Positions 1 through 64,000 of a stretch of 64,000 bases of DNA are shown here, one piece after another (positions within the stretch are counted from its first letter, which is position 1; the number at the start of each line of letters is the position of its first letter). The DNA comes from Candidatus Dormiibacterota bacterium (GTDB taxonomy: Bacteria; Chloroflexota; Dormibacteria; Aeolococcales; Aeolococcaceae). The notes beneath the pieces are model-generated. The model was not told the origin of the DNA and made no database searches. It saw only the letters and a list, made by a program, of their open reading frames with translations. The translations under genes and the position numbers were made by a program. The stretch covers positions 1,580-65,579 of the forward strand of contig PKWB01000147.1 of assembly GCA_003131685.1 (NCBI GenBank), written 5' to 3'.

Positions 1-48
1 TATCCACTCGGCGGCTGGGCGGCGGGGCTCATCCGGACGCTCCGGCCC

Positions 49-729
49 ATGGAGATCGCGCCGTGGATGATCCTGCTGGTGCCGGTGGTCCTGATCATCG
101 CCGAGCGGATTCCCGGCGGAGTCCTCGGAACGGGGACTCCTGTCTTCGAGCATGTTCTCCTGGTCGTGGGACTTGGCAGTGCCGTCTGGGGCGGGATATG
201 GGCCGTTCGCGGTCCCGAGGCGATGCGCTATGGGCGTGTGTTCATGGCGGACATCGCGCTCTGCGTCGCCGCCGTCGAGGGAGCCTCGGTGTCGCCCGCA
301 ATGACCGGCGCACTGGTCGTCGTGATGACCCATCTCGCCCTCGCGCCCATCCTGCTTCGATCGCGGGATTCCGGGCTGGTCTGGCCGCGGCGAGTGGCCT
401 GGGCACTCCTCAGCGGCGTCCCGCCGTCGCCGGCCTTCTGGGGGCGCCTGCTCCTCCTCGAGGCGCTCGCCGCGGGCAATGTCGGCTCAACCATCGTCGC
501 GGTGATCGCGATCGGCGCGATCTTCGTCGCGGCGGTCCTGGCATGTGCGCCCCGGCCCCGGCCGGTGAAGACGCCCGCCCTGCCTGAGCGCCGGGCCCGT
601 CCCCGGCCGGTGAAGAGGCCCGCATGGCCCGAGCGCCTGTCTGATCTGGCTGCCTGGCTGCTGGTCGCCCTGGGCATCGCCATCGGCCTCGCGCCGCAGT
701 CCCTCACCGAGTTCGTGTTCGGACACTGA
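49..729 (+). CDS. Hypothetical polytopic membrane protein, possibly 5' partial because the frame is open to the window start; contains an internal tandem repeat
   Basis: 226-aa ORF with several hydrophobic helix-length segments (MILLVPVVLIIAE, LVVVGLGSAVWGGIWAV, AIGAIFVAAVLA). GC3-rich codon usage. No recognisable catalytic motif. Confidence 0.45.
   Translation: MEIAPWMILLVPVVLIIAERIPGGVLGTGTPVFEHVLLVVGLGSAVWGGIWAVRGPEAMRYGRVFMADIALCVAAVEGASVSPAMTGALVVVMTHLALAPILLRSRDSGLVWPRRVAWALLSGVPPSPAFWGRLLLLEALAAGNVGSTIVAVIAIGAIFVAAVLACAPRPRPVKTPALPERRARPRPVKRPAWPERLSDLAAWLLVALGIAIGLAPQSLTEFVFGH
553..630 (+). repeat. Two imperfect tandem copies of a ~39-bp unit, encoding PRPRPVKTPALPERRA / PRPRPVKRPAWPERL inside the membrane-protein ORF
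   Basis: Direct repeat visible in the nucleotide sequence (ccccggccggtgaagaCgcccgcCcTgcCtgagcgcc vs ccccggccggtgaagaGgcccgcAtGgcCcgagcgcc) and in the translation. Confidence 0.6.
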
Positions 730-733
730 CGAG

Positions 734-1471
734 GTGGACCCGCTCGGCCTGCTCCTCGAGATCGTCGCACTCGCCGTGTATCCCGGAGGGCTCTTCCTCG
801 GGGCGCTTGCCTGGATCACCTGGCGCGGAGCCGGGTTGCCCCGCGGCGGCCCGCCCGACGCCCGCGGCCTTGCCGCGATCGGCGCGGCGATCGTGGGCGC
901 GGCCATGGCGCCCCTGCCCGGGACACCGGCAGCTTCGCTTCCTCCTCCGGGAGGAGCGACGCCGAACCTGGTGGCGGCAGTCCTCCTCGTCGTCGTCGCC
1001 GGGTCGCTGATTGCTCCCGACCCCTGGTCACAATCGCGGCGCGCCCTGGTGGCTCTCGATGGGATCTCGATCGTCCTGCTCGGGCTGGTCGGGGCCTCCT
1101 TCTCGACCACCGACATCTCCGGGGCGACGGGTGCCATCAGCTCGGTCGCCCGCATCCTCACCGTCGCGGGCGTGCTCGTTGCTCTCCCCATCGTGGTCAA
1201 ACCCCACGCAGCCATCGGGTCGCTGGGAGCGCGCTCGATCGTGGTCGCGGCGTCGCTCGTGGTGGTGCTGGCCATCGTCATCCCTCCGGCGCAGCGGTGG
1301 CCGGTGGCACCCCTCTGGGTGGTCGGGCTGGTTGCGGCAGCGGGTCTCTATGCGGTGCTCCTCAGGCTCGGACGAGCCGCCACCCGGCGCGAGCATCCCT
1401 CACTGGTGGTCATCGCTTTCATGTGCTCGATCGCGGCATCGGTGACCGCGGTGATCGCCGCGCGCCCATAA
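734..1471 (+). CDS. Hypothetical polytopic membrane protein
   Basis: 245-aa ORF immediately downstream of the previous membrane ORF, with 6-7 hydrophobic segments. Ala/Val/Leu/Gly-rich. No family recognised. Confidence 0.45.
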   Translation: MDPLGLLLEIVALAVYPGGLFLGALAWITWRGAGLPRGGPPDARGLAAIGAAIVGAAMAPLPGTPAASLPPPGGATPNLVAAVLLVVVAGSLIAPDPWSQSRRALVALDGISIVLLGLVGASFSTTDISGATGAISSVARILTVAGVLVALPIVVKPHAAIGSLGARSIVVAASLVVVLAIVIPPAQRWPVAPLWVVGLVAAAGLYAVLLRLGRAATRREHPSLVVIAFMCSIAASVTAVIAARP

Positions 1472-1582
1472 AGCGTTGTGCGCGAACGCCGACTGCATCA
1501 ACTGGGCATCGCGTCGCGGTGCTAGCATGGAACGTGAGTTGGCGCAAGATTTCGATGCGGCCGTTGCTCACGTGAACGCCAC

Positions 1583-2242
1583 GTGATTGGAATCGTCCTC
1601 GCGTCGCGGTCGCCTCGCCGGCGCGAGCTGCTGACCCGGGCGGGGATCCGCTTCCGGATCATGGAGCCCCCCGAGGACGTCGCCCTTCCGGCCGGTGTCA
1701 GCGCGGAGCTCGCGGTGCAACTGGTCGCCCGGCAGAAGGCCGTTGCGGTGAGCAAGCTCGTTCCCGCCGGCACCTACGTGCTCAGCGCCGACACGATCGT
1801 GGTGGGTCCTCGCGGCCCGCTCGGCAAGCCGCGCACTCCGGAGATGGCGCGCGAGATGCTCAACGATCTGCGTGGCAAGCGTCACACGGTGCTCACCGGC
1901 GTGTGCGCGATGTGCACCGAGAGCGACCACGAGGCACTCGGTGTGAGCCGATCCGCGGTCAAGTTCTGCGACTTCACGGATGACGCCCTCGACATGTACG
2001 TCGCCTCCGGCGAGCCGCTCGATCGCGCCGGCGCCTACGCGATCCAGGGCGGCGGTTCGGACTTCGTCGAAGCGGTGGCCGGACGGATCGACACCGTCAT
2101 CGGCCTCGACGTCGGCCTTGCGCTTCGTCTGCTCGGCGAGATCGGCTATCCGGATCCGCTCCCGCGGACGACCGACATCATGCTGACCGCGACGCGGCAG
2201 CGGCGTCCGCTCGCGCCGCTTCGCACCGTCTCCAGGGTCTGA
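1583..2242 (+). CDS. maf: Maf-like nucleoside triphosphate pyrophosphatase (septum formation protein Maf)
   Basis: N-terminal signature IVLASRSPRRRELL and conserved core (YVLSADTIVV, GKP..P, AGAYAIQG) typical of the Maf/Ham1 family. Confidence 0.85.
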   Translation: MIGIVLASRSPRRRELLTRAGIRFRIMEPPEDVALPAGVSAELAVQLVARQKAVAVSKLVPAGTYVLSADTIVVGPRGPLGKPRTPEMAREMLNDLRGKRHTVLTGVCAMCTESDHEALGVSRSAVKFCDFTDDALDMYVASGEPLDRAGAYAIQGGGSDFVEAVAGRIDTVIGLDVGLALRLLGEIGYPDPLPRTTDIMLTATRQRRPLAPLRTVSRV

Positions 2243-2262
2243 CCGTTTCGCGGAGCGGACGG

Positions 2263-3192
2263 GTGCGGGCACTGGCGTCGCACCTGACAGGCATCCTTGC
2301 CGTCTCGGTCCTGGCGCCTCTCGCGCTGCTCCTCACGTCGTGCAGCACCGAGGCGGCGCAGCTCTCGGTGACCCTCAGCTCCAGCTTCGGGACGTCATAC
2401 ACGCCCGGGACCACCGATGCGGATTTCGAGATCACGGTGCAAAACCTGGGTCCGGGCAACGCGTCGGGAGTGGTGATTCACGCGGTCATGCCGGCCGGCT
2501 TCCAGTACGCCGCCACCAACTTCATCAACAGCGGCAGTGCCGCGCGCACCACCCCCGAGGATGCGCAGGTTGGCGGCGCGAACCCGCAATGGGGTGTCTG
2601 GTCGCTCTCCTCGCCGACATCGCCGAACGGTACGGCGGCATACGCGTTTGTGACGATCAACTTCGCGGTCAACGTCGTTGCCCGGCCGAACACGTACTCG
2701 CTCGCCGCCGAGGTGATCGACGACAGCCTCACCGACAAGGTGCAGAGCCGTCCCATTCAGGTTGCGGTCAACGAAGCGCCGCGTCTGGGAATCACCGCAT
2801 CGGTCGGACCGACGTCGGTGCATCCCCAGGGTCAGGTCACGTATCGGGTCACGGTGACCAACAAGGGGACGGGGATCGCGCCCACTGTCGACGTGCTGAT
2901 CACGCTTCCGCCGGTGCTCCAATACCAAACGACGATCATGCCCTTCGGCGGGAACTCCTCAGTGGAATCGCTGATCGCGCCGGTCAAGGGCTCCTACGTG
3001 GTCTTCTACGGGGGCTTCGAGTTACCACCGCAGACAACGCTCGGGCCCGGCACGCTCACCATCGAGTTCATCGCGCAGTGCATCCCCAACCCCGGTAAAG
3101 GTGTGTTCCCCGTCCAGGTCTCGGTCACCGACGCCTCGCGCGACCACGTGGCCATCGTCAACGCGGCGCCGCTCAACGTCTTCAGCTCCTGA
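2263..3192 (+). CDS. Secreted DUF11 (conserved repeat domain) lipoprotein
   Basis: Signal peptide with lipobox (LALLLTSCS). Two repeats resembling DUF11/CARDB-like beta domains (TVQNLGPGNASGVVIH, TVTNKGTGIAPTVDVLITLP). Confidence 0.6.
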   Translation: MRALASHLTGILAVSVLAPLALLLTSCSTEAAQLSVTLSSSFGTSYTPGTTDADFEITVQNLGPGNASGVVIHAVMPAGFQYAATNFINSGSAARTTPEDAQVGGANPQWGVWSLSSPTSPNGTAAYAFVTINFAVNVVARPNTYSLAAEVIDDSLTDKVQSRPIQVAVNEAPRLGITASVGPTSVHPQGQVTYRVTVTNKGTGIAPTVDVLITLPPVLQYQTTIMPFGGNSSVESLIAPVKGSYVVFYGGFELPPQTTLGPGTLTIEFIAQCIPNPGKGVFPVQVSVTDASRDHVAIVNAAPLNVFSS

Positions 3193-3307
3193 TTTCATCG
3201 CGTTCGCAAAGGCCTCTCAGCTCGCTCACGTGGTAACCTCGCGTATCGCGCCCGGTATCAGCCGGCGTTCCTCAGTGGAGTGAACCCGCTCCCGGCGAGA
3301 GAGGCAT

Positions 3308-3910
3308 ATGTACGCAATCCTTCAACACGGCGGTCACCAGTACCGTGTCGCTTCCGGCGACCGGATCCTTGTCGATCGCATTCCCGTCGAGGTCGGTTCG
3401 ACCGTGACCCTCGAGTCGGTCCTGCTCCTCGGTGACGGCGCTGAGACCGACGTGGCCAAGGGCTCGCCCGTCGAGGCCTCGGTCACCGCGACCGTCATCG
3501 CGCACCGGCGCGGGCGCAAGATCCGCGTCTTCACCTACAAGCCGAAGAAGCGCCACCGGCGCACCCTCGGGTACCGCAGCCAGCTCACCGAGCTGCTCAT
3601 CGAAGAGGTCGGGCGCGGCAAGGCGGAGGCCAAGCCCAAGACGAAAGCGGCAGCTCCCAAGCGCGCGGCGGCACCGAAAGCCGCTGCCAAGGCCGATCCG
3701 ATCGAAGCAGAGGCCGAGGCGGTCGCGACCGAGGCGGCGGCGATCGCCGTCGAAGCCGAGGCGGCAGCGGTTGAGATAGCGGCCGCCGGGGAAGCCGTCG
3801 AGGAGGCGGTGGAAGCCGAGCCAGCCCACGAGGCTGCGGCCGAGAAGCCGCCTGCTCCGAAGCGAACCAGGACACCCAAACCCAAGAAGGAACCATCCGA
3901 TGGCGCATAA
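3308..3910 (+). CDS. rplU: 50S ribosomal protein L21 with a ~95-aa Ala/Glu/Lys-rich C-terminal extension
   Basis: N-terminal 100 aa is canonical L21 ([14 protein letters not shown]...[23 protein letters not shown]). It continues in frame through a low-complexity tail ([34 protein letters not shown]...). Confidence 0.85.
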
Positions 3911-4217
3911 GAAAGGTGGCGGGAGCTCCCGCAACGGACGCGATTCCAAGGCCAAGCGCCTCGGCGTGAAGCGCCACACCGGCGAGGTCGTGCTCGCCGG
4001 CACCATCCTGGTTCGTCAGCGCGGCACCAAGATCCTCGCCGGAGAGCACGTCGGGGTCGGTCGCGATCACACGCTCTTCGCCCTGCGCACGGGCACGGTT
4101 GCCTACGATCACACCGGCCACGACAGGACTCGCGCCAACGTGCGCGCGATGCCGATCTTCTCGGTCGGCGAGATGATCGAAGAGCCCGACGAGGAGCCGG
4201 TCGCAGCGACCGGCTGA
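3900..4217 (+). CDS. rpmA: 50S ribosomal protein L27
   Basis: [24 protein letters not shown]...[11 protein letters not shown] is the L27 signature. Start overlaps rplU stop by 11 nt. Confidence 0.9.
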
Positions 4218-6119
<1,902 letters not shown>

Positions 6120-6127
<8 letters not shown>

Positions 6128-6479
6128 TGCGAATCGGATGACCTCCACGGACCTGGCCGGCATCATCGCCGCCGCAGCAGCCGACAAGAAGGCGCGTGAC
6201 GTGGTGGTGCTCGACATCCGCGGCAAGACGACCATCGCCGATTATTTCGTTATCTGCGAGGGCGACACCGACCGTCAGGTTCGTGCCATCACTGACAGTA
6301 TCACCGACGCCTGCAAGGCGCAGGGGGTGCGCCCGCTTGCGGTCGCCGGCCTCAAGGACGCGTCCTGGGCGTGCGCGGACTTCGATGCCGTGATCGCACA
6401 CGTCTTCCTCCCCGGTGAGCGCACCTTCTACGACCTCGAGGGTCTCTGGGGCGACCCGGCGGGCGAGCGCGCCGTCTGA
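6120..6479 (+). CDS. rsfS: Ribosomal silencing factor RsfS (Iojap family)
   Basis: LAGIIAAAAADKKARDVVVLDIRGKTTIADYFVICEGDTDRQVRAI matches the RsfS/Iojap core. Conserved nadD-rsfS synteny. Confidence 0.8.
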
Positions 6480-6500
6480 CCTGAGCGGTCTCAGCGATGG

Positions 6501-7877
6501 CTACCCGGCGAACGACGGCGGGTGCAGGATCGCGGTCGTAAGGTTGAGCAGGGCAAAGAGCAGCGACACGGCGCTGAACGCGATCGCTCCCCAGAGCACC
6601 ACCTTCTCCACGATTGCGTGATCGCGACCGCCGATCGACATGATCGGTGGCACGAGCAACCCGAGCGCTGCTCCCGCGATGAGGCCGCCGACATGCGCGT
6701 AGTTGTTGATGTCCAGCGACGGCCCGAACACGAAGGTCAGCACGACATTGAGGACGATCACCGTAACCGCGTAGTTGCGCACCGTGTGGGTGATCCCGAC
6801 CGGCACGTTCTTGCCCTGCACCCTGCCGAGCATGAGCAGGAGTCCGATCAGGCCGGCGATTCCGCCTGATGCGCCAAGGGAGATGGTGTTGGGCAGGATC
6901 CCCGGGAGCGTCGGCCCCACGGTGCTGACCGCCCACCAGAGCACGCCGCCGGCGATGGCGGTGATCAGGAACACACCGAGCAGCACGAGCCGTCCGTAGA
7001 GCTGCTCGACCAGCCTGCCGATGAACAGCATCGCGATGCTGTTGAAGAGCACGTGATACACGCTGGAGGGGTCGTGCAGGAAGGCACTGCTCACGAAGCG
7101 CCACCAGGTCACGTCGCACGCCGGGCTCTGACCGATGGACGGGTACAGCAGTGCATTCGGGAGGGCGCCCCACGAGCAGATGTCGGGTCCGCTGTTGGTT
7201 GGATGCAGCGACATCGTCGCGTACTCGAGGATCCAGATCAGCACGAACACCGCGATCAGCCCGTAGGTCATGTACGGCTGCGCTACCATCGCGCGGCGCA
7301 CCGGCGCCACGTAACCACCTGCCACCGCCTGGCGCTCGGCGAGGTCCACGGCGGCGAGCGTCGGCACCTGCGCCCCGTCGTGGACCGCGCGCACCCGGGC
7401 GCGCAGCTCGCCGATCGAGGGCAGGCCCGGCGGGATGGGCAGCACCGCGCCGGCGCGGGCGTTGACGGGGTCGACCCAGGCCACACCGAGGCGAACCGGG
7501 TCACCCGGCGTGGTCGCGGCCGACAGCGTGCCGGCCAGCGGCCCGAGCGCGATCAGCAGGATGTCGCACACCTGCGCGCCCTGGGAGCGGAGGCGGTCGA
7601 ATCCCCAGCGGCGCGCCGCGTCGCAGCGCGCCGCGAGATCGGACCCGGCCAGGGCTGGATCGGCCGGCGGCTCGTAAAAGGCGACCAGTGCCGCGCGCGG
7701 ACCATTCCACATCGCCGCGGCGAGCACGTAATGGCCGAGGAGCTCGCCGAGGCGTCCGTCCCGCTGGTCGGCGAGCCTGAGCCGGTACCGGGTCACGAGG
7801 TCGTGGGCGATCGCGAGCGCGACCGGATGCGGCCCCGGCGGCGGCGCGGCGTAGTTGGGTGGAGCCGCGTCCGTCAC
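6501..7877 (-). CDS. Rhomboid-family intramembrane serine protease with a ~190-aa cytoplasmic N-terminal domain
   Basis: Six C-terminal TM segments with the catalytic GxSG (GASGGIAGLIG) and downstream His in a TM helix (AHVGGLIAG). Proline/Ala-rich soluble N-terminus. Confidence 0.8.
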   Translation of the reverse strand: MTDAAPPNYAAPPPGPHPVALAIAHDLVTRYRLRLADQRDGRLGELLGHYVLAAAMWNGPRAALVAFYEPPADPALAGSDLAARCDAARRWGFDRLRSQGAQVCDILLIALGPLAGTLSAATTPGDPVRLGVAWVDPVNARAGAVLPIPPGLPSIGELRARVRAVHDGAQVPTLAAVDLAERQAVAGGYVAPVRRAMVAQPYMTYGLIAVFVLIWILEYATMSLHPTNSGPDICSWGALPNALLYPSIGQSPACDVTWWRFVSSAFLHDPSSVYHVLFNSIAMLFIGRLVEQLYGRLVLLGVFLITAIAGGVLWWAVSTVGPTLPGILPNTISLGASGGIAGLIGLLLMLGRVQGKNVPVGITHTVRNYAVTVIVLNVVLTFVFGPSLDINNYAHVGGLIAGAALGLLVPPIMSIGGRDHAIVEKVVLWGAIAFSAVSLLFALLNLTTAILHPPSFAG

Positions 7878-8739
7878 TCGGTTCAGTCTACCGATCGCGC
7901 GCTGCGACGCCCCCGTGGCTGCAGCGCCTTTGGGCTATGGTCACGCGGTGCCACCGGTGCGGAGCGCTGCGACGATCCAGCCGAAAATAACCCTCGGTGC
8001 CCTGTACCGCTGCCTGCTCGACCGCCTCGACACGACGCTGGGCCTGCAGGTCGGCATCCACTTCGAGGAGCGGACGTCGATGGTCGTTGAGCCGGCGGTT
8101 CCAGGCACGGAGCCGACCCGGATCGAGCAACGCACCTTCGACGCCGACCTCGCCGTGCGCGACCGTGTGGTCAAGCGGGCGACGCTCACCACGGGCGCGA
8201 CCAGCGCCGAGACGCTCGTGATCCAGGTCGCGCTCTCCGAGGGCACCAGCCGGTACTCGATCGCCGGCGCCGGTTTCGGCGACCTGCGCGTGACCCCGGA
8301 TCTCTTCGACCTCGGCGGGTTTGGCGAACGGCTCGACGGCGTCGAGGTGGACGACGCCGTCATCGCCCTTGAGACGCCGGATGGCTCAGGCCGGATCATC
8401 ATCGACGCGGAGATCGACGGCGACGCCTTCACCCGCCTGCTCCGGTCTTTCGGCGGCGGCGAGCCGGCAAACCTCGAGCTGCCCCTGCTCTCGCACTCGG
8501 CTGTGCTGTCAGCGGGCTCCGACGTGACCATCGACTACTGGTGGTCGCTGCTCGGCCTCGACGAGGTGGAGGGCCGCCCGGCCCGGCAGAACGTTGTCGT
8601 CTGCCATGTGCACGCATCGTTCGCGCCGATGACCGGCGGCGAAGAGCTCGATGCTCCGATCGAGGCTGACCCCGAGCTCCCCATCCTCGAGGACGTCGAC
8701 GCAGTCTGGGAGCTGGCCCGCCTGCGCAGAACCCGTTAG
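7855..8739 (+). CDS. Hypothetical acidic cytoplasmic protein
   Basis: 294-aa ORF with protein-like, D/E-rich composition. The competing minus-strand ORF (7941..8531) is S/R/T-rich frame-shadow. Confidence 0.4.
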   Translation: MGGAASVTRFSLPIARCDAPVAAAPLGYGHAVPPVRSAATIQPKITLGALYRCLLDRLDTTLGLQVGIHFEERTSMVVEPAVPGTEPTRIEQRTFDADLAVRDRVVKRATLTTGATSAETLVIQVALSEGTSRYSIAGAGFGDLRVTPDLFDLGGFGERLDGVEVDDAVIALETPDGSGRIIIDAEIDGDAFTRLLRSFGGGEPANLELPLLSHSAVLSAGSDVTIDYWWSLLGLDEVEGRPARQNVVVCHVHASFAPMTGGEELDAPIEADPELPILEDVDAVWELARLRRTR

Positions 8740-8743
8740 TGCG

Positions 8744-11275
8744 CTAATGCGCCGGTGGCGTCGGGTGGGGAGTGGGCGTCGGGCCGGCAACAGGCGACGG
8801 GTTGGGGGATGGGCTGGGGCTGGGGTTGGCTGGCGGCGGCGGCGGGGCCGCGGATGGTCCGGCGTAGGTGCAGGTCTGGGTCGGGAGCGGTGTCTGGCCG
8901 TAGTAGGTGCAGTTGGTGCTGGCGCCGGGCTGGGTGCCCGGGAGGTAGAAGTTGGCGTCGTCACCGCCACCGCCCACCGAGACGACGTCGGCGGGCTGCT
9001 TGTACCAGGTGTCGGGTGCGCCCTTGAGCGCTGCGGACATGTACGCGTGCCAGATCGGGGCCGCGCCGCTGTATCCGGAGACGATGCCGTCGAGGTGGCC
9101 GCAGTCCGGATAGTTGGGGTCTGCGGGCTTGAGGCCGTAGTGCGCCAGGTCATGCGGGCTGAACGGATAGGTGTTGTCCACCTCGCCAGGCTGGATGACG
9201 TTGCCGCGTCTTATCTGGGCCGCCATATAAGTGCGATCCTTGTTCTGGAGGCAGCTGCGTTGCCCGTTCCCGACCCAGACGGCGGTGAGCAGGTTGGGGG
9301 TCCAGCCGACGGTGAGGTTGTCCATGAAGAAGTCGGCAGTTCCGGTCTTGGCGCTCACCCGGCGCGAACCGAGAGTCAGGTAGCCGTTGCGTCCGAACTC
9401 CCGGATCCGGTTGTTGTCGTTGCTGGTGATCTCATCCATGATGTACGCCACGTTGGCGGGGATCACCTGGTGTCCCGCGGCCGCCGGGTCGTAGGTGAAC
9501 ACCGTCTGTCCGGTCTGCTGGGACGTGATCCTGGTCACCGGCATCGGGTTGTGCTGGACGCCGAGATCGCCCAGCGTGGCCGCCCCGTCGGCGAGGTCGA
9601 GCAGGGTGATGCCGCAGGTGAGCGATCCGAGCGTCGCAGCCCATTGGGTGGGAGTCGGCCAGTTCACGTACGTCTGCCCGTTGAAGTGGCAGTTCTGGTT
9701 GAGCGACGTGACGCCCATGGCCAGCTCGGTGTTGGCGATGTATTGCGTCCCGGTCGCGTACTCAGTCTTGACAGCCGGGATATTGAACGAGTTCCCCAGG
9801 CAGAGCTTGAGCTCGCAGACGCCATGGGTTCGGCGGTCGTCGTCAAACGGTGAGTACGGGGGAGCGCCTGGGATCGGGAACTTGTACGAGCTGTCCAATA
9901 TCGGCGTCGTCATCGTGAACTTGGTGGACGCGATCGCCGTCGTATAGGTGAACAGCTTCGTCGTCGACCCCATGTTCAGCTGGACCGCGGCCGCCTCGTT
10001 AACCTGGCCGAAATGCGGGTCGGCGTAGTTCCAGCTCCCCACCATGGCCAGGACCTCACCGTTCTGGGGATCGAGGCTGACCAGGGCACCGTCGCCCATG
10101 TTCTCGGCGACTCGTTCCTTGGCGACCAGATTGTGCACCGTGGTGTCGGCGAGGTTCTGCTTCGCCTGGTCGATCGTCGTGTGGATCTCGTAGCCACCCG
10201 GGCTCGTGTACTGCGGGAAATTCTGGTTGAGGTAAGTCTCGAGATACGAGATGAAGTCGGGATCGTAGCTGGGCTCGGATTCAGTCCATGAATGGACGGT
10301 GAGCTTCTCGTTGTAGGCGGCGACGCCCTGTGCCTGCGTGATATAGCCGCTGGCCTGCATGGCCTGCAGGACCGCCTTCTGGCGAGACTTGGCGCGCGGG
10401 TTGATTGCCTCCCCGGGGTCCCGGAGCAGGGGGTTGTACGCGGTCGGTGACTGGGGCAGACCGGCGAGCATCGATGCCTGGGCGAGGTCGAGCTGGTTTG
10501 CGGGCTTGAGGAAATACATCTCGGCCGCGCTCCCGATGCCGACCGCGAAGTTGCCGTAGAAGATCCGGTTGACGTACATGTCGAGGATCTCGTTCTTGGT
10601 GAAGTTGAGCGCGATCTCGTTGCCGAGGACGATCTCCTTGATCTTGTAGTCGATGCTCTGGGGTGGATCGGCGCCCCCGTAGAGGCTGATCTTGGCGAGC
10701 TGCTCGGTGATCGTCGAACCACCCTGGAGCGAGGCTCCGTGATGGGTCACGTCGGCGACGCCCGACTCGACCAGGCGAGCGAGGTCCCATGAGCCCTCGG
10801 TATAGAAGTTGTGATCCTCGATGGCGACGATCGCGTCCTTGAAGTACGGCGAGATCTGGGTCAGGTCCTCGTGGATGTGGCGGTAACCCTCGTTGTGGAA
10901 GACGTGGATCAGGCCGCCCGCGTTGTCGTAGACGTTGGTGTCGATCTGCGGCTCCATGTTGGTGATGGTCGCCGCGTCGGGCAATTGGCCCTTGTAGGCG
11001 TTGTAGCCGGCGAACACCGCGCCAACCGTGCCCGCGCCGATCGCCGCGAAGACCGTGATCGCGATGAGGACGATTCGAAGGACGCGTCCCCGCTTGCGAG
11101 GGGTGCGCAGGTGGCGGTAGGCGCTGGCCCGCCGGCGGCGCAGCTCGGCACGAGCGGCGGCCTCGGCAGCGCCGATGCCGGGGTTGTTCGAGCCGGAGGC
11201 GCGCATCGGGGTGCGGGAGCCGTTCGGCAGGCCCGCCCGGCGGCGCCGGGCTTCCGGGCTCTGGTCGAGGCTCAC
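8744..11275 (-). CDS. ponA: Class A penicillin-binding protein (bifunctional GT51 transglycosylase / transpeptidase) with a Pro/Ser-rich C-terminal tail
   Basis: N-terminal TM anchor, GT51 motifs (AIVAIEDHNFY..., GGSTITEQLAK) and a transpeptidase SxxK-type domain (GSTTKLFTY). C-terminal PPPPPANPSPSPSPNPSP low-complexity tail. Confidence 0.9.
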   Translation of the reverse strand: MSLDQSPEARRRRAGLPNGSRTPMRASGSNNPGIGAAEAAARAELRRRRASAYRHLRTPRKRGRVLRIVLIAITVFAAIGAGTVGAVFAGYNAYKGQLPDAATITNMEPQIDTNVYDNAGGLIHVFHNEGYRHIHEDLTQISPYFKDAIVAIEDHNFYTEGSWDLARLVESGVADVTHHGASLQGGSTITEQLAKISLYGGADPPQSIDYKIKEIVLGNEIALNFTKNEILDMYVNRIFYGNFAVGIGSAAEMYFLKPANQLDLAQASMLAGLPQSPTAYNPLLRDPGEAINPRAKSRQKAVLQAMQASGYITQAQGVAAYNEKLTVHSWTESEPSYDPDFISYLETYLNQNFPQYTSPGGYEIHTTIDQAKQNLADTTVHNLVAKERVAENMGDGALVSLDPQNGEVLAMVGSWNYADPHFGQVNEAAAVQLNMGSTTKLFTYTTAIASTKFTMTTPILDSSYKFPIPGAPPYSPFDDDRRTHGVCELKLCLGNSFNIPAVKTEYATGTQYIANTELAMGVTSLNQNCHFNGQTYVNWPTPTQWAATLGSLTCGITLLDLADGAATLGDLGVQHNPMPVTRITSQQTGQTVFTYDPAAAGHQVIPANVAYIMDEITSNDNNRIREFGRNGYLTLGSRRVSAKTGTADFFMDNLTVGWTPNLLTAVWVGNGQRSCLQNKDRTYMAAQIRRGNVIQPGEVDNTYPFSPHDLAHYGLKPADPNYPDCGHLDGIVSGYSGAAPIWHAYMSAALKGAPDTWYKQPADVVSVGGGGDDANFYLPGTQPGASTNCTYYGQTPLPTQTCTYAGPSAAPPPPPANPSPSPSPNPSPVAGPTPTPHPTPPAH

Positions 11276-11634
11276 GCCGGAACCGTCGAATGCATGTGCG
11301 AGATCGTCTCCTGACTCCGCGACGCGGCGGCGCGCCGGCAGTGCTGTCGAGTTCCCGGATGAAACGTCACGGTGCTGGCCGGGTTACGCGGGACGCATCG
11401 CGACGGCCAGGAGAAACAGGGCGGCGAAGAGGGCGATGATGGCCGCGCCGGCGAGAAGCGCGCTCGCGCCCTCCTCGATCCAGAAGGGGCCCACCCGGCG
11501 CCTGCCAGGGGCGCCTTCGTCCAACGGTACCGCCATCGCCTCCAACCGTACCAGCAGGATCCCTGGAACGGTCGTATGACAATCCATCACGCGTACCGGA
11601 AGGGCAAACCGGCCCATGACACAATCGGACGCCG

Positions 11635-12951
11635 ATGGCAGTGATTGCGCCTGTAACCGCGCCCGTCTCCAGTCCGATCGCGCTGCCTCCGGCTCCGAGG
11701 ACCGCAGAGGAGACCGGGCTCCCATTCAGCTTTGTCTGCGACCTCGTCCTCAAGGTGCTGTATTTCAACGGCAGCATGCTCGGTCGCGACATCGCCAACC
11801 ACCTCTGCCTGCCCTTCTCGTTCATCGACACCACCTCGCGATTCCTCGCCGACGAGGGGTACTGCTCGTCGACCGGCGTGCACACCGCGACCCTCGATCC
11901 GGGCGAGCCGATCAACGCGGGCATGCAGCATATGATCTCGACCACAGGCCGCCAGCGCGCCCGCGAGCTCCTCGAGATCAACCAGTACGCCGGCCCGGCA
12001 CCGGTGCCGATCGCCGACTACACGGCGATGGCTGAGCGCCAGTCCCACGTCGACGGGCAGGTCAACCGCGCCCGCCTCCACGATGCTTTCAGCCACCTGG
12101 TGCTGTCGGAGGTCGTGCTCGACCATCTCGGGCCGGCGCTGAGCGCGCGCCAGGCCGTCTTTCTCTACGGGCCTCCCGGCAACGGCAAGACGACCATCGC
12201 CGAGGCGGCGGCCTCGCTTCTCGGCGCGCCGATGTTCATCCCGCGTGCGCTCTACGTCCACGGCGAGGTGATCCGTTTCTACGACCCCATCCACCACGAG
12301 CCCATCGACCGCGAGCTGCCGCCCCACGACCGTCGCTGGCAGCTCGCCAAGCGCCCCGCGGTCAAGGTCGGTGGTGAGCTGACCCCACGGATGCTCGAGC
12401 TCGGTTTCGACCACACCCTCGGCTTCTACGAGGCGTCGATGCAGCTCAAGGCCAACGGCGGCCTCTTCCTGATCGACGACTTCGGCCGCCAGCAGAACAT
12501 GTCGCCGCGCGACCTCCTCAATCGGCTCATCGTGCCCCTGGAAAAGAAGGTCGACTACCTCAACATCCCCCGGGCCGGGTCGAGCATCCCGGTGCCCTTC
12601 ACCTGCATGGTGATGCTCTCGACCAACCTGCGGCCGCAGAACCTGATGGACGAGGCGTTCCTGCGCCGGGTGCGGTTCAAAGTGCACGTCCCGGATCCGA
12701 CCGTCGACGAGTACAAGGAGATCTGGCGGCGGAACTGCGTCGACAACAACCTGCGCATGGACGAGGGGCTCGTCGACCGCCTGCTCGAGAAGCATTATTT
12801 TGCGAAGGGACGGCCGCTGCACGGTACGCATCCTCGCGACCTGCTCAACCATGTGATCCACGCTGCGCTGTACCTCGGCAAGCCGGTCGAGTTGAACAGC
12901 GAGCTGCTGGAACTCGCCTGCGAGACCTATTTCGTCGATTCCGACGAGTAG
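11635..12951 (+). CDS. Orphan AAA+ ATPase of uncertain family, with a ~170-aa N-terminal domain and a DnaC/IstB-like DD-x-G Walker B
   Basis: Walker A FLYGPPGNGKTTIAE, Walker B GGLFLIDDFGRQ, sensor-1 VMLSTN and Arg-rich FLRRVRFKV. No partner genes nearby. Confidence 0.7.
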   Translation: MAVIAPVTAPVSSPIALPPAPRTAEETGLPFSFVCDLVLKVLYFNGSMLGRDIANHLCLPFSFIDTTSRFLADEGYCSSTGVHTATLDPGEPINAGMQHMISTTGRQRARELLEINQYAGPAPVPIADYTAMAERQSHVDGQVNRARLHDAFSHLVLSEVVLDHLGPALSARQAVFLYGPPGNGKTTIAEAAASLLGAPMFIPRALYVHGEVIRFYDPIHHEPIDRELPPHDRRWQLAKRPAVKVGGELTPRMLELGFDHTLGFYEASMQLKANGGLFLIDDFGRQQNMSPRDLLNRLIVPLEKKVDYLNIPRAGSSIPVPFTCMVMLSTNLRPQNLMDEAFLRRVRFKVHVPDPTVDEYKEIWRRNCVDNNLRMDEGLVDRLLEKHYFAKGRPLHGTHPRDLLNHVIHAALYLGKPVELNSELLELACETYFVDSDE

Positions 12952-13001
12952 GGCCGGCGCATGGTGCGCCGAGACGACAATAGGGGAGGAGGACTGCTGA
13001 G

Positions 13002-13484
13002 ATGCCCAAGACCCATACCTATGCGCTGACCGTGATCTGGACCGGCAACACCGGTACCGGGACGAGCGGATACCAGGCGTTCGAGCGGTCGCATGACGTC
13101 ACCATCGACGGCAAGCCGACCATCGCAGGGAGCGCGGATCCCGCATTCCGCGGCGCAACCGATCGCTGGAACCCCGAGGAGCTGCTGGTGGCGGCGCTGT
13201 CGCAGTGCCACATGCTCTGGTATCTCGTCCTCTGCGCCAAGGAGAGCATCGTCGTGACCGAGTACGTGGATCATCCGACCGGGACGCTCGTGGAGACGCC
13301 GGACGGCGGGGGGCATTTCGACGAGGTGTCACTGCACCCCCAGGTCATGATCGCGACGCCCGAGAAGATGGATCGGGCCATCGCACTGCACGAGAGGGCG
13401 CACGACCTGTGCTACGTCGCCAACTCCGTCAACTTCGCAGTGCGAACCGACCCGACCGTGGTCAGCGCTGTTGCTGCCGGCTAG
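13002..13484 (+). CDS. OsmC/Ohr-family peroxiredoxin-like protein
   Basis: 160 aa. Two conserved Cys in the typical OsmC context (LSQCHMLWY...HDLCYVANS). Confidence 0.8.
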   Translation: MPKTHTYALTVIWTGNTGTGTSGYQAFERSHDVTIDGKPTIAGSADPAFRGATDRWNPEELLVAALSQCHMLWYLVLCAKESIVVTEYVDHPTGTLVETPDGGGHFDEVSLHPQVMIATPEKMDRAIALHERAHDLCYVANSVNFAVRTDPTVVSAVAAG

Positions 13485-13519
13485 ATCACCGCGCGGCGTC
13501 GTGACCCGTCCTGTCCATC

Positions 13520-15067
13520 CTATCGCGATCCCGGCGCCGCGCCCGCGCCGTCGCCGTGCGGAAAGCCGTTGCGCACGTAGAACAGGAGGCCACCGTCGCG
13601 GACAAGCTGGAAATTCGCGCTGACATAAGCGCGGAGCGCAGCGTCTGGCGGGATGTCCCATATCGCGAAACGCGTGCTGGTCACCATGTAATCGGAACGT
13701 TCAACCTCGTTGGTCCAGAGGTGCTCTGCGCCCGCCGACCCATATCCATACGAGAGGGTTGCGCCCTGGGGATCGATCATCGTGTTGCATCCGGACGGGG
13801 CCGCGACGAATCGATTGGTGGTCACCAGCTTTGAGGGTGCGTCCGAAAGCACGCAGGCTCCCGGAGGGATCACGCCGTCGACCACCGCAGCGATGTCGGG
13901 CGCGGCGACACCGGGGATTGCGACCAGCTGACTGATGCACAGGACGCTCACCCCGGTTGTGGCGATCGCCAGCGCCACACGGGGCGACCTCTCCGCAACG
14001 AGGCGGGCGAGTGAGATCCCCAGCAGCAGGGCGAGGAAGGGGGCCATGAACGCCGCGTACTGTGGGAAGTAGTAAGCGGGCCCGAGCTGTGCGAGTGCCG
14101 CAAGCGCTGTCGCGCTGATCGCGAACCACTCAAGTGGCGATGGCTTCCTGCGCGGAGGCAACGCGAAGGCCGCGATCACGATTGCGATGAGCACGACGGT
14201 GCCGGCAATCGCCACCAGAGCGCTGCCGCCAAACGCGAAGACACCGGTGAGCTCACCGAGCCGCGCCGAGATTGAAACTCGACTTGCCACCGGTATATAG
14301 CTCAACGGGCTCAGGACGTCGCGGATGAACGAGCCAGGCGCGAGCAGGAAGAACGGCAACGTTGGAACGCCGAAGCCCGCGGCGACACCGACGAGGAACG
14401 GGACGAGGCGACGCCGGATCTCTGGCAAGCACAGCACGAAGACGACGAGCACCGGGACGATCGCCGGCGATTTCACCAATCCGGCAATGCCGAAGGCGAC
14501 GCCACCAAACAGCAGACGGCGGCGCGACGAGGTGAACCCGTCGCCGTCGAAGATGAGCGCGAGCCCCGCCAGACAGAAGAAATCGACGACGGACTCCAGC
14601 AAACCACTGCGCAGCGCGTACACCTCAGCGGGAAAGAAGGCCATGACACCGCACGCGACGATCAACGCGCTGCGGCCCCGGTGACGGATCACCGTTCCGA
14701 CGAGGATCACGCTCCCTGCCGAGAGCAGCGGTGTGCCGAGACGCAACACCGCGAGCGCATCGCGAGTGCCGATCCATTCGGAGAGCGCTGCGAACGGGGT
14801 TGCCAGGAGCGTGAATCCGGGCGGCTGGATGAGGTCGAAGTCCCGATACGGGATCGCACCATGGACCAGCCTGATTGACGCCCCGATCCACACGGAGATG
14901 TCGGGAGTGATCCCGAAAAGTAATCCGGGCCGGCTCAGCTGATAGAGCGTGATGCCCGCGGCCAGCGCCGCGGCAACCACGATGATCGCTGTACCGGCTC
15001 TGTCGACGGGTCGCTTCCCCGGATGGGCGTCCGAGTCCGGCATGGTGCCGGGGAGACGAGCCCCCAT
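13520..15067 (-). CDS. GT87/DUF2029-like polyprenyl-phosphate-mannose-dependent membrane glycosyltransferase (GT-C fold). Start uncertain: the ORF is open to 15244.
   Basis: About 10 TM segments. Early lumenal-loop motif IPYRDFDLIQPPG resembling the DUF2029 (PimE/MptA-like) Y-R-D-F...PP motif. Confidence 0.55.
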   Translation of the reverse strand: MGARLPGTMPDSDAHPGKRPVDRAGTAIIVVAAALAAGITLYQLSRPGLLFGITPDISVWIGASIRLVHGAIPYRDFDLIQPPGFTLLATPFAALSEWIGTRDALAVLRLGTPLLSAGSVILVGTVIRHRGRSALIVACGVMAFFPAEVYALRSGLLESVVDFFCLAGLALIFDGDGFTSSRRRLLFGGVAFGIAGLVKSPAIVPVLVVFVLCLPEIRRRLVPFLVGVAAGFGVPTLPFFLLAPGSFIRDVLSPLSYIPVASRVSISARLGELTGVFAFGGSALVAIAGTVVLIAIVIAAFALPPRRKPSPLEWFAISATALAALAQLGPAYYFPQYAAFMAPFLALLLGISLARLVAERSPRVALAIATTGVSVLCISQLVAIPGVAAPDIAAVVDGVIPPGACVLSDAPSKLVTTNRFVAAPSGCNTMIDPQGATLSYGYGSAGAEHLWTNEVERSDYMVTSTRFAIWDIPPDAALRAYVSANFQLVRDGGLLFYVRNGFPHGDGAGAAPGSR

Positions 15068-15512
15068 GTCGCTTTTCTGCGTGGCACCTTCGGGCTGCGG
15101 TGGGATCACTCTCCGGCTCTTATACACCCCGCCCAGTCTGGCCTGGCCCGGGGGTCTGGAAGCGGCCGCCTCGATAAACGTTCCCGGCGTGCAACCATGA
15201 TGAATTGGACAGGCAAACTCGGGCGCCAAGGCATTCGGCTCCACGTTTACATCCGGCTGGGCCAGTCGTCGCGGAGGGATAAGCGTAATAACGAACCATC
15301 CGCGCAGCGGCGGGGATCAGCCAGATTGCACGCAGGATCGGGCGACGATTGAACATCGCACGCTCACCGCGCTGATTCCGAGAGTCGCCACCATCACCCT
15401 GCTCGCTCTGATTGTCGCCACGTTCGTCGCGAACAACAATCAGACCGGGAGCGCCAACAAACCTGTCTACGTTGCCATCCTCATCCTTGCGGCCGCGACA
15501 ACAGTTCTGTTC

Positions 15513-17285
15513 GTGCGATATGGCCGCCCGATCCGCCTCGACGCGGCCCTCGCAGTCGTGTCATCCCTTGGTCTCCTCTGGGGGATCTGGACGATCGAAC
15601 GCCCCCAGCTGCTCAACTTTGGGTACTGGGAAGGCTTCGGCTTCGATGTGGCGCTGGCGGCGTTGGCTTTGCTTCTCCTGTTCCGAGCCGTGTGGCCGCC
15701 GCGCCGTCTCGCGGCACCGCTCCGTGTCGCCCTCAGCACGCTTGTGGTCGCCATTTGTGCATTTGACGTTCTCGGTGCGATCCGCACTCTCGACTACATG
15801 CCAGCGGTCAACAACAACCTCAATGAGATCAACGACATCCTTGGCCCTTCCGTCGGGAAGATACCCGACTCGTCCTTCATCCCCCAATACACCTCGCTGT
15901 ACGGTTGGTTGATCGAGCCGCTCAAGGGTGTGCTCTCGCCGTTGGCACTCGTGGGCGCGATCGCCATCATGCTGACCGTGCTCGGCTTCGTCACAGTCGC
16001 TCTCGCCGTGTGGGTGGTGAAGCGAGTGCTCCCAGAGAGAGGATGGGTGCTTGCACTGGCACTGGTGGTCCCAATCACCTATGTCACTTCGCACGCCACC
16101 GGCGATATCAGTTCGATTGCCAGCCTGTTTCAGGAGCTTGCCATTCGACTGTTTTCGGGGTTCCTCATCGCTGCGATCGGACTCCACGACCTCATCCTCA
16201 TGTACCACGGCACCCTCCGCGCGCGGCGACTCGTGGCGGTTGGCGCGGTCTGCGGCCTCATCGCGTGGAACTCGCAGGACTTCGGAGCGGCGGCAATGGT
16301 GACCTACGGTCTCATGGTGCTTGTTGTCCCAAGGCCGCCGATCCGATGGCGAGCGCGCGGATTCTGGCTGACCGGCCTGGCCGTCGGCCTGGCGCTCTAC
16401 CCGCTCTTTCTTTTGGCCATCGGATCGCCGCTGAACCTGAGCTTCGTCGGAGCGTTCGCCAAACTCGCCGGGTCGGGATTCGGGTCAGCGCCGATACAGG
16501 TGCCCGGTCCGGTCCTTGTGGTCGTCCCCATCATCATCAGTGCAACCGCCGCAGGATGGGCCCTGATTGCCGCACGGCCCGAGCGCACGTCCGGTGACGG
16601 GGCCCTCGACCGGGCGGCGATCACTCTGGCATTCGTCGGGACGTGGTCCGTTGTCGGCTTGGTCTACTACATCAGTCGCGGCTACGCCGCTGCACAGCTG
16701 CAATCAATGCTGCTTCCCTGCGGAGTGTGCGTGGCATGCCTCGCATCCATCGTGATGCGCAGCGAACGATTGGAGAGGTCTGATCGGGCGCAGGGCGTCC
16801 CGACGATATGGGACGGGCTGTCGGGTAAGGTGACCCTGCTTCCTGTCGGTCTCTCTGTCTGCCTCTGCTTCGCCTCGGCATTGCTCACGCCCGATCCGGT
16901 GCTTGCCACCACTGAACTGCTCCACCCACCGGCCGGAGGTGGCTATACGACATACGATCTTCCCCAGATCGCGTCAGCTGTCGAGCGGGCGCGATCTTAC
17001 ACAGCCGGCAGTCCAGGAGCGCTGACATATCTTGGTGAAAGCTTCAACTATGTGGCGCTCGCGATGCACGTACCGAGCGATGCGATTCTGTTCCCTTACG
17101 CCCTTTCACCGGCGAGCGACCAGAGCGTTGTGCAAATCGAGTGTCAGTATCTCGATGACCATCACTCACGTTGGTTGGTGCTGTCGGCGAACGCGCTTGC
17201 CGCATTTGGCCCCGGCGTGTGCGGTCGTTACCGCGCCATAGGCGTGCAAGGGCTGACATACGGTCAGCTTCAGGAGTTGAAATGA
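15513..17285 (+). CDS. Large polytopic membrane protein, GT-C-like candidate; N-terminus may extend upstream (see findings)
   Basis: 590 aa with 12 or more hydrophobic segments and a soluble C-terminal region. Divergent from the GT87 gene. Confidence 0.5.
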   Translation: MRYGRPIRLDAALAVVSSLGLLWGIWTIERPQLLNFGYWEGFGFDVALAALALLLLFRAVWPPRRLAAPLRVALSTLVVAICAFDVLGAIRTLDYMPAVNNNLNEINDILGPSVGKIPDSSFIPQYTSLYGWLIEPLKGVLSPLALVGAIAIMLTVLGFVTVALAVWVVKRVLPERGWVLALALVVPITYVTSHATGDISSIASLFQELAIRLFSGFLIAAIGLHDLILMYHGTLRARRLVAVGAVCGLIAWNSQDFGAAAMVTYGLMVLVVPRPPIRWRARGFWLTGLAVGLALYPLFLLAIGSPLNLSFVGAFAKLAGSGFGSAPIQVPGPVLVVVPIIISATAAGWALIAARPERTSGDGALDRAAITLAFVGTWSVVGLVYYISRGYAAAQLQSMLLPCGVCVACLASIVMRSERLERSDRAQGVPTIWDGLSGKVTLLPVGLSVCLCFASALLTPDPVLATTELLHPPAGGGYTTYDLPQIASAVERARSYTAGSPGALTYLGESFNYVALAMHVPSDAILFPYALSPASDQSVVQIECQYLDDHHSRWLVLSANALAAFGPGVCGRYRAIGVQGLTYGQLQELK

Positions 17286-17319
17286 CCTGTGCGGCCAACC
17301 CGCTGTGTGTGGTACGCAG

Positions 17320-18726
17320 CTAACCCGACCGCCGGGCGCGCCGAGGAATGTTCGCCCACGCCGCGTCGATTGCCTTGATCTCACCGCTCAACGACGCATC
17401 GGTGGCCACCTGACCGGAGCGAACGTAACGCTCGTGGTTCACCTCAAGCCGCTGCGGGTCGTAGACGTAGTTGACCATCACGCCGTGCGATTGCTGTCCC
17501 CGGGGTGACAGGTCTCCGTCGGGGTTGATGCGCTTCAGCCTGGCGCCATTGGCGAGGTGGAAGTGGCCGACGCTGTCGGCGATGCGGCCGCGGACCTTGA
17601 CATGGAGCAGGTCGGCGAGTGCGAGGCGCCCGGCGATGCGCGCGACCACCGGTGCGTGCGGGCTGGGAGCCCGAAGCAGCAGATGCAGCGCCTCGAGCTC
17701 GTCGCTCGACGCAGCGAGACGGCGGAGCTCCTCATGGTTGCCCGCGGTGAGCGCGCGCAGCCGCTCATCGGTGAAACCGTCAACGTTGTCCCGATCCGCA
17801 ACCGCCCGTGCCAGGCTCGGCACCGGCGACAGCGTTGCGAAGGTTCGGAGCCCCGGCAGCTCGGCCGTCAACTCGCGAACCACCTGCTTGATGAGGAAGT
17901 TGCCAAACGAGATCCCGCGCAGCCCGGGCTGGCAGTCGCTGATCGAGTAGAAGACGGCGGTGTGGGCCTCGCGAATGTCGGCGATCGGCCGTCCCGCCCC
18001 GAGGAGCGGGGCGATCGCGGTCGGCAGATCACGGGTCAGCGCGATCTCCACGAAGATCAGCGGCTCACCCGGAAGCAGTGGGTGGAAGAAAGCGAAACAG
18101 CGCCGGTCCGCGGCAAGGCGCAGGCGGAGGTCGTCCCACCCGTGAATCTCATGCACCGCCTCGTACGCGATCAACCGTTCCAGGGTCGCCGCCGGAGTCT
18201 CCCAGCTGATCTGCTCGAGACGCAGGAAGCCGCCGTTGAACCATGACGAGAGCAGATGACGCAGGTCGGCATCGACGCCACGGAGGTGCGGGCGCGCAGG
18301 GAGCAGCGTGAGCAGCAACCCGCGCAGCTTCACGAGCGCGGCGGCGCCGCCTCCGACCATGTTGAGCCGGCGGAAGAGCTCCTGCCGAGGTGCCTCGGTC
18401 GCGATGGCGAGCGCCATCACGGCCTCGTCGGTGGGATCCAACCGCCAGCGCGCAACCGCCGCCGCCACCGCCTCGGAGGACGGGGAGAAGGAGCCGGCCA
18501 GCACCTCCAGGAACTCGGCCATCTCCGCATTGCTCATCCGCTCCAGCGCGCGCACCACCTCGGTCGCGAGCGCGAGACCGGACGCCTCGCCGCGGCGGGC
18601 GATCAGCCGGTCGCACGTTGCCGCCAGGCCCGCAATGCCATGGCTCCCTCCCGACCCCCGACCCAGCATCGCCCGGCCCCGATCAGCGACGGCGGTCACG
18701 TGCTCAAGCCACGTCGGCGGCGTCAT
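17320..18726 (-). CDS. Malonyl-CoA decarboxylase family protein
   Basis: FYSISDCQPGLRGISFGNFLIKQVV matches the MCD catalytic-domain signature. Start ATGA-overlaps the gntR stop. Confidence 0.8.
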   Translation of the reverse strand: MTPPTWLEHVTAVADRGRAMLGRGSGGSHGIAGLAATCDRLIARRGEASGLALATEVVRALERMSNAEMAEFLEVLAGSFSPSSEAVAAAVARWRLDPTDEAVMALAIATEAPRQELFRRLNMVGGGAAALVKLRGLLLTLLPARPHLRGVDADLRHLLSSWFNGGFLRLEQISWETPAATLERLIAYEAVHEIHGWDDLRLRLAADRRCFAFFHPLLPGEPLIFVEIALTRDLPTAIAPLLGAGRPIADIREAHTAVFYSISDCQPGLRGISFGNFLIKQVVRELTAELPGLRTFATLSPVPSLARAVADRDNVDGFTDERLRALTAGNHEELRRLAASSDELEALHLLLRAPSPHAPVVARIAGRLALADLLHVKVRGRIADSVGHFHLANGARLKRINPDGDLSPRGQQSHGVMVNYVYDPQRLEVNHERYVRSGQVATDASLSGEIKAIDAAWANIPRRARRSG

Positions 18727-19511
18727 GGCAGAAGGTGATCCTCGACCGGTGGCTCCCATCGGAGCAGGGCAACGTCGGCGACCTGGCGCAAGTGAGCCCG
18801 CATGGCATCAGCCGCACCTGCCGTCTGTCCTGCCTCGATCGCCTCGAGGATGCGTCGATGGGCGAGCAGCGAGTTCTTCGGCCGGTCCGGCTCGCTGAGG
18901 GATTCCATGCGGCTCTCGTGAATCGCCTCGGCGAGCCCGTCGATGACGTGCTCAAGCACCTTGTTATTGCCGGCGCGGTGGACCGCATGATGAAAGGCGG
19001 CATCTCCGTCCATCCCAAGCCCCGCGGACGCGATCTCATCCTCCATCGCAACCAGCGCAGCCCGCATCGCCACGATGTCCTCATCGCTGCGCCGGATGGC
19101 CGCGAGCTCGGCGAGCCGTACCTCGAGGAGCTCGCGAGCCTCCAGCACCTCGGGAAGCCGGCGACGCCGTTCCACGAGCTTGTGCAGCACGCCGCCGAAT
19201 CCACGGCTGCGACGGAGGAAGACGCCACCGCCGTGGCGCACCTCGATGAATCCCTGGGCCTCGAGAACCGCGAGCGCCTGGCGCAGCGAGGCTCGGCTGA
19301 CCTGGAGGCGCGACGCCAGTTCGCGCTCAGGCGGGAACCGCTCCCCGACCTCGAGGTTGGTGCGGATCACGAATTCGCCCAGACGCTCGACGAGGTCCTC
19401 GTACAAGCGCGTGCGCCCCAGTGGACGGAGCGGCGAGGTGTCGAGGGTCACCCGAGGAATTATGCGCGTAACAATTGGACTATCCACTGAGCCATTGACA
19501 TAGTTGTCCAC
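18723..19511 (-). CDS. GntR-family (FadR/FCD subfamily) transcriptional regulator; start may be the internal GTG at 19451
   Basis: wHTH (RFPPERELASRLQVSRASLRQALAVLEAQGFIEVRHGGGVFL) plus a C-terminal all-helical FCD-like domain. Confidence 0.75.
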   Translation of the reverse strand: MDNYVNGSVDSPIVTRIIPRVTLDTSPLRPLGRTRLYEDLVERLGEFVIRTNLEVGERFPPERELASRLQVSRASLRQALAVLEAQGFIEVRHGGGVFLRRSRGFGGVLHKLVERRRRLPEVLEARELLEVRLAELAAIRRSDEDIVAMRAALVAMEDEIASAGLGMDGDAAFHHAVHRAGNNKVLEHVIDGLAEAIHESRMESLSEPDRPKNSLLAHRRILEAIEAGQTAGAADAMRAHLRQVADVALLRWEPPVEDHLLP

Positions 19512-19523
19512 GTCGGAGCAGAA
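19494..19523 (+). promoter_or_regulatory. Candidate sigma70-like promoter (TTGACA-N17/18-CAGAAT) for the ABC operon, with GTCCAC/TCCAC half-sites that could be the GntR operator
   Basis: TTGACA at 19494-19499 followed by tagttgtccacgtcggagcagaat. Sits in the divergent gntR/SBP intergenic region. Sequence resemblance only. Confidence 0.25.
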
Positions 19524-19576
19524 TCCCGCCAGTATCGGGTACGGCCCTTAGCTGGGCCACTGACGGAGGTTGGACA

Positions 19577-20878
19577 GTGTCGCCGACAGTCTTGGCCCGG
19601 AACCCGCAAACGCGTGCTTCGAAGCGCTTCCTCACCGCCATTGCCGTGGCCGTTGTTGTCGCTGCCTGCGGCAGCTCCACGCCCGCTACTTCGGGCGGCG
19701 GCACCATCAAGACCGACAGTGCCGGCCACGTCTCGTTCGGCGTGCTCTCGTGCTTCACCGGCCCGCTTGCCGTCCTCGGGCAGGCGATGCTCCAGGGCTC
19801 GCAGGTCGCGCAGAAGGTGATCAACGACTCGGGCGGTGTGCTCGGAAAGCAGCTGGACCTCAGTCACGCGGATACGCAATGCGACGAGGCGGATGCGGTA
19901 CCCGCGGTGCGTCAGCTCCTTTCCACGGACAGCGTGAGCGGCATCATCGGGCCGGAGACCCAGGAGATCGCCGCAGTGTCGCCGATCGTGAGCGCCGCCA
20001 AGATCCCCACCGAGTTCCAGGGCGGAAGCACCGCCTTCGACAAGAACACCAACCAGTACCTGTGGCGCGACAGCCCGTCGGATTCGCAGCTCGGCGTGGC
20101 CATGGCCCTCTACGCCAAGCAGAAGGGTTACAAGACGGCGGCTCTGCTGTTCTCCTCGGACATCGCCCAGCAGACGATTCCCAAGCCGATCACCGCGACA
20201 TGGGACAAGTTCGGCAACACCATCGTCTCCAACATCACGGTTGCGCCCGGGCAGACCTCGTATCTCACCGAGGTCCAGCAGATCATCGCCGCGCACCCAG
20301 ACGTGATCTTCACCCAGCTCGATCCACAGACGGCGGCGGTCATGTTCCAGAACTTCAAGGAGCTCGACAACCTCGCGATCCCGATCGTCGGCACTGATGT
20401 GACCAGCGGGAACGACTATCTCAAGGCCATCACCTATCCGATCGCTCATGCGCACCTCGTCTCGGTGTACGGCACCAATGCAACCGGCGCCGCCGCCGAC
20501 AACTTCGCCGCAGCATTCGCCGCGCAGAACGGCGCCAACGCGCAGCCGATCGCCGGCGCCAACTACGCGTACGACGCGGTGTTGAGCCTCGCGCTCGCCA
20601 TGGACAAGGCGGGCACCACCGACGGTCCGGCGGTGATCGCTGACATGAAGCAGGTGACCAACCCGCCCGGGACACCGTGCGACACCTACAAGGCGTGCCT
20701 CGCGGGGATCAAGGCCGGGACCAAGATCAAGATGGACGGAGCCAGTGGTGACCTCATCTTCAACAGCTTCAACAACGTCTTCGGCCCGTACGGAGCCTTC
20801 CAGGCCGACGCCACAAGCGGTGCCGAAACCCAGATTGCCCTTCTCTCCGCAACGGACCTTGCCGCTGCAACTCCCTGA
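19577..20878 (+). CDS. ABC transporter substrate-binding lipoprotein, LivJ/LivK (Peripla_BP_6) family
   Basis: Lipobox signal (VVVAACGSS). Type I periplasmic-binding fold motifs. Followed by livHMGF-type genes. Confidence 0.85.
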   Translation: MSPTVLARNPQTRASKRFLTAIAVAVVVAACGSSTPATSGGGTIKTDSAGHVSFGVLSCFTGPLAVLGQAMLQGSQVAQKVINDSGGVLGKQLDLSHADTQCDEADAVPAVRQLLSTDSVSGIIGPETQEIAAVSPIVSAAKIPTEFQGGSTAFDKNTNQYLWRDSPSDSQLGVAMALYAKQKGYKTAALLFSSDIAQQTIPKPITATWDKFGNTIVSNITVAPGQTSYLTEVQQIIAAHPDVIFTQLDPQTAAVMFQNFKELDNLAIPIVGTDVTSGNDYLKAITYPIAHAHLVSVYGTNATGAAADNFAAAFAAQNGANAQPIAGANYAYDAVLSLALAMDKAGTTDGPAVIADMKQVTNPPGTPCDTYKACLAGIKAGTKIKMDGASGDLIFNSFNNVFGPYGAFQADATSGAETQIALLSATDLAAATP

Positions 20879-20882
20879 CGCT

Positions 20883-20933
20883 GACGCCTCGGGGGTAACG
20901 CGCCGACGCAACGCGCGCTGCCCCCGTGGCGTC
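20883..20933 (+). terminator. Intergenic GC-rich stem-loop between the SBP and permease genes (possible partial terminator or attenuator)
   Basis: GACGCCTCGGGGG...CCCCCGTGGCGTC imperfect inverted repeat (13-nt arms, 1 mismatch) with a GC-rich loop. No U-tract. Confidence 0.35.
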
Positions 20934-20981
20934 GCCGATCTGCTCGCGCCGTCCAGTCGAATCCTTGGAGAATCGGTCTAA

Positions 20982-21863
20982 GTGCACGAGGCTCTCCTCA
21001 CCCTGGGCTTTGGCTTGGTGGCCGCCGCGATCCTCTCGCTCTCCGCCCTGGCGTTCACGCTCGAATATTCCGTGACCAACGTGGCCAACCTCTCCCACGG
21101 CGAGATCCTCACGGTCGGCGCGTACTGCGCGTATCTCGTGCAGCAGCATGGCGGTGGCGTCATCCTCTCGGGACTGGCTGCGGCCGCCGGCGGTGGGCTC
21201 CTTGCCCTCGCGGTGCACAACGGTGTCGTCGATCGATTCGTGCGCAGGGGCATCGGCGGGCTGCCCACCTTCATCGCCACGCTCGGTGTCTCGCTCGTCA
21301 TCCAGAACGTGCTGGTGATCATCTTCGGCGCCTCCAACCTCGGGTACGCGGTCCCGCAGGGGGCGCCGCGAACCGTTGGTCCATTCCTGTGGACCGACAC
21401 CGAGATTCAGATCATGGTGTCCACGGTGGTGATCACTGCATTGCTCTATGTGATCATCGTGCACACGCGCTTCGGCAAATCACTCCGCGCGGTCTCTCAA
21501 AACCGTTCGCTGGCAAGGGTTTCGGGGATCAACGCGAATCGCGTTGCGGCGCTGACGTGGTTGCTCGCCGGGTTGATCGGCGGCTATGCCGGCTTCATCC
21601 TTGCCGAGAGCGTTGGCACCTTCAGCCCCTATTCCGGCTTCAGCTTCTTCCTGATCACGCTGACCGCAGCCGTTGCGGGCGGGCTGGGGAGAGCGGTGGG
21701 CACGCTGGTGGGCGGGGTCATCGTCGGAATCGCGCTGGAGTTCTTCGGCGGATACGTCAGCGCGAGCTATAACCTGGCGTTCGCCTTCGCGATCCTCTCA
21801 CTGGTGATCCTCGTCCGTCCGCGGGGGCTCTTCGTCGGCGGGAGGCGGAGCGTCTTCGAATGA
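20982..21863 (+). CDS. livH: Branched-chain amino acid-type ABC permease (LivH family)
   Basis: 293 aa, about 8 TM segments, BPD_transp_2 architecture. First of two paired permeases after the SBP. Confidence 0.85.
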   Translation: MHEALLTLGFGLVAAAILSLSALAFTLEYSVTNVANLSHGEILTVGAYCAYLVQQHGGGVILSGLAAAAGGGLLALAVHNGVVDRFVRRGIGGLPTFIATLGVSLVIQNVLVIIFGASNLGYAVPQGAPRTVGPFLWTDTEIQIMVSTVVITALLYVIIVHTRFGKSLRAVSQNRSLARVSGINANRVAALTWLLAGLIGGYAGFILAESVGTFSPYSGFSFFLITLTAAVAGGLGRAVGTLVGGVIVGIALEFFGGYVSASYNLAFAFAILSLVILVRPRGLFVGGRRSVFE

Positions 21864-22870
21864 TCGACTACCTGGTCACGGTGCTCACCGAGGGGTCGAT
21901 CTTCGCGATCATGGCGCTCGGACTCAATATCGTGTGGGGCTGGTCGGGCGATTTCGATCTCGCCTTCTACGGCTATGTCGCGCTCGGCGCGTACATGACG
22001 CTGGTGCTGACCGTCGGCCCCGCAACCGACCCCACCACCTACATCCTCGGCCTGACGCTGCCCTTTCCGCTCGCCGTGGCGCTGGCGGTGGTCAGTGCCA
22101 TGGTGCTGGCGCTCATCGTGGGGGCGATCGCGCTCCGACACCTGCGCGGCATCTACTTCTCGATCGTCACCCTCGGCGCGGTGTATGTCCTCTACGTCGT
22201 CACCGGCCAGTTCGTGCCGCTGTTCAACGGCTACAACGGAGTCTCCGGTCTGTTCGACCCGATGGGCGATGTCCTGGGGCTCGACTACTCGAGCTATTCA
22301 TTCTTCTACCTCGGCCTGTGCATTGCGGTCCTCATCATTGTTTTGCTGCTGACCACGCGGCTGAACGGCAGCCGTTTCGGCCTCGCACTGCGCAGCCTGC
22401 GAGAGGACGAGCGTGCAGCCGCAGCGTTCGGGAGAGACATCTACGTGACCAAGCTCAAGGCGTACGTCCTCGGCGCCGGACTTGGGGGGTTGGGCGGAGC
22501 GCTGTACGCGGGATATCTCACCGCCTTCAATCCGTCGGCGTGGTCACCGGTGGAGACGATCATCCTCTACGCCGCGATCCTGGTCGGTGGCCGGGGGAGC
22601 ACGCGCGGCGTCGTCCTCGGCGTCGCCGTCATGGTGATGGGGCTCCAGGAGGCCACCCGTTATCTGCCCGAGATCGCCAACCAACCCAGCTTCGCTCCGG
22701 CGCTGCGCCTGATCATCACAGGCGTCGTCCTCGTGTTGTTCATCCGATTCCGGCCGCAGGGCATCCTTCCCGAGCGCCGGTTTCGCGACAAGGACCCCGC
22801 CGGGAAGGGTGACGCCGCCGCGGTCGAGCCGGTGGTCACCGGCCCCAAGCTCGATACCGGCGCGGCATGA
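21860..22870 (+). CDS. livM: Branched-chain amino acid-type ABC permease (LivM family)
   Basis: 336-aa polytopic membrane protein. Start overlaps livH stop. Pairs with livH. Confidence 0.85.
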   Translation: MIDYLVTVLTEGSIFAIMALGLNIVWGWSGDFDLAFYGYVALGAYMTLVLTVGPATDPTTYILGLTLPFPLAVALAVVSAMVLALIVGAIALRHLRGIYFSIVTLGAVYVLYVVTGQFVPLFNGYNGVSGLFDPMGDVLGLDYSSYSFFYLGLCIAVLIIVLLLTTRLNGSRFGLALRSLREDERAAAAFGRDIYVTKLKAYVLGAGLGGLGGALYAGYLTAFNPSAWSPVETIILYAAILVGGRGSTRGVVLGVAVMVMGLQEATRYLPEIANQPSFAPALRLIITGVVLVLFIRFRPQGILPERRFRDKDPAGKGDAAAVEPVVTGPKLDTGAA

Positions 22871-23655
22871 CCGTGCTGCTCGAGGTGCAGGGGCTGCACA
22901 AGCATTTCGGTGGTGTGCAGGCGGTCGAGGCATGTTCCTTCACCGCCGCCGAAGGTCAGATCACCGGCCTGATCGGCCCGAACGGTGCCGGCAAGAGCAC
23001 CGCGATCGATCTCATCTCCGGCTTCAAGATTCCGGACGCGGGGAAGGTTCGGTTCGAGGGCCGGGAGGTGCAGGGCAAGACCCCTCACGTCATCTCTCGG
23101 ATGGGCCTCATCCGGACCTTCCAGAGCCCACGCGAGTGGCCCGGTCTGAGCGTGCTCGAAAACCTGATCCTCGCGTGCTTCGAGCCGCGACGCGAGCGGT
23201 TCTGGCGATCACTGCGCGGACCGTCGCGAGCTGAGAAGGAGAAAGCCAATGCACAGCTGGTCGAAGCCCGAGCCATTCTCGATGAGTTCGGGCTGTTCCA
23301 CCTGCGAAATGAGCGTGCTGGCAACCTCAGCGGCGGTCAGAAGCGCCTCCTGGAGTTCGCACGGATGCGCATGGCCAAGCCACGCCTGGTGATCCTCGAC
23401 GAGCCGATGGGTGGTGTCAACCCGGTCCTCGGTGAGCGGATGGCGGCCGCGGTTCTCGGTTTCGTCACGGCCGGCACATCGGTGGTGATCGTCGAGCACA
23501 ACCTTCCGTTCATTGAGCGGGTCACCGACCAGGTGGTGGTGATGGCTGAGGGACGGGTGATTGCAGAGGCTCCATTCGACCAGTTGCGCGGCAACCCCGC
23601 CGTCGTCGACGCCTACCTCGGAGAGCTGCCCACGTATGACGACGCTGAGTCCTGA
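22867..23655 (+). CDS. livG: ABC transporter ATP-binding protein (LivG family)
   Basis: Walker A GPNGAGKST, ABC signature LSGGQKRLLEFA, Walker B LVILDEP. Confidence 0.9.
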   Translation: MTVLLEVQGLHKHFGGVQAVEACSFTAAEGQITGLIGPNGAGKSTAIDLISGFKIPDAGKVRFEGREVQGKTPHVISRMGLIRTFQSPREWPGLSVLENLILACFEPRRERFWRSLRGPSRAEKEKANAQLVEARAILDEFGLFHLRNERAGNLSGGQKRLLEFARMRMAKPRLVILDEPMGGVNPVLGERMAAAVLGFVTAGTSVVIVEHNLPFIERVTDQVVVMAEGRVIAEAPFDQLRGNPAVVDAYLGELPTYDDAES

Positions 23656-24391
23656 TCCCGCCCCGGCGGAGACGGCGACCGCTGCGGCTCTTGACGTCGC
23701 CGGCCTCACCGCAGGCTATGGCGGTGCGCCGATCGTCGAAAGCGTGAGCATCCGCGCCCATCGAGGTGCGATCACCGCGATCGTCGGCCCCAACGGCGCG
23801 GGGAAGTCCACATTGCTCAAGGCAATCGCCGGTGTCATTCGCTCGAGTGCGGGCACCGTCACCGTCGAGGGCAGGGACGCCACGGGGCTCCCGTCGGAGA
23901 AGCTCGTGCGTCGTGGCATCGCCTACGTCCCGCAGGTTGCCAACGTCTTTCCCCAGCTCACAGTTCAGGAGAACCTCGAGATGGGCGGGTACAGCCGGAG
24001 GCACGGGCTGCGCGAGCGCGCCGACGAGTTGTATCAGCTCTTCCCCGACCTCAAGCTCGCCCACCGTCGCCATGCCGAGACGCTGAGCGGCGGTCAGCGC
24101 ACCATGCTCGCCATGGCTCGCGGGCTCATGGTGGATCCCGCGGTGCTCCTCCTCGATGAGCCGTCGGCGGGTCTCTCGCCGAAGTTCCAGAGCGCCGTAT
24201 GGGAGCGCATCGAGCAGGTGCGTGCCACCAACGTTGCTGTCGTCGTCGTCGAGCAGAACACGCGTGAGACGCTTCGCCATGCGCAGTGGGCGTATGTCCT
24301 GGTGCTCGGCAGGAACCGTCTCGACGGGAAGGGACGAGACCTGCTGCACAACGACGAGGTCGTCAACCTCTACGTCGGCGTGCTGTCGTAG
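23636..24391 (+). CDS. livF: ABC transporter ATP-binding protein (LivF family)
   Basis: GPNGAGKSTLLK, LSGGQRTMLAMAR, LLLDEPS. Start overlaps livG end. Confidence 0.9.
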   Translation: MTTLSPDPAPAETATAAALDVAGLTAGYGGAPIVESVSIRAHRGAITAIVGPNGAGKSTLLKAIAGVIRSSAGTVTVEGRDATGLPSEKLVRRGIAYVPQVANVFPQLTVQENLEMGGYSRRHGLRERADELYQLFPDLKLAHRRHAETLSGGQRTMLAMARGLMVDPAVLLLDEPSAGLSPKFQSAVWERIEQVRATNVAVVVVEQNTRETLRHAQWAYVLVLGRNRLDGKGRDLLHNDEVVNLYVGVLS

Positions 24392-24404
24392 GAGACGCTG
24401 GTCG

Positions 24405-25622
24405 ATGGATCCCGAAGCCGCGAAGTCTCGGTCGTCCGGCCCGCTCGCGGGAGTGCGCATCCTCGACCTCTCGCGCATCCTGTCCGGTCCGTTCGCCACC
24501 ATGATCTTTGCCGACCTCGGCGCCGACGTGATCAAGCTCGAGAACCCGCGCACCGGCGACGACACCAGGGAGTGGGCGCCGCCGTACCAGGGCGACCAAT
24601 CCGCCTACTTCCTCTCGGTGAACCGCAACAAGCAGGGCATCGCCGTCGACCTCAAGACCGCGAAGGGACGCGAGATCGCGCTGCGCCTGGTGGATCGGGC
24701 CGATGTTCTCGTCGAGAATTTCCGACCCGGAACGGCCGCGCGTCTGGGCCTCGGCTACGACGACCTCCACGCTCGCAATCCGGGGTTGATCTACGCATCG
24801 ATCTCTGGATTTGGTCAGACCGGCCCGTACGCGAGCGAGCCCGGGTACGACGCAATTGCGCAGGCACTCGGCGGCATCATGAGCGTCACCGGCGAAGCCG
24901 ATGGGGAGCCGGTGCGCGTCGGCAACTCCGCGGCCGACCTCAGTGCGGCGATGTGGGCCGCGATCGGCATCCTTGCCGCTCTGCATGCCCGTCATGCCAG
25001 CGGCTGCGGCGAGTGGATCGACATTTCGCTGCTGGACGGCCAGATCGCGTGGTTGACGTACCTTGCGGGTGGCTACTTCGCGTCGGGCGAGGTGCCGCCG
25101 CGGTACGGCTCGGCACACCCGAGCATCGTTCCGTATCAGGCTCTGCGCACCGCCGACGGACATCTGATGGTGGCGGTGGGAAACGACACCCTCTGGCGAC
25201 GCTTCGCTCCCCTGATCGGTCTGCCCGAACTGGTCGACGATCCGCGCTTCGACAGCAACCCACAGCGCGTCGCCAACCGCGCGCAGCTGATCCCGCTCAT
25301 CGAAGGCGCGCTCGCGACCAGGGGCTCGGTTGCCTGGGCCGATGAGCTGTCTCGGGTCGGGATCCCGGCCGGCCCCATCAACAACGTCGATGCCGCGCTC
25401 GAGCATCCCCAGGTGGCGGCGCGCGACATGGTGCTGAGCACCGAGCACCCCACCGCCGGCACGCTTCGCATGACCGGGTCTCCCATCAAGCTCTCCCGCT
25501 ACAAGGCTACCGTGCGCCGTCCGCCACCGACGCTCGGCGAGCACACTGATGCGGTCCTCGGCGAGCTCGGATACTCCGCTGCGGAGATCGCCACGCTTCG
25601 CGATGAGGGCGTCGTTGCTTGA
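24405..25622 (+). CDS. Family III CoA-transferase (CaiB/BaiF/Frc-like)
   Basis: N-terminal GVRILDLSRILSGPFATMIFADLGADVIKLE and the interlocked-dimer core typical of CaiB-family CoA transferases. Confidence 0.85.
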   Translation: MDPEAAKSRSSGPLAGVRILDLSRILSGPFATMIFADLGADVIKLENPRTGDDTREWAPPYQGDQSAYFLSVNRNKQGIAVDLKTAKGREIALRLVDRADVLVENFRPGTAARLGLGYDDLHARNPGLIYASISGFGQTGPYASEPGYDAIAQALGGIMSVTGEADGEPVRVGNSAADLSAAMWAAIGILAALHARHASGCGEWIDISLLDGQIAWLTYLAGGYFASGEVPPRYGSAHPSIVPYQALRTADGHLMVAVGNDTLWRRFAPLIGLPELVDDPRFDSNPQRVANRAQLIPLIEGALATRGSVAWADELSRVGIPAGPINNVDAALEHPQVAARDMVLSTEHPTAGTLRMTGSPIKLSRYKATVRRPPPTLGEHTDAVLGELGYSAAEIATLRDEGVVA

Positions 25623-28533
25623 GCTCGGTGGGCGGGGCGCTCCACCGATAGTCGGCCTCGAGGCCGAGCTCCGTGCCGCGATGCGAGGGGAGGTGCGCGC
25701 CGACGCGTACACGCGTCACCTGTTCTCGACGGACGCGAGCATGTACAGCATCGAACCGCTTGCGGTGGTCTTTCCGCACGATGCGGCCGACGTCGCCGCC
25801 GCGGTCGGCGTCTGCGCGCGGCGGCGTGTGCCCATGCTCCCGCGGGGCGCGGGCACCAGCCTGGCGGGTCAGACGGTGGGCCGCGCGGTGATCATCGACA
25901 CCTCGCGTCATATGAACGCAATCGTCGAGCTGGATCCCGAGCGACGTCTCGCCCGGGTGCAGCCGGGCGTTGTGCAGGACGACCTCAACCGCGCCGCGCG
26001 CAGGCACGGCCTGGTCTTCGGCCCGGATACGTCGACCAGCGACCGCGCAACCATCGGCGGGATGATCGGCAACAACTCCGCAGGCAGTGGTTCGGTGGTG
26101 CACGGCATGACCATCGATCACGTCGAGTCGTTGGAGGTGGTGCTGAGCGACTCGAGCGTTGCAACGCTTGGACCGGTCGACACCGAGCAGATGCTCCGGC
26201 GGAGTGCCGCGGATACGCTCGAGGCGCGGATTCATGCGCGCCTGCCAGGATTCGTCGAGGAGCATCGCACCGCCATCGCCGAGGGGTTTCCCCCGTACTG
26301 GCGGCGTGCGGGCGGCTATCGACTCGACCGTCTCGGCGACGGGCCCTTCAACCTGGCACGGCTGGTGGTCGGGTCCGAGGGGTCACTCGTGGTCGTCACC
26401 GAGGCGACCGTGCGTCTGGTTCCCGTTGCCCGAGCGAAGGCGATTGCCGTGGGTCATTTCGCTTCCGTTGCGGACGCGATTGCGGCCACCGAGGATGCGC
26501 TGAGCACGCGACCGAGCGCCGTGGAGCTCATCGATCGAACGATTCTCGAACTCTCCCGGCAGAAGCTCGAATACAGCGCACTCGGGTCGATCCTCGTAGG
26601 CGACCCGGGTGCGCTGCTCTTCGTGACCTTCGATGGCGGCGACGCCGCCGAGGCATCCGCCGGGGTGGAGCGGATTGCCGCGCTCTGGCAGCGCAATGGT
26701 CATGGCTATCACACGCTTCGTGCCACGAACCCGCAGCAGGCGGCGCTGCTCAAGGTCAGGTCGGCAGGGCTGGGGCTGTTGATGGCCGCAAGCGAGGGCA
26801 CACGCAGGCCGGTGGCGTTCATCGAGGACACGGCTGTCGACCCGGCCCGCCTGACCGAGTACGTGCGGCGTTTCAGCGCCGTCCTGGAACGGCACGGCCT
26901 CGTGGCCGGCTTCTACGGTCACTGCTCGGTCGGGTGTTTGCACATCCGACCGTTCATGGATCTGACCCGCCCGGATGAGGTGGCAACGATGCGCACCGTC
27001 GCCACCGAGATTCGCGACCTGGTGAGCGAATTCGGCGGCGCGAACTCCAGCGAACACGGCGACGGGCTCGCTCGCAGCGAGTTCAACCGCAGCATCTTCG
27101 GCGACGCGCTCTATGCGGCGATGTGCGAGCTGAAGCTGCTCTTCGACCCGCACTCGCTGATGAATCCGGGAAAGATCGTCAACGCGCCACCGATGAGCGA
27201 GAGCATCCGCGACGTCGCCCTTGCGCCGGCGTTCGCACTGTCAACGCGGCTCTCGTTCGCGGGCACGGCCGGCATGCGAGGCGCGGCCGATCGATGCATG
27301 AACATCGGCGTCTGCCGCAAGGGATCCACCGGGGTCATGTGCCCGTCATACATGGCGACGCGCGAGGAGGAACACAGCACCCGCGGCCGCGCCAACGCGC
27401 TGGTCCTCGCGCTGTCGCAACCGGATCCGAGAGCGGCGCTCGGCGACCAACGCCTGCACGACATCCTCGACCTCTGCCTCGAGTGCAAGGCCTGCAAGAG
27501 CGAGTGCCCGCTCGGGGTGGACATGGCGTCCCTGAAGAGCGAATTCCTCTTTCACTATCAGGGGATTCACGGGGTGCCGGCACGCGCGCGATTCTTCGCC
27601 GCCGCTCGGCGCCTCAACCGGTTTGGATCCATGTTCGCGCCGCTCTCCAACCTGGCGACCTCATTGCCGGGATCGCGTGCGCTGATGGAGCGAACGCTGG
27701 GGGTCACGCGGAAGCGGCCGCTGCCCCAATTCCACCGGCGCACCCTCCTGCGGTGGGATGCGCGCCGGAAGCGGCCGCTTCCTGGATCCCTGGGACGTGT
27801 GGTGATGCTCGCCGACTCATTCACGACGTTCACCGAGCCGGGCGTTGGCATCGCGGCGGTGGAACTGCTCGAGATGGCTGGGTGGCGGGTCGAGCTGATT
27901 GGCGATCACTGCTGCGGACGCGCCGCCATCTCCAAGGGGCGTCTTGATGACGCCGGCCGGTACGCCAAGGCGATGACCGCTCGTCTAAATGAGGCGGCCC
28001 GGCAGGGGGCGACGATTGTTGGGGTGGAGCCCTCCTGCATCCTCACGCTCGCCGAGGAGCACCTCGCCCTGCAGCCTGGCAGCGAGGAGGCGAAGGTCGT
28101 TGCGGGTCGGGTCCGCCTCGCGGACGAGGTGATCCTCGACGCTTTTGCATCCGGACATCTGCGCATGAATCCAGCCTCGCCGTTGGCGGGCCGGCGCTTC
28201 CTCTTCCATGGCCACTGCCATCAGAAGGCACTCGCCGGCACCGCCGCGAGCGTGCAGCTGCTGTCGTTGATCCCCGGGTCCGTTGTGGTCGAGGTCGATG
28301 GCGGTTGCTGCGGAATGGCGGGGTCGTTTGGCTTTGAGGCCGAGCACTACGACCTCTCGATGCGGATCGGCGGGATGCGCCTCTTCCCGGCTGTCAATGC
28401 GGAAGACGCGCGAACGCTGGTCGCCGCCACCGGGGTCTCCTGCCGCCAGCAGATCGAGCACGGCACCGGTCGGCCTGCGATGCACCCGGTGGAGTACATC
28501 CGAGCGGCGGTCCTTCAGACGAGCCCCCGCTGA
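25603..28533 (+). CDS. Fused FAD-linked oxidase (GlcD-like) + 4Fe-4S ferredoxin + CCG-domain (GlcF-like) dehydrogenase, YdiJ-like (predicted 2-hydroxyacid / D-2-hydroxyglutarate-type dehydrogenase)
   Basis: PCMH FAD-binding domain (PRGAGTSLAGQ), two Cys clusters (CLECKACKSECPLGVD; CMNIGVCRKGSTGVMCPS) and C-terminal CCG repeats (CCGRAA, GGCCGMAGSFG). Confidence 0.85.
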   Translation: MRASLLELGGRGAPPIVGLEAELRAAMRGEVRADAYTRHLFSTDASMYSIEPLAVVFPHDAADVAAAVGVCARRRVPMLPRGAGTSLAGQTVGRAVIIDTSRHMNAIVELDPERRLARVQPGVVQDDLNRAARRHGLVFGPDTSTSDRATIGGMIGNNSAGSGSVVHGMTIDHVESLEVVLSDSSVATLGPVDTEQMLRRSAADTLEARIHARLPGFVEEHRTAIAEGFPPYWRRAGGYRLDRLGDGPFNLARLVVGSEGSLVVVTEATVRLVPVARAKAIAVGHFASVADAIAATEDALSTRPSAVELIDRTILELSRQKLEYSALGSILVGDPGALLFVTFDGGDAAEASAGVERIAALWQRNGHGYHTLRATNPQQAALLKVRSAGLGLLMAASEGTRRPVAFIEDTAVDPARLTEYVRRFSAVLERHGLVAGFYGHCSVGCLHIRPFMDLTRPDEVATMRTVATEIRDLVSEFGGANSSEHGDGLARSEFNRSIFGDALYAAMCELKLLFDPHSLMNPGKIVNAPPMSESIRDVALAPAFALSTRLSFAGTAGMRGAADRCMNIGVCRKGSTGVMCPSYMATREEEHSTRGRANALVLALSQPDPRAALGDQRLHDILDLCLECKACKSECPLGVDMASLKSEFLFHYQGIHGVPARARFFAAARRLNRFGSMFAPLSNLATSLPGSRALMERTLGVTRKRPLPQFHRRTLLRWDARRKRPLPGSLGRVVMLADSFTTFTEPGVGIAAVELLEMAGWRVELIGDHCCGRAAISKGRLDDAGRYAKAMTARLNEAARQGATIVGVEPSCILTLAEEHLALQPGSEEAKVVAGRVRLADEVILDAFASGHLRMNPASPLAGRRFLFHGHCHQKALAGTAASVQLLSLIPGSVVVEVDGGCCGMAGSFGFEAEHYDLSMRIGGMRLFPAVNAEDARTLVAATGVSCRQQIEHGTGRPAMHPVEYIRAAVLQTSPR

Positions 28534-28635
28534 CCGGAGCGGGCTGCAGGGTTCGATGACTACGTTACCAAGCCCATCGAGGTGGCGACGCTCCCCTCCC
28601 GGTTGAGTGCGCTCCTCAACGCCGTAGAGGCGCGG
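28534..28635 (+). pseudogene. Remnant of a response-regulator receiver (REC) domain C-terminus, in frame immediately after the oxidase stop codon
   Basis: Translation AAGFDDYVTKPIEVATLPSRLSALLNAVEAR matches the alpha4-beta5-alpha5 end of REC domains (G-x-DDY-x-TKP-f...L..R..ALL.R). No N-terminal REC portion or output domain is present. Confidence 0.4.
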
Positions 28636-28739
28636 TCCTCGTCGAGGCCCCGATTGAGCGGAGCAGCGAGGCGCTGCGAACGCTGCCGCCTTGTGGCGCG
28701 ATCGATTACGTATCGAAGTGCGCAGACGTTGCGCGGGCG

Positions 28740-29405
28740 TCAGCCGGGACCGTTGGGACGATGGGCCTCCGTTGTGACCAAAACCTGTTCAGGATCTTCT
28801 TTTCTGGAGATGGAGCCTTGCGGCCGCTTCTCGATGATGTGATCGATCATCCCGTAGGCGAGCGCCTGCTCCGCGGTCATGTGGTAGTCACGCTCGATGT
28901 CGCGGCCGATCTGCTCCGAGTCGCGCCCGGTGTGACGGTGATAGAGCTCGATGAGCAGCGCGCGCTGGCGGAGGATTTCGCGCGCATGCACGTCGAGGTC
29001 GGTTGCCTGGCCCTGCATTCCCTGCGCCCACGGCTGGTGGATGACAACCAGCGAGTTGGGCAGCGCCAGCCTGCGTCCCGGCGCTCCGGCGGAGAGAAGG
29101 AGCGACGCGCCGCTCGCCGCCATGCCGAGGCAGGTCGTCTCGACGAGCGGGCGCACATATTGCATGGCGTCGTACATCGCCAGCGCCGCGGTCATGGAAC
29201 CCCCCGGGCTGTTGATGTAGAGATGCACGTCGCGCTCAGGATCTTCGCCCTCGAGGAACAGCAGTTGCGCGGTGACCAGGTTGGCGAGATCGTCATCGAT
29301 GACACCGCCGACGAAGATGATCCGGTCGCGCAGCAACCGCGAGTAGATGTCGTACGAGCGCTCACCACGTGTCGTGCTTTCGACCACGGTGGGTACCAGG
29401 GTCAT
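28740..29405 (-). CDS. clpP: ATP-dependent Clp protease proteolytic subunit ClpP
   Basis: Catalytic triad context: [11 protein letters not shown] (Ser), VVIHQP (His), [17 protein letters not shown] (Asp). 222 aa from MTLVPT. The ORF track's longer 327-aa version is an upstream overread. Confidence 0.85.
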
Positions 29406-29839
29406 CGCGAGCCCTCCGCTGTTGGTGGAACGAAGCCGATGCGACGGCGGGTCGGCTCCGCCTGGTTCATGGCCATGAAGGCGCCGAACTGTGCGACGGT
29501 CCGAAGGGAGGCGGCGTCGAGTCCTGAGGTGACGGCGCGGAGCTGGCGCCGGGGGTCGGACGGCCAGGCCGGCTCCTCCTGCGGCGACACACTGAGCCGG
29601 CGGCCGAGGTCGGCATACACGGCCCCGATGGGAACCGAGAGCGCATACGCGATCGCGATCAGGAGGTCCGCGGAGACGTCCTTCAGCCCGCGCTCGACCT
29701 CGGACAGGTAGGCGGGCGAGCATCCGGCCTCGCCGGCGATCTCGCCAAGCCTCCGGCCCTGGCCCTCACGGTGTCCGCGAAGGATGCCACCCAACTCGCG
29801 CCGGATCTCATCCGGGGTTACGCTCAGAGCAGAATGCAC
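29402..29839 (-). CDS. clgR: XRE-family HTH regulator, ClgR-like (clp gene regulator)
   Basis: [40 protein letters not shown] closely resembles actinobacterial ClgR (…GVSNPYLSQVERGLRKPSADVL…). Stop overlaps the clpP start (ATGA). Confidence 0.7.
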
Positions 29840-29921
29840 AACGCTCAGAGCATATCACCAGCCCGACGCGCGGGCCCTCCCTCATGTCGGTCAGCCGGGT
29901 CGCGGGTATCCTTTGCCAGCC

Positions 29922-30563
29922 ATGGCAACGCTCCTCTCCGTGAATCTCGGCACCGCGAGGGCGACCCGGTACGCCGACGCCGGCGTCACCGGCATCGACA
30001 AGCGCCCGTCGAGCGAGCCGGTGGCACTTCGGGATCCGGGACCGCAGCTGGGTTTCGGTGGGGCCGCAGGTGACGCCATATGCGATGCGAGCTCCCACGG
30101 CGGTACCGACCAGGCCGTGTATGCCTATGCCCGCGAGGACCTCGATCACTGGCAGGCCGAACTGGGACGTTCGCTCAGCAACGGGGTCTTCGGCGAGAAC
30201 CTGACCACCGCCGGCCTCGACATCAGCGGGGCGCTCGTCGGCGAGCGCTGGCAGGTCGGCGACGACTGCGTGCTCGAGGTGACATCCCCGCGCATCCCGT
30301 GCCGCACCTTTGCCGGCTGGCTCCAGGAGCAGCTGTGGGTCAAGCGCTTCACCGACCGCGGTACGCCCGGCGCCTACCTGCGGGTGATCGTGCCCGGCCG
30401 GGTGGCCGGCGGAGACCCGATCAGCGTCATCCATCGCCCCGACCATGAGGTGACGATCGCGATGATGTTCCGCGCACTCACGAAGGAGAAGGGGCTGCAG
30501 CCGCAGCTGGCAGCCGCCGGCGACGCTCTCCCCGACGGCATGCGGAAGCGTCTGCTGGTCTGA
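29922..30563 (+). CDS. MOSC-domain protein (YiiM-like)
   Basis: MATLLSVNLG...GENLTTAGLDISGALVGERWQVGDDCVLEVTSPRIPCRTF is the MOSC beta-barrel with the conserved Cys. Confidence 0.75.
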   Translation: MATLLSVNLGTARATRYADAGVTGIDKRPSSEPVALRDPGPQLGFGGAAGDAICDASSHGGTDQAVYAYAREDLDHWQAELGRSLSNGVFGENLTTAGLDISGALVGERWQVGDDCVLEVTSPRIPCRTFAGWLQEQLWVKRFTDRGTPGAYLRVIVPGRVAGGDPISVIHRPDHEVTIAMMFRALTKEKGLQPQLAAAGDALPDGMRKRLLV

Positions 30564-30664
30564 GGTCCGCCTCCTTCCCCCGGCACGCCACGGCGGTGGG
30601 GCGTTGGTGACAAAACAGACGGAAAGATGCCCCGAACTCGGGATACCATTCGGCGCAGCCCTTC

Positions 30665-31669
30665 ATGTTCAAACTGCCCCGATCCGCCCGCTTCGGTCTG
30701 GTGGTGATGGTCGCCGGTATAGCGGTTGGAACGCTGGCAACGACACAGCGCCTCCCGGTGACCCCCGCGGGTGTCTCGGCGGCGCCTCGGGCGACAACCA
30801 CCCCAACGCCGGCCCCGTCGTTGGATATGAAGGTGGCGAGCGCCAATCTCAGCTTCACGATGCCGCTGTCGATGCTGGGCGGGGCTCCGCCGATGCGCGC
30901 ACGGGCCGGCATCCTCGTTGACCTGGACACGGGCGCGATTCTCTGGGCCAAGCAACCCGACCTCGAGCTCGCGCCCGCCAGCCTCACCAAGGTGCTCACC
31001 GCCCTGGTCGCGCTCGAGAACTTCAGCCCTGACCAGGCGGTCACGATCACACCCGACGCCCTGGGCCAGTCGACTGCCGACACGCTCATGCACCTCAAGG
31101 CGGGTCAGACCTTCACCGTCGAGGAGTTGCTCGAGGGCATGCTGCTCCCGAGCGGCGACGACGCTGCGAGCGCGATTGCGGTTGACACGGTCGGCGCGGA
31201 CCGCTTCATCGCGGCCATGAACGAGCAGGTCGCTGCGCTTGGCCTCCATGAGTCGCACTTCTCGGCGACCGCAGGGCTCGACGACCCGCACCTCTACTCC
31301 TCCGCGTACGACCTCGCGGTCATCGCGGCGTACACGTACGAACACTTCGCGCTCTTCGACCAGATCGTCGCCACCCGGGCGATCAACCTGCCTGCCAGCG
31401 CCGAGCACCCGGCGTTTGAGCTCCACAACCTCGACGCACTGCTCCAGGCATATCCGGCAGCGGTGGGCATCAAGCCCGGGTGGACCGGCAATGCAGGCGC
31501 CTGCCTCATCGGGATGGCAGTCCGCGGCGGGCATCGCCTCCTCGCGGTGCTGCTGAGCGCGAACTATCCGGCTCGTCTCGAGAGCCGGCTGTTCGACTGG
31601 GGCTTTCAGCTCGATGGTCTGCCCCCGCTGCTGCCGCCTACGCCGTCTCCCTCGCCGGCACACCGCTGA
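30665..31669 (+). CDS. D-alanyl-D-alanine carboxypeptidase (peptidase S11 / PBP5-like)
   Basis: Signal/anchor, then an SxxK motif (ASLTKVLTALVALE) in the DacB-like N-terminal region; motifs II/III assumed from family, not located. Confidence 0.8.
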   Translation: MFKLPRSARFGLVVMVAGIAVGTLATTQRLPVTPAGVSAAPRATTTPTPAPSLDMKVASANLSFTMPLSMLGGAPPMRARAGILVDLDTGAILWAKQPDLELAPASLTKVLTALVALENFSPDQAVTITPDALGQSTADTLMHLKAGQTFTVEELLEGMLLPSGDDAASAIAVDTVGADRFIAAMNEQVAALGLHESHFSATAGLDDPHLYSSAYDLAVIAAYTYEHFALFDQIVATRAINLPASAEHPAFELHNLDALLQAYPAAVGIKPGWTGNAGACLIGMAVRGGHRLLAVLLSANYPARLESRLFDWGFQLDGLPPLLPPTPSPSPAHR

Positions 31670-31910
31670 CGCCGCGCCCGAGGCTGCTCGGCGCGAAGGC
31701 ACAGCCTGTCTCCGGCTCGTCGCAGCGACGGCCCGCGTGGCTGCCACTGGCTTGGGCGCGAGTGCGAGGCCGCACAGCCCGGCTGCGGACGGCCTCAGCA
31801 CATGGCGCTCTGTCATTCCCGGCCCTGAAGCGACCTGGGCCAGAGGATAGCCAGACGACCGTGAACCTACCTGAGGATGTGCTGAGGGGGATCGTCAACG
31901 CGCTGCGCGG

Positions 31911-34067
31911 TCATGTGATCGCGAACGCCGCCGCCATCGACCCCTGCCAGGGCGCTGACGTGATCAACCGCAGATTCGGCAGTTTGGCGACGCAATTGAC
32001 ACTCCACGGGTTCATGGGCGAAGGGATGGTGTGCGCGCCCATGAAGAGGATGCCGGCGCCCGTCAGGTCGGCCTCATGTTGAATGGCCGACGCGGCATCA
32101 GCAGGGTCGGCACACGCTTTGCTGACGGCGATGTCCAGTGGCAGGGTCAGGGCTCCGGACTCGAAGCCGTTGGGGACCATCGGGGTCAGATCCGTGAGCC
32201 CGGCCAGCCACATACCCGCATCGTTGCCGCTGTTGGTCATGACCACGGTGGAGCTCGGATATTCGTCCGTCAGCGTGTTCAACACCGTGAGGTCCGCTGG
32301 AGTGACCAGCGAGCGGGTGGCCACCGCGTGCTGGTACACGCCGAGCTCGTATGAGGCGCCGACCACCAGGCACACGATGGCGATGACGCCCAGGGCCAGC
32401 GGCGCGGCAGCGAATCGATGCCCGCCCACGCGGAATCGAGTGGCGACAAAAGCGGGAACTTCCGCGCGGTAAACGTAGAGAACCCAGGCGACCACCACCG
32501 CCGCTGCGGTGATTGCCATCGCAGGGATCCATGGGCGCAATGCCGTCAATGGATCGTAGAGGCCCAGCGGATAGGTGTAGACCGCGTACTGGCCGATGAG
32601 ATAGGTCCACAAACGGCCGAGCGAATGGCGCACCAGGACGGCGACTCCGGCGGCGAGGACGCCGGCCACGGTCGCGCCGATCTGCAACTGTCGCGTCCGC
32701 GACAGCGAGCGCATCACGCTGATGATCGCGAGGAAACCGGCGCCAAGGACGAGCGGGATCAACCAGTACTGATAGCCGAGGATGCGATCCTGCTCGGCCC
32801 ACGGAAAGATGAGCCGCCAGAGCTTCGCGAGCTTGTGCCAGTAGAAGTCGTCCACCATGAATGCGACCAGCAGCACCTGGGCCACGAGCACCCAGAGCAT
32901 TCGACGCTGGACGATCAGCGCCACGACGCCGATCAGGTACAGCGCGAACGCAACCGGACTGATGAGATCGGTCTGCGCAATCGATGCGAGGATCACATGC
33001 ACGTGTATCGGTGTGCTCGTGACCGGGATCGAGGCCGACGAGGGCTGGGTCGCGGTGGGTGGGGGAACGTGGGGCGACCGCGTCAGCAGGGTCACGACGA
33101 CGGCGCCGGCGAGCACCGCCCCCGCCGCGACGCCCACCCGGATGAGCGCGACTCGCGGATTGGCGCGCACCACCTGCACCACCGTGATCGCTAGCAGGCC
33201 ACACGCGACCACCGCGCCGGTGAACACCTCGAGACCGTGTATCACCCAGATGGATGCGGTGATGGCAAACAGCAGGAGTGCGGTGTCACGCGTGAAGACA
33301 CCCCGAAAGACTCGTAGTGCGGCAACGACGAAGGGGACGATGAGCGTCGAGTCGACGATCTCGGGAAAGCGGCCGACGATCGCCTGAAACGATGGAAAGG
33401 CAAGCCCGAGCGCGAAGAAGGGAACCACCGCTGCGAGTGCGACAGATCCGGTCCCCTCGAGCGCGAGAAGGCTGAGTGACACAGGAATCAGCACCAGCGT
33501 CACCGTGATCACCGGTCCCATCGCCATCGCGGGCGATGGGGCGCCGAGCCACGACACCACGGCGGCCGTCGCCTCGAACCCGGGGCGCACGCGCACGAAT
33601 TCGGTCCCCTCGATCGGGATCCGGATCAGCGGCAGCACATCGTGCGTTCGCGCAATCGTGTTGGCGAGCCCTCCGTGCGTCGCCGTGTCCCAGTCGGGAG
33701 GGAGCACCTGGCCATGGAGGGCCCAGAAGAAAACCGATGCCCCGATGAGACCGGCAAGGAGCGCAGGAATCGGTACCCACCAGGGAGAGGCGACGCTGAC
33801 GGCGGGGGAAGCCCGGCGCCAGCGGAGCACCGCGGCGGCCCCAAGCACCACCAGCAGCGGCAGCACGGTGGCCGGCTCGAAGGGGATGTGCGCGTCGTGC
33901 ATCGCCATCCCGGCGACGCCGATGAACCCTGCGGACATCCCCGGGGACATCGCAAGTCTCGTCCACCATCGCCACTCCGGAGCGAGCAGGGTCGCAAGGG
34001 CATAGCCAGGGAGCAGTGCCGCAATCACCACCCCGGGGAGCGATTGCGCGAAGTCTTGGAGTGACAC
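31911..34067 (-). CDS. Large polytopic membrane protein, GT-C-like candidate
   Basis: 718 aa, 13 or more hydrophobic segments, soluble C-terminal domain. Divergent from the priming phosphotransferase. No conserved motif confidently recognised. Confidence 0.45.
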   Translation of the reverse strand: MSLQDFAQSLPGVVIAALLPGYALATLLAPEWRWWTRLAMSPGMSAGFIGVAGMAMHDAHIPFEPATVLPLLVVLGAAAVLRWRRASPAVSVASPWWVPIPALLAGLIGASVFFWALHGQVLPPDWDTATHGGLANTIARTHDVLPLIRIPIEGTEFVRVRPGFEATAAVVSWLGAPSPAMAMGPVITVTLVLIPVSLSLLALEGTGSVALAAVVPFFALGLAFPSFQAIVGRFPEIVDSTLIVPFVVAALRVFRGVFTRDTALLLFAITASIWVIHGLEVFTGAVVACGLLAITVVQVVRANPRVALIRVGVAAGAVLAGAVVVTLLTRSPHVPPPTATQPSSASIPVTSTPIHVHVILASIAQTDLISPVAFALYLIGVVALIVQRRMLWVLVAQVLLVAFMVDDFYWHKLAKLWRLIFPWAEQDRILGYQYWLIPLVLGAGFLAIISVMRSLSRTRQLQIGATVAGVLAAGVAVLVRHSLGRLWTYLIGQYAVYTYPLGLYDPLTALRPWIPAMAITAAAVVVAWVLYVYRAEVPAFVATRFRVGGHRFAAAPLALGVIAIVCLVVGASYELGVYQHAVATRSLVTPADLTVLNTLTDEYPSSTVVMTNSGNDAGMWLAGLTDLTPMVPNGFESGALTLPLDIAVSKACADPADAASAIQHEADLTGAGILFMGAHTIPSPMNPWSVNCVAKLPNLRLITSAPWQGSMAAAFAIT

Positions 34068-34171
34068 GCCGGATGGAGCTTAGCGACCAATCAGCCGAGA
34101 CGCGCTCGGCAGTGAGCTTTGCCGCCAGAAAGCGCGTGCTATCCTCAGATCAATTGCTGGATCCTTGACGT

Positions 34172-34188
34172 CGCGCGCTCTGCGCGCG
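34172..34188. promoter_or_regulatory. Perfect GC-only palindrome CGCGCGC-TCT-GCGCGCG in a divergent promoter region, adjacent to a TTGACG box
   Basis: Seen directly. Lies between divergent genes 31911..34067(-) and 34270..35877(+). Confidence 0.3.
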
Positions 34189-34269
34189 CCATCGTCCTCG
34201 GCCGCGAGGAGCCCCTGGGGAGGCTCCAAGCCTGGGGGCGTTAGGCGAGAGCCCTCATAATCAGATCGA

Positions 34270-35877
34270 TTGGGCTCCCGTTCCAGAGATCTTGAAGCGT
34301 CCCCGGAGGGTTCCATGGCAAGCCGGCGAGCGAGTGGCACTGGGCGGGGGGATCGCGTCACGGTCGAGCTTGACGGTGCGCCAGAGCCCCATGTTGATCG
34401 CCCCAAGCACGTTCAGCTGGTCGGCCAGCCCGGCGTAGCGCCGTCCGCCTTCTGGCCGACGAGTGTCTACCCTCGCATCGAATCCCGTTCGCAGCGCGTC
34501 TCCGTCCGGCGGTGGATCGCCCTCCTGGTCGTCCTCGATGCGGTGATCGCCACCCTCGCGGTGGCGGTTGCGACGCTCGCCATCTTCGGAGCCTCGCCCG
34601 AGAGGTTGAACGACCGGCTGCCATACGCGGCGATCGCAGCCACCTTCCCGGCGCTCTGGGTTGCCGCGATGCTGCTGAGCGGCTCGTACGCCCGTCGCTA
34701 CCTGGCTGCCGGGCCCGAGCAATACCGGCGCGTCTGCAATGCGTCGATCTGGATCCTCGCGCTCATCGGCTTCACGTCATACGTGCTTCGCGCCGACTTC
34801 TCGCGCGGCCTGGTGCTGATCACGATTCCGACCGCCGCGCTGCTGACGCTGCTGGCCCGCTGGGCCGCGCGCAAGGCGTTGCGCAGTCGATTCGGAGATG
34901 GCGTCGCGATCCACCGCATCGTGGAAGTCGGACCGGGCAAGGGAGCGGAGCAGCTTCGCAATTACATCGATCGAAATACGCATACCGGCTTCTCGGTGGT
35001 GGGTGTCGTCGCGACCGACGCGCTTGCCGAGGACGAACCCATCGATGTCGACGAGATCGTCAACGAGGTGAGGCGTCTCGACGCCGACACGATCGCCTTT
35101 GTCGGAACGACCCATTCGACGGGCGGCGAGCTGCGGCGAATGTCATGGGCGCTCCAGGGCTCGGGTATCCGGTTGCTGGTGGTCCCGGATCTTGCCGACA
35201 TCGCCGGCCCCCGCATCGTGATGCACCCGGTCGATGGCCTGCCACTGCTCGAGATCTGCGAGCCGGAGCTGAGCGGACCCGCTCGGGTCGTGAAATCCGG
35301 GTTCGATCGCGTCGCGTCGCTCTTCCTGATCATCGTCCTGAGCCCGGTGCTTGCGGCGATCGCGGTGGCCGTCAAGCTCAACGACGGCGGGCCGGTGTTC
35401 TTCCGGCAGCGCCGAATTGGCAAGGAAGGACGCGCGTTCAACATCTGGAAGTTCCGCAGCATGCGCGTCGGCGCGGGTGCGCTCCTGCAACCGGTTGAGA
35501 CCACCACCGGCGAAGGGCAGATGCTCGTGAAGACGCCGTCAGACGATCGGGTCACCTCGGTCGGTCGGTTCCTCCGCAGATATTCACTGGACGAGCTGCC
35601 CCAGCTGTTCAACGTGCTGATCGGGACCATGTCGCTGGTCGGCCCGCGGCCGCTGGTCCAGGACGAGGTCGACAGCTTCGGCCACGGCGCCCATGCCCGG
35701 CTGCTGGTGACGCCCGGGATGACCGGGCTCTGGCAGGTCCGCGGGCGCTCCGAGCTCCCCTGGGAGCAGCGCGTGCATCTCGATCTCTACTACGTCGAGA
35801 ACTGGTCGATCTGGCTGGACATCTCGCTCCTGTGGAGCACCCTTCGCGCGATCGCGCACTCCAACGGAGCGTACTGA
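34270..35877 (+). CDS. Polyprenyl glycosylphosphotransferase (WbaP/CpsE-like priming sugar transferase)
   Basis: N-terminal TM bundle plus the bacterial sugar-transferase C-domain (PVFFRQRRIGKEGRAFNIWKFRSM...DELPQLFNVLIGTMSLVGPRP). Confidence 0.85.
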   Translation: MGSRSRDLEASPEGSMASRRASGTGRGDRVTVELDGAPEPHVDRPKHVQLVGQPGVAPSAFWPTSVYPRIESRSQRVSVRRWIALLVVLDAVIATLAVAVATLAIFGASPERLNDRLPYAAIAATFPALWVAAMLLSGSYARRYLAAGPEQYRRVCNASIWILALIGFTSYVLRADFSRGLVLITIPTAALLTLLARWAARKALRSRFGDGVAIHRIVEVGPGKGAEQLRNYIDRNTHTGFSVVGVVATDALAEDEPIDVDEIVNEVRRLDADTIAFVGTTHSTGGELRRMSWALQGSGIRLLVVPDLADIAGPRIVMHPVDGLPLLEICEPELSGPARVVKSGFDRVASLFLIIVLSPVLAAIAVAVKLNDGGPVFFRQRRIGKEGRAFNIWKFRSMRVGAGALLQPVETTTGEGQMLVKTPSDDRVTSVGRFLRRYSLDELPQLFNVLIGTMSLVGPRPLVQDEVDSFGHGAHARLLVTPGMTGLWQVRGRSELPWEQRVHLDLYYVENWSIWLDISLLWSTLRAIAHSNGAY

Positions 35878-35919
35878 GGTAGCGACGCCACGCGGGCGCT
35901 CGCTCGCCCCGCTCTCCGT

Positions 35920-37251
35920 ATGATTGCGCCCGTTGTGGAACTGACCGGCGAGGGGCGGCGACTCGTCGAGCGGATCGGGGATCGCAGCGCTCGGATCGGG
36001 ATCGTCGGGCTCGGATACGTCGGTCTCCCAACGGCGGTCGCGTACGCCGACGCCGGCTTCACGGTGGTGGGGGTCGACACCAACGCCGAGCGATGCGCGG
36101 CGATCATGGCGGGCGAGAGCTACATCGAGGATGTGCCCTCGAGCGACGTGGCACGGGCGCGGCTCGATGACCGGCTGACCTCGGTCACCTCGCTGGCAGC
36201 GGCCGGCGACCTCGATGTCGTCGACATCTGCGTGCACACCCCGCTCGGCGACACGCGCGAACCCGACACGTCGGCCATCGAGGCGGTGGGCGAGGCGCTG
36301 ATCGCGTGCCAGCGTCCTGGTCAGCTGATCGTGCTCACCAGCACGAGCTACCCGGGAACCACGGAGGATGTCCTCCGCCCCATCCTCGAACGCTCGGGAC
36401 TGGTGACCGGCGTGGACGTCTTTCTCGCCTTCGCCCCCGAGCGGATCGATCCCGGGAACAGGCGGTTCACGCTGCGCACGACGCCGAAGGTCGTGGGTGG
36501 CGTCGACGATGCTTCGACCGAGGTTGCGCGACAGGCGCTCCTGACCATCGTCGACGTCGTGACCCCGGTGCGTGATGCAACCACCGCTGAAATGGTCAAG
36601 GTCCTCGAGAACACCTTTCGCATGATCAACATCGGCTTTGCCAACGAGGTCGCGCAGATGTGCCGCCGCCTCGGAGTGGATGTCTGGGAGGTCATCGAGA
36701 GCGCCGCCACCAAACCGTACGGATTCATGCCGTTCTATCCGGGTCCCGGCGTTGGGGGGCACTGCATCCCGGTTGATCCCTCATATCTGCAATGGAAGAT
36801 GCGCAACCTCGACTTCCGCACCCGGTTCATCGACCTCGGTAACGACGTGAACCGGGGGATGCCGGATTACGTCGTGCAACGAGCCGACGATGTCCTCAAT
36901 GACATCGGGCGCAGCATGCGTGGCTCGCGCATTCTCCTGGTCGGGGTTGCGTACAAACCCAACATCGGTGACGTTCGCGAGTCGCCGGCGATCGAGGTGG
37001 CCGATCGGTTGCTTAGTCGCGGCGCGCTCGTCCGATACGTCGATCCCCACGTTGCGTCGCTCTCCACCCATGGTGGCGTGAGCCTTCGGGGGGTGGAGCT
37101 CACCGCCGCCGAGCTCGAGGCGAGTGAGCTCGTGGTCATCACCACGGCACACGATGCGATCGACTGGGCACTGATTCGAGAACGCGCCCCGCTCGTGCTC
37201 GACACGCGCGGCGTGCGCGGTCAGGGTCGCGCGGGCTGGCATACGCTGTAG
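35920..37251 (+). CDS. Nucleotide-sugar dehydrogenase (UDP-GlcNAc/ManNAc 6-dehydrogenase, WecC/WbpA-like family)
   Basis: Rossmann IGIVGLGYVGLPTAVAYA and the catalytic Cys region (GGHCIPVDP) of the UDP-glucose/GDP-mannose dehydrogenase family. Confidence 0.85.
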   Translation: MIAPVVELTGEGRRLVERIGDRSARIGIVGLGYVGLPTAVAYADAGFTVVGVDTNAERCAAIMAGESYIEDVPSSDVARARLDDRLTSVTSLAAAGDLDVVDICVHTPLGDTREPDTSAIEAVGEALIACQRPGQLIVLTSTSYPGTTEDVLRPILERSGLVTGVDVFLAFAPERIDPGNRRFTLRTTPKVVGGVDDASTEVARQALLTIVDVVTPVRDATTAEMVKVLENTFRMINIGFANEVAQMCRRLGVDVWEVIESAATKPYGFMPFYPGPGVGGHCIPVDPSYLQWKMRNLDFRTRFIDLGNDVNRGMPDYVVQRADDVLNDIGRSMRGSRILLVGVAYKPNIGDVRESPAIEVADRLLSRGALVRYVDPHVASLSTHGGVSLRGVELTAAELEASELVVITTAHDAIDWALIRERAPLVLDTRGVRGQGRAGWHTL

Positions 37252-37253
37252 CG

Positions 37254-38228
37254 TCAGTCGGGAGCGGTCTGCCCCCAGGATTCGAGTGTTCGCCGGATTC
37301 CCTCATCGAGGCCGACATGCGCGGTCCAGCCGAGCCGTTCGGCCGCGCGAGCCGCCGACGGGACACGCCGGCGAGTGTCCTCGAAGCCGGCACCGAAGTG
37401 CTGCTCGTAGCTCTCGTGAACGATCGTGGAGCTGCTGCCGCTCGCCTCGATGACCTTGCGTGCGAGGTCGGCGATGGTCATCTCGGTCGTCGCATCGCCG
37501 ATGTTGAACACCTGCCCCTCGGCGGGCTGGGTCTCCATCGCGAGCACGGTGCCGTCGATGCAGTCGTCGATGTAGGTGAAGCAGCGCGACTGGAGGCCGT
37601 CGCCATACACGGTCACGGGGTCGCCGGCGAGCGCCTGACGGACAAAGGTGGCCATCACGCTGCCGTAGCCCTTGGGATCCATGCGCGGTCCATAGATGTT
37701 GAAATAGCGGACGATCACTCCGCGCAGCCCGTGTGCCGCATGCGCGAGGAGGAGATGCTCATCGAGCGCCTTCGCAGTGGCGTACGACCAGCGCTGGATG
37801 ACGGTCGACCCGAGGATGCGATCATCGTCCTCGTGCATCGGAACCCGGCCGCCGCGTCCGTAGACCTCGCTCGAGCTGCTGATCAGCACCTTGCGTTCGT
37901 GACGCGCACACGCGGCGAGAATATTCTCGGTACCGCGACTGTTGACCTGGAGCGATCCGAGGGGGTTGGCGATGATGTGTGCGACCCCGACCGCCGCAGC
38001 GAGATGGAACACTCGATCACAGTCGCCCACAAGGGTTTCGACCAGCGCATCGTCGAGGATGGTGCCTTCGACGATGCGAACCTTGCCACTGTCTGCGTGC
38101 CGCCCGATGTTGTCGCGGCGCCCGGTGGAGAAGTCGTCGAGAGCGATCACCGCGTCGCCATGCTCGACCAGGCGATCGACAAGATGGCTGCCGATGAAAC
38201 CGGCGCCGCCCGTCACCAACGTCCTCAC
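37254..38228 (-). CDS. NAD-dependent nucleotide-sugar epimerase/dehydratase (extended SDR)
   Basis: [20 protein letters not shown] Rossmann motif and the catalytic YATAK (YxxxK). Confidence 0.85.
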
Positions 38229-38251
38229 GTGATGGCACCATAGCAGCCCCG

Positions 38252-39289
38252 ATGGGCCATCCCGACTCCAGCGCGCTGCCGTTCGTCAGTGTCGTCATCC
38301 CCGTGTTCAACGAGGAGCGATATATCGAGGCGTGCCTTGCCTCCGTGCTCGATCAGGACTACCCCGAGGATCGCTACGAGGTGATCATCGCCGACGGGGG
38401 ATCGACGGATCGCACCCGTGAGATCGTTGACTCAACGGCGGTGTTGCACCCGATGGTGCGCTTGATCGACAACCCGGGGCGGACGCAAGCGCACGGCCTC
38501 AATCTCGCCATCCTCGCGAGCCGCGGCGAGTTCATCGCTCGGCAGGACGGGCACGCGGAATGGTCGCCGCATCACCTCCGCCGCTCCATAGAGCTGCTCA
38601 TCCAAACCGGTGCGGACAACGTCGGCGGCCGTGCGGACGGCGAGGGAGCGGGTGTCACCGGACGCGCGATCGCACGCGCCATGCGATCCCCGTTCGGCGT
38701 GGGCGGGGCACGCTATCGGTATTCGAACCGGCTCGAGGAGTTGCCGACGGTCTTTCCCGGCACCTTCCGCAGGACGGCCTTTGAGCGCGTCGGCCTCTAC
38801 GACGAGGCCTACCCGCCGCATGAGGACTACGAGCTGAACCACCGGATCCGACAGACCGGGGGCCGCGTGCTCTTCAGCCCCGATGTCCCCACCAGGTACT
38901 GGGTGCGCGAATCCATTCCCGCTCTGGCTCGCCAGTACTTCCGCTACGGGCGCGCGAAGGTTCGGGTTGCCCGGGCGAGCCTGGGGGTGATCCATCCGTA
39001 TCATCTGGCCGCGCCAGCACTCGTGGCAGCCCTCCCGGTGGCTGCGGCGCTCGGGTTCACGAGGCGGGGACGGCGTGCCGTTGCAGCCGGCGCCGCCGTG
39101 TACGCGGTGGCGTGTGTTGCGGCCGGTATACAGGCCGGGGCGGGCGAGACGCCCTCGGTCCGGGTGCGAATCCCCGCGATCTTCCCGGTGCTGCACATCG
39201 CCTGGGGAACGGGGTTCTGGGTTGGCGTGGTTGAGGCCGCGTTACGGATTGATATCGGGGGTGGCTCTCCGCCGGTCCTGCCGTCCTAG
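38252..39289 (+). CDS. GT2-family glycosyltransferase with a C-terminal membrane anchor
   Basis: VSVVIPVFNEERYIEACLASVLDQDY...YEVIIADGGSTD (GT-A DxD-type). Hydrophobic C-terminus. Confidence 0.8.
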   Translation: MGHPDSSALPFVSVVIPVFNEERYIEACLASVLDQDYPEDRYEVIIADGGSTDRTREIVDSTAVLHPMVRLIDNPGRTQAHGLNLAILASRGEFIARQDGHAEWSPHHLRRSIELLIQTGADNVGGRADGEGAGVTGRAIARAMRSPFGVGGARYRYSNRLEELPTVFPGTFRRTAFERVGLYDEAYPPHEDYELNHRIRQTGGRVLFSPDVPTRYWVRESIPALARQYFRYGRAKVRVARASLGVIHPYHLAAPALVAALPVAAALGFTRRGRRAVAAGAAVYAVACVAAGIQAGAGETPSVRVRIPAIFPVLHIAWGTGFWVGVVEAALRIDIGGGSPPVLPS

Positions 39290-39348
39290 CCGGGCTACAC
39301 TCGGGCGGCTTTGAGATCGGATCAAAGACGCAGCAAGCCCAAGAAGGC

Positions 39349-40137
39349 GTGGCGATGACAGGCGGAACCACCGCTCGAACTCTCAGTTCCGTGCGCGTTC
39401 GGCGTTTGATCATCGAGCAGTCGAAGCGTGCCCATGTGGGACACATCGGCTCCGCACTCTCGGTCGCGGATATTCTGGTTGCGCTGTTCTCCGGAACGGT
39501 CGATCCCGAGGTGGATGTCTTCATCCTGTCAAAGGGTCATGCTGCCCTGGCGCAGTACTGCGTGCTCGCCGAGCTTGGTTTGATCACGCACGAGATGCTC
39601 GACACGTACTGCGGGGACGACACTCAGCTCGGCGTCCACCCCGATCACACGTTGGCCGGCATCACGTTCTCCACCGGCTCGCTCGGTCATGGACCATCAC
39701 TCGGTGCCGGCGTGGCGCTCGCGAAGCGCATCGCGGGCCGGCCTGGAAGAGTGTTCGTGCTGATGAGCGATGCCGAGCTCAACGAGGGGTCGGTGTGGGA
39801 GGCGGTGATGTTCGCCGGGCATCACAGGCTCGACAACCTCACGGTGATACTCGACAACAACGGGCAGCAGGCGCTGGCGCCGACCGCTGAGGTGATCAAC
39901 CTCGCTGGTGTTGATCAACTCGTGCAAACGCTTGGATGGGAGAGCAGGCGCGTCGATGGGCACAACGTTGACGCGCTGACCATCGCCTTCGAGGCTCGCG
40001 CACCAGGAAGGCCACTCTTCATGATTGCGGACACGGTTGCCGGCAAGGGTGTGAGCTTCATGGAACGCCAGGTCAAGTGGCACTACCTGCCGGTGGACGA
40101 CGCGCAATTCGCCCTGGCGTTGAGTGAGATCGGGTGA
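39349..40137 (+). CDS. Transketolase, N-terminal (TPP-binding) subunit of a split transketolase
   Basis: GHIGSALSVADILVALF...SKGHAALAQY...GSLGHG and the TPP-binding GDG-like region. 262 aa. Confidence 0.85.
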   Translation: MAMTGGTTARTLSSVRVRRLIIEQSKRAHVGHIGSALSVADILVALFSGTVDPEVDVFILSKGHAALAQYCVLAELGLITHEMLDTYCGDDTQLGVHPDHTLAGITFSTGSLGHGPSLGAGVALAKRIAGRPGRVFVLMSDAELNEGSVWEAVMFAGHHRLDNLTVILDNNGQQALAPTAEVINLAGVDQLVQTLGWESRRVDGHNVDALTIAFEARAPGRPLFMIADTVAGKGVSFMERQVKWHYLPVDDAQFALALSEIG

Positions 40138-41054
40138 GAAAGCAATTCGTTTCCACGCTGATCGACATCGCCAACCACGACGATCGCGTCGTCCTGCTCA
40201 CCGCCGACCTGGGGTTCATGGTGCTCGAGCCCTTTGCCGAACATCACCCGGATCGCTTCTTCAACGTCGGTGTCGCCGAGGCAAACATGATGTCGCTTGC
40301 CGCGGGCATGGCGCATGAAGGCCTGATCCCGTTCTGCTATTCAATCGCAACCTTTGCGTCGATGCGTGGCTACGAGCAGTTCAGGAACGGGGCTGTCCTG
40401 CATCAGCTCCCGGTGCGCATCGTCGGGATCGGTGGTGGCTTCGCGTACGGCACTGCGGGGCCGACCCACCATGCGCTCGAGGACATCGCGCTGATGCGGG
40501 TGCAGCCGGGTGTCGGCATCGTCGCACCGGCTGATGACGGCCAGGTGGACCGCGCCTTGCGCGATCACTACGCGCGACCGCAGCCGATGTATCTGCGCCT
40601 GGCGAAGGAGACAGCCAGTCACCCGGAGCTTGCCGGCCGTTTTCACTGGGGTCGCCTCGAGGTCATCGGTGACGGTGATATCGCGATTGTCGCCATCGGC
40701 TCGATGACCGGCGTCGCGCTCGAAGTTCGGCGACGGCTTCAGGCCGAGGGCATCCAGACGGCGGTCGCCGTGGCCGCTTCGATCGCCCCGGCTCCGACCG
40801 ACGATCTCGTCGCGCTCCTGGCCTCGAAGAGCGCATGCATCACCATCGAGGACCACCGCCCGATTGGCGGACTCGGATCGTTGGTGGCCGAGACGATCGC
40901 CGGCCACGGCCTGGGCGTGCGCCTGATCCGGTCCGGGGTTACCGACCCGGTCGGCGAGACCACCGGTTCCGAAGCATTTCTGCGCCGCCGAAACGGCCTC
41001 GATGTTGATGGGCTCATGGCCGCAGTACGGAGGGTCGCTCTTGTCCCCGCCTGA
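40134..41054 (+). CDS. Transketolase, C-terminal (pyrimidine-binding) subunit of a split transketolase
   Basis: 306-aa Pyr/TK-C domains. Start overlaps the N-subunit stop (translational coupling). Confidence 0.85.
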   Translation: MRKQFVSTLIDIANHDDRVVLLTADLGFMVLEPFAEHHPDRFFNVGVAEANMMSLAAGMAHEGLIPFCYSIATFASMRGYEQFRNGAVLHQLPVRIVGIGGGFAYGTAGPTHHALEDIALMRVQPGVGIVAPADDGQVDRALRDHYARPQPMYLRLAKETASHPELAGRFHWGRLEVIGDGDIAIVAIGSMTGVALEVRRRLQAEGIQTAVAVAASIAPAPTDDLVALLASKSACITIEDHRPIGGLGSLVAETIAGHGLGVRLIRSGVTDPVGETTGSEAFLRRRNGLDVDGLMAAVRRVALVPA

Positions 41055-41106
41055 AACTGGCGCCGTCGCGCGCGTGGGGACCAGCACCCCGACCCACGGT
41101 TCGCCG

Positions 41107-42042
41107 ATGCCCATAGCTGAGGAGGACGGCCCAGCCACCCTGTCATTCCAGGCGACGCAGTGCGCCATCTGCGGCCCAGGCATACCTGCGAAGGAGCTGT
41201 ATCCGGCCAATTTCGGCGTCGATGACATCACGCCTGCTCGCTTCTCGGCGCGCCGGCTGCCCGATCGCGTCCACTACCGGATGGTGCGCTGCCTGAGCTG
41301 CGGATTGGTGCGCTCGGACCCGGTGCTCGACGAGGCGACACTCGCTCACCTCTACGCGGAGAGCACGTTCGACTACGAGGCGGAAACCGCCAATCTCAAG
41401 GCCACCTATGGCAGATATCTCGCCAAGCTCCGTGCGTTCAGCAACCATCAGGACTCACTGCTCGAGATCGGATGCGGCGACGGCTTCTTTCTCGAGCAGG
41501 CCTTGACACAGGGATACAGCAAGGTTCGCGGCGTCGAGCCCAGCGAAGCGGCGATCCGGGACGCGTCGCCGGCGATTCGGGATCAGATCATGTGCGACGT
41601 CATGCGGCCGGGGCTCTTCGCTGATGGTGAATTCGACGCCGTCTGCCTCTTCCAGGTGTTCGATCACGTGCCGCATCCCGAGGTCGTGCTGGATGCATGC
41701 CGTGCCGCGCTGCGCCCCGGCGGGTTGATCCTGTGCCTCAACCACAATGTCGAATCCGTCTCGTCGCACATCATGCAAGAGCGCAGTCCCATCATCGACA
41801 TCGAGCACACGTATCTCTATGGTCCAGCGACCATGCGCCGCATCTTCGAGGCCGGGGGCTTCAAGGTCTTGAAGCAGGGCCACGTCAACAACACGTACAG
41901 CGTCGGATACATCACGCACCTGGTCCCGATGCCGGCTCGGGTCAAGGGGATGGCGCTGGGCACGCTGAGGCGGAGCCGCCTAGGCGGGCTCACCGTCCCT
42001 GTTCCGCTCGGCAACCTCTATCTGATCGCGTCGCGCTCGTAA
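41107..42042 (+). CDS. Class I SAM-dependent methyltransferase with an N-terminal Cys4 zinc-ribbon
   Basis: CAICG...CLSCG ribbon, then motif I LLEIGCGDGFF and motif II/post-I (AVCLFQVFDHV). Confidence 0.75.
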   Translation: MPIAEEDGPATLSFQATQCAICGPGIPAKELYPANFGVDDITPARFSARRLPDRVHYRMVRCLSCGLVRSDPVLDEATLAHLYAESTFDYEAETANLKATYGRYLAKLRAFSNHQDSLLEIGCGDGFFLEQALTQGYSKVRGVEPSEAAIRDASPAIRDQIMCDVMRPGLFADGEFDAVCLFQVFDHVPHPEVVLDACRAALRPGGLILCLNHNVESVSSHIMQERSPIIDIEHTYLYGPATMRRIFEAGGFKVLKQGHVNNTYSVGYITHLVPMPARVKGMALGTLRRSRLGGLTVPVPLGNLYLIASRS

Positions 42043-42044
42043 CC

Positions 42045-42998
42045 TCAGGCGCTGCGCGCGGCCGCCAACGCCGGAAGGAACTCCACCGGATGCGCGGCGA
42101 GCCATTCTGCAGTTCGACTGAGGCCCTCAACGAGGGTGGTCGTGGCCGCCCAACCCAGTTCCGACCTGATGAGCGCTGGGTCCCCGACCCAGACTCGAGT
42201 GTCCCAAGCGCGCTCCGGGTAACCACCCCACTGCGGCTTGACGGCTATCGAGAAGGTATCGGTGGTCTTGGCGACGAGCTCCGCGAGGGAGGTCTGCACG
42301 CCCGATGCGACGTTGTAGATCGTGCTCATGTTCGGCGATGACGCTGCGGCGATATAGGCATCGACGACATCCTCGACGTACACGAAGTCTCGCACCACGC
42401 TCGGCGATGCCAGGGGCGGAAGCGTCCCCGTGAGCGCGGCGCGCACGAGCGTGGGAATGAGTCTGCGCTCCTCTTCGAAGGGTCCGTATGCCGAATACAA
42501 ACGCAGGGTTGTGACTGGGACTCCTCGCGTGCGAGCACGCTGGCAGAGCCATGTCGCCGCGGCCTTCGTGGACGCGTAGTCGCTGTTCGGGCACGGCGGT
42601 TCGTCCTCGCGCGGGGCGTGATTGCGGTCGCCGTATTCGGATGACGTGCCGGTGTTGATCACCACGGCACAGCCGTGGCGCTCGGCAGCCGCCAGGAGTG
42701 TCGCCGTCCCGACGACGTTGCTGTGCGCCATGGCGACGGTGTCGGTTTGAAACGAGTAGGCTCCGTGCGCCGCGAGATGAAAGATCCACTCCGGGCGAGC
42801 CGCTCTGAACGCAGACTCCATGTCCCCGCGGTCTGCGATATCGCCCTGGACTCGACGCAGGTCCGTGAGAGCGTCGAGCCGGCCGGTGTCGGTCATCGGC
42901 TGGAGGATCGCAAAGACGTCGTGACCGTCCTCGACCAGGCGGCGGACCAGGTTGGCGCCGACAAAACCGGCGGCGCCGGTTACAAGACAGCGGATGAT
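42045..42998 (-). CDS. NAD-dependent epimerase/dehydratase (extended SDR). The Rossmann motif is encoded upstream of the first ATG; no canonical start codon.
   Basis: The ORF from ATG 42896 lacks the GxxGxxG. In-frame upstream codons 42897-43031 encode IIRCLVTGAAGFVGANLVRRLVEDGHDVFAILQP, with stop at 43032-43034. Confidence 0.7.
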   Translation of the reverse strand: MIRCLVTGAAGFVGANLVRRLVEDGHDVFAILQPMTDTGRLDALTDLRRVQGDIADRGDMESAFRAARPEWIFHLAAHGAYSFQTDTVAMAHSNVVGTATLLAAAERHGCAVVINTGTSSEYGDRNHAPREDEPPCPNSDYASTKAAATWLCQRARTRGVPVTTLRLYSAYGPFEEERRLIPTLVRAALTGTLPPLASPSVVRDFVYVEDVVDAYIAAASSPNMSTIYNVASGVQTSLAELVAKTTDTFSIAVKPQWGGYPERAWDTRVWVGDPALIRSELGWAATTTLVEGLSRTAEWLAAHPVEFLPALAAARSA

Positions 42999-44005
42999 TC
43001 GCTCTCCCTGACCCCGGCTGGTTCCATCAACTCATGCGTACCGTTCGGCGAGGATGGACGGTTGCGGATCTCCGCGACGATATAGGGAGGCCGGCGCTTC
43101 ACCTCCTCATAGATATGTGCCAGGTATGAACCGATGACGCTCAGACAGAGCAGTTGGATTCCCCCGACGAAGAGGATCAGGACGATGACCGACGTGAATC
43201 CCGTCGGGGCTGAGGCTGGGTTGACGATGCGAACCACGATCTCCACGGCGATGGCGACAAACGCGGCGATCGTGGTCAGCAGACCGATGACGGTGATCAT
43301 CTCGAGCGGGATGTACGAGAAGGAGAAGATCGCCTTGCGAGCCCATCCGATGTTGCGCAACAGTGAGTTGGTGGTCTTGCCGAACATGCGCTCCGGTCGG
43401 TGATATGGCACCCCGATCTGACGGAAGCCAACCCATGCGCGAAGACCCCTCAGGAATCGATTGGTCTCAGGAAGATGGTTGAGGGCATCGACGACTCGCC
43501 GGTCCATGAGCGAGAAGTCACCTGCGTCAAGGGGCACGGGCACGTACGACGCTGCGCGGAACAGACGATAGAAGAGTCGATACGCCACTTGAAGAAACCG
43601 ATTCGCGTCGCGCTTGACGCGAGCCCCGTACACCACGTCGTATCCCTCGACCCATTTGGCGTAGAAGGCTTCGATGAGCTCGGGGGGATCCTGCAGGTCA
43701 CCGTCGAGCAGCACCACGGCGTCTCCGGTTGCGATGCGCATGCCGCTCGTGAATGCGCTCTGAGATCCGAAGTTGCGACTGTGGGTGATCACGGTGACGT
43801 GGGAATCCCGGTCGGAGAGGGTGGCGAGAACCTGCTCGGCATCGTCTGGACTGGCGTCGTTGACGAAGATGATTTCGTAGTCGACCTCGAGCGTCGTGAA
43901 GACCGTGACCAGACGCTCGTGCATGATCGGGATCGCCGGTGCATCTCGGTAGCAGGCGATGATTGCGCTGATCTTGCGCCGACGTCCTCGGATCGAGTGC
44001 GGCAT
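42980..44005 (-). CDS. GT2 polyprenyl-phosphate sugar synthase (ArnC/GtrB/Ppm1-like)
   Basis: IIACYRDAPAIPIMHERL...IFVNDASPDD...DGDLQDPPELI plus two C-terminal TM helices typical of GtrB-like enzymes. Confidence 0.85.
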   Translation of the reverse strand: MPHSIRGRRRKISAIIACYRDAPAIPIMHERLVTVFTTLEVDYEIIFVNDASPDDAEQVLATLSDRDSHVTVITHSRNFGSQSAFTSGMRIATGDAVVLLDGDLQDPPELIEAFYAKWVEGYDVVYGARVKRDANRFLQVAYRLFYRLFRAASYVPVPLDAGDFSLMDRRVVDALNHLPETNRFLRGLRAWVGFRQIGVPYHRPERMFGKTTNSLLRNIGWARKAIFSFSYIPLEMITVIGLLTTIAAFVAIAVEIVVRIVNPASAPTGFTSVIVLILFVGGIQLLCLSVIGSYLAHIYEEVKRRPPYIVAEIRNRPSSPNGTHELMEPAGVRESESSAVL

Positions 44006-44130
44006 CTCGCCCGTGATTCTGGCGGCCCGTCACGGAGGCGGCCGGCCAGGTTTCGAGATTGTCAACGGATTGCTACCCTATTGCTTGATGAGGCGCGGAT
44101 TCGGCGATCGGAGGTCGTGAATCGCCGCTG

Positions 44131-44934
44131 ATGGAGCCGCCGCAGCCAAGCCACGCCGAGAGTCACTGGTCAGCCTTCGACGCGAACGGGATCCAGCGGC
44201 TCGTCGCTGCCGAGGATCGGCACTTCTGGTTCCGGGCTCGCAATGAGACCATCGCCGCCCTGGCGCGGCGCCCGATCCAGGAGTTGCAGGACGGATTCCA
44301 CATTCTGGAGGTGGGGTGCGGAATCGGCAACGTGCTTCGCGTTCTCCAGCGCCTCGCCGCAGGACGTGGCAGTGTCGCGGGGCTTGAGTTGAGCCGTGAC
44401 GCCGCCTCCGTCGCGCGAACGCGAACCGGGTTGCCGGTCACCGCGGGGTACCTCTCGGATCTGGATCCGGCGTTGCGTTTTGACATCGTCGCGGCCTTCG
44501 ACGTCCTTGAGCACATCGAAGACGAAGCCGGTGTCCTGGGACAGATGAAAGGCCGGCTGCGGCCGGGTGGGCGCATCCTCCTCACGGTTCCGGCGCACCA
44601 AAGCCTCTGGAGTCCGTTCGACGTGGCGTCGGGGCACGAGCGACGCTACACGCTCGCATCGCTCCGGCGGGCGCTCCGGAAGTCAGGCTTGGAGGTCGAG
44701 TACATGACCTACTTCATGAGCCTGCTGTTCCCGATGATGTGGGTGCGGCGGCGCCTGCTGAAAACCGAGGCGCGTGACATGAGTGCGCTTCTTGACTCCG
44801 AGTTCCAGATCGTCCCCGGGTTGAACGCACTCGCCTATGAGGTGCTCCGGCAGGAGAAGCACGTGGTCGCGGCACGGCGGCGCCTGCCCATGGGGGCATC
44901 CATCGCCGCGGTCGCCGTACCTATCCGGTCGTAG
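44131..44934 (+). CDS. Class I SAM-dependent methyltransferase
   Basis: ILEVGCGIGNV (motif I), IVAAFDVLEHIED, GGRILLTVP. Confidence 0.75.
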   Translation: MEPPQPSHAESHWSAFDANGIQRLVAAEDRHFWFRARNETIAALARRPIQELQDGFHILEVGCGIGNVLRVLQRLAAGRGSVAGLELSRDAASVARTRTGLPVTAGYLSDLDPALRFDIVAAFDVLEHIEDEAGVLGQMKGRLRPGGRILLTVPAHQSLWSPFDVASGHERRYTLASLRRALRKSGLEVEYMTYFMSLLFPMMWVRRRLLKTEARDMSALLDSEFQIVPGLNALAYEVLRQEKHVVAARRRLPMGASIAAVAVPIRS

Positions 44935-45499
44935 GCCGGCCTGCTGGGAAGCGCTCCCGGAACTCATCCGCGAGGCACGAGAGCACGTGGAGACCCTCGA
45001 ACCGACCGTCGCGGAAGATGTGATCGCGGAGCATGATGTCGTGCTTGAAACCGGCCGCCTCATGGAATGGGATGACAGCGGCGTTGCTCTCGGTGACGTG
45101 CGCGATGACCTTGTGCAAACCGAGATGGTTGAAGCAGTAGTCGAGCACGAGTATCTCGGCATCCTTGGCGAGGCCCTCGCCCCGACGGTCCAATTCGCCG
45201 ATGAAGATCGGCCCGAACTCGCACCGCCGATTTCGCCAGTCGAGATCCATGATGCCGACGGTGCCCACCGGCACAGGACGGGGGTCGTTGGGTCCCTTTC
45301 GGGCGTTGATGAGCCAGAGCCTGCGTGACCCGTTCGCGGTCAGGCCGGAGAGGAAGGCAGCCTGCTGCGTGGTGCCGAGCGGCTCGTATTCGATGAAGCC
45401 GCGGTGCACCTCGGGCAGGTTTCGCCAGCGCACGATGACGGCGACATGCTCCGGTTCGATCGCGCTGAGGATGACGCGCTTGGTCTCCATCATCGGCAT
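44921..45499 (-). CDS. GNAT-family N-acetyltransferase (WecD/RimL-like)
   Basis: 193 aa from MPMMETK. GNAT acetyl-CoA motif region (IGELDRRGEGLAKDAEILVLDYCFNHLGLHKV). Start TGATG-overlaps the upstream aminotransferase stop. Confidence 0.7.
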   Translation of the reverse strand: MPMMETKRVILSAIEPEHVAVIVRWRNLPEVHRGFIEYEPLGTTQQAAFLSGLTANGSRRLWLINARKGPNDPRPVPVGTVGIMDLDWRNRRCEFGPIFIGELDRRGEGLAKDAEILVLDYCFNHLGLHKVIAHVTESNAAVIPFHEAAGFKHDIMLRDHIFRDGRFEGLHVLSCLADEFRERFPAGRPTTG

Positions 45500-46698
45500 C
45501 ACTGCTCGACGGCGAAGCTGCAGACTGACTCGATCACCGCGTCGACATCGGTCTCCTGCATGTTGGTGTAGAACGGGAGGCGAATCAGGCGCATGGCGAT
45601 ATCCTCGGTGACCGGACAGTCCGAGACGGCCTGTACGTGTAACCCAAACGGCGACAGATGCAGCGGCTGGTAGTGAAACACGGCGAGAATCCCGGCAGCG
45701 CGTAGATGGCCGATGAGCGCGTCTCGCGATTGCGTGGACGGCATGATCATGTGAAAGAGATGGTATGGCGTCCGGCAGTGGTCGGGAACGAACGGCATCT
45801 GAACACTGTTGGCTCGCGACCATGCCGCAAGGTCCGCTGCATAACGGTTCCAGACCGTGCTGCGATGCTCCCAGACCCACTCCCGGTCTTCGAGCTGAGC
45901 CAGCAGCATGGCGGCGAGCAGGTCGGACGGCAGGTAGCTCGAGCCGATGTCCACCCAGGTGTATTTGTCGACGAGACCACGGAAGAACTTGCGCCGGTTC
46001 GTCCCCTTCTCACGGATGATCTCCGCGCGCTCGAGGTAGCTGGGATCGTTGATGACGATGGCCCCTCCCTCGCCGCACGAGAAGTTCTTGGTCTCGTGGA
46101 AGCTCTGCGCCGCCATCACGCCGAAGGTTCCGAGCGGCTTGCCGCGATACTCACCAAAGAGGCCGTGCGCGTTGTCCTCGACGACGGCGACGCCGTGCCG
46201 GCCGGCGATTTCCATGATCGCGTCCATCTCGCATGCGACGCCCGCATAGTGGACCGGAACGATTGCGCGCGTTCTGGGAGTAATGAGTGACTCGAGCCTG
46301 TCCTCATCGAGATTCAACGTGTCCCTGCGGATATCGATGAAGACCGGCGTGGCCCCACGGAGCACGAAGGCATTGACGGTGGAGGAGAAGGTGAACGACG
46401 GCACGATGACCTCGTCACCCGGTGCGATGTCAAGCAGCAACGCCATCAATTCCAACGCGTGCGTGCCGGAGGTGGTGAGCAGAATCGCCGCGTCTTCGAG
46501 CAGCGGACTGAGCAATTCCTGGCATCGTCGAGTGAACTCGCCGTCGCCTGAGAGATGCCCGCTGTGGAGCGCCTGGGCAACGTACTCGTCGACGAGGCGA
46601 GTGTGCGTGGGACGATTGAACGGAATTTTGAGCGGTGTGGTGGTCACCGTGGGATCCTTGATGCCGGCGTGTGCGGGGGCATAGCTTATTGGAGACAT
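45499..46698 (-). CDS. DegT/DnrJ/EryC1/StrS-family sugar aminotransferase (WecE-like, 4-keto-6-deoxy sugar transaminase)
   Basis: PLP-lysine motif SFHETKNFSCGEGG and AHGLFGEYRGKPLGTFG. Start taken at MSPISYAP. Confidence 0.85.
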   Translation of the reverse strand: MSPISYAPAHAGIKDPTVTTTPLKIPFNRPTHTRLVDEYVAQALHSGHLSGDGEFTRRCQELLSPLLEDAAILLTTSGTHALELMALLLDIAPGDEVIVPSFTFSSTVNAFVLRGATPVFIDIRRDTLNLDEDRLESLITPRTRAIVPVHYAGVACEMDAIMEIAGRHGVAVVEDNAHGLFGEYRGKPLGTFGVMAAQSFHETKNFSCGEGGAIVINDPSYLERAEIIREKGTNRRKFFRGLVDKYTWVDIGSSYLPSDLLAAMLLAQLEDREWVWEHRSTVWNRYAADLAAWSRANSVQMPFVPDHCRTPYHLFHMIMPSTQSRDALIGHLRAAGILAVFHYQPLHLSPFGLHVQAVSDCPVTEDIAMRLIRLPFYTNMQETDVDAVIESVCSFAVEQ

Positions 46699-46706
46699 AG
46701 CCGATC

Positions 46707-48827
46707 GTGACCACGGCCCAGCGCCCTGGTCGACCTGGAAGCATAAGCTCTTTGGCCGTGGGGTTTCACGCATCTGTGGCAAGGCCTCCGCTGCGACTCT
46801 CGCTTCGCGGATTGGCAGCGGTCATCATGCCGCTCGCTGCCGTTGAAGGCCTTGTCTATGTGCTTGTCCTTCACGACTCGGTCGTTTGGTGGCTTTCGTT
46901 CACCGTCTATCTGGCACTCGGTGTCATCCTCCCCGGGACGCTGGTCGCCGAGGCGCTTCTCCGCTGGCGCAGCGACTGGCTCACGTGGGTAGGGCTCGGC
47001 TGGGCGTTGGGCCATGTGCTGGAAGTGGTCTCGATTCAACTTGCCAAAACGGTGGGTGTCCCTCGGCTTTTCCTCCTGTGGATTCCGATCGCGTACCTGC
47101 TCGTGTGGAGAAGAAGGAGGTGGCAGGGTGAAGTCACTGCATTGACGCACCCGCGACGAATTGCGCTGCTGCTGGCGATACTCATGGCCTTCGCCACCAC
47201 CACGTTCGTCGTGCTCAACCTGGTCGAGCTCTCGCCGCAGCCGACGTACCAATCCGACGTCTGGTTTCACATCACCGAGGCAGCCGAATTCCGGGACCAC
47301 CTGAACACGGGCGACCCGCGCATTGCGGGCCAGCCCTACGCCTATCACACGTTGGAGTACGGGCCCGCCGTCGGGGCGAATCTTGCCGTCCAGGTTCCCC
47401 TCGCGAACCTCATCACGCGGTATTCCGGACTGAGCATGGTGTGGCTGCTCGTTCTTCTCCTCTTCAACTCCGCACGCACGATCCGCGGCCCCACGGCCGG
47501 GTTCCTCGCTGCTGCTTTGATCGTTGCTCCGCTCGACGTCTTCTCGTTGATCTCGAGCAAGCTGAGCTTCGGGAGCTCGATCATCTACAGCGGGCTCGAC
47601 CTGAGCACCAGTACCTTGGTTGGATTCTGGGCTCTGGCGGCGCTGTTCCTGCCTCTTCGATGGGCGCTCGCGGGCGGGCGATTGCGCGACCTCTGGGTGG
47701 TCGCGCTCCTCGCGTACATGGCAGCCGGATCAAAGAGCGTGCCCGGCCCCCTGTTGCTTGTCGGTGTTGGTGCGGTGATTGTCAGCATGCTGCCGCGCCG
47801 CCGCAGACTCACCGTGCGCCCAATGCTCCTGCTCGGGGTGTTTGCGGTCGTCTTCTGCCTCACCGCGCTGCCGGTGATACTGCGTCCGACCGTTGCGGAC
47901 TCGACGACGATCACGTTCGCATCCGTCGCGCGACTCAGCCCATACGCTGATCAGCTCACTCGACTGCCCGATTGGCTGCGACTGGCCTTCTATCCGATTG
48001 GATTCTCCTTTGCTCTCTGGGTCGGACTCGGGGTGGGCGTCTGGAAGCTGGCGCGGGCGGGCGAAGCGGATCTCTGCTGGTTTCTCGTCAGCGTGCTGGT
48101 GTTCGCAGCGGTCCTCGTCGACGCGACATCGATACCGGGAGCCTCGCAGCTCTTCTTCCTCTATATGGCGATGGTGCTCGTCGCGCCGGTGGCTGGAGTT
48201 GGGCTGTTCGACCTGGGACAGATGCTCTGGCGACGGCGAGCGAGCACGACCCCCGTGGTGGTGCTCATCCTTCTGGTCGGTGCGGTTGCGGTGAATCTCA
48301 AGGTCGGTGGCGCGCCGTCGGTGCCGTTCGATGACGGATCTGTCTATGCATCAAAGTTCTTTGTTCACGTCACCGAGGGCGTGGACGCGTATCGCGATCC
48401 GGGGCCTCCCTCCCCGCCACTGCGAGTGTGGGACTCCGGTGGCAGCCTGCTCCGCGTGACCCCTGAGATCGTCCAGGGCCTGAGCTGGTTGCGGGGCGTC
48501 GCCGTCCCATCTACGGTGGTCGCAACCAACGTGCCCGGAGCCGCGTTGTACGCGTCGCTCTGCGAGTGTGCGGAGTATTACCAGACGGAGGAATATGCGC
48601 CGGCGTTCGTCGCGGCCAAGCTGGCGGGCACAACCACAACGGCCTTCTCGGGGCGGGCACGACTTCTGGAAGCCTGGTTCGACGGGGCGCCGGGCAGCGT
48701 CGTCGCGTTGCGAAAGGCAGGGATCACCTACTTGATCGTCGATCGGGTGAATGGGTTTCCCATCCCTGTGGCAGGCATGCCGAAGCCGGCGTTCATGGAC
48801 CGCGACATCGCTATCTACCGGATCTAG
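46707..48827 (+). CDS. GT-C-like polytopic membrane glycosyltransferase candidate (paralog of 50735..52960)
   Basis: 706 aa. Shared motifs with the paralog: acidic first-loop motif (HITEAAEF vs EYPDFPYF), P..AG.P.Y.HTLEY vs PGLAGIALHYEW, and C-terminal ITYLIVDRVNG vs VHLLFIDRLHG. Confidence 0.55.
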   Translation: MTTAQRPGRPGSISSLAVGFHASVARPPLRLSLRGLAAVIMPLAAVEGLVYVLVLHDSVVWWLSFTVYLALGVILPGTLVAEALLRWRSDWLTWVGLGWALGHVLEVVSIQLAKTVGVPRLFLLWIPIAYLLVWRRRRWQGEVTALTHPRRIALLLAILMAFATTTFVVLNLVELSPQPTYQSDVWFHITEAAEFRDHLNTGDPRIAGQPYAYHTLEYGPAVGANLAVQVPLANLITRYSGLSMVWLLVLLLFNSARTIRGPTAGFLAAALIVAPLDVFSLISSKLSFGSSIIYSGLDLSTSTLVGFWALAALFLPLRWALAGGRLRDLWVVALLAYMAAGSKSVPGPLLLVGVGAVIVSMLPRRRRLTVRPMLLLGVFAVVFCLTALPVILRPTVADSTTITFASVARLSPYADQLTRLPDWLRLAFYPIGFSFALWVGLGVGVWKLARAGEADLCWFLVSVLVFAAVLVDATSIPGASQLFFLYMAMVLVAPVAGVGLFDLGQMLWRRRASTTPVVVLILLVGAVAVNLKVGGAPSVPFDDGSVYASKFFVHVTEGVDAYRDPGPPSPPLRVWDSGGSLLRVTPEIVQGLSWLRGVAVPSTVVATNVPGAALYASLCECAEYYQTEEYAPAFVAAKLAGTTTTAFSGRARLLEAWFDGAPGSVVALRKAGITYLIVDRVNGFPIPVAGMPKPAFMDRDIAIYRI

Positions 48828-49837
48828 GGCGTCGTACGGCGCGCGTCTCGTTGCTGCGGAGGGTGCGGCTCAACAGGTGTCGTCTCCGCGACGACATATG
48901 GGGGCCGCTCGAGCAGCCGAAGATGCATGCGCGCCAGGTACTCACCCATGATGCCGAGTATCAGCAGTTGCACTCCGGCAAAGACGGCGATGATGGACGC
49001 GAGAAACGGGAATCCGGGAACGGAGTCACCTGCGGCGAAGCTTCGCACCACCACAACGATGAACACAACTGCACCGAAGATCGTGAAGAGAAACCCGACC
49101 AGGCTCGCGATGCGCAGCGGTCGCGTGGTGAAGCCGGTCATCATGTTGAGCGCGTGATGCACGAGCCGCCCAAAGGTGTAGCCGGACTGACCTCCGGCGC
49201 GCGGCTCCTGCCGCACATTGACGACGGCGAATCGCGTCGTCGCCCAGGTGAGGAGGACGTCGATCGAGATGTCGGGACTTTGATAGCGCTCGAATGCACC
49301 CCGCAGGTCGGTGCGGAAGAGGCGAAACGCGCTCACGCTCCGTGCCGCGGTGGCCCCCATCGCCTCCTCGAGGGCGTACTTGGTGATGCGCGACGCGGCT
49401 GACCGCCAGAGGCTGTGCTGCTCTGACACCGGTGTTCCGTAGACCACGTCAACGTCAGGCGTGAGTCGCGCGAGGAGGTGCGTGATCTCCTCTGGCGGGT
49501 TCTGCAGATCGTCATCGAGGGTGACGATCAACGGATATCGAGCCTTCCGGATCCCGACGAGGAGTGCGTTGTGCTGACCGAAGTTGCGCATGAGCCTGAT
49601 GCCGTGGATCCGGTCATCGTGGCTCGCCGCATCCGCGATAACAGCCCAACTCCGGTCGGGGCTTCCGTCATCGACCAGGATGATCTCGTGAGCGGTGGCG
49701 AGAGCTTCGAGCGCCGTGGTGAGACGCGCGATAAGGAGCGGAAGAATCGCCTCGGACCTGTGCACCGGGACAACCGCCGATATCCCATCGACGCGGTCGG
49801 TGGTCTGATCTGCAGGCGCCAGCACGGCGTCAGCCAC
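48824..49837 (-). CDS. GT2 polyprenyl-phosphate sugar synthase (ArnC/GtrB-like), second copy
   Basis: ISAVVPVHRSE...IILVDDGSPD...LDDDLQNPPEEI plus C-terminal TM helices. Confidence 0.85.
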   Translation of the reverse strand: MADAVLAPADQTTDRVDGISAVVPVHRSEAILPLLIARLTTALEALATAHEIILVDDGSPDRSWAVIADAASHDDRIHGIRLMRNFGQHNALLVGIRKARYPLIVTLDDDLQNPPEEITHLLARLTPDVDVVYGTPVSEQHSLWRSAASRITKYALEEAMGATAARSVSAFRLFRTDLRGAFERYQSPDISIDVLLTWATTRFAVVNVRQEPRAGGQSGYTFGRLVHHALNMMTGFTTRPLRIASLVGFLFTIFGAVVFIVVVVRSFAAGDSVPGFPFLASIIAVFAGVQLLILGIMGEYLARMHLRLLERPPYVVAETTPVEPHPPQQRDARRTTP

Positions 49838-49839
49838 GG

Positions 49840-50730
49840 CTATCTGCGCTCCTCCGCCGGCGCGCTGGGCTCGGTGCTCGCGGTTCCCTTCCGCGCCACG
49901 ACCACATCCTGATAGACGAAGGACTCCAGCTTCCGACCGGTCCAGCCACCGAATCGGATTGGCGGGACGATGGTGAGACCGTGGCTCTCATGGAACGTGT
50001 TGATGACATCAGGCGTGAACCCGATGCCGAAGTTGGGGTTGTCCAGGTCGGCGACGTAGACGCCGTCGCCCTGTCTCACGTAACGACGGTCCGCGCGCCC
50101 GGACTGCATGGCCTCGACCGCGAAGTCGTCCATGACGAAGAACGTGTTGAGGCACATCCCTCCAGGGCGCAGGACACGAGATGTCTCCCCCAGGTAGTGA
50201 TCCACCGTTGCTCGGCTCAGATGGGTGTACACGGACATCGAGAACGCGAGATCGAAGGTGGCCTCTGGGTATGGAAAGACAAGGTCTTCTCCCCGGATCG
50301 TTCCCCGCCCTCTGACGTTGATGTAACCAACCGGGGCGTATGCAAACAAGAAGTTCGAGAGACGACCGTACGAGCGCTGACACCAGGCCACCGCGCGGGG
50401 ATCGACGTCGAATCCCCGGTACTGCCCATCCTTGGAGAGGTACGTCGTCAACGCGCGAGCGATACGACCGATCCCGGAGCCGATATCGAGCACCTGCTGG
50501 TCAGGTTGCAAGTTCCCATACGTCTTGAGCATCGCAGCGACGCGATCGCCCGACGTGATGAACTCGCGGGCATAATCGCCGCGCCGCGGTGTGAATCCGA
50601 TGTTGGGATTGATCTGGCGAGGTGGTACGAGGGCGGGGAGCGCCCGTTGCCCTCGATCGAGCGCGTCATACGTCGTGTGGAGAACTCGACGCAGCGTGTT
50701 ACCAGCCGTGCGCTTGACGTTTTGGACCAT
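49840..50730 (-). CDS. Class I SAM-dependent methyltransferase
   Basis: VLDIGSGIGRIARAL motif I, FDLAFSMSVYTHL, PGGMCL. Confidence 0.7.
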   Translation of the reverse strand: MVQNVKRTAGNTLRRVLHTTYDALDRGQRALPALVPPRQINPNIGFTPRRGDYAREFITSGDRVAAMLKTYGNLQPDQQVLDIGSGIGRIARALTTYLSKDGQYRGFDVDPRAVAWCQRSYGRLSNFLFAYAPVGYINVRGRGTIRGEDLVFPYPEATFDLAFSMSVYTHLSRATVDHYLGETSRVLRPGGMCLNTFFVMDDFAVEAMQSGRADRRYVRQGDGVYVADLDNPNFGIGFTPDVINTFHESHGLTIVPPIRFGGWTGRKLESFVYQDVVVARKGTASTEPSAPAEERR

Positions 50731-50734
50731 GCGG

Positions 50735-52960
50735 CTACCCTACCGCAAGAATGATGGCGTCAGCGTTGCTGTACACCACATGACCGAGCTGCAGCACCGC
50801 GGCATCGTGGATGCCGTGGAGGCGATCGATGAAGAGCAAGTGCACCGAGTACTGGCTCGTCATGGTCTGGAGCGCGCCGGCGTCCGCATGGTCGAAGACG
50901 GCATTGTTGAGCATCTGTCGATCGGCAAAGGCCGTTGCCGTCGGCGATGCGAGCCCCGGCGTGACGCCGTAGCGGATGGGGTCATATGCCTCGATGAAGA
51001 CCTGACGTTCCGAGAATGCCGTGTAGTAGAAATACTTGCCATTCCCCATGGCCGGATCGAGCCAGTGGTTGTTGACGGCGAACACGGTGTTGACCGACGT
51101 GTGATCGTGCAGCCACTGCAGAGCGGTCACGAGTCCGGGGGCGAGCACCACCTGCGACGAGGTGGTGGGGGTGCCTGCGAGCATCTTTCGCACGGTCGGA
51201 TAGACGGTGAGGGGTGTGGTCACAACCGCCGCTGCCACCAGCGGGATGAGCCCGAGAGCGAGCGCTCCTGATGCGAAACGCCGGCGTGCCAGAACGACCA
51301 GCGCCCAGACGATCACGAAGACCAGGATGGCGGCGACGAAACCGGCGTAAAAGAGCATCGTCGTCCTCGGCGCGGTGATCGACTGCGAAGCGATCTTGCC
51401 CACTGCGATGAGCAGCACGACCCAGGACGCCAACGCGATCGCGATCCCGCGCCGGGAAACCGGCAGTGCACGCCCAGCGTCCATCCAGGCCAGCCGCAAG
51501 CCGCCGCCGGCGGCGATGGCCCCGGCGACATAACCCGTTTCCTCGAAGTATCCCTCGCTGTATGAAACTTGATGCACGACGCTGGCGATGCAAATGCCAC
51601 CAGCGAGCATGCAGAGCGGGAGCACGAATGACGACAGTTCATGGCGGTGCCGGCGTCGGAGCAGGTAGAGGATCCCAGCGAGCGGCAGGAGGAACCCGGC
51701 AAGTCCGGCGGCAAACGCGAAGGGAAGAACAAACTGGCGCAGCAGCGTGTGCTGGATCCCCAAAGCGAAAACCACCGGAGGTGTGCCGTTGAGCCACATC
51801 AGGAAACTGATGACCGTGTCCGGGGCGGTTCCCGCGTAGATGACCGCGTAGGTGATGACGAAGACAACGACTCCCAGTCCCACGGTCACGATCGCGGCTC
51901 TGGGAGCCGTGCGGCGAAACAGAAGATGCAGCACCGTGTACAGACCGGTACCGACGATGATGACGGGGAGAACCGTTGCCTTCGCACCGGACGCGCCGAT
52001 CATGAGCAGGGTGATCAGCGCCCAGGAGCGAAGATCGCTGGACGTGCGCCACGTGGCATTGCGGAGCCGTTCGGTGATCAAGTAGAGCAGAGCAAGGAAG
52101 AACATCAACCCGAATGGGAATGTCCAGCTGTTCCAGAGATTGATGAGGACGCCGTCGCCGAAGGGGGTTCCTGTTGAGTGCGCGATAACGCCGAGCGGTC
52201 CCATGAGAAAAAGAATCCCCACTGCGATCGCCCCGGTCCACGCGGCGCCACCGATGAGACGTCCCACGGCGAGAAGCTGGCAGCCGACCACGACGATGGT
52301 CGGCACATAGTCCAGCCTCAGCGCGATGATCGGGATCGCAAGGTGCGTTACCTGGCTTGCCGCGGCCATGTGAAAGAAGACAAACCACTCGTAATGGAGT
52401 GCAATGCCTGCCAGGCCGGGGCTGGTCGGCGGCCAGTGGTTCATCACCTGCGCGATGAGCCCGATGAAGTATGGGAAATCCGGGTATTCGAGCACCACGG
52501 AGGAACTCGGCAATGGGGCCTGGGGGAGCAGCATGATCGTCAGATAGACGATCCCCACTGACAGAGCCCCCGCGACGGTCCACATCAGCGCGCGAGACAT
52601 CCCGTCCGGGTCTGGATCGTTCTGCACCGCCCTCCGACGCCTGTAGATGACGAGAGCGCTCGGGACAATCACCACCACGGGATAGAGGACGAAAAGGCCC
52701 CGCAGCCCGAGGGATGCAGTGGCGCTGAATGCCAGGATCTCGAGCGTCTGACCGAGTGGCCATCCAAGCGCGATGGTGACCAGGAAGTGTGTGCGACGCC
52801 CGCGAACTGCCCACAACAGTGCCGCCCCGGGAAGCGCTACGAAGGCCGCGTCGTAGGCGAGGAACTTGATGACGTCGAGGACAGCGACCCCGGTGATGAG
52901 CCAGCCGATCACGGCCACCACGACAACCAGTGCGGACGGTCCGAGCGCGCGACGGAGCAT
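50735..52960 (-). CDS. GT-C-like polytopic membrane glycosyltransferase candidate (paralog of 46707..48827)
   Basis: 741 aa, 13 or more TM segments, acidic motif EYPDFPYF in an early loop, soluble C-terminal domain. Co-operonic with a methyltransferase and a polyprenyl-P-sugar synthase. Confidence 0.55.
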   Translation of the reverse strand: MLRRALGPSALVVVVAVIGWLITGVAVLDVIKFLAYDAAFVALPGAALLWAVRGRRTHFLVTIALGWPLGQTLEILAFSATASLGLRGLFVLYPVVVIVPSALVIYRRRRAVQNDPDPDGMSRALMWTVAGALSVGIVYLTIMLLPQAPLPSSSVVLEYPDFPYFIGLIAQVMNHWPPTSPGLAGIALHYEWFVFFHMAAASQVTHLAIPIIALRLDYVPTIVVVGCQLLAVGRLIGGAAWTGAIAVGILFLMGPLGVIAHSTGTPFGDGVLINLWNSWTFPFGLMFFLALLYLITERLRNATWRTSSDLRSWALITLLMIGASGAKATVLPVIIVGTGLYTVLHLLFRRTAPRAAIVTVGLGVVVFVITYAVIYAGTAPDTVISFLMWLNGTPPVVFALGIQHTLLRQFVLPFAFAAGLAGFLLPLAGILYLLRRRHRHELSSFVLPLCMLAGGICIASVVHQVSYSEGYFEETGYVAGAIAAGGGLRLAWMDAGRALPVSRRGIAIALASWVVLLIAVGKIASQSITAPRTTMLFYAGFVAAILVFVIVWALVVLARRRFASGALALGLIPLVAAAVVTTPLTVYPTVRKMLAGTPTTSSQVVLAPGLVTALQWLHDHTSVNTVFAVNNHWLDPAMGNGKYFYYTAFSERQVFIEAYDPIRYGVTPGLASPTATAFADRQMLNNAVFDHADAGALQTMTSQYSVHLLFIDRLHGIHDAAVLQLGHVVYSNADAIILAVG

Positions 52961-52980
52961 TCCGGGGGAGTATCGCCGGT

Positions 52981-54729
52981 TCAGGAGGAAACCGCACCCT
53001 CAGGCCGGCTCCCGCGTGGGGCGACGGTGGACGTTCCGTTGAGGATGCCTTCCACCACCCGATCGAGGGCGGGGTCCACCCCGGGATCCAGATCGCTCGC
53101 CTGGACCGCTCGGATCCGGGGGCTGCTGCGGCCGTCCTCGGTGACTGCTCCGAGGACGTTGTGGAACCTGAAGAAGAGGAGCACTGCGTACCGGCGGGCG
53201 AGCTCGCGGATCCGGTCTCGCTCCTGCGTGTCAGGAGGATCGCTGAGCAGACGATCGGCCTCCGCCCAATAATCATCATCGGTATTCGGGTCGAACGTGA
53301 AGCCCCGGCCTCGGTAGTGCGTGTCAGCCGCGACAAGCACCGGCACACCACGAGCGGCCAGCTCGAGTCCGACTGTCGAGGAATAGACGAATCCCAGCAT
53401 GGCCTCGTCCATGAACACGTACGAGCTGGTCGGATCGTCCGCCTGCACCACCCGGACATTCGTCGGGAGGACGGGCACATATCGCGCGATGTGATCCGCC
53501 ATGCGTTCACGCGTGGGGTGGTTGCGTAACTTGATCTCTGCGGGGTGGATTCGGACCACCAGGTCGATCTCCGGGTGCCGGCGCGCCCAGTTGATCCCCT
53601 GGATCACCCATTCACCCATTCCCGCGAAGGCGATCTCGCGTTCGAGGACCGCGCTGTCCCACATGATGTTGCAGAACATGACGACCAGCGGCCGCCCGGC
53701 CCCGAGGCGGAAGTCTCGGTGAATCCGGTCGACGTCGTCGACGGGCTCGGTCCAGAAGTTGTTAGGCACGCCGATCCCGCGGCGCCGCTGACCGAGATAC
53801 GCGTCGATCGCCTGTGATTCATCCTCGGTGAGCGGAGTGTCACGGACGCCTTCCCAGGTTCCCGCCGGCACCTTGAGGTGGGAAGCGGTGGCTCCCGTGG
53901 TCATCACGATGCTGTCGTGTATGAAGCCTTTCTCATACGTACCAAAGGGAATCCCGCGCTCGCCGGCCACCGCCATCATGATCTGCTCGGCGAAGAACGT
54001 GCCGTTCAGCATGAACACGCGTTCCGGGGTGACGCGGTCGAGCATGGCGCGCAGTCCCCGGGCGACGACGGTCCCGCTGATCAGAAAAGAGCGATATGTG
54101 TCGACAACCTCGGGCGTGTCGGGAAGCGTTCCTCGTGAGAGGAACCACGCAACCGAGATGCGCACCAGGCGTCCGAGTGGCAGCCCTTGATCGACGTAGG
54201 CCTCGCATTCGCTCACCGTTGTGAGCCTGGCCACTCGCTTGCGAGCGATCTTGACGTCGAGGTCGACATCAAGGACGTCGTGCAGCGAGACGCTTTCGAA
54301 GCCTGCGGCGCGAATGGCTCCGGAAACGTATTCTCGGCACGAGTGGCAGGGCATCGGCGGCGAGGCATCAACGGTCATCACCTCGCAGATCGGGAGGCGC
54401 CCACCGCAGTACGCGAAGATCGCGTCGCCGCCTCGTCGCCGGACCGCATGGCCCAGGACGGTCTCGATGATGACGTGGGTCGACCAGCCACGCCAGCTCA
54501 TGAACAGGACGCGTTCAGACCCTGGCACGGGCGTGGTGGCCGTGACCGCGATCTGATGCAGCGCCTTCCATTCGGGCGGATCGAATGGCCTCGGGAGGCC
54601 CACCTGTGCGGCGGTCTCGCGGCCGGCGCCCCACACCTCACGCATCCGGCGCTTCCATCGGGGGTGGCGCCACGCCCAGTCGAGCACCCGTCCGCGGATG
54701 CTCGGGCGCCTTGGGGTCAAGTCATTCAA
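52981..54729 (-). CDS. TagF/KpsC-like HP-motif GT-B transferase (capsule/teichoic-type polymer synthesis family). Candidate glycerophospho- or nonulosonate transferase.
   Basis: 582 aa with VVRIHPAEIKLRNHP and downstream YVFMDEAMLGFVYSSTVGLELAARGVPVL, resembling the CDP-glycerol glycerophosphotransferase / Capsule_synth HP-motif fold. N-terminal Cys cluster (C-x7-C...C-x2-C). Confidence 0.5.
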   Translation of the reverse strand: MNDLTPRRPSIRGRVLDWAWRHPRWKRRMREVWGAGRETAAQVGLPRPFDPPEWKALHQIAVTATTPVPGSERVLFMSWRGWSTHVIIETVLGHAVRRRGGDAIFAYCGGRLPICEVMTVDASPPMPCHSCREYVSGAIRAAGFESVSLHDVLDVDLDVKIARKRVARLTTVSECEAYVDQGLPLGRLVRISVAWFLSRGTLPDTPEVVDTYRSFLISGTVVARGLRAMLDRVTPERVFMLNGTFFAEQIMMAVAGERGIPFGTYEKGFIHDSIVMTTGATASHLKVPAGTWEGVRDTPLTEDESQAIDAYLGQRRRGIGVPNNFWTEPVDDVDRIHRDFRLGAGRPLVVMFCNIMWDSAVLEREIAFAGMGEWVIQGINWARRHPEIDLVVRIHPAEIKLRNHPTRERMADHIARYVPVLPTNVRVVQADDPTSSYVFMDEAMLGFVYSSTVGLELAARGVPVLVAADTHYRGRGFTFDPNTDDDYWAEADRLLSDPPDTQERDRIRELARRYAVLLFFRFHNVLGAVTEDGRSSPRIRAVQASDLDPGVDPALDRVVEGILNGTSTVAPRGSRPEGAVSS

Positions 54730-54827
54730 CGGTCGTGGCCCATGCGACCCAAACTATCATCTGGATGCATGTCCGCTCCTCCTCCCACTCCGTCTGCTGA
54801 GAGCGATACAAGGCAAATCGCTCAGTC

Positions 54828-55907
54828 GTGAGTGCACTGGTCTACGGCAACGCTGAGTTCCTGATCGGCACGCGCCCGGTCGGCGGCGACCATCCCTGCT
54901 ACGTCATCGCCGAGGCCGGCGCCAATCACAATCGCGACCTCGGTACAGCGTTTCGCCTCATCGAGGCCGCCGCGGCCGTGGGTGCTGATGCCGTCAAGTT
55001 TCAAACCTACACGGCTGAAGGGTTGTACTCGCGGCGGACGCCCGACATGAAGTATCTCAAGGACAAGGGGCTGGTCGGAGACCAGGAATCGGTGTGGGAG
55101 CTGATCAAGCGGGTCGAGATCCCCTGGGAGTGGCACGCGGATCTTGCACGCCATGCACGTGAGCTTGGTATCGCCTTCTTCTCAACGCCATTCGAGGAAG
55201 CCGCGGTCGACGTCCTCGAAGAGGTCGGAGTCCCCGCGTACAAGATCGCGTCCTACGAGGTGACTCACCTGCCCTTGATCGAGCGAGTCGCACGCACCGG
55301 CAAGCCGTTGCTCATCTCGACCGGCATGGCATCGCTCGGTGACATCGAGCGGGCTCTCGACACGGCGTCGGCTGCCGGCGCCACCGACCTCCTCGTCATG
55401 CATTGTGCGGTCAACTATCCACCTCGGTTTGCGGATCTCAATCTACGGGCTATCACAACGCTGCGCAGTGCCTTCCAGATCCCGATCGGTTGGTCCGACC
55501 ACACCATGGGCCACACGGCCGATGTCGTCGCCGTGACCCTGGGAGCGTGCGCGGTGGAGAAGCACTTCACGCTGAGCAGGGACCAAGCGGGTCCCGATCA
55601 CCCATTTGCGCTGGAGCCTCAGGAACTTGCGGAGATGGTCACCGCGATTCGGGAGGCGGAGGAGTCGCTCGGTTCAAGCGTCAAGAGGGTTACCACGGCA
55701 GAGGCAGACCTCTTCCGGCTCGGCCGCCGCAGCATTGTTGCTGCGCGCGACATCCCCGCCGGCGACGAGCTCACGCGCGAGGATCTCGCCATCAAGCGAC
55801 CGGGATTTGGCATTCCGGTGGAGTCGCTTGACCAGGTCGTCGGCCGGCACGTCGCGCACGACGTCGCCGGGGATCAGGTGCTCCAATGGGATGACCTGGT
55901 TCGCTAA
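54828..55907 (+). CDS. pseI: Nonulosonic acid synthase (NeuB/PseI/LegI family; pseudaminic acid synthase-like)
   Basis: TIM-barrel NeuB motifs (CYVIAEAGANHNRDLGTAF, AVKFQTY) and C-terminal SAF domain (AARDIPAGDELTREDLAIKRPGFGIP). Confidence 0.85.
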   Translation: MSALVYGNAEFLIGTRPVGGDHPCYVIAEAGANHNRDLGTAFRLIEAAAAVGADAVKFQTYTAEGLYSRRTPDMKYLKDKGLVGDQESVWELIKRVEIPWEWHADLARHARELGIAFFSTPFEEAAVDVLEEVGVPAYKIASYEVTHLPLIERVARTGKPLLISTGMASLGDIERALDTASAAGATDLLVMHCAVNYPPRFADLNLRAITTLRSAFQIPIGWSDHTMGHTADVVAVTLGACAVEKHFTLSRDQAGPDHPFALEPQELAEMVTAIREAEESLGSSVKRVTTAEADLFRLGRRSIVAARDIPAGDELTREDLAIKRPGFGIPVESLDQVVGRHVAHDVAGDQVLQWDDLVR

Positions 55908-55909
55908 GG

Positions 55910-56416
55910 ATGACGCCACCGCTCGTCACGCTGCGTCTTGCACGCGATGACGACGCCGATCGTCTCCTCGAGTGGCGCAATGACGCAGACGCCGTCCGCT
56001 TCGGCGTCAGCGGCCGGCACGTGACCGGCGAGGATCACGCGCGGTGGTTCGCGACGCGACGCCGCGACCCGAGCGTGCACCTCTGGATTGCGGAAGTGGA
56101 CGGGACTCCGGTGGGACAGGTGCGTGTTGACGACGAACCTGACGGTGTTGGTGTGGTGTCGGTCGCGGTTGCCCCCGCACATCGGGGGCGGGGGATCGGA
56201 TCCGAGATGCTCCGAGCGATGGCCGCCACCGTTGTCGCAGAGACGACGGTGTGCGTGTTGAAAGCGCTTGTCCATCCCGACAATGTGCAATCCATCCGTG
56301 CGTTCGAGAGGGCGGGCTTCGGCATGACGGCGTCAAAAGAGGGCGGTTTCACCGTGCTCGAAAGGGCCGTTGGCGAAGAACGCACGCAAGGGAGGATCAG
56401 TCGACCGCCCGTATGA
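55910..56416 (+). CDS. GNAT-family N-acetyltransferase (PseH-like position, immediately after pseI)
   Basis: 168 aa. GNAT motif A (VVSVAVAPAHRGRGIGSEMLRAM). Confidence 0.7.
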   Translation: MTPPLVTLRLARDDDADRLLEWRNDADAVRFGVSGRHVTGEDHARWFATRRRDPSVHLWIAEVDGTPVGQVRVDDEPDGVGVVSVAVAPAHRGRGIGSEMLRAMAATVVAETTVCVLKALVHPDNVQSIRAFERAGFGMTASKEGGFTVLERAVGEERTQGRISRPPV

Positions 56417-57716
56417 CCCCTGACGCTGCCAGCCGATCGAGAATCTCGACAACAGCGGAGGTCGGCACGCCCGTCCGTTCCGCAAGTCGCTCCACGTCGT
56501 GGTCGCCGTCGCAGTACGCGAGCACGTTCATCATCACTCGTGCATCGGTTGCGCTTCCCTTGTAGCTGGTCGTTGGGTAGAGCCCGCGTGGACCGAGCTG
56601 CGGCTCGCCGGGCAGCACCGCCCGCCAACGCCGGTTGGACTCGAGCAGCTCGATACAGCGGCGGATGACGTCAAGACCGCCCTGGAGACCTGCCGGCGTG
56701 ACGACGTCGAGCCCGTCGAGGCTCGTGTGATATTCCGGGAAGGTGCCGTACTTGGAGCGCATCACCGAGCAGACCGGGAGGTCGGCACCAGGCGAGCACC
56801 ATTGCCGCTCGTCGCTGCCCCGTTCGAGGAAGCTGTACTCCACCCAAGCCGGCACCGACTCGTCGAGCACGCAGCGCGAGACCCGGTCGGCGAGGGTCCC
56901 GCCGAGTCGCGACGGGACATACGAGAACGCGCGGTCGTCACCGATGCACGTGACCACCCAGCCGGCACGCACCCGCTGACGCAGGTGATCGAGATGGCGC
57001 GACAGGTACACGATGGCGCCGATGGTCTCCGGCGCGAACACGAGTCGATACGTGTACCGCCGTGTGGGCAGCGAGGCGAGCCAGCGTCCCAGCGCCACCG
57101 TGACCACCGGTCCCGACAGCTCGTTGTTGGCCATCGACGGGTGGCACATGTACGTCGAGAGCAGCACCTCATCCTCGGTCTCGCCAGGGATCACCACGTC
57201 GGCATACGTGAGCGACCCTGGCGCCAGTGTGGAGTCGATTCGAACTTGGAATGGACCCGAACCGAGTTGCTCACGATGCTTCTGCGTCAGGCAAAACCCC
57301 CACGTACGCTTGTAGTAGGAGGTCACGTACGGGATCGCATCCGGTTGCTCCGCCAGCGAGTGGAGATGCGGCTCGAGCTCGTCACGACCCATGACCTGGT
57401 CGACGGGCTCGGAGTAGCCGACAACGTGAAGATTCGACTCTCGGAAGTCGACCAGGCGGCGGCCGTCGAGATCGGCGATGTAGGCGTCTCGAATGTTCCA
57501 CTCATCCGGGATCGTCCAGTCGAGAGCGCGCGTGCCGCTGGGGACCTCGTGCACCTCGAGCGACGGCAGCAGCGTCTGGAGGTATGCGAGCGTCGTGCGC
57601 ACGCCATCACCGGTGAGGCTGCGGCAGATCGGAAAAAGCTCGGTCGCCCACCTGTGCAGATCGGCCCCCGTGTCCACGGGAGACGATGCTGCCGTTCGAG
57701 GTGGGCTAGCCGTCAT
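56397..57716 (-). CDS. DUF4910/DUF2172 aminopeptidase-like domain protein (COG4310-like) with a C-terminal winged helix
   Basis: M28-like peptidase-fold region typical of COG4310 proteins found in polysaccharide loci. C-terminal VERLAERTGVPTSAVVEILDRLAASGVI wHTH-like. Start chosen after the stop of the upstream gene. Confidence 0.55.
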   Translation of the reverse strand: MTASPPRTAASSPVDTGADLHRWATELFPICRSLTGDGVRTTLAYLQTLLPSLEVHEVPSGTRALDWTIPDEWNIRDAYIADLDGRRLVDFRESNLHVVGYSEPVDQVMGRDELEPHLHSLAEQPDAIPYVTSYYKRTWGFCLTQKHREQLGSGPFQVRIDSTLAPGSLTYADVVIPGETEDEVLLSTYMCHPSMANNELSGPVVTVALGRWLASLPTRRYTYRLVFAPETIGAIVYLSRHLDHLRQRVRAGWVVTCIGDDRAFSYVPSRLGGTLADRVSRCVLDESVPAWVEYSFLERGSDERQWCSPGADLPVCSVMRSKYGTFPEYHTSLDGLDVVTPAGLQGGLDVIRRCIELLESNRRWRAVLPGEPQLGPRGLYPTTSYKGSATDARVMMNVLAYCDGDHDVERLAERTGVPTSAVVEILDRLAASGVIRAVD

Positions 57717-58518
57717 GTTCGACGCTGTACAGCAGGCCTTCTGCCCTTCCATCGTCGATGACGCGTTCCACTGCGGCAAAGAGACGATCCGCATCGATGA
57801 CTCGGAGTCCGGATCCCTCGCCCGGGCGATCGCCGCTGTAGAGCGATTGCTCCCAGAGGAGTTCGCCCATCGGATCGACATCGGTCTTGACACCTTGCTC
57901 GAGATCCCGAACGAAGAGACCGTACTCCCGTCGTGCCGTTACGCCCGAAGAGTCGGTGTAGTCACCCGCAAAGCTCTTGTGAAAACGGTACGGAACGTTC
58001 TTCATCTCTTCGACGTGATGGTAGAAGGTCATGCTGTGCTGGTCGGGAAGATCAAGGATCGCGATACGGCCGCCAAGCACACGGAGTCTCGCAAACGGCG
58101 AATCAGCGCCATACCCACTGAAGTTGTCGATGTCCGCGAACTCCTCGGCGCGAGCACCGATCACAGCAAAGGAATAGATCGGATGCCCGGTGCGGACAGC
58201 GCCGTCCAGCTGGCGCGCGGTTTCGGTCAGCACACCCATCTGGCTCGGAGTGGTGCGGATATCGAAGGCGACGCCCTCTGTGAACTCGAAGTTGAACAGC
58301 GGGAAAAGCAAGGTACCGGTGTCACCGACTGCTTCCCTGAAACTGTCGAGAATGTCGCCGACCGCGCCGGGCATGCCGCCTTGCACGCAACGCCGGACGG
58401 TGCGTCGCAAGCTGCTGTGAATCAGGACGAGGTCGCCAGTGCGTATCCCCGCATGGCGCCAGTCCTCAGCGAGCGAGGTCACGGCCTGATCATCCATCGC
58501 GTCTCCTCGTGTCCCCAA
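57706..58518 (-). CDS. AAC(3)-family (Antibiotic_NAT) N-acetyltransferase
   Basis: 270 aa. GDLVLIHSSLRRTV...TGTLLFPLF...THHVEEMKNVPYR, diagnostic of aminoglycoside 3-N-acetyltransferase-like enzymes. Confidence 0.7.
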   Translation of the reverse strand: MGTRGDAMDDQAVTSLAEDWRHAGIRTGDLVLIHSSLRRTVRRCVQGGMPGAVGDILDSFREAVGDTGTLLFPLFNFEFTEGVAFDIRTTPSQMGVLTETARQLDGAVRTGHPIYSFAVIGARAEEFADIDNFSGYGADSPFARLRVLGGRIAILDLPDQHSMTFYHHVEEMKNVPYRFHKSFAGDYTDSSGVTARREYGLFVRDLEQGVKTDVDPMGELLWEQSLYSGDRPGEGSGLRVIDADRLFAAVERVIDDGRAEGLLYSVEHDG

Positions 58519-58546
58519 CGCATCATCGTTCAGACAACCCTCCGCA

Positions 58547-59908
58547 CTACTCCTTATCCTCGCGGCGCCAGAGGGTGGAGGTTGCCATACCGCGGGCCTG
58601 GCGAGCTTGATCCCGGCGCCGTGCCACGCGACGTTGCTGGCCGGTTATCTGCGCCACTGGTGCGGCGATCGTCCAGACAGCCTCCGCCGCCACCGATCGT
58701 GCGAGCAACGCCGGGGCGAAGCGTCGCCGGCGGAGGTCAAGGGCGTGCCGGGCGGGACCGGTAGGCCAGTCTGCGGCGATCGCCTCGAGGCGCGCCGCGA
58801 CACGTTCAGTGGCGTGGCCGTCGATGTGGCCGAGCGCCTGCTCGTACCACGCGGCGCAGGCCGGGCCCGGCACCGCGCTCAGATCCTGCAGGAGCGCAGC
58901 AAGGTGCTCGGCAGATGATGCCTGGCGCAGGCATCCGGCCGGTGCCTCCTCGAATGGAATCAGACGCTCTCGAAACCGCTCGTACTCGTCTCCCCAGGCT
59001 GCATAGATGACGGACTTCCGCGCGGCGACGGCCTCGTACAGGGCGGTTGTCTGAAACCCGACCACCGCGTCTGCCGCGACGATCAGCTCGCGGGTGTCGG
59101 CACCGATCTCCGCTACTGAGAATCCGTGGCGCCAGAGTGCCCCCGCCTCGCGCGCAAGTCGGGCTGACTCGACCTCCTGGTTCTGCTGCGGGTGGCACTT
59201 GACGATGACCTCGCACGAACCAGAACGGGCCGCAGTCATGAGCACCGCCTCGGTCCCGTTGCGGAGCTGCCTCCAGGTGGACGGTCGAGGGTCCTGTGCG
59301 GCGCGGGGAACATATGCGTCGAGTGCGTAGGAGAGCAGCAGCACCCGAGGGCGCGGGTTCGCGGGCCTGGACGTCTGCGTTGCGTACATGTCGATGCGCG
59401 GCTGGCCGGTCACCTCGACGTGGCTTCGCTCAGCGCCGGCACGGAGCCAGAACTCCATGTGCCGTTCACTGCACACCGTCATGAAGTCGGAGATGAACGG
59501 CGCCGCCGCCCGCATGTTTGCGCTGTGGACCTGCATGGTACCCACAGAGACCGTCGTCTCCTTTTGCACAACCACCACCGGGATACCGAGCGCATGGGCG
59601 GCGCCGGGGAGGCTGCGAACGTAGAAGAAGGTGTCCGATGGCAGGACGATGACGTCAAAGGCCTGCTCCAGATACAGGCGGCGCACCTCGCCGAACAGCC
59701 ATCGCGCATACCGGCGTCGCGCCGGTTCCAGGTCGGCGCGATTGTAGGTATCGAGACCGGTTGCCACGTCGTTGCCGAGCATTCGCAGGGCCGGTCCGCG
59801 GAGGCGCTGATACGGGAACCGGCGGACACGCAGGCGCGGATGCGCTTCCAGAGCACGAAGATCCTGATCGAAGTAGTGGTCCAGGGCGAGGACCTGGAGA
59901 CGTTCCAT
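58547..59908 (-). CDS. TagF/KpsS-like HP-motif transferase candidate (second copy; putative nonulosonate or phospho-sugar transferase)
   Basis: CEVIVKCHPQQN HP motif and GT-B-like C-half. Start at MERLQV. ATGA-coupled to the upstream flippase gene. Confidence 0.45.
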   Translation of the reverse strand: MERLQVLALDHYFDQDLRALEAHPRLRVRRFPYQRLRGPALRMLGNDVATGLDTYNRADLEPARRRYARWLFGEVRRLYLEQAFDVIVLPSDTFFYVRSLPGAAHALGIPVVVVQKETTVSVGTMQVHSANMRAAAPFISDFMTVCSERHMEFWLRAGAERSHVEVTGQPRIDMYATQTSRPANPRPRVLLLSYALDAYVPRAAQDPRPSTWRQLRNGTEAVLMTAARSGSCEVIVKCHPQQNQEVESARLAREAGALWRHGFSVAEIGADTRELIVAADAVVGFQTTALYEAVAARKSVIYAAWGDEYERFRERLIPFEEAPAGCLRQASSAEHLAALLQDLSAVPGPACAAWYEQALGHIDGHATERVAARLEAIAADWPTGPARHALDLRRRRFAPALLARSVAAEAVWTIAAPVAQITGQQRRVARRRDQARQARGMATSTLWRREDKE

Positions 59909-61461
59909 CAGGGCACCCGGCGCACGGGGCGGAGAAACCCGAAGAGGGAATTGCGCTCTTCGGCGTCCATTGCAAATCGGGCGACGCCCACGACGTAGAC
60001 GATGCCCGCCGGGATGCAGCACGCGGCAATCGTGATCAGCCCTACCGGCTGGATGAACCAGGCCGTGGCCGCGAGGATTGCGGCAAAGACCAGCGCCCAG
60101 ACAAGCACGGGCAGGATGGCCTGACGGACGAACTCGCCAACCCCCATCGAGAGCAGATTGAGCGCAAGCCGGATGTACAGCGGGGCTGTGATGCCGTAGC
60201 CGATGAGCGTTCCGATGATGACACCGGAGATCCCGAGTGGTCGAACCAACGCGATCGAGATCAGGAGGTTGATCACCATCGCGGAGGTGGCGTAGAGGGC
60301 GATGATGCGCATGCGGCCCAGCCCGATCGGGATCGTGTGCGCGATGGTCGCCGAGCTGATGACGAGCTGATACACGAGGAAGAGCTGCGTCGGGCCGCTC
60401 ATGTACGCGTACTGTCCGCCGACCCAGGCGATGATGAGTGGTCGTGCAAGGATCATCGCGGCGATGGTGGCGGGGAAGGAGAGCGCCAGCGTGTAGCGAG
60501 TGCCACGAATCAGCAGCGCACGTAGTCGCACCGTCGACTCGATCGCCGACAGGTTTGCCGCCGCCGGCACCACGGCCTGGGTGGTGAAGGAAAGCGGGTA
60601 TGAAGCCGCGCTCTGGAGCCGGTTGGCGATGTCATATCCGGTGAGCACTCGGACGGGGGCGGCCGATGCAAGGATCACCTTGTCCATTTGGGCCCAGATC
60701 ACACCGCTGATGGCGGCGACGAACGCCCACCCGCTGAACCCTGCCAGCGGCCTGAGCCCTGTTCGGCTGATGAGATGTGGCGACACGCGGAGCTCCGGGC
60801 ACGAGAGCCGCGCCATGAGCGCGTACCCGAGCGCGGAGTAGAAGCTGCTCGCGACAGTGACCGCACCAAACGCGATGACGCCATGGCCGGTACCGAGAAC
60901 CGCCACCACCGCGCCCGCGTACAGCAGCTGCCGGGACATGTCGACGGCCTTGATCCTTCCATACCGCTGGAGACCCTGCAGCAGACCGTAGAAAGCAAGC
61001 CCGGGGAGACTGCAGAGCGCCTCCGCAGCAAAAAGCACGAAGAGCAGACCGAGGGCCGATCGAAGCGATTCCGTTGGTACGTGAAAGAGATGCGCCGCCA
61101 GGACCGCCAGCACGAGCAGGACGAGGGCGGCGGCGACCCCGGTTCCGAGCAGGATGGCCAGCGCCGAGCTCACGACCTGACTCATGCGCTCCCGATCACC
61201 GCGTCCGTCCGCGTCTGCGATGAAGCGACTGACCCCCGCCTGCAGTCCGAGATCAGAGATGCTCAGATACCCGGCAGAGACGGAGAAGCTCAGCGCGAGC
61301 ACGAACACGCCGTAGGAGGTCATGCCGAGGCTTCGGATCGCGAACGCGACCACGAAGAAGTTGATGAGCAGCGAGAGCACGCCCACGATGCCACTGATCA
61401 GGGTGTTGCGGAAGACCCTGCGGCCGTGCGCTATCTCCGGCGGCAGATCGACGGTCGTCAT
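59908..61461 (-). CDS. wzx: Wzx-like oligosaccharide flippase (MOP/polysaccharide biosynthesis protein family)
   Basis: 12-14 TM helices with a Polysacc_synt-type N-terminus (VFRNTLISGIVGVLSLLINFFVVAFAIRSLG). Confidence 0.75.
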   Translation of the reverse strand: MTTVDLPPEIAHGRRVFRNTLISGIVGVLSLLINFFVVAFAIRSLGMTSYGVFVLALSFSVSAGYLSISDLGLQAGVSRFIADADGRGDRERMSQVVSSALAILLGTGVAAALVLLVLAVLAAHLFHVPTESLRSALGLLFVLFAAEALCSLPGLAFYGLLQGLQRYGRIKAVDMSRQLLYAGAVVAVLGTGHGVIAFGAVTVASSFYSALGYALMARLSCPELRVSPHLISRTGLRPLAGFSGWAFVAAISGVIWAQMDKVILASAAPVRVLTGYDIANRLQSAASYPLSFTTQAVVPAAANLSAIESTVRLRALLIRGTRYTLALSFPATIAAMILARPLIIAWVGGQYAYMSGPTQLFLVYQLVISSATIAHTIPIGLGRMRIIALYATSAMVINLLISIALVRPLGISGVIIGTLIGYGITAPLYIRLALNLLSMGVGEFVRQAILPVLVWALVFAAILAATAWFIQPVGLITIAACCIPAGIVYVVGVARFAMDAEERNSLFGFLRPVRRVP

Positions 61462-61474
61462 GCTGCGGCCTGCA

Positions 61475-62242
61475 TCATCCCCCGACGCGCCCGCGTCGCG
61501 CAGCGTCACGCTGAGCGTGGTATCGCTCGTTTCGCAGCGGCAGTCCGGTCTGGTCGCGGAGCGCCGGGTCCATCTCGAAGGCTGCCACGACCGCAGCCAG
61601 GTCGGGAGGTGGCGAGGACGGAAGCTTCGAGAGCAGCGCTTCCACGCGTGCAAGGTCCGCGGGGACATCGACGGTCAAGCGGATCCAGGAGAGGTCGCGA
61701 TCGGACGCCACCCGGACGATGCGGAACATGTCGGGTCGCTCGCGGGTCAGGGCGGTCACGTGTTCGCGCAGATAGCCGGCACTCGCTTCCTTATCGAGAC
61801 GGTCCAGGCACGCAGAAGTGAAGACCTCACAGTCATATCCCTCCGGAAACGTCGGCGGCTCGACGTTGCTCGCGTAATCGGCGTCATCGCGGCTTCGGGC
61901 GCCGATGACCGAGTCCACCACGGCGGGATCAGTGAGCGGACAGTCGGCGGTGATGCGCACGATGACGTCGGCGTCGTGCTCGCGTGCCGCCATGACATAG
62001 CGGGCCAACACATCGTCCTCGGGTCCCCGCGTCACCTCGGCACCCGACGCGCGGGCAAGTGTCGCAACGTCGTCATCGATGCTGCCGTCGGTGGTGGCGA
62101 CGACGACGCGGTCGACCAGCGTCGCGCGCGACACGCGCTCGATGATGTGAGCGAGCATCGGCCGTCCCTGGAGCGGTGCGAGCACCTTGCGTGGGAAGCG
62201 TGTCGATCCTGAGCGCGCCTGGATCACCGCGACGGTGGTCAT
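61475..62242 (-). CDS. pseF: CMP-nonulosonate (pseudaminic acid-type) cytidylyltransferase, PseF/NeuA/SpsF family
   Basis: MTTVAVIQARSGSTRFPRKVL is the hallmark CTP_transf_3 N-terminus. The ORF track's longer N-terminal extension is Arg-rich overread. Confidence 0.85.
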   Translation of the reverse strand: MTTVAVIQARSGSTRFPRKVLAPLQGRPMLAHIIERVSRATLVDRVVVATTDGSIDDDVATLARASGAEVTRGPEDDVLARYVMAAREHDADVIVRITADCPLTDPAVVDSVIGARSRDDADYASNVEPPTFPEGYDCEVFTSACLDRLDKEASAGYLREHVTALTRERPDMFRIVRVASDRDLSWIRLTVDVPADLARVEALLSKLPSSPPPDLAAVVAAFEMDPALRDQTGLPLRNERYHAQRDAARRGRVGG

Positions 62243-63225
62243 CAGGCGGCCCGAGCAGCGACGAGGTGGCGTATCGCCGCAGCGACCCGCGCAGCGCCGC
62301 GTCCATCGACCAGCGCGCGACCGCGCGTCGACATCTCCGCACGCCGAGCGGGATCGTCGAGGAGCGTCAGACACGCCCCGGCGAGTTCCGCCGGGTCAAC
62401 GACGACCGCGCATCCGGCGGCAGCAAGGGCGGCTGCCTGCGCTTCCTGGTTGCTCACCGCAGCGGTGATCACCGAGGGACATCCGACGCACGCGGCCTGG
62501 ACCGCGGTGGTGCCGGCTGCACCAACGTAGACGGTGGCAGTCCCGAGACCGCCGGCGAGGTCTGGTGGTGCAACCAGCAGAGATTCGCGCGGCCAAGCGT
62601 CACCGGCGAGCTCCATCGAGTCGGGCCCGACGACCCTGGTCACGGCCACGGTGGAGTCGCGATCCAGGAGCGCATGACTGACGGAGAGTCCGAGTCCCGC
62701 CGGATCGGTTGCACCGGTTGAAACCAGCACCGTCCGCGGTTCGCGGTCGCCCCGCGAAGCCATCTCGCGCGCGCTCACAACCGACGCGCGGATGAGCGCG
62801 TACGCCGCCCCGCCGAGAAAGGCTCGGGCACCATCGGGTCGCAGCGACTCGCCGCCCGGCGACGGATTGACCGCCAGGTCGCAGTCTGTCGGCAGGCGAA
62901 GGTCGTCCACCACCGTCAGTGGCGCGCGATCGCGAAGCCGTCGCTGGAGCCCGACATCGAAGACATATCCGTCGAGCACGACGGCGTCGAACAGAGGCGA
63001 CGCAGCCAATGCCGAGGCGACACGGAGAGGCGTGTCGCCCTGAGCATCAATGGGGGTGTGACCGCGATCGCTGACACGCCGTCGCAGAGCCGCGTCGCCC
63101 TCGGGGACCAGCACCGACGCCTCGACCTCCGGCCGCAGCGCCTCGGCGAGAGCGAGCATCCGCTCGAGGTGCCCCAGCCCGACGCCGCGGCCGCAGTCGG
63201 CGGCGAGCAACGCCCGCGAGGTCAC
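62242..63225 (-). CDS. pseG: PseG-like UDP-sugar hydrolase (MurG/GT28 C-domain-like, UDP-2,4-diacetamido-2,4,6-trideoxy-L-altropyranose hydrolase family)
   Basis: 327 aa, GT-B two-domain architecture without a membrane anchor. N-terminal GxGH-like (GRGVGLGHLERMLALAEAL). Positioned between pseC and pseF. Confidence 0.65.
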   Translation of the reverse strand: MTSRALLAADCGRGVGLGHLERMLALAEALRPEVEASVLVPEGDAALRRRVSDRGHTPIDAQGDTPLRVASALAASPLFDAVVLDGYVFDVGLQRRLRDRAPLTVVDDLRLPTDCDLAVNPSPGGESLRPDGARAFLGGAAYALIRASVVSAREMASRGDREPRTVLVSTGATDPAGLGLSVSHALLDRDSTVAVTRVVGPDSMELAGDAWPRESLLVAPPDLAGGLGTATVYVGAAGTTAVQAACVGCPSVITAAVSNQEAQAAALAAAGCAVVVDPAELAGACLTLLDDPARRAEMSTRGRALVDGRGAARVAAAIRHLVAARAA

Positions 63226-64000
63226 GACCTGACCGCGCCTGCCGTTGCCCAGACATGGATCCGCTGCAGGGCGAGGACGACGTCGTCCTGGTCGGTGACG
63301 GTCATGGCGGGGTAGAGCGGCAGGGTAATCAGTTGCTCGGACAGTCGCTCGGCGCGCGGCGCGATGCCGGGAACGCCGCCACGCTCGCGGTACAGCGCGA
63401 GCAGGTGCACCGCCGGGTAGTGCAGCGTCGCCTCGATACCCTCGGCGCGCAGCGCGTCGATGACCTCGTCACGATCGCATCCGTAGCCGGCAGGATCGAT
63501 CTCGATCGCGTAGAGGTGCCATGCGCTGCGACGGCCCGGCGGCCGGGGTGGAAGGCCGATGCCGGGAATATCGATGAGGATGGCGTCGTATCGGTCGGCC
63601 AGCTCGCTCCGCTCGGCGACGACGCTGTCGAGGCGGCGCAACTGAGCGATGCCGAGCGCAGCTTGCAGAGCGGTCAGGCGGTGGTTGTTTCCGAGCATGG
63701 TGACGTCGTATTTCCAGAGCGCGCCGGTGCGCTCGTCCGCGGTGCTGGTCATCCCATGGTTGCGCAGCTTGCGAATGCGATCCGCGATGCCCGCGTCCGC
63801 GGCCAGACATGCGCCGCCTTCGCCGGTGGTGATCTGTTTCACGGGGTGGAAGCTGAGCGTGGTGATGTCTGCCAGCGACCCGACCGGACGCCCGTTCAGC
63901 GAGGCGCCGAGCGAGTGCGCGCTATCGGCGATCACCGGAAGTGGCCGGGGCAGCGCCGCTTTGAGGGCGGCAACGTCCGATGGGAGACCCGAGTAATCGA
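63222..64000 (-). CDS. pseC: DegT-family aminotransferase, PseC-like (UDP-4-amino-4,6-dideoxy-N-acetyl-beta-L-altrosamine transaminase type). 5' end lies beyond the window.
   Basis: PLP-lysine motif SFHPVKQITTGEGG. The frame stays open upstream of the ORF-track Met to the window edge (…LPVIADSAHSLGA). Confidence 0.85.
   Translation of the reverse strand, partial: DYSGLPSDVAALKAALPRPLPVIADSAHSLGASLNGRPVGSLADITTLSFHPVKQITTGEGGACLAADAGIADRIRKLRNHGMTSTADERTGALWKYDVTMLGNNHRLTALQAALGIAQLRRLDSVVAERSELADRYDAILIDIPGIGLPPRPPGRRSAWHLYAIEIDPAGYGCDRDEVIDALRAEGIEATLHYPAVHLLALYRERGGVPGIAPRAERLSEQLITLPLYPAMTVTDQDDVVLALQRIHVWATAGAVRS

Follow-up and report, generated by a model that had tools for sequence, protein, structure and literature searches.

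A variable envelope-glycan locus in a Candidatus Dormibacterota genome and its family of predicted GT-C glycosyltransferases

What does the long run of glycan-related genes in this Candidatus Dormibacterota genome build, and are the large membrane proteins that it encodes glycosyltransferases? To our knowledge, nothing has been learned by experiment about the cell envelope of the Dormibacterota, an abundant uncultured soil phylum. A first-pass annotation of the window (the whole stretch of 64,000 nucleotides analyzed here) had proposed a 33-kb envelope-glycan island beginning at position 30,665. The open reading frames that it cited are all present at their coordinates, and the island stands with a later start: 30665-31669 encodes a DD-carboxypeptidase outside the island proper, and ~26 consecutive glycan-related genes occupy the rest of the window from 31.9 kb onward. 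The best explanation for positions 31.9-64 kb is that they form a variable envelope-glycan locus of ~32 kb. Dormibacterota MAGs account for 26 of the 28 related loci and, as modules of the island recur in >20 Dormibacterota MAG loci, chance assembly can be ruled out. Our reading is based directly on which genes are present, on predicted folds and membrane topology, and on the conservation of residues and of gene neighborhoods.

Gene content of the locus

The WbaP-like primer, the Wzx flippase and the three methyltransferases that had been listed for the island were all recovered. The primer is a WbaP/WcaJ-type polyprenyl-phosphate hexose-1-phosphate transferase (G29; 34270..35877, + strand; Bac_transf 8e-66; TIGR03025, 404 vs 295 bits). 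An NDP-sugar 6-dehydrogenase (G30; 35920..37251, + strand) has three UDPG_MGDP_dh domains and scored above the TIGR03026 cutoff, and an SDR epimerase/dehydratase (G31; 37254..38228, - strand) was closest to UDP-xylose/4-keto-pentose synthase and to the ArnA C-terminal type, with all scores below equivalog cutoffs. The Wzx-type flippase (G49; 59908..61668, - strand) is the sole MOP protein in the island. Two soluble proteins carry HP motifs: G44 (52981..54729, - strand) has an invariant four-Cys cluster and the motif RIHPAE and weakly matched Capsule_synth (E 4e-4), and G48b (58547..59908, - strand) has the motif KCHPQQ and weakly matched surface-carbohydrate and BFO_1060-type glycosyltransferase models. 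G44 is a candidate CMP-ulosonic-acid-dependent transferase.

Of the proposed nonulosonate pathway, the synthase was confirmed, and the genes present resemble those for pseudaminic acid (PseB, C, H, G, I, F). A nonulosonate synthase with NeuB and SAF domains (G45; 54828..55907, + strand) scored above the PseI cutoff (346.3 vs 340.25 bits), and there are genes for a PseH-like GNAT acetyltransferase (G46; 55910..56416, + strand), a PseG-like UDP-sugar hydrolase (G50; 62242..63225, - strand; TIGR03590 E 8e-31) and a PseC-like aminotransferase (G51; 63222..64000, - strand). However, the PseH and PseG matches were below cutoff (46 vs 93 and 107.7 vs 153.6, respectively), and the window, whose end falls within PseC, contains neither PseB nor PseF. 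A PseB-type gene occurs upstream of PseC in related locus L014. The extra acyltransferases G47 (a DUF4910/DUF2172/HTH_47 aminopeptidase-like protein; 56397..57716, - strand) and G48 (an AAC(3)-like N-acetyltransferase; 57706..58518, - strand) suggest a modified pseudaminic acid derivative.

Other genes of the island encode a split transketolase with N and C subunits (G33/G34; 39349..41054, + strand), a SAM methyltransferase (G35; 41002..42042, + strand) and an SDR epimerase (G36; 42045..42999, - strand). The first canonical start codon of G36 comes only after the Rossmann motif, and translation probably begins at an ATC, in an overlap with the end of the neighboring synthase gene, G37. There are also a sugar 4-aminotransferase of the WecE / dTDP-4-amino-4,6-dideoxyhexose type (G39; 45499..46782, - strand; PRK11706, 525 vs 375 bits; TIGR02379, 473 vs 435), a GNAT N-acetyltransferase (44921..45499, - strand) and two more SAM methyltransferases (G38; 44131..44934, + strand, and G42; 49840..50730, - strand).

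The large membrane proteins

Three polytopic proteins of ~700 aa had been described as GT-C-like. Two of them are paralogs. G43 (50735..52960, - strand) is a 741-aa predicted GT-C with 17 TM segments and an extracytoplasmic C-terminal alpha/beta domain. G40 (46707..48827, + strand) is a polytopic predicted GT-C of 706 aa, or 666 aa with a start at 46827, and is 24% identical to G43 over its full length (~690 residues, E 3e-11). The two share invariant Asp, His and Tyr residues and, as had been claimed, the C-terminal soluble domain. Neither matched a Pfam or NCBIfam model (Pfam including E up to 5), and a PDB sequence search with E up to 10 gave no match for the family. It comprises ~2,700 clusters at 50% identity and is found in the Dormibacterota and in the Actinomycetota (Gaiellaceae, a Solirubrobacterales MAG and Streptosporangium).

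The AF2 model of G43 (pLDDT 86.4, pTM 0.90) had only GT-C proteins as its top 10 Foldseek matches, followed by transporters at probability 0.1 or less. Lys and Arg are confined to its even-numbered (inside) loops, and the C-terminal domain is outside. Within a 61-residue K/R-free loop lie D161, H175 and Y190; D161 is conserved in 30 of 31 family members at 19-32% identity and corresponds to D184 of G40. This is the first large extracytoplasmic loop and follows TM5, not TM1. The first-pass annotation had placed acidic motifs, HITEAAEF and EYPDFPYF, in the first loop. An outside loop does carry an invariant acid, but as this is D161 (G43) or D184 (G40), both motifs are out of register. These data suggest that G40 and G43 are members of a large unannotated GT-C family in which the outside-loop Asp after TM5 would be the catalytic base.

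The third protein, G28 (718 aa; 31911..34067, - strand), belongs to DUF6541 (PF20176; 67.5 bits vs a Pfam cutoff of 29, E 1e-18). The earlier failure to recognize a named family thus holds for G40 and G43 but not for G28, whose family is named, if uncharacterized. Its AF2 model is of moderate confidence (pLDDT 72); in a Foldseek search of the PDB ranks 1-12 were all GT-C proteins (AftA, ArnT, DPY19, STT3) and the next match was a transporter (probability 0.13). An invariant PPDWDxxTH motif, with D127 in PPDWD, lies in an extracytoplasmic loop after TM4, not TM1. The model thus predicts a GT-C fold for G28. G40 and G43 did not reach the DUF6541 gathering cutoff; one distant member of their family matched DUF6541 at E 0.001, and an hhalign comparison of the two families gave an E of 0.07, yet was colinear. 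Models for ArnT/PMT_2 (GT83) and PMT (GT39) matched none of G28, G40 and G43. G40 and G28 have >12 hydrophobic segments each; a polytopic module of at least 7-13 TM helices is expected of GT-C proteins, and the large proteins have one, together with similarity to solved GT-C structures.

Two further candidates had been placed just upstream of the island; in fact, ~13 kb of metabolic genes with no relation to it lie in between. G15 (13520..15244, - strand) had been assigned to GT87/DUF2029 and instead matched Pfam PMT (GT-C), just above cutoff (23.9 vs 22.7 bits). G16 (590 aa; 15513..17285, + strand) is polytopic and has no family match; its homologues adjoin a G43 homologue within the island in L005, L009 and L026.

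Donor synthases, gene neighborhoods and known systems

G37 (42980..44005, - strand) and G41 (48824..49837, - strand) had been proposed to be GtrB/ArnC-type polyprenyl-phosphate-sugar synthases, and our results agree. Both are GT2 proteins (Pfam Glycos_transf_2) with the DxD-LQxPPE signature of GtrB/ArnC/DPMS-type enzymes (LLDGDLQDPPE in G37, LDDDLQNPPEE in G41), and each has two C-terminal hydrophobic TM helices, so that neither is an ordinary cytoplasmic GT2. G37 is GtrB/PgfS-type: it aligned with the PgfS model end to end (E 8e-71, profile 2-304/308) and with ArnC at E 3e-46. The ArnC-type G41 aligned with the ArnC model end to end (E 9e-54, profile 3-310/316). As the scores of both are below the equivalog cutoffs, their sugar specificity is different or not assignable. 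The third anchored GT2, G32 (38252..39289, + strand), has three C-terminal hydrophobic segments and is not GtrB-type, with best matches to MftF, EpsD and PgaC.

Gene order ties the synthases to the large membrane proteins. G44, G43, G42 and G41 lie on the same strand with gaps of 20, 4 and 2 nt, and the G44-G43 pair is kept in at least 10 other MAG loci. In ~10 of 22 Dormibacterota loci the gene immediately after the G43-type one is ArnC-like, or nothing but a methyltransferase gene or a second G43 paralog stands between the two. The block of G41, G40, G39 and the GNAT gene recurs in L010, L018 and L029, the G33/G34-G35-G36-G37 module is conserved in L005, L008, L009, L018, L026 and L029, and G38 homologues adjoin GT-Cs of the family in L033 and L037. 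L033, which lies outside the Dormibacterota, combines DegT, an ArnC-like::GNAT fusion, a methyltransferase and a GT-C. Similar sets occur in the Actinomycetota: Streptosporangium carneum has two GT-Cs of the family with a GtrB-like GT2, an ArnC-like GT2, DegT, an acetyltransferase and a GtrA flippase, and a Gaiellaceae MAG has a GT-C with DegT, a GtrB-like GT2, an acetyltransferase and methyltransferases. An Emb-like gene also adjoins a family member in Gaiellaceae. The proposed pairing of synthases with GT-C paralogs is therefore conserved across genomes and phyla, and it is this adjacency that supports a lipid-phosphate-linked sugar as the putative donor of the G40/G43 family. The idea of a single multi-step assembly line gained no support: the island is built of modules, and these are reshuffled from one genome to another.

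The Arn pathway (the ArnB aminotransferase, ArnA, ArnC, ArnT and ArnE/F) adds L-Ara4N to lipid A. The island follows a common logic, in which a sugar aminotransferase and an N-acylating enzyme are joined by a GT2 of the ArnC type, to load the sugar onto undecaprenyl phosphate, and by a GT-C, to transfer it on the outside, and G41 covers the ArnC model over its full length and has the DDDLQNPPEE motif. On the other hand, G41 scored 183 bits against an ArnC equivalog cutoff of 529, the aminotransferase is of the WecE / 4-amino-4,6-dideoxyhexose type and not ArnB, and the N-acylating enzyme is a GNAT protein and not a formyltransferase. Furthermore, the island has no ArnD or ArnE/F, its GT-C has 17 TM segments and does not resemble ArnT in sequence (no PMT_2 match), and lipid A is not to be assumed as the acceptor here.

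In Gtr-type systems (GtrA/GtrB/GtrC; GacI/GacL, CsbB/YfhO, PgfS/PgfM), as in the island, a synthase GT2 with two C-terminal TM helices adjoins a polytopic GT-C, and G37 matches PgfS over its full length. Unlike them, the island has no gene for a donor flippase, be it GtrA, SMR, MATE or another small dedicated protein (GtrA is present in the Streptosporangium locus), it has two synthases for three to five GT-C candidates, and its GT-C family fits no Pfam or NCBIfam model. No small hydrophobic ORF with coding-like GC3 was found in 30-64 kb. Mycobacterial and corynebacterial wall glycans are assembled by several outside GT-C paralogs (Emb, AftA-D, PimE, PpgS/Rv3779) that use polyprenyl-P-sugar donors. 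Multiple GT-C paralogs and structural matches to AftA and AftB recall this arabinan and mannan assembly, but here a DPA pathway is absent, the sequences are unrelated and the sugars are different ones. Three-component systems of a synthase, a flippase and a GT-C are well described and include the GT136 system of Citrobacter (PMC11127046). Of the undescribed glycosylation system that had been suggested, the mechanism class is thus known and it is the GT-C family, along with the product, that is undescribed.

A model for the locus and its alternatives

We consider it probable, though far from assured, that an envelope glycan containing pseudaminic acid leaves the cytoplasm by way of Wzx and is decorated by two three-component modules of an Arn/Gtr-like kind. 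The primer G29 would start a core glycan on undecaprenyl phosphate, and G32 and the two HP-motif transferases G44 and G48b would extend it in the cytoplasm, the latter two probably with CMP-pseudaminic acid from G45, G46, G50 and G51. Following export by G49, the glycan would be further glycosylated outside the membrane by GT-Cs with polyprenyl-phosphate-monosaccharide donors. In module 1 the aminotransferase G39, the GNAT protein and G41, with the methyltransferases G38 and G42, would provide a polyprenyl-P-linked N-acetylated 4-amino-deoxy sugar, possibly methylated, for G40 and probably for G43. In module 2 the split transketolase G33/G34, the methyltransferase G35, the SDR protein G36 and G37 would supply another GT-C, for which G16-type proteins, G28 and G43 are candidates, with a second polyprenyl-P-sugar of unusual chemistry. 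We infer the donors, the acceptor, the order of steps and the assignment of synthases to GT-Cs. Several observations count against the three-component model: the lack of a small flippase, the six loci without a GtrB/ArnC-like gene, the pairing of G28 with the primer and not with a synthase, and the fact that the window has no recognizable gene for a Wzy polymerase, an LCP ligase or a CMP-Pse synthetase.

Another possibility, which we regard as unlikely, is that some of the large proteins (mainly G28, the G43 subtype linked to G44, or both) are GT-Cs that act like oligosaccharyltransferases or ligases. Their donors would not be monophosphate-linked single sugars; a Wzx-flipped, undecaprenyl-diphosphate-linked pseudaminic-acid glycan would be moved en bloc, or polymerized, onto protein, peptidoglycan or lipid. 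The G28 model also matched 3vu0, and its DUF6541 homologues immediately follow the Bac_transf primer gene in L023, L034 and L035. In ~20 of 23 loci the G43-type gene has NeuB/Pse genes no more than ~5 kb away, whereas six Dormibacterota loci (L012-L015, L017 and L025) have no GtrB/ArnC-like gene within 10 kb of it, and domain annotation of the Pfam type revealed no Wzy, WaaL-type or LCP ligase in the island. G40 and G43 also have the extracytoplasmic C-terminal alpha/beta core domain characteristic of STT3/AglB/PglB (GT66). However, in place of WWDYG there is AVNNH(W) in G43 and the family consensus and ATNVPG in G40, WWD occurs nowhere in either sequence, the Pfam STT3 model was unmatched even at E up to 5, and there are 17 and not 13 TM segments. 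The genomic context of G40 and G43 indicates monophosphate-linked donors: the Streptosporangium and Gaiellaceae members are in textbook synthase/GtrA contexts, and same-strand spacing suggests that G43 is co-transcribed with G41. It is very unlikely that the G40/G43 family, perhaps with DUF6541, is an unrecognized STT3-like transferase class in the Terrabacteria with AVNNH in place of WWDYG; such enzymes, with the two-part architecture of an OST, would attach a Wzx-exported pseudaminic-acid oligosaccharide en bloc to envelope proteins or the wall. In a bolder variant, the invariably paired G44, with its HP motif and 4-Cys cluster, would attach pseudaminic acid to polyprenyl phosphate for extracytoplasmic pseudaminylation by G43, although we know of no lipid-linked nonulosonate donor.

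It could also be speculated that a pseudaminic-acid glycan, an amino-sugar side-chain module and a branched-sugar module are independent pathways merely clustered in a hypervariable locus, each serving a separate envelope polymer or glycoprotein. Module combinations and orientations do vary among MAGs (the G33-G37 block is in some loci only, no more than 3-4 have G40, and L005, L009 and L026 have G16 in its place), and GC content drops to 0.63-0.65 across 40-60 kb. This reading is distinctly unlikely, however, as the window has one primer and one Wzx only, genes are packed tightly over the module borders, and the Pse genes, G44, G43 and an ArnC-like gene co-occur in most loci. Finally, it is hardly credible that the large proteins are transporters or structural proteins whose likeness to GT-Cs is an artefact of helical-bundle prediction. 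TM-scores of the G43 and G28 models against solved GT-Cs were modest (0.31-0.51) and the G28 model is of no more than moderate confidence, but in two independent methods all top matches were GT-C-fold proteins and not transporters or another non-glycosyltransferase family. Moreover, the invariant residues are grouped in an outside loop and not in a translocation pathway, and the context is glycan biosynthesis in nearly all loci examined.

With two three-component modules as the preferred reading, the locus offers a concrete gene-level model of a Dormibacterota surface glycan. The analysis also defines a large GT-C family that is without sequence relatives in Pfam, NCBIfam or the PDB and that is tied by its conserved neighborhood to an Arn-like amino-sugar donor pathway. 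As a complete version, GtrA among its genes, is found in the cultured Streptosporangium carneum, the prediction can be tested directly, and the G40/G43 family could found a new CAZy family, as GT136 did.

Gene content and borders of the glycan island

Because the GC content of the window is high (0.63-0.70), we called genes by third-position GC; annotation was with Pfam and NCBIfam. About 26 glycan-related genes lie in an unbroken run from 31.9 kb to the window end, and the ORFs named in the first-pass annotation were all recovered in place.

The run begins with the large membrane protein G28 (31911-34067, minus strand; Pfam DUF6541), a WbaP/WcaJ-type primer (G29, TIGR03025 above cutoff), an NDP-sugar dehydrogenase (G30), an SDR (G31) and a membrane-anchored GT2 (G32). 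Next come the N and C subunits of a split transketolase (G33/G34, 39349-41054, plus strand), a methyltransferase (G35), a second SDR (G36) and the GT2 G37 (42980-44005, minus strand), which matched PgfS (E 8e-71) and ArnC (3e-46) over the full model length. A methyltransferase (G38) with a GNAT gene beside it and a WecE-type 4-aminotransferase (G39, above two curated cutoffs) precede the polytopic G40 (46707-48827, plus strand, 706 aa), which has no family match. The ArnC-like G41 (48824-49837, minus strand; E 9e-54, full length), a methyltransferase (G42), the polytopic G43 (50735-52960, minus strand, 741 aa), also without a family match, and the soluble G44 (52981-54729, minus strand; weak Capsule_synth match) follow; G44-G43-G42-G41 share one strand and are separated by 20, 4 and 2 nt. 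G37 and G41 each carry two C-terminal hydrophobic helices, as expected from their earlier assignment as polyprenyl-phosphate-sugar synthases and in keeping with their full-length ArnC/PgfS matches.

The remaining genes encode NeuB (G45, PseI cutoff passed), a PseH-like GNAT (G46), an aminopeptidase-like protein with a winged-helix domain (G47, DUF4910/DUF2172/HTH_47), an AAC(3)-like N-acetyltransferase (G48; with G47 in 56397-58518, minus strand), G48b, which weakly matched surface-carbohydrate glycosyltransferase models, Wzx (G49), a PseG-like protein (G50) and a PseC-like protein incomplete at the window end (G51). G47 and G48 sit within the pseudaminic-acid gene set, are both kept in several MAGs and may give the nonulosonate a non-standard N-acyl group. 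A search of the island for a GtrA-like small membrane ORF found none, and Rfam and tRNA scans of the window were empty.

Two polytopic genes upstream, G15 (13520-15244, minus strand) and G16 (15513-17285, plus strand), had been proposed as related candidates. G15 does match a GT-C family, Pfam PMT, barely over the cutoff, but G16 matched nothing, and neither is contiguous with the island because the genes at 17.3-30.6 kb are metabolic and unrelated to glycans by Pfam and NCBIfam (about 13 kb of malonyl-CoA decarboxylase, ABC transporter, CoA-transferase and oxidase genes). A G16 homologue adjoins G43 in three related loci (L005, L009 and L026), and G16 is therefore functionally tied to the island.

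The GC content falls to 0.63-0.65 at window positions 40000-60000, compared with 0.67-0.70 in the flanks; module content and orientation vary among related MAGs, a pattern typical of hypervariable loci for surface glycans. Where G40 starts (46707-46827) is ambiguous: its longest reading frame, 706 aa, shares 76 nt with the aminotransferase gene, public gene calls start the identical protein 40 codons downstream (666 aa), and a homologue 86% identical to G40 is called at 706 aa. The Rossmann motif of G36, CLVTGAAGFVGANL, is encoded upstream of the first ATG, GTG or TTG (window 42896-43000, minus strand), and the conserved N-terminus (R/V)IRCLVTG, which overlaps the TAA stop of G37, starts at a conserved ATC codon. 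Since G36 likewise lacks a canonical start in six other MAGs (L005, L008, L009, L018, L026 and L029), this arrangement points to initiation at a non-canonical ATC, or to translational coupling, and away from truncation of the gene.

Fold and conserved residues of the large membrane proteins

G40 and G43 are paralogs (24% identity over about 690 columns, E 3e-11); no relation of G28 to either was detected by BLAST or hhalign. PDB sequence searches with the three large proteins gave nothing meaningful, and Pfam (E up to 5) and NCBIfam gave no match to G40, G43 or G16. By hhalign, the G40/G43 family showed no relation to G16 and a non-significant alignment to the DUF6541 family (E 0.07), which is nevertheless colinear and aligns the two key Asp residues.

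The AlphaFold2 model of G43, built from a 50-sequence alignment, had a pLDDT of 86.4 and a pTM of 0.90. Its ten best Foldseek matches in the PDB (E 5e-6 to 2.5e-3, probability 1.00) were AglB, ArnT, DPY19, STT3, PglB and AftA. The G28 model was weaker (pLDDT 72), and its high-probability matches, ranks 1-12, were all GT-C; the next match, at probability 0.13, was a transporter. Structure prediction thus bears out the GT-C-like character that the first-pass annotation gave to these proteins, and G40 is predicted to be a GT-C by its sequence homology to G43. The accompanying remark that no named GT-C family was recognised holds for G40 and G43, but G28 belongs to DUF6541, which is a named, although uncharacterised, family.

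As transporters follow the tenth match of G43 with fold-search probabilities of only 0.1 or less, we rejected the reading of the large membrane proteins as transporters; at the level of the predicted models it is essentially excluded. Strict membership in the STT3, ArnT or PMT families was also rejected, as the large proteins lack the motifs and do not match the family models.

The model helices give 17 TM segments in G43. Apart from the invariant K327 and the C-terminal domain, Lys and Arg are confined to even-numbered loops, and the protein is therefore placed N-in, C-out. The 61-residue loop after TM5 is free of Lys and Arg and holds the best-conserved residues of the family, in the motif YxDxPFH(I/L)xLAAExxHHWP: D161 (30/31 members), H175 (31/31), Y190 (30/31) and E/Q171, among members at 19-32% identity. 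D184 is the G40 counterpart of D161, and G28 has an invariant PPDWDxxTH at the corresponding position. The acidic motifs first read as shared between paralogs (HITEAAEF and EYPDFPYF) do belong to this loop, but they are out of register. The C-terminal soluble domain had been correctly recognised as conserved: the last ~145 residues form an alpha/beta domain, predicted to be extracytoplasmic, with conserved W616, R618, E651 and E657.

Distribution and gene neighbourhoods of the G40/G43 family

Among 1.84 billion cluster representatives, a profile search retrieved 2,699 family members at E at or below 1e-3, 970 of them at or below 1e-30. Pfam applied to 31 diverse members gave only noise and one DUF6541 match (E 0.001), and NCBIfam and PDB sequence searches for G40/G43 were empty. 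Homologues of the large proteins are nearly all metagenomic, the named ones being Candidatus Dormibacterota MAGs; named family members, all annotated 'hypothetical protein', come from Dormibacterota, Gaiellaceae, one Solirubrobacterales MAG and Streptosporangium carneum. In a scan of species-representative genomes 26/28 loci were from Dormibacterota, an uncultured lineage of soil bacteria placed in Terrabacteria as the sister group of Chloroflexota (PMC10608941). Contigs of two sequencing runs were 99-100% identical to the window. Literature searches found no work on DUF6541 and nothing specific on Dormibacterota envelope glycans, cell wall or glycosyltransferases, or on pseudaminic acid together with GT-C.

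Within Dormibacterota, at least 10 other MAG loci keep the adjacent pair G44-G43, and about 20 of 23 have NeuB/Pse genes within about 5 kb of a G43-type gene. In about 10 of 22 loci an ArnC-like gene follows the G43-type gene directly, or past a methyltransferase or second G43 paralog only. Six loci have no such gene within 10 kb; one of them, L014, has PseB, a GT2, GT4s and methyltransferases in its place. The G43-type genes seem to comprise two subtypes, one G44-linked and one ArnC-like-linked. The block G41-G40-G39-GNAT recurs in L010, L018 and L029, the block G37-G36-G35-G34(-G33) in six loci, and DUF6541 genes directly follow the primer gene in L023, L034 and L035. Several MAGs carry two or three G43-type paralogs on a single contig; in L006 (10001-14479) and L008 (10001-14475) two tandem copies, 66% and 53% identical to the window G43, precede the ArnC-like gene.

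G44 and G48b, between which we found no similarity, contain the HP motifs RIHPAE and KCHPQQ, respectively, which we take to be like those of CMP-ulosonic-acid transferases; both are likely pseudaminyltransferases. G44 has no strong Pfam match; a profile search found no relatives of it in the PDB, and the PDB gave nothing for G48b. In 13 homologues of G44, almost always encoded immediately upstream of a G43-type GT-C, RIHPAE and a four-Cys cluster (C108, C115, C128 and C131; CGGRLPIC...PCHSC) are invariant.

Outside the phylum, the S. carneum locus (BSEV01000048.1, 8001-17627) has the order GT-C (25% identical to G43 over its full length), DegT, GtrB-like GT2 (35% to G37), FdtA/hexapeptide acetyltransferase, GtrA, second GT-C and ArnC-like GT2 (46% to G41). 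In a Gaiellaceae MAG the family GT-C is accompanied by DegT (49% to G39), a GtrB-like GT2 bearing C-terminal TM helices, an acetyltransferase and methyltransferases. Other loci hold a G40-like GT-C, methyltransferase, DegT and GNAT (L032), a GT2 without TM helices, methyltransferase and GT-C (L037), or no glycan context (L038). L033 encodes DegT, an ArnC-like GT2 fusion, a G38-like methyltransferase and a GT-C; the fusion (5585-7048, minus strand) joins a GT2 43% identical to G41 to a C-terminal GNAT acetyltransferase, a Rosetta-stone link between sugar N-acetylation and lipid-loading.

Proposed pathway and alternatives

The reading best supported by the data is an envelope glycan that contains pseudaminic acid, depends on Wzx and, once outside the membrane, is decorated or lengthened by GT-C enzymes. 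These would be fed by the two polyprenyl-phosphate-sugar synthases, G37 and G41, as in the 'three-component' class typified by the Gtr, Arn, GacI/GacL and GT136 systems (PMC11127046). From the predicted folds, topology, conservation and synteny we infer the donors, the acceptor and the pairing of synthases with GT-C enzymes. One module, G39, the GNAT, G41 and G40 with G38 and G42, would run parallel to the Arn pathway and provide an N-acetylated 4-amino-deoxyhexose, possibly methylated. The second (G33-G37) should make an unusual sugar that may carry a branch or a methyl group: the split transketolase, methyltransferase, SDR and GtrB-like synthase form a block conserved in six MAGs, which implies that two-carbon transfer or branched-chain sugar chemistry feeds a lipid-linked donor.

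As the main alternative, G28 and/or the G44-linked G43 subtype could be oligosaccharyltransferase- or ligase-like enzymes that use a diphosphate-linked glycan. Such a role would accord with STT3 and AglB among the top fold matches, the matching C-terminal domain, a constant setting of Pse/Wzx genes, the loci that lack a synthase and the want of a recognisable polymerase or ligase. However, the WWDYG motif of oligosaccharyltransferases is missing (AVNNH takes its place in G43 and the family consensus, ATNVPG in G40) and the Actinomycetota members lie in a textbook GtrA/GtrB context; we consider this role unlikely. Slightly less likely still is an island pieced together from independent pathways.

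A Wzx-dependent glycan served by GT-C enzymes is a type of system already known, and a glycobiologist would find no surprise in it. What is new is the G40/G43 family, an unannotated GT-C family with a cross-phylum conserved link to an Arn-like amino-sugar pathway. The envelope-glycan island is a good testable lead, above all through S. carneum, a cultured actinomycete whose locus offers a complete and genetically tractable equivalent of the modules in Dormibacterota.

Follow-up and report, generated by a model that had tools for sequence, protein, structure and literature searches.

Two adjoining genes in a polysaccharide locus of a Candidatus Dormibacterota MAG encode the subunits of a split transketolase (TK) whose sugar-phosphate binding site is, judging from the aligned residues, lost. 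We propose that this enzyme, composed of TK-N and TK-C, contributes together with an extended SDR (SDR2) to the synthesis of a C-branched sugar destined for a surface glycan, and that it represents a distinct, uncharacterised transketolase-like subfamily of the α2β2 type. We consider this reading about evenly balanced between being right and being wrong. The window analysed is a stretch of 64,000 nucleotides, and its TK genes were compared with those of 80 related loci.

Subunits and active site of the split transketolase

The TK-N subunit, which carries the ThDP/PP domain, is encoded at 39349..40137 on the forward strand, and the TK-C subunit, with the Pyr and TKC domains, follows at 40134..41054 on the same strand. 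TK-N matches Pfam Transketolase_N (PF00456, E=9.1e-25) and aligns with PDB 6YAK, and TK-C matches Transket_pyr (PF02779, E=4.1e-31) and Transketolase_C (PF02780, E=5.1e-16). The TGA stop codon of TK-N and the GTG start codon of TK-C share the tetranucleotide GTGA. The first-pass annotation had read these overlapping ORFs as a translationally coupled split TK, and this assignment stands, with Pfam and PDB matches far beyond chance. TK-C is 306 aa long. TK-N would measure 262 aa from GTG 39349 or 260 aa from ATG 39355; the latter is the probable start, favored by the length of 260 aa in most close homologues and by its use in the gene call for a public contig of identical sequence (L001).

In the PDB, both subunits find their best match in the split transketolase from Carboxydothermus hydrogenoformans, with chain 6YAK for TK-N (E=7e-50) and 6YAJ for TK-C (E=6e-51). 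The two enzymes share the α2β2 split architecture, the cofactor and donor-site residues, and about 40% identity (PMC7661550). The Pfam matches are confined to the TK, DXS and E1-type families, and the TPP_enzyme N, M and C domains of the acetolactate-synthase-like three-domain fold were not found among them.

Residue-level alignments to solved TKs leave the key columns unambiguous. In TK-N, His32, His64, His97 and His245 correspond to H26, H66, H100 and H261 of the E. coli enzyme (EcTK); these four donor-site histidines are invariant in the 80 related loci, and the metal ligands Asp141 and Asn171 are also retained. In TK-C, the conserved Glu49 is the equivalent of the cofactor-activating Glu (EcTK E411), and His112 corresponds to EcTK H473, a position that is occupied by His, Tyr, Phe or Trp across the loci. 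The ThDP motif GDG is replaced by SDA in TK-N, as in nearly all of the 80 loci, with SDG or GDG in a few. The alignments argue for a catalytically competent TK-N/TK-C enzyme with a TK-type donor site. EcTK His100 is consistently replaced by Phe in DXS, and its mutation shifts a TK towards pyruvate (PMC7661550). The retention of its equivalent here thus argues for a hydroxylated C2 donor.

The donor site also bears on an alternative that we regard as unlikely, in which a DXS-like or E1-type (α-KADH2)/YerE-like enzyme would take pyruvate as the donor and place an acetyl or hydroxyethyl branch on a keto sugar, in the same cassette role. In its favor, TK-C matches DXS and human TK about equally well in the PDB (1.4e-25 and 2e-24), TK-N gives weak Pfam matches to DXP_synthase_N and E1_dh, and pyruvate is the donor of every sugar C2-branching enzyme that has experimental support (PMC12247030). 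However, the His100 equivalent, which would be Phe in a DXS, is invariant in 80/80 loci, like the other donor-site histidines.

The acceptor site is different. Among the residues that bind the sugar phosphate or aldose in EcTK (R358, S385, H461, R520 and D469), Arg358 is the only one kept, as TK-C Arg2. The Ser385 region changes from DLSKST to DLGFMV, His461 becomes Gly100, Asp469 becomes Ala108 and Arg520 becomes Lys158 (E. coli TK numbering). With few exceptions, those of the 80 related loci that cover these columns show the same pattern, with a hydrophobic DLG[F/Y/W] in the Ser385 region, Gly in place of His461, Ala, Asn, Gln or Glu in place of Asp469, and mostly Lys in place of Arg520. At the channel entrance, Phe, Tyr, Trp, Met or Val stand where a canonical TK has polar phosphate-binding residues; such hydrophobic changes at the channel mouth would fit a lipid-linked substrate too. 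The canonical acceptor residues are kept in the alignments of human TK and of the functional C. hydrogenoformans split TK, which has GDG, DLSKST, His, Glu-Asp and Arg where the window enzyme has SDA, DLGFMV, Gly, Thr-Ala and Lys.

In the tree, the window-type sequences form a clade apart from the three canonical split TKs, a comparison that the first-pass annotation had called for. Its view of the enzyme as a pathway-specific split TK is supported as well. A housekeeping transketolase in split form, lying by chance in a polysaccharide locus, is hardly credible. It would be compatible with the identity of about 40%, read from alignments, to the active C. hydrogenoformans enzyme. We rejected it, since Ser385, His461 and Asp469 have no counterpart and Lys stands in place of Arg520, since the TK-N and TK-C chains score 206 and 153 bits against NCBIfam NF004559 and even their sum falls short of the 488-bit equivalog cutoff, and since the TK genes are, across phyla, strictly syntenic with glycan genes and also occur fused to an SDR gene.

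A search of a plasmid collection gave mostly matches below 40% identity. The Paenibacillus and Azospirillum examples from this search are members of the subfamily. Two other plasmid-borne split TKs were set aside. The one from Phaeobacter is of the canonical type and lies amid transporter and catabolic-enzyme genes. The one from Solidesulfovibrio lies inside a pseudaminic-acid cluster and does not belong to the subfamily, as it keeps the canonical His, Asp and GDG and groups with the canonical split TKs.

The cassette and the surrounding polysaccharide locus

As the first-pass annotation had noted, the TK genes lie between glycosyltransferase and methyltransferase genes of a polysaccharide cluster, outside a pentose-phosphate context. 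Upstream, GT2_a (38252..39289, forward strand) ends 59 nt before TK-N and encodes a GT2 glycosyltransferase (Pfam Glycos_transf_2, E=6.7e-30) with two C-terminal transmembrane helices predicted by hydropathy. Downstream, the MT1 gene overlaps the stop codon of TK-C (41052-41054). MT1 (41041..42042, forward strand, from TTG 41041 or the alternative ATG 41002) is a SAM methyltransferase (Pfam Methyltransf_23, E=4e-21) with an N-terminal four-Cys zinc ribbon (CAICG...CLSCG). Its residues 38-277 match PDB 5T64/TcaB9 (E=5e-7 to 2e-5), and it shows 25% identity to the Paenibacillus C-methyltransferase (E=7e-11). MT1 is remotely related to TcaB9 and KijD1, two NDP-hexose C-methyltransferases, and lacks their C-terminal domain; its similarity to C-methyltransferases is weak.

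The most constant non-TK partner is SDR2 (42045..42998, reverse strand), which NCBIfam and Pfam identify as an extended SDR of about 317 aa. It contains a GAAGFVG Rossmann motif, SSEYG and YxxxK. A 283-aa ORF without the Rossmann motif might suggest a truncated pseudogene; this was rejected, as the N-terminus lies in frame behind a conserved ATC start codon (42998 or 42995), which overlaps the end of GT2_b. In relatives of SDR2, the N-terminus is in frame as well, with stop codons upstream and a GGAGG. According to the usual rules for SDR coenzymes, the absence of an acidic residue at the end of β2 and the presence of Arg there mark the NADP(H) type. SDR2 itself has no acidic residue at this position, and neither have its orthologues, which mostly carry Arg (LLVRP); this suggests that SDR2 is NADPH-dependent. 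The S-x-E motif of SDR2 fits dehydratases and decarboxylases too.

GT2_b (42980..44005, reverse strand) is a GtrB/ArnC/PgfS-like polyprenyl-phosphate glycosyltransferase. Over residues 11-313 it matches the GtrB structure 5EKP (sll0501) with E=2.6e-69; the values for ArnC and for NCBIfam PgfS are E=2e-45 and E=8e-71, the latter below the equivalog cutoff. Hydropathy predicts two to three C-terminal transmembrane helices, with segments at 225-296, and the identity is 62-75% in most non-Dormibacterota loci (median 65%). Divergently from GT2_b, MT2 (44131..44934, forward strand; Pfam, tblastn and clustering) encodes a second SAM methyltransferase. The proteins found at this position in other loci form a family, often with C-terminal transmembrane helices.

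TK-N, TK-C, the GtrB/ArnC-like polyprenyl-phosphate glycosyltransferase, the Zn-ribbon methyltransferase and the extended SDR together form a cassette that recurs in Dormibacterota, Actinomycetota, Chloroflexota, Acidobacteriota, Verrucomicrobiota, Planctomycetota, Omnitrophota and other phyla. Among the 64 loci with enough flanking sequence, TK-C adjoins TK-N in 63, and a homologue of SDR2 lies within 9 kb of the TK in 54, of GT2_b in 40 and of MT1 in 37. In most phyla the cassette comes without a nucleotidyltransferase or dehydratase. A stand-alone form, cassette B, consists of TK-N, TK-C, a short soluble GT2, DUF4915, a sulfotransferase and an SDR. No keto-sugar source was found in cassette B, where the SDR may be an oxidase instead, or the chemistry may differ.

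In addition, proteins that fuse the SDR to TK-N make up at least 14 protein clusters; such fusions are present in L083, L087 and P0121-P0135 and come from Paenibacillus and metagenomes. The operon of Paenibacillus cellulosilyticus encodes rfbF, rfbG (CDP-glucose 4,6-dehydratase) and an NDP-hexose C-methyltransferase, together with SDR::TK-N, TK-C, a TylF O-methyltransferase, glycosyltransferases and a GT2-GtrA protein, and its TK-C carries the same altered motifs as that of the window. The metagenomic locus L087 encodes an MT1 orthologue (E=3e-49), an NTP-transferase, a 4,6-dehydratase with an SDKCY motif, SDR::TK-N, TK-C and a GtrB-like GT2. The nucleotidyltransferase and 4,6-dehydratase of these related operons point to an NDP-4-keto sugar as the acceptor. 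Of the function suggested by the first-pass annotation, a dedicated two-carbon ketol transfer giving a branched or higher-carbon sugar that is then methylated is still the most likely. The sugar-phosphate substrate is not supported, given the replaced phosphate- and aldose-binding residues of TK-C and the content of these operons.

The lipid-linked sugars on which DprE1/DprE2 and ArnD act offer a parallel for another possibility. Here, GT2_b would make a polyprenyl-P-hexose from a common UDP-sugar, SDR2 would oxidise it, the TK would branch or remodel it at the membrane face, and the methyltransferases would finish it. GtrB and PgfS, both plain glucose transferases, are indeed the nearest matches of GT2_b, most phyla lack the nucleotidyltransferase and dehydratase in the cassette, the second methyltransferase family often has membrane helices, and the channel entrance has become hydrophobic. 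We nevertheless find this order of events unlikely: TK-N, TK-C, MT1 and SDR2 are devoid of membrane segments by hydropathy, the GT2 of cassette B is short and soluble, and two fusion-type operons encode a full NDP-sugar route upstream of the TK.

The polysaccharide locus of the window starts with the gene for a priming polyprenyl-phosphate sugar-phosphate transferase (34270..35877, forward strand; Pfam Bac_transf, E=8.4e-66). It is followed by an NDP-sugar 6-dehydrogenase of the Ugd/WecC type (35920..37251, forward strand), with matches to the N-terminal, central and C-terminal UDPG_MGDP_dh domains and to TIGR03026 (E=5e-119, above the cutoff), and by a UXS/ArnA-type SDR (37254..38228, reverse strand; NCBIfam, alignment and synteny), which adjoins the cassette in most Dormibacterota loci. 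This SDR carries the motif SSSEVYG, and its β2 ends with an Asp of the NAD type. Its best NCBIfam match, a bifunctional UDP-4-keto-pentose/UDP-xylose synthase, lies below the cutoff (E=7.7e-45), and the protein is a candidate supplier of UDP-4-keto-pentose or UDP-xylose. The dehydrogenase would provide the uronic acid for this decarboxylase.

The locus also encodes three large polytopic proteins of 13-15 TM, among them a 15-TM DUF6541 protein (31911..34067, reverse strand; Pfam E=1e-18, hydropathy). In several loci, 12-16-TM proteins are inserted in the cassette. The membrane proteins embedded there, of about 630-740 aa and 9-16 TM, could be assigned to no family in Pfam or NCBIfam and do not resemble the polytopic proteins of the window. 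Neither group matches a known GT-C or GtrA family, and homologues of ArnT, GtrA and GtrV were not recognised with Pfam and NCBIfam. One of the three polytopic proteins could be a putative GT-C-type transferase that uses the polyprenyl-P-sugar.

The window further contains NeuB, a PseH-like GNAT and a PseC/WecE-like aminotransferase, and the TK had been linked to this NeuB as a source of its aldose. The link did not hold up: NeuB lies 13.8 kb away with several oppositely oriented genes in between, NeuB and TK occur together only in Dormibacterota loci, and other phyla conserve the TK-SDR-GT2-MT cassette without a NeuB. A related scenario, in which the enzyme would run in the cleavage direction like a desmolase, for instance to trim a ketol side chain, or would release a free sugar or sugar phosphate such as an aldose for a NeuB-type synthase, is very unlikely. 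The TK reaction is reversible, the C. scindens enzyme DesAB is hypothesised to cleave a tertiary ketol, the NeuB-related genes are present in the window, and a split TK does occur inside the pseudaminic-acid cluster on the Solidesulfovibrio plasmid. However, that TK is canonical in its residues and its position in the tree, the cassette loci outside Dormibacterota have no NeuB, and the co-varying partners (SDR, GtrB-like glycosyltransferase and methyltransferases) indicate a logic of biosynthesis and export.

An analogy with aminoDAHP/AHBA pathways had also been drawn. The AHBA-type split TK, of the Rif Orf15 type, shares its gene cluster with an AHBA synthase, an aminoDAHP synthase and an aminoDHQ synthase/dehydratase. 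None of the ORFs that were scanned from 20982 to 60022 belongs to an aminoshikimate-pathway family, and the analogy was dropped.

Proposed route and comparison with known systems

Our preferred reading, branching of a keto sugar by a C2 unit, would proceed in five steps. An NDP-4-keto sugar would first be supplied, in the related operons by the nucleotidyltransferase and the CDP-glucose-type 4,6-dehydratase. The window encodes neither of these next to the TK; there, the NDP-sugar dehydrogenase and the UXS/ArnA-like decarboxylase may instead provide a UDP-4-keto-pentose, a route that is conjectural because the NCBIfam match of the UXS-like SDR is below the cutoff. The TK would then load a dihydroxyethyl (glycolaldehyde) unit on ThDP from a ketose phosphate or hydroxypyruvate and add it to the ketone of the sugar, yielding a tertiary alcohol with a hydroxyacetyl branch. 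SDR2 would reduce the new side-chain ketone, MT1 and possibly MT2 would methylate the product, and GT2_b would move the finished sugar to polyprenyl phosphate, from which a polytopic membrane transferase would deliver it to a polysaccharide outside the membrane.

In a bolder form, which we put forward as tentative, the TK and the SDR, as its obligate partner, would be a two-enzyme, sometimes single-polypeptide machine. It would equip an activated sugar with a carbon branch, either (di)hydroxyethyl or hydroxyacetyl, before export through a GtrB-like polyprenyl-phosphate step. The SDR may even recycle its nicotinamide cofactor in a redox-neutral series of oxidation, branching and reduction. This would be the first TK-based sugar C-branching in cell-envelope glycans.

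Branching by split-gene TKs in miharamycin and amipurimycin was reportedly proposed by Romo in 2019 and by Wang in 2020. In these pathways, the TKs would add a hydroxyacetyl group to a keto sugar after the action of an oxidoreductase, a proposal that is unproven (PMC12247030). By description, the Mih and Amc enzymes resemble the window type in having two subunits, a place in a sugar-tailoring cluster, a partner oxidoreductase and a proposed C2 ketol transfer that gives a tertiary alcohol. They differ in that they belong to nucleoside-antibiotic clusters of Streptomyces and would act on a high-carbon sugar nucleoside, whereas the window type occurs in many phyla, in a cassette for cell-envelope polysaccharide that includes a GtrB-like polyprenyl-P transferase.

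YerE and α-KADH2, known from yersiniose, aldgamycin, kibdelomycin and paulomycin, occur in O-antigen and natural-product sugar pathways and share with our proposal a ThDP-dependent enzyme that adds a C2 branch to an NDP-4-keto-deoxyhexose, with a YerF-like ketoreduction as the next step. While YerE belongs to the acetolactate-synthase-like DC family and α-KADH2 to E1_dh, with pyruvate as the donor, the window enzyme has the TK fold and the TK donor histidines. Another divergent split TK is DesAB of Clostridium scindens, for which cleavage of the tertiary ketol was hypothesised and whose neighbor DesC was shown to be a 20α-hydroxysteroid dehydrogenase (PMC3735941). Its non-phosphorylated tertiary ketol, R2C(OH)-CO-CH2OH, would be handled in the reverse of the reaction proposed here. 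DesAB differs in its steroid substrate, its catabolic direction, its Zn-dependent dehydrogenase in place of an extended SDR, and the absence of glycosyltransferases.

For the later steps, the closest parallels are the Arn (Ugd, ArnA, ArnB, ArnC and ArnT) and three-component Gtr/Pgf (GtrA/B/V; PgfS) systems, in which polyprenyl phosphate receives a tailored sugar from a GtrB/ArnC-type GT2. The window also has an NDP-sugar dehydrogenase and an ArnA/UXS-like decarboxylase adjacent to the cassette, and large polytopic proteins nearby. Whereas ArnB transaminates the 4-keto intermediate, the TK would C-branch it. In the literature on Dormibacterota and transketolase, and on split TKs in O-antigen, GtrB or ArnC contexts, we found no description of the cassette.

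Implications for the transketolase family and soil bacteria

ThDP-dependent sugar branching is experimentally known only for the pyruvate-using enzymes of the YerE and E1 types; a TK version has been proposed and never demonstrated (PMC12247030). The present analysis delineates, at the level of sequence, a large subfamily with a conserved genetic context and natural SDR fusions, recognisable by the diagnostic motifs SDA, DLG[F/Y/W] and G-x-G-G...Y-G. As at least one carrier, Paenibacillus cellulosilyticus (KACC 14175), is cultured, the branching hypothesis is directly testable. If correct, it would assign a function to many genes that are annotated only as "transketolase", labels that inflate the apparent pentose-phosphate capacity in MAG reconstructions, and it would provide a biocatalyst for α-hydroxymethyl-ketone tertiary alcohols. 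It would also mean that the envelopes of abundant soil bacteria carry new branched sugars. These sugars, branched and methylated or sulfated, would form a class that has so far escaped notice and is widespread in soil phyla with few cultured members, and its carriers would include Dormibacterota, Solirubrobacterales, Acidobacteriota, Verrucomicrobiota and Omnitrophota.

The split transketolase pair and its active site

Both genes of the split transketolase (TK) pair called in the first-pass annotation were confirmed on the + strand, TK-N at 39349..40137 (Pfam Transketolase_N, E=9.1e-25) and TK-C at 40134..41054 (Transket_pyr, 4.1e-31; Transketolase_C, 5.1e-16), with the GTG start of TK-C overlapping the TGA stop of TK-N (GTGA) and with the glycosyltransferase and methyltransferase neighbours in place. 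ATG 39355 is the more likely start of TK-N: the gene call on a public contig with 100% identity uses it, and most close homologues share the 260-aa length that it yields. The upstream neighbour is a GT2 gene (38252..39289), 59 nt from the TK-N ORF, and the SAM methyltransferase gene MT1, which begins at ATG 41002 or TTG 41041 and ends at 42042, overlaps the TK-C stop. The window is rich in GC (63-70%).

In canonical transketolases, the positions of Ser385, His461, Asp469 and Arg520 bind the phosphate or the C2-OH of the acceptor. Residue-by-residue alignment with human TK and with the active split TK from C. hydrogenoformans (6YAK/6YAJ) revealed that the metal ligands Asp141 and Asn171 and the cofactor-activating Glu49 are kept, as are the donor-site histidines: His32, His64, His97 and His245 of TK-N, corresponding to H26, H66, H100 and H261 of the E. 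coli enzyme (EcTK), and His112 of TK-C, corresponding to EcTK H473. The acceptor site is altered. The Ser385-bearing segment, canonically DLSKST, reads DLGFMV, and in the TK-C alignment His461 becomes Gly100, the Glu-Asp pair containing Asp469 becomes Thr-Ala and Arg520 becomes Lys158, leaving Arg358 (Arg2) as the sole acceptor-site residue that is retained. The ThDP motif is SDA, as compared with the canonical GDG. A column survey of the 80 related loci showed these deviations in essentially every one; in a neighbour-joining tree they group as a clade distinct from three split TKs of canonical type (C. hydrogenoformans, the Solidesulfovibrio Pse-cluster TK and a Phaeobacter TK), and the summed NCBIfam score of both chains (206 + 153 bits) falls below the 488-bit equivalog cutoff. 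Judged from its sequence, the window enzyme is not a canonical transketolase, and the sugar-phosphate substrate proposed earlier finds no support in an acceptor site so changed. On the donor side, the related ThDP enzyme DXS, which uses pyruvate, has Phe at the position of EcTK His100, and mutation of His100 raises the use of pyruvate by a TK (PMC7661550). The invariance of the His100 equivalent speaks for a hydroxylated C2 donor of the TK type and against pyruvate.

The SDR partner and the conserved cassettes

The extended SDR gene SDR2 (42045..42998, - strand) yields, by standard start codons, an ORF of 283 aa without the Rossmann motif, and at 42980-43034 (- strand) of the window no ATG, GTG or TTG precedes this motif. 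The sequence IRCLVTGAAGFVGANLVRRLVEDGHDVFAILQP lies in frame directly upstream of the ORF, and a conserved ATC, located at 42998 or 42995 (- strand) in the window, is the sole possible initiator in eight Dormibacterota loci; beside the window, the apparent ATC start is shared by L003, L005-L008, L010, L013 and L014. In L005, L006 and L013, a stop codon is located one codon upstream of the ATC, and GGAGG lies ~7 nt upstream. A truncated gene was considered and rejected, as the N-terminus is in frame behind the conserved ATC. Alternatively, SDR2 may be translated by termination-reinitiation at the stop of GT2_b (42980..44005, - strand) instead of from the ATC, as the SDR2 start and this stop (TAA 42982-42980) overlap. 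With the in-frame extension and the conserved ATC, SDR2 appears to be an intact protein of ~317 aa that starts at the ATC and overlaps the end of GT2_b.

An acidic residue at the end of beta2 is a mark of NAD-retaining epimerases and dehydratases. The SDR2 orthologues possess the SS(S)EYG and YxxxK motifs and lack this residue, with Arg in its place in most (LLVRP), which under standard SDR coenzyme rules suggests an NADPH-dependent reductase. GT2_b, with its C-terminal transmembrane helices and its matches to 5EKP (E=2.6e-69), ArnC (2e-45) and PgfS (8e-71), is a GtrB/ArnC/PgfS-type polyprenyl-phosphate glycosyltransferase; its identity across phyla (median 65%) exceeds that of the TK (~52%). 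MT1 contains a 4-Cys zinc ribbon and aligns weakly, but from end to end, with the sugar 3-C-methyltransferases TcaB9 and KijD1.

TK-N relatives at 70-89% identity come almost exclusively from Candidatus Dormibacterota MAGs, with one locus at 73% labelled Saccharimonadales, while the next tier (~45-58%) extends to Actinomycetota, Chloroflexota, Acidobacteriota, Verrucomicrobiota, Planctomycetota, Omnitrophota, Obscuribacterales and Nitrospirota. Using tblastn of the window cluster proteins against 80 loci and all-against-all clustering of the locus ORFs, we found two recurrent cassettes. Cassette A, the window type, comprises TK-N, TK-C, GT2_b, MT1 and SDR2, often with a second methyltransferase and a 9-16-TM protein. 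Cassette B comprises TK-N, TK-C, a short soluble GT2, DUF4915, a sulfotransferase and an SDR, and forms a six-gene operon of its own with translational coupling. It is present in L088 (10001-15513) and L089 (10001-15512), where other glycan genes were not found nearby, and in ~17 more loci (e.g. L030, L032 and L068), in Acidobacteriota, Chloroflexota, Planctomycetota, Omnitrophota and Obscuribacterales. Among the 64 loci flanked on one side by 7 kb or more, TK-C adjoins TK-N in 63 and an SDR2 homologue lies within 9 kb of the TK in 54; the TK and the SDR are therefore the invariant core of the cassettes. GT2_b is present in 40 of these loci and MT1 in 37.

SDR::TK-N fusions elsewhere and the polysaccharide locus of the window

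The SDR and TK-N also occur as one polypeptide. A tblastn search of plasmids revealed a Paenibacillus cellulosilyticus cluster (strain KACC 14175, plasmid NZ_CP054609, TK genes HUB94_RS00340 and HUB94_RS00335) that encodes, in order, rfbF (glucose-1-P cytidylyltransferase), rfbG (CDP-glucose 4,6-dehydratase), a bona fide NDP-hexose C-methyltransferase (PF08421 + PF08484), a 635-aa SDR::TK-N fusion (L083 7097-9004), TK-C, a TylF-type O-methyltransferase, glycosyltransferases and a GT2-GtrA protein. The SDR portion of the fusion can be aligned to SDR2 along its entire length (E=7e-23), and the TK-C is 39% identical to that of the window, with the same motifs (DLGFSV, GAGFAYGGQG). Such fusions fall into at least 14 protein clusters, some metagenomic lineages being merely 37-39% identical to the Paenibacillus protein. 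Those of P0121-P0135, from Paenibacillus species and metagenomes, measure ~585-660 aa, and SDR::TK-N operons carry a nucleotidyltransferase and a CDP-glucose-type 4,6-dehydratase. In P0137, TK-N is fused to a PhyH-type dioxygenase domain, not to an SDR. The L087 operon encodes an SDR::TK-N fusion (10001-11776), TK-C, an MT1 orthologue (E=3e-49), an NTP-transferase, a 4,6-dehydratase bearing the SDKCY motif of the CDP-glucose type, and a GtrB-like GT2 with two transmembrane helices (E=2e-53 to GT2_b); it reads as a complete cassette A with an explicit predicted route to an NDP-4-keto-6-deoxyhexose.

Within the window, a polysaccharide locus extends from ~31.9 to 62 kb and encodes a Bac_transf priming enzyme, an NDP-sugar dehydrogenase (35920..37251), a UXS/ArnA-like SDR (37254..38228), three GT2s that carry transmembrane helices at the C-terminus, three methyltransferases, a WecE/PseC-like aminotransferase with a PseH-like GNAT, NeuB and several 10-15-TM proteins. 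The dehydrogenase and the UXS/ArnA-like SDR flank the cassette in most Dormibacterota loci. The GT2s (38252-39289, 42980-44005 and 48824-49837) each have two or three C-terminal helices, like GtrB, and three proteins have 13-15 TM helices (31911-34067, 46707-48827 and 50735-52960; one DUF6541, the other two without a family); together they may form several polyprenyl-P-sugar/membrane-transferase pairs within one locus. A separate aminosugar or nonulosonic-acid module (44921-46782 and 52981-57893) contains the aminotransferase and the GNAT, a 582-aa protein that weakly matches Capsule_synth, the NeuB/PseI-like synthase, whose score narrowly passes the PseI cutoff and does not reach that for NeuB, and an aminopeptidase-like protein (DUF4910/DUF2172/HTH_47). 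Farther upstream, at 24156-28533 and outside the glycan locus, genes for a family III CoA-transferase and for a 994-aa FAD-oxidase/4Fe-4S/CCG fusion that resembles glycolate or D-lactate oxidase adjoin branched-chain amino-acid ABC transporter genes and appear to have no relation to the TK.

A proposed role in sugar branching

The TK pair belongs to a broad, uncharacterised TK-like subfamily whose job is most likely the C-branching of an activated keto sugar. Beyond the observed sequence features, synteny and fusions, we infer the substrates, the order of steps and the direction of the reaction. The TK would take a dihydroxyethyl unit off a ketose phosphate or hydroxypyruvate and attach it to the ketone of an NDP-4-keto sugar, giving a tertiary alcohol with a hydroxyacetyl branch. 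SDR2 would reduce the side-chain ketone, MT1, and possibly MT2 (44131..44934, + strand), would methylate the product, and GT2_b would put it on polyprenyl phosphate for extracytoplasmic transfer. In the window, the keto sugar may be a UDP-4-keto-pentose supplied by the dehydrogenase and the UXS/ArnA-like SDR; by analogy, we conjecture that this route would follow the logic of the Arn pathway, with the TK replacing the aminotransferase ArnB. The general idea of the first-pass annotation, a dedicated C2 transfer producing an unusual sugar that is subsequently methylated, finds support, while its AHBA analogy and its link to NeuB are not supported.

Split-gene TKs were proposed to add a hydroxyacetyl group to a keto sugar, after the action of an oxidoreductase, in miharamycin and amipurimycin biosynthesis, and 13 more Streptomyces candidates found in silico are uncharacterised (PMC12247030, a 2025 review). 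The divergent split TK DesAB of C. scindens, hypothesised to cleave a tertiary ketol, adjoins DesC, a demonstrated 20-alpha-hydroxysteroid dehydrogenase (PMC3735941). The wps-2 EPS cluster of Actinoplanes missouriensis contains methyltransferase, TK-N, TK-C and DegT genes and was reported without a functional proposal (PMC13390465). In the literature on Dormibacterota TKs and on split TKs in glycan contexts, we came across neither the TK/SDR/GtrB-like cassette nor its diagnostic motifs.

The Solidesulfovibrio carbinolicus plasmid pDCAR1 carries a canonical-type split TK (L084 7156-8924), retaining GDG, His and Asp, inside a pseudaminic-acid cluster with pseB, pseC, pseF, a NeuB-family gene, FabG, two methyltransferases and an ATP-grasp gene, which suggests another use of a split TK, in nonulosonic-acid tailoring. 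Azospirillum argentinense plasmid p5 (L086 4430-12065) offers a further genetic setting, a subfamily-type TK (DLGFQV, SDG) with two B12-binding radical-SAM proteins, a methyltransferase, an NAD(P) oxidoreductase and a kinase encoded on its flanks.

We regard the present locus as a putative variant within ThDP-dependent sugar branching. The C-branching proposal is directly testable, and its confirmation would lead to the re-annotation of many "transketolase" genes in environmental genomes.

Follow-up and report, generated by a model that had tools for sequence, protein, structure and literature searches.

The segment between positions 52981 and 64000 of the analysed DNA (a window of 64,000 nucleotides) is confirmed as a real gene cluster for the synthesis of pseudaminic acid (Pse) and its placement on a cell-surface glycan. 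All ten genes that the original prediction had named in this segment were recovered by Pfam and NCBIfam profile searches, and the pseB gene it had expected just past the window edge was found on the source contig (L001, the ENA scaffold WOOD18-1_..._scaffold_58), where it scores above the PseB cut-off. As a whole, this earlier interpretation of the cluster is partly supported. The host, a soil bacterium not yet in culture, belongs to Candidatus Dormibacterota, a Terrabacteria phylum that is sister to Chloroflexota. It is not an actinobacterium: the closest homologues lie in Ca. Dormibacterota MAGs, which account for 30 of the 40 related genomic loci (nearest palsa_859, 85%). A monoderm envelope for this host is only inferred. 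The genes of the Pse region are as follows.

L001 7774-8790, right of the window edge: pseB, 338 aa (PseB equivalog, 477.2 bits against a cut-off of 407.75)
63222..64000, minus strand: pseC-like UDP-4-amino-4,6-dideoxy-L-AltNAc aminotransferase (DegT_DnrJ_EryC1, E 2.9e-61)
62242..63225, minus strand: pseG-like UDP-sugar hydrolase of GT-B type (top NCBIfam match PseG, E 7.8e-31)
61475..62242, minus strand: CMP-ulosonic-acid cytidylyltransferase at the pseF position (CTP_transf_3, E 1.9e-29)
59908..61461, minus strand: Wzx-type flippase for lipid-linked oligosaccharide (Polysacc_synt_3 and Polysacc_synt matches)
58547..59908, minus strand: GT453, soluble glycosyltransferase (GT-B) from a small family related to TagF and BFO_1060
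57706..58497, minus strand: accessory AAC(3)-fold N-acyltransferase (Antibiotic_NAT, E 1e-30)
56397..57716, minus strand: DUF4910/DUF2172/HTH_47 metallopeptidase-like protein of the CA_C2195 family (Pfam DUF4910, E 6.7e-102)
55910..56416, plus strand: GNAT N-acetyltransferase at the pseH position (Acetyltransf_3, E 1.5e-19)
54828..55907, plus strand: pseI-type nonulosonate synthase, NeuB + SAF (NeuB, E 6.8e-92)
52981..54645, minus strand: Kps554, GT-B protein whose C-terminal half resembles KpsC/KpsS (Capsule_synth, 20.3 bits; cut-off 20)

On the source contig pseB lies upstream of pseC and overlaps its start by 4 bp; the window edge removes the 5' part of pseC, the complete gene encoding 405 aa. 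From pseB to the DUF4910 gene the minus-strand genes overlap or are at most 49 bp apart, and it is therefore reasonable to place them in the same operon, as had been claimed. The ATG of the DUF4910 gene at 57716 gives an 11 bp overlap with the AAC(3) stop, with an alternative GTG start at 57677. The GNAT gene forms a transcription unit with pseI. The Pse core is conserved across Dormibacterota: the full nine-gene core occurs in the same order in 18 of 30 Dormibacterota-type loci, and in most of the other 12 the contig or flank ends before the missing genes. The GNAT gene stands beside pseI in 23 of these 30 loci, and Wzx is invariably directly upstream of GT453. GT453 and Kps554 occur together in 31 of the 40 loci, including eight of the ten actinobacterial ones, where their relatives belong to Patulibacter, Solirubrobacteraceae and Acidimicrobiales. 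The locus is also a mosaic. Sliding identity reveals a sharp recombination breakpoint inside pseF at about 62060-62150, and the AAC(3) and DUF4910 genes, which occupy a variable slot, are limited to the sub-clade of the window among the 30 Dormibacterota-type loci. A related cluster is also present in Patulibacter minatonensis.

In the reading that we consider probable, CMP-Pse is made and optionally remodelled at an N-acyl group, the two GT-B enzymes attach the sugar to a lipid-linked glycan, and Wzx flips the product. PseB and PseC would convert UDP-GlcNAc into UDP-4-amino-4,6-dideoxy-beta-L-AltNAc, the new amine would be acetylated by the GNAT, and the PseG-like enzyme would take off UDP. 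The PseI-type synthase would then form pseudaminic acid from the hexose and PEP, and the CTP_transf_3 enzyme would form the CMP-sugar. Pse would be transferred by GT453 (TagF/BFO_1060-like) and Kps554 (KpsC/KpsS1-like), both soluble GT-B proteins with HP motifs of the CMP-donor type, to a polyprenyl-linked oligosaccharide at the cytoplasmic face. The Pse-bearing product would be flipped by Wzx, for which hydropathy predicts 12 TM from its 12 hydrophobic segments, and polymerised or fixed to its final carrier (polysaccharide, wall polymer or protein) by polytopic membrane proteins encoded further to the left.

50735..52960, minus strand: U741, polytopic membrane protein with about 13-16 TM and a C-terminal soluble domain (hydropathy)
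49840-50730, minus strand: SAM methyltransferase
48824-49837, minus strand: ArnC/PgfS-like polyprenyl-phosphate GT2
46707-48827, plus strand: U706, polytopic membrane paralogue of U741
45499-46821, minus strand: WecE-type dTDP-4-amino-4,6-dideoxyhexose aminotransferase
34261..44934: other glycan genes, namely a nucleotide-sugar dehydrogenase, two SDR epimerase/dehydratases, two GT2, a split transketolase and two methyltransferases
34261-35877, plus strand: WbaP/EPS-type polyprenyl glycosylphosphotransferase

U741 shares a transcription unit with Kps554, which it follows on the downstream side, and comes after it in 17 of the 30 Dormibacterota loci; Pfam and NCBIfam searches gave no family match for it, and it is a candidate polymerase, ligase or GT-C-like transferase. 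The GT2 and methyltransferase genes come after U741 in several related loci, and the genes at 45499..50730 probably belong to the same surface-glycan locus. We think it likely that the Pse region is one half of a large locus of at least 30 kb. In another reading, possible though not likely, the glycan would be O-linked to protein, namely to an S-layer protein, a flagellin or an adhesin (cf. Tannerella, Campylobacter and Clostridium), with U741 and U706 as oligosaccharyl- or glycosyltransferases onto protein. The GT2 beside these two membrane proteins is similar to both ArnC and PgfS, the latter being part of the protein-glycosylation system of S. mutans. Characterised Pse glycans are mostly protein-linked, and the nearest functional precedent for GT453 acts in Wzx-dependent general O-glycosylation (PMC5420450). 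However, among the annotated genes of the 64 kb window none encodes a Maf/FlmG-type transferase for flagellin, none is flagellar and none is recognisable as an S-layer gene, and the WbaP-type priming enzyme with several GT2 genes suits a repeat-unit polysaccharide equally well. The protein-linked reading departs from the best explanation in the final acceptor only.

The two HP-motif proteins had been predicted to be CMP-nonulosonate transferases, and this is plausible. Each does contain an HP motif that never varies in the alignment of its family, KCHPQQ (237-242, H239-P240) in GT453 and RIHPAE (H367-P368) in Kps554. GT453 further carries QKETT (115-119), TGQPRxD (167-173) and GFQTTxxxE (284-292) and ends in basic helices; GQPRxD, KxHPQ and GFQTTxxxE are invariant across its family. 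We propose that GT453 is a CMP-Pse-dependent transferase. Alternatively, it could be an ordinary teichoic-acid CDP-glycerol/ribitol phosphotransferase of the TagF/TarL type, with Pse added by Kps554 alone or the two systems being mere neighbours, which we regard as improbable. Pse- or Kdn-containing "teichulosonic acids" occur in Actinobacteria. TarL and TagF, which likewise use a donor with a CMP leaving group, are the best matches of GT453 in a fold search in which UDP-GlcNAc 2-epimerases ranked about equally high, and a sequence search of solved structures (PDB) found no significant match for it. Against a teichoic-acid role, all 45 sampled members of the GT453 family match the BFO_1060 model (BFO_1060_trans; best E 4e-28), whereas only 1-2 of them match the TarB or TarL models. 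TagD/TarI/TarJ-type genes for CDP-alditol synthesis are absent among the annotated genes of the locus, in which several ORFs are without family match. GT453 directly follows pseB-C-G-F-wzx in all 18 complete loci, and it accompanies a CTP_transf_3 gene in the actinobacterial loci as well. The locus has a Wzx flippase in place of an ABC exporter of the TagGH/KpsMT type, which, together with the lack of CDP-alditol genes, argues against a processive teichoic-type polymer.

Kps554 is proposed to be a second pseudaminyltransferase. Its family alignments show invariant Cys80/87/100/103, Y237-E238, W329-D330-S331, H367-P368 and S423-T424...E428. A sequence search of solved structures (PDB) gave no significant match, KpsC chains being the sole matches of its profile at a non-significant E of 0.1-0.7. 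The predicted model (pLDDT 86.5) suggests a KpsC-like fold, with the best TM-target scores falling on KpsC structures (TM(target) 0.50-0.54).

It is quite improbable that the sugar is another 5,7-diamino nonulosonate (legionaminic, 8-epi-legionaminic or acinetaminic acid) or sialic acid rather than Pse. In favour of such a sugar, the synthase has a score on the NeuB (NeuB_NnaB) model that is higher than on PseI (365.1 against 346.3 bits), and its PDB matches (SpsE, PseI 8h2c and SiaC) are headed by B. subtilis SpsE with 229 bits, ahead of 8h2c with 200 bits. SpsE appears as a Leg pathway member in PMC7439481. The synthase nevertheless passes the PseI cut-off of 340.25 bits and falls short of the NeuB cut-off of 399.65; taken by itself, this NeuB homologue does not settle the pathway type. 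The PseC, PseG, PseH and PseF candidates are all below their NCBIfam equivalog cut-offs. Full-length PseC reaches 372 bits against 423.5 with PseC as its top match (E 5.7e-67 for the part in the window), the PseG candidate 107.7 against 153.6, and the GNAT a weak 46 against 93 with PseH as its top match. The protein at the pseF position matches the PseF and KdsB models weakly, and a PDB sequence search gave no match for the PseG-like protein. A Pse-type pathway is supported by PseB, an inverting 4,6-dehydratase whose step commits the route to the L-altro series: it clears its own model (477 bits against 408) and reaches only 59 bits on the LegB model, whose cut-off is 475. PseC and PseG are the best matches for their genes, and the UDP-removing enzyme is a PseG-type GT-B hydrolase, while Epimerase_2 models of the NeuC/LegG type had no match among the proteins scanned at 34-64 kb, within and to the left of the Pse region. 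A Pse-type rather than a Leg- or sialic-type pathway, as originally predicted, is therefore upheld.

The AAC(3) and DUF4910 genes were predicted to be unusual accessories, and this does not hold. The pair recurs across phyla, a link of DUF4910 proteins with clusters of the NeuB type was described in 2014 (PMC4000134), and their family had been tied to the modified Pse of C. jejuni in 2010 (PMC3068675). Orthologues of the AAC(3)-like protein, 59-67% identical, occur in Pseudomonas, Mesorhizobium, Phycisphaerae and Zixibacteria, and an overlapping DUF4910 gene follows in all four of these distant contexts. Among the Dormibacterota loci the window and L003-L006 alone carry the pair, and the slot is vacant or otherwise filled in the rest. 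The two genes would form a horizontally mobile module of an AAC(3)-fold acyltransferase and a DUF4910 metallo-amidase-like protein. The most likely role of this module is to exchange one N-acyl group, on Pse itself or on a precursor, through de-N-acylation and re-acylation, yielding a strain-specific derivative. A non-standard N-acyl Pse is a reasonable inference here. In the DUF4910 protein the Zn-ligand equivalents H179 and H317 are invariant; proteins of this type are without the canonical catalytic Asp and Glu of M28 (PMC4000134). It is very unlikely that the two are passengers unrelated to Pse (aminoglycoside resistance, and a peptidase or regulator). Such roles might be suggested by the Pfam Antibiotic_NAT match, the AAC(3) matches in PDB, the M28-like fold with a winged-helix domain (PMC4000134) and the contigs of Zixibacteria and Phycisphaerae in which the pair stands away from sugar genes. 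Against them, the AAC(3)-like protein reaches just 81 bits where the AAC_3 model has a cut-off of 270, and it matches true AAC(3) enzymes with an E of no better than about 1e-15. The pair also lies inside the pse operon and is strictly maintained across phyla, with NeuB-type clusters adjoining in two of the four contexts (Pseudomonas and Mesorhizobium). Cj1295 has a genetic link to modified Pse, and the wHTH domain has been interpreted in the literature as an oligomerisation surface rather than a DNA binder.

Compared with known systems, the locus holds by family the same six-step enzyme set as the CMP-Pse pathway of C. jejuni and H. pylori (PseB, C, H, G, I, F), with pseB and pseC adjacent. 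It differs in having no Maf-type flagellin transferases and in having Wzx, two soluble GT-B enzymes and polytopic membrane proteins, as well as in the divergence of its PseC, PseG, PseH and PseF candidates and in its host from an uncultured phylum. The C. jejuni flagellin glycosylation locus likewise holds a DUF4910-type protein and an N-acetyltransferase: Cj1295 is needed for Pse with a di-O-methylglyceroyl N-acyl group, and Cj1296/7 is annotated as the adjacent N-acetyltransferase (PMC3068675). In strain NCTC 11168 Cj1296/7 is out of frame in both studied variants, even where Cj1295 is in frame, and therefore an acyltransferase partner may not be required in C. jejuni. According to family assignments in the literature, rather than a sequence comparison, Cj1295 and the DUF4910 protein of the window belong to the same family, PIRSF015244.

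For GT453 the closest parallel is BFO_1060/Tanf_01245 from the Pse/Leg locus of T. forsythia, a genetically proven transferase of a Pse derivative that is TagB-like with an HP motif (PMC5420450). Both are GT-B proteins of about 445-453 aa with no TM segment, and both have NulO biosynthesis genes and a flippase gene as neighbours. However, GT453 of the window scores only 27 bits on the BFO_1060 model, far under the family cut-off of 200, and shows no clear sialyltransferase motif of the D/E-D/E-G type. T. forsythia, for its part, has a diderm envelope, and its S-layer target is known. Kps554 is comparable to A. baumannii KpsS1, a characterised Pse5Ac7Ac transferase of GT118 and KpsS/KpsC homologue with a YE catalytic motif (PMC12887879). 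KpsS1 is retaining and related to the KpsS/KpsC (GT107) beta-Kdo transferases; compared by description, Kps554 shares the KpsC-like GT-B fold, the threshold Capsule_synth match and invariant YE and HP. It differs in its larger size (554 aa), in an N-terminal region with the four invariant cysteines and in that no QxxxKD motif was found in it. Its gene adjoins that of the nonulosonate synthase, and the same NeuB-Capsule_synth adjacency is seen in a Mesorhizobium locus. Finally, the DUF4910 protein matches CA_C2195 (PDB 3k9t) over its full length (E 1e-103) with identical DUF4910/DUF2172/HTH_47 architecture; where 3k9t has the Zn ligand Asp195, the aligned residue of the window protein is Asn, directly followed by Glu, and the CA_C2195 neighbourhood is of the same kind, with NeuB, a cytidylyltransferase and an aminosugar N-acetyltransferase.

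The G+C content of the window (63-71%) makes raw lists of open reading frames noisy; genes were chosen by third-position GC together with the gene calls on the source contig, and families were assigned by Pfam and NCBIfam searches. All the elements named in the original prediction are found by these searches in 52981-64000, as follows:

63222 to 64000 and beyond, minus strand: PseC-like aminotransferase, cut by the window edge
62242-63225, minus strand: PseG-like hydrolase
61475-62242, minus strand: CTP_transf_3 cytidylyltransferase, in the pseF position
59908-61461, minus strand: Wzx flippase
58547-59908, minus strand: GT453, a soluble 453-aa protein with a weak TagF-type signal
57706-58497, minus strand: AAC(3)-family protein
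56397-57716, minus strand: DUF4910+DUF2172+HTH_47 protein
55910-56416, plus strand: GNAT protein, paired with the synthase gene, convergent
54828-55907, plus strand: NeuB/SAF synthase, paired with the GNAT gene, convergent
52981-54645, minus strand: Kps554, a 554-aa protein with a Capsule_synth match at threshold, diverging from the synthase gene

No tRNA or Rfam family is detected in the 64-kb window, thus nothing points to a classical integration site for the locus. Far to the left, between an OsmC-like gene and a malonyl-CoA decarboxylase gene, lie two ORFs of about 580 aa (13520-15244, minus strand, and 15513-17285, plus strand) with coding-like GC3 and zero Pfam or NCBIfam matches.

By exact-protein match the source contig is the 100-kb metagenome scaffold WOOD18-1_SAMN07124999 (L001 in our locus set). 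Just to the right of the window it carries the pseB gene whose adjacency had been predicted (338 aa, L001 7774-8790), directly upstream of pseC with a 4-bp overlap; its product scores 477.2 bits against the PseB model TIGR03589 (cut-off 407.75). Since the genes past pseB (luciferase-like, toxin-antitoxin, ABC transporter) are unrelated, pseB is taken as the right-hand end of the locus. The profile searches proposed for separating the pseudaminic acid (Pse) from the legionaminic acid (Leg) pathway point the same way, with the LegB model giving 59 bits vs 475 on the pseB product and no match to NeuC/LegG-type Epimerase_2 models among the proteins scanned in 34-64 kb of the window. PseC has TIGR03588 as its best match (372.2 bits, under the cut-off of 423.5), the next best model, of ArnB type, being 100 bits lower, and PseG matches TIGR03590 best over its full length (107.7 bits, E 7.8e-31, under the cut-off of 153.55). 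The synthase was expected to group with PseI, and this stood in part: it passes the PseI model TIGR03586 by a narrow margin (346.3 bits, cut-off 340.25), yet its raw score is higher on the NeuB model (365.1 bits, under that model's cut-off of 399.65) and SpsE leads its PDB ranking, ahead of PseI and then SiaC, so that the synthase by itself is ambiguous. The GNAT protein and the cytidylyltransferase are assignable at the family level only: the former has the PseH model TIGR03585 as its top match (46 bits, cut-off 93) and a conserved position beside pseI in related loci, and the latter is clearly CTP_transf_3 (E 1.9e-29) and scores 43 bits against a cut-off of 206 on the PseF equivalog, with KdsB subfamily models scoring higher. 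Taken together, two proteins (PseB and PseI) pass curated cut-offs and two more (PseC and PseG) have their best, though sub-threshold, matches in the Pse pathway, in line with the prediction, and mainly because of PseB and the PseG-type hydrolysis step the nonulosonate made is very probably of the Pse type. Many phyla, Gram-positive ones among them, were already known to have Pse pathways, and current understanding is not overturned.

The distribution of the locus was surveyed by a GT453 profile scan with one genome per GTDB species, which gave 40 loci. Thirty are of Dormibacterota type, the nearest being in the Stordalen palsa MAG palsa_859 (85%), and ten come from Actinomycetota at 37-51% identity, including Patulibacter minatonensis DSM 18081, Solirubrobacteraceae, Paraconexibacteraceae, and Acidimicrobiales. 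Named homologues of GT453, Kps554 and the AAC(3)-like protein come from Candidatus Dormibacterota. One contig deposited as Candidatus Saccharimonadales (L027, DATKQX010000128.1) has the Dormibacterota locus in full, with protein identities of 60-88%; this contig, counted among the thirty, is probably mis-binned. The G+C content of the window fits the host, for which a Dormibacteria median of 66.9% is reported (PMC10608941). As Dormibacterota is sister to Chloroflexota within Terrabacteria (PMC10608941), a monoderm envelope is plausible by analogy, with 64-100 kb of genome covered here. Our literature search, of incomplete coverage and thus weak evidence of novelty, returned no paper joining Dormibacter* with pseudaminic or other nonulosonic acids and none on Dormibacter* envelope ultrastructure. 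Dormibacterota abound, uncultured, in soil and permafrost, and from a conserved Pse locus one can predict a specific component of their envelope, which phages or predators may encounter. Nonulosonate mass spectrometry could be used to look for it, and it could serve in labelling or enrichment.

Conservation was followed by tblastn of the window proteins against all 40 loci. The order pseB-pseC-pseG-pseF-wzx-GT453 is collinear in all 18 Dormibacterota loci with the full nine-gene core (the pse genes, wzx, GT453, GNAT, and Kps554), and is followed there by the GNAT-pseI pair, Kps554, and usually the membrane protein gene U741; in incomplete loci the contig or flank mostly ends before the missing genes. 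When identity is followed along the window, the upstream flank and pseB-pseC-pseG are 84-96% identical in nucleotide sequence to three related loci (L016, L019, and L041), and from about 62,060-62,150, inside pseF, identity to the same three drops to 45-70% and stays there, while identity to a fourth locus (L003) remains at 80-92% throughout. This collapse against a constant comparator marks a sharp recombination breakpoint inside pseF; the related loci end too soon to place a second one. The distal part (pseF, wzx, both transferases, the stretch between GT453 and GNAT, GNAT, pseI, and U741) behaves as an exchangeable cassette.

That the locus has Wzx and not an ABC exporter speaks for an oligosaccharide unit carried on a lipid, and the final acceptor would be a polysaccharide, a wall polymer or a protein. 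To the left of Kps554 there are genes for two polytopic membrane proteins (U741 and U706), an ArnC/PgfS-like polyprenyl-phosphate GT2, a WecE-type aminotransferase, methyltransferases, GT2s, a split transketolase, and a WbaP/EPS-type priming transferase. Three polytopic proteins of about 700 aa are encoded in the window: U706 (46707-48827, plus strand), U741 (50735-52960, minus strand), and a DUF6541 protein (31911-34079, minus strand). U741 and U706 are weak paralogues (23-27% identity) and have no Pfam or NCBIfam match even at E 1; a GT-C-like role is our guess from their topology and their ArnC/PgfS-like neighbour. Two of the three polytopic proteins flank this GT2, and together they look like an extracytoplasmic glycosylation module. 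The transketolase is split into separate genes for its N-terminal and pyrimidine/C-terminal halves (39253-40137 and 40128-41054), with GT2 and methyltransferase genes on either side, and hints at a sugar that is two-carbon-branched or chain-extended.

GT453 has no predicted transmembrane segment, and its AlphaFold model (pLDDT 85.6) shows a GT-B fold with long basic C-terminal helices. The family is small: in a set of 1.84 billion proteins it has 168 representatives at E <= 1e-30, 330 at 1e-10 and 1166 at 1e-3. Over 45 members, down to 24% identity, H11, E117, G168, R171, D173, K237, H239, P240, T288 and G364 are invariant and fall in the motifs QKE, GQPRxD, KxHPQ and GFQTTxxxE. All 45 match the BFO_1060 glycosyltransferase model (best E 4e-28) and TIGR04396, as compared with one or two for the TarB and TarL models; the window protein scores 27 bits vs 200 on BFO_1060_trans and 31 vs 125 on TIGR04396, below both cut-offs, and hence GT453 is a relative of the BFO_1060 family and not a member by cut-off. 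BFO_1060/Tanf_01245 is a TagB-like, HP-motif protein; T. forsythia in which it is deleted loses the terminal Pse derivative of its O-glycan (PMC5420450). Bacterial sialyltransferases are described as having HP and D/E-D/E-G motifs (Freiberger 2007, as cited in PMC5420450); the latter was not found in GT453, which has a conserved x-D-G only (362-364).

Solved structures gave no significant match to GT453 or Kps554, as single sequences or profiles, and Foldseek returned generic GT-B matches for both models, mostly UDP-GlcNAc 2-epimerases. That GT453 is a NeuC-like hydrolysing epimerase was considered and rejected: it has no Epimerase_2 signal, the BFO_1060 match is uniform in its family, and a PseG-type hydrolase is already present. 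A TagF-type role in alditol-phosphate transfer is not borne out by Pfam PF04464 (Glyphos_transf), which reaches 15.7 bits, under its cut-off of 22.1, and the genes annotated in the locus include no TagD/TarIJ genes for CDP-alditol supply; all the same, TarL and TagF have the closest folds. We infer that GT453 is a CMP-Pse-dependent transferase, because CMP-Pse is the sole CMP donor predictable from the annotated genes of the locus.

Kps554 is also modelled as GT-B (pLDDT 86.5), and KpsC structures rank best by target-normalised TM-score (0.50-0.54). Its PDB profile matches are four KpsC chains only, non-significant and over the C-terminal nucleotide-binding motif, and PF05159 (Capsule_synth) gives 20.3 bits against a cut-off of 20 with half of the model covered. 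Invariant residues are Cys80/87/100/103, Y237-E238, W329-D330-S331, H367-P368 and S423-T424...E428. In A. baumannii, KpsS1, a KpsS/KpsC homologue with a "YE" catalytic glutamate, is described as a retaining Pse5Ac7Ac transferase of GT118 (Walklett et al. 2024, as cited in PMC12887879). With invariant HP, YE and WDS motifs and a KpsC-like predicted fold, Kps554 may belong with the Capsule_synth retaining ulosonate transferases (KpsC/KpsS, GT107; KpsS1, GT118), and D330 and E238 would be putative counterparts of their catalytic Asp nucleophile and Glu base. The four cysteines (C80, C87, C100 and C103) lie in a low-confidence loop of the modelled N-terminal domain and may form a zinc-binding site; we found no mention of such a feature in the KpsC/KpsS1 literature.

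Both HP-motif proteins had been proposed as likely nonulosonate transferases, and the invariant HP in each (H239-P240 in GT453) with the BFO_1060 and KpsC-type matches upholds this. Since they occur together in 31 of the 40 loci, including eight of the ten actinobacterial ones, they look like a functional pair, perhaps each forming a different Pse linkage, or one priming and the other extending. A profile-profile comparison aligned their HP motifs and was not significant (E 0.055), and homology between the families is claimed no further than the GT-B fold. In a 732-aa protein (P0053, L047 4414-6612) a Kps554 homologue, represented by its C-terminal half, runs on into a complete GT453 homologue; with half a Kps554 domain and a split NeuB gene on the contig, it is probably an assembly, pseudogene or frameshift artefact and was rejected as a Rosetta-stone fusion. 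The locus supplies divergent candidate pseudaminyltransferases from two families with very few characterised members. The cultured Patulibacter minatonensis DSM 18081 (L033, NZ_KI912613.1 419-440 kb) carries wzx, a GT453-like gene (45% identity), GT2, GNAT, pseB, pseC, an unknown gene, pseI and Acyl_transf_3, and could be an experimental model for the GT453 family.

The stretch between the GT453 and GNAT genes varies among Dormibacterota loci:

56397-58497 of the window: AAC(3) and DUF4910 genes
L007, L008, L016 and L027: empty, GT453 and GNAT abutting
L011, L013 and L019 (11.4-14.5 kb): FkbM-type methyltransferase and a 660-aa unknown protein
L012, L017 and L026: three unknown ORFs of about 300 aa each

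Within Dormibacterota the AAC(3)-DUF4910 pair is confined to the window and its four closest cassette relatives (L003-L006); as most members lack it, the core pathway can do without it. With 81.4 bits against the AAC_3 resistance cut-off of 270 (Pfam E 1e-30), the AAC(3)-like protein belongs to the AAC(3) fold family but to a different orthologous group from the resistance enzymes. Its orthologues in Pseudomonas, Mesorhizobium, Phycisphaerae and Zixibacteria are 59-67% identical, and in all four contexts examined an overlapping DUF4910 gene follows directly, two of them beside NeuB-type clusters and two with no sugar genes nearby. In the latter two the pair sits among housekeeping genes (L046 406-2473, Zixibacteria; L045 9001-10634, Phycisphaerae) with no sugar-biosynthesis genes over about 9 kb on at least one side, so the substrate may not always come from neighbouring genes. 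Two loci of Paraconexibacteraceae and Actinomycetes MAGs (L040 18050-20341 and L037) combine GT453-like, Kps554-like, cytidylyltransferase, AAC(3) and DUF4910 genes, the former also with additional methyltransferases and a fusion of an AMP-binding enzyme with a "cyclase" domain; pseB, pseC and pseI are all missing within 10 kb of them. The pair is thus a conserved, horizontally mobile two-gene module, and the original description of the accessory genes as unusual was overstated, given its recurrence in distant contexts and the earlier record of the DUF4910 family beside NeuB genes.

The DUF4910 protein has a PDB match in 3k9t (C. acetobutylicum CA_C2195, E 1e-103), and with DUF4910, DUF2172 and HTH_47 all above Pfam cut-off it has the three-domain architecture of the CA_C2195/PIRSF015244 family; His179 and His317 are invariant, and the acidic Zn ligand is shifted by one residue (N185-E186). 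That family lacks the canonical M28 catalytic residues, keeps one Zn site, and in ten bacterial clades has genes for NeuB, a cytidylyltransferase and an aminosugar N-acetyltransferase as neighbours (PMC4000134). C. jejuni Cj1295, which shares this PIRSF family and has the N-acetyltransferase gene Cj1296/7 next after it, is needed for flagellin Pse with a 2,3-di-O-methylglyceroyl N-acyl group, and is proposed to take off the 5-N-acetyl group (PMC3068675). The window protein is likened to Cj1295 through published family assignments. By this analogy, and with modest confidence, the pair would edit an N-acyl group by de-acylation and then re-acylation, with the caveat that both variants of NCTC 11168 that were studied have Cj1296/7 out of frame, even the one whose Cj1295 is in frame (PMC3068675). 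The function of AAC(3)-DUF4910 in Campylobacter, Pseudomonas and many other bacteria has been a question since 2010-2014, and the Dormibacterota slot offers a clean natural presence/absence contrast for it.

As a whole, we tentatively propose, as a possible reading that we hold to be somewhat doubtful in its full extent, that Dormibacterota have a phylum-wide conserved Pse-containing envelope glycan, assembled by novel polytopic membrane proteins together with GT453 and Kps554 as two uncharacterised families of transferases, that the distal half of its locus, starting inside pseF and taking in wzx, the transferases and the modification slot, is exchanged between lineages in the manner of a serotype cassette, and that AAC(3)-DUF4910 is a portable deacylase/acyltransferase module for N-acyl editing of nonulosonates. 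New with respect to the searchable literature would be the host phylum, the phylum-wide conservation, the cassette-like mosaicism, and the two divergent candidate pseudaminyltransferase families. Similar cassette exchange is a feature of O-antigen and capsule loci.
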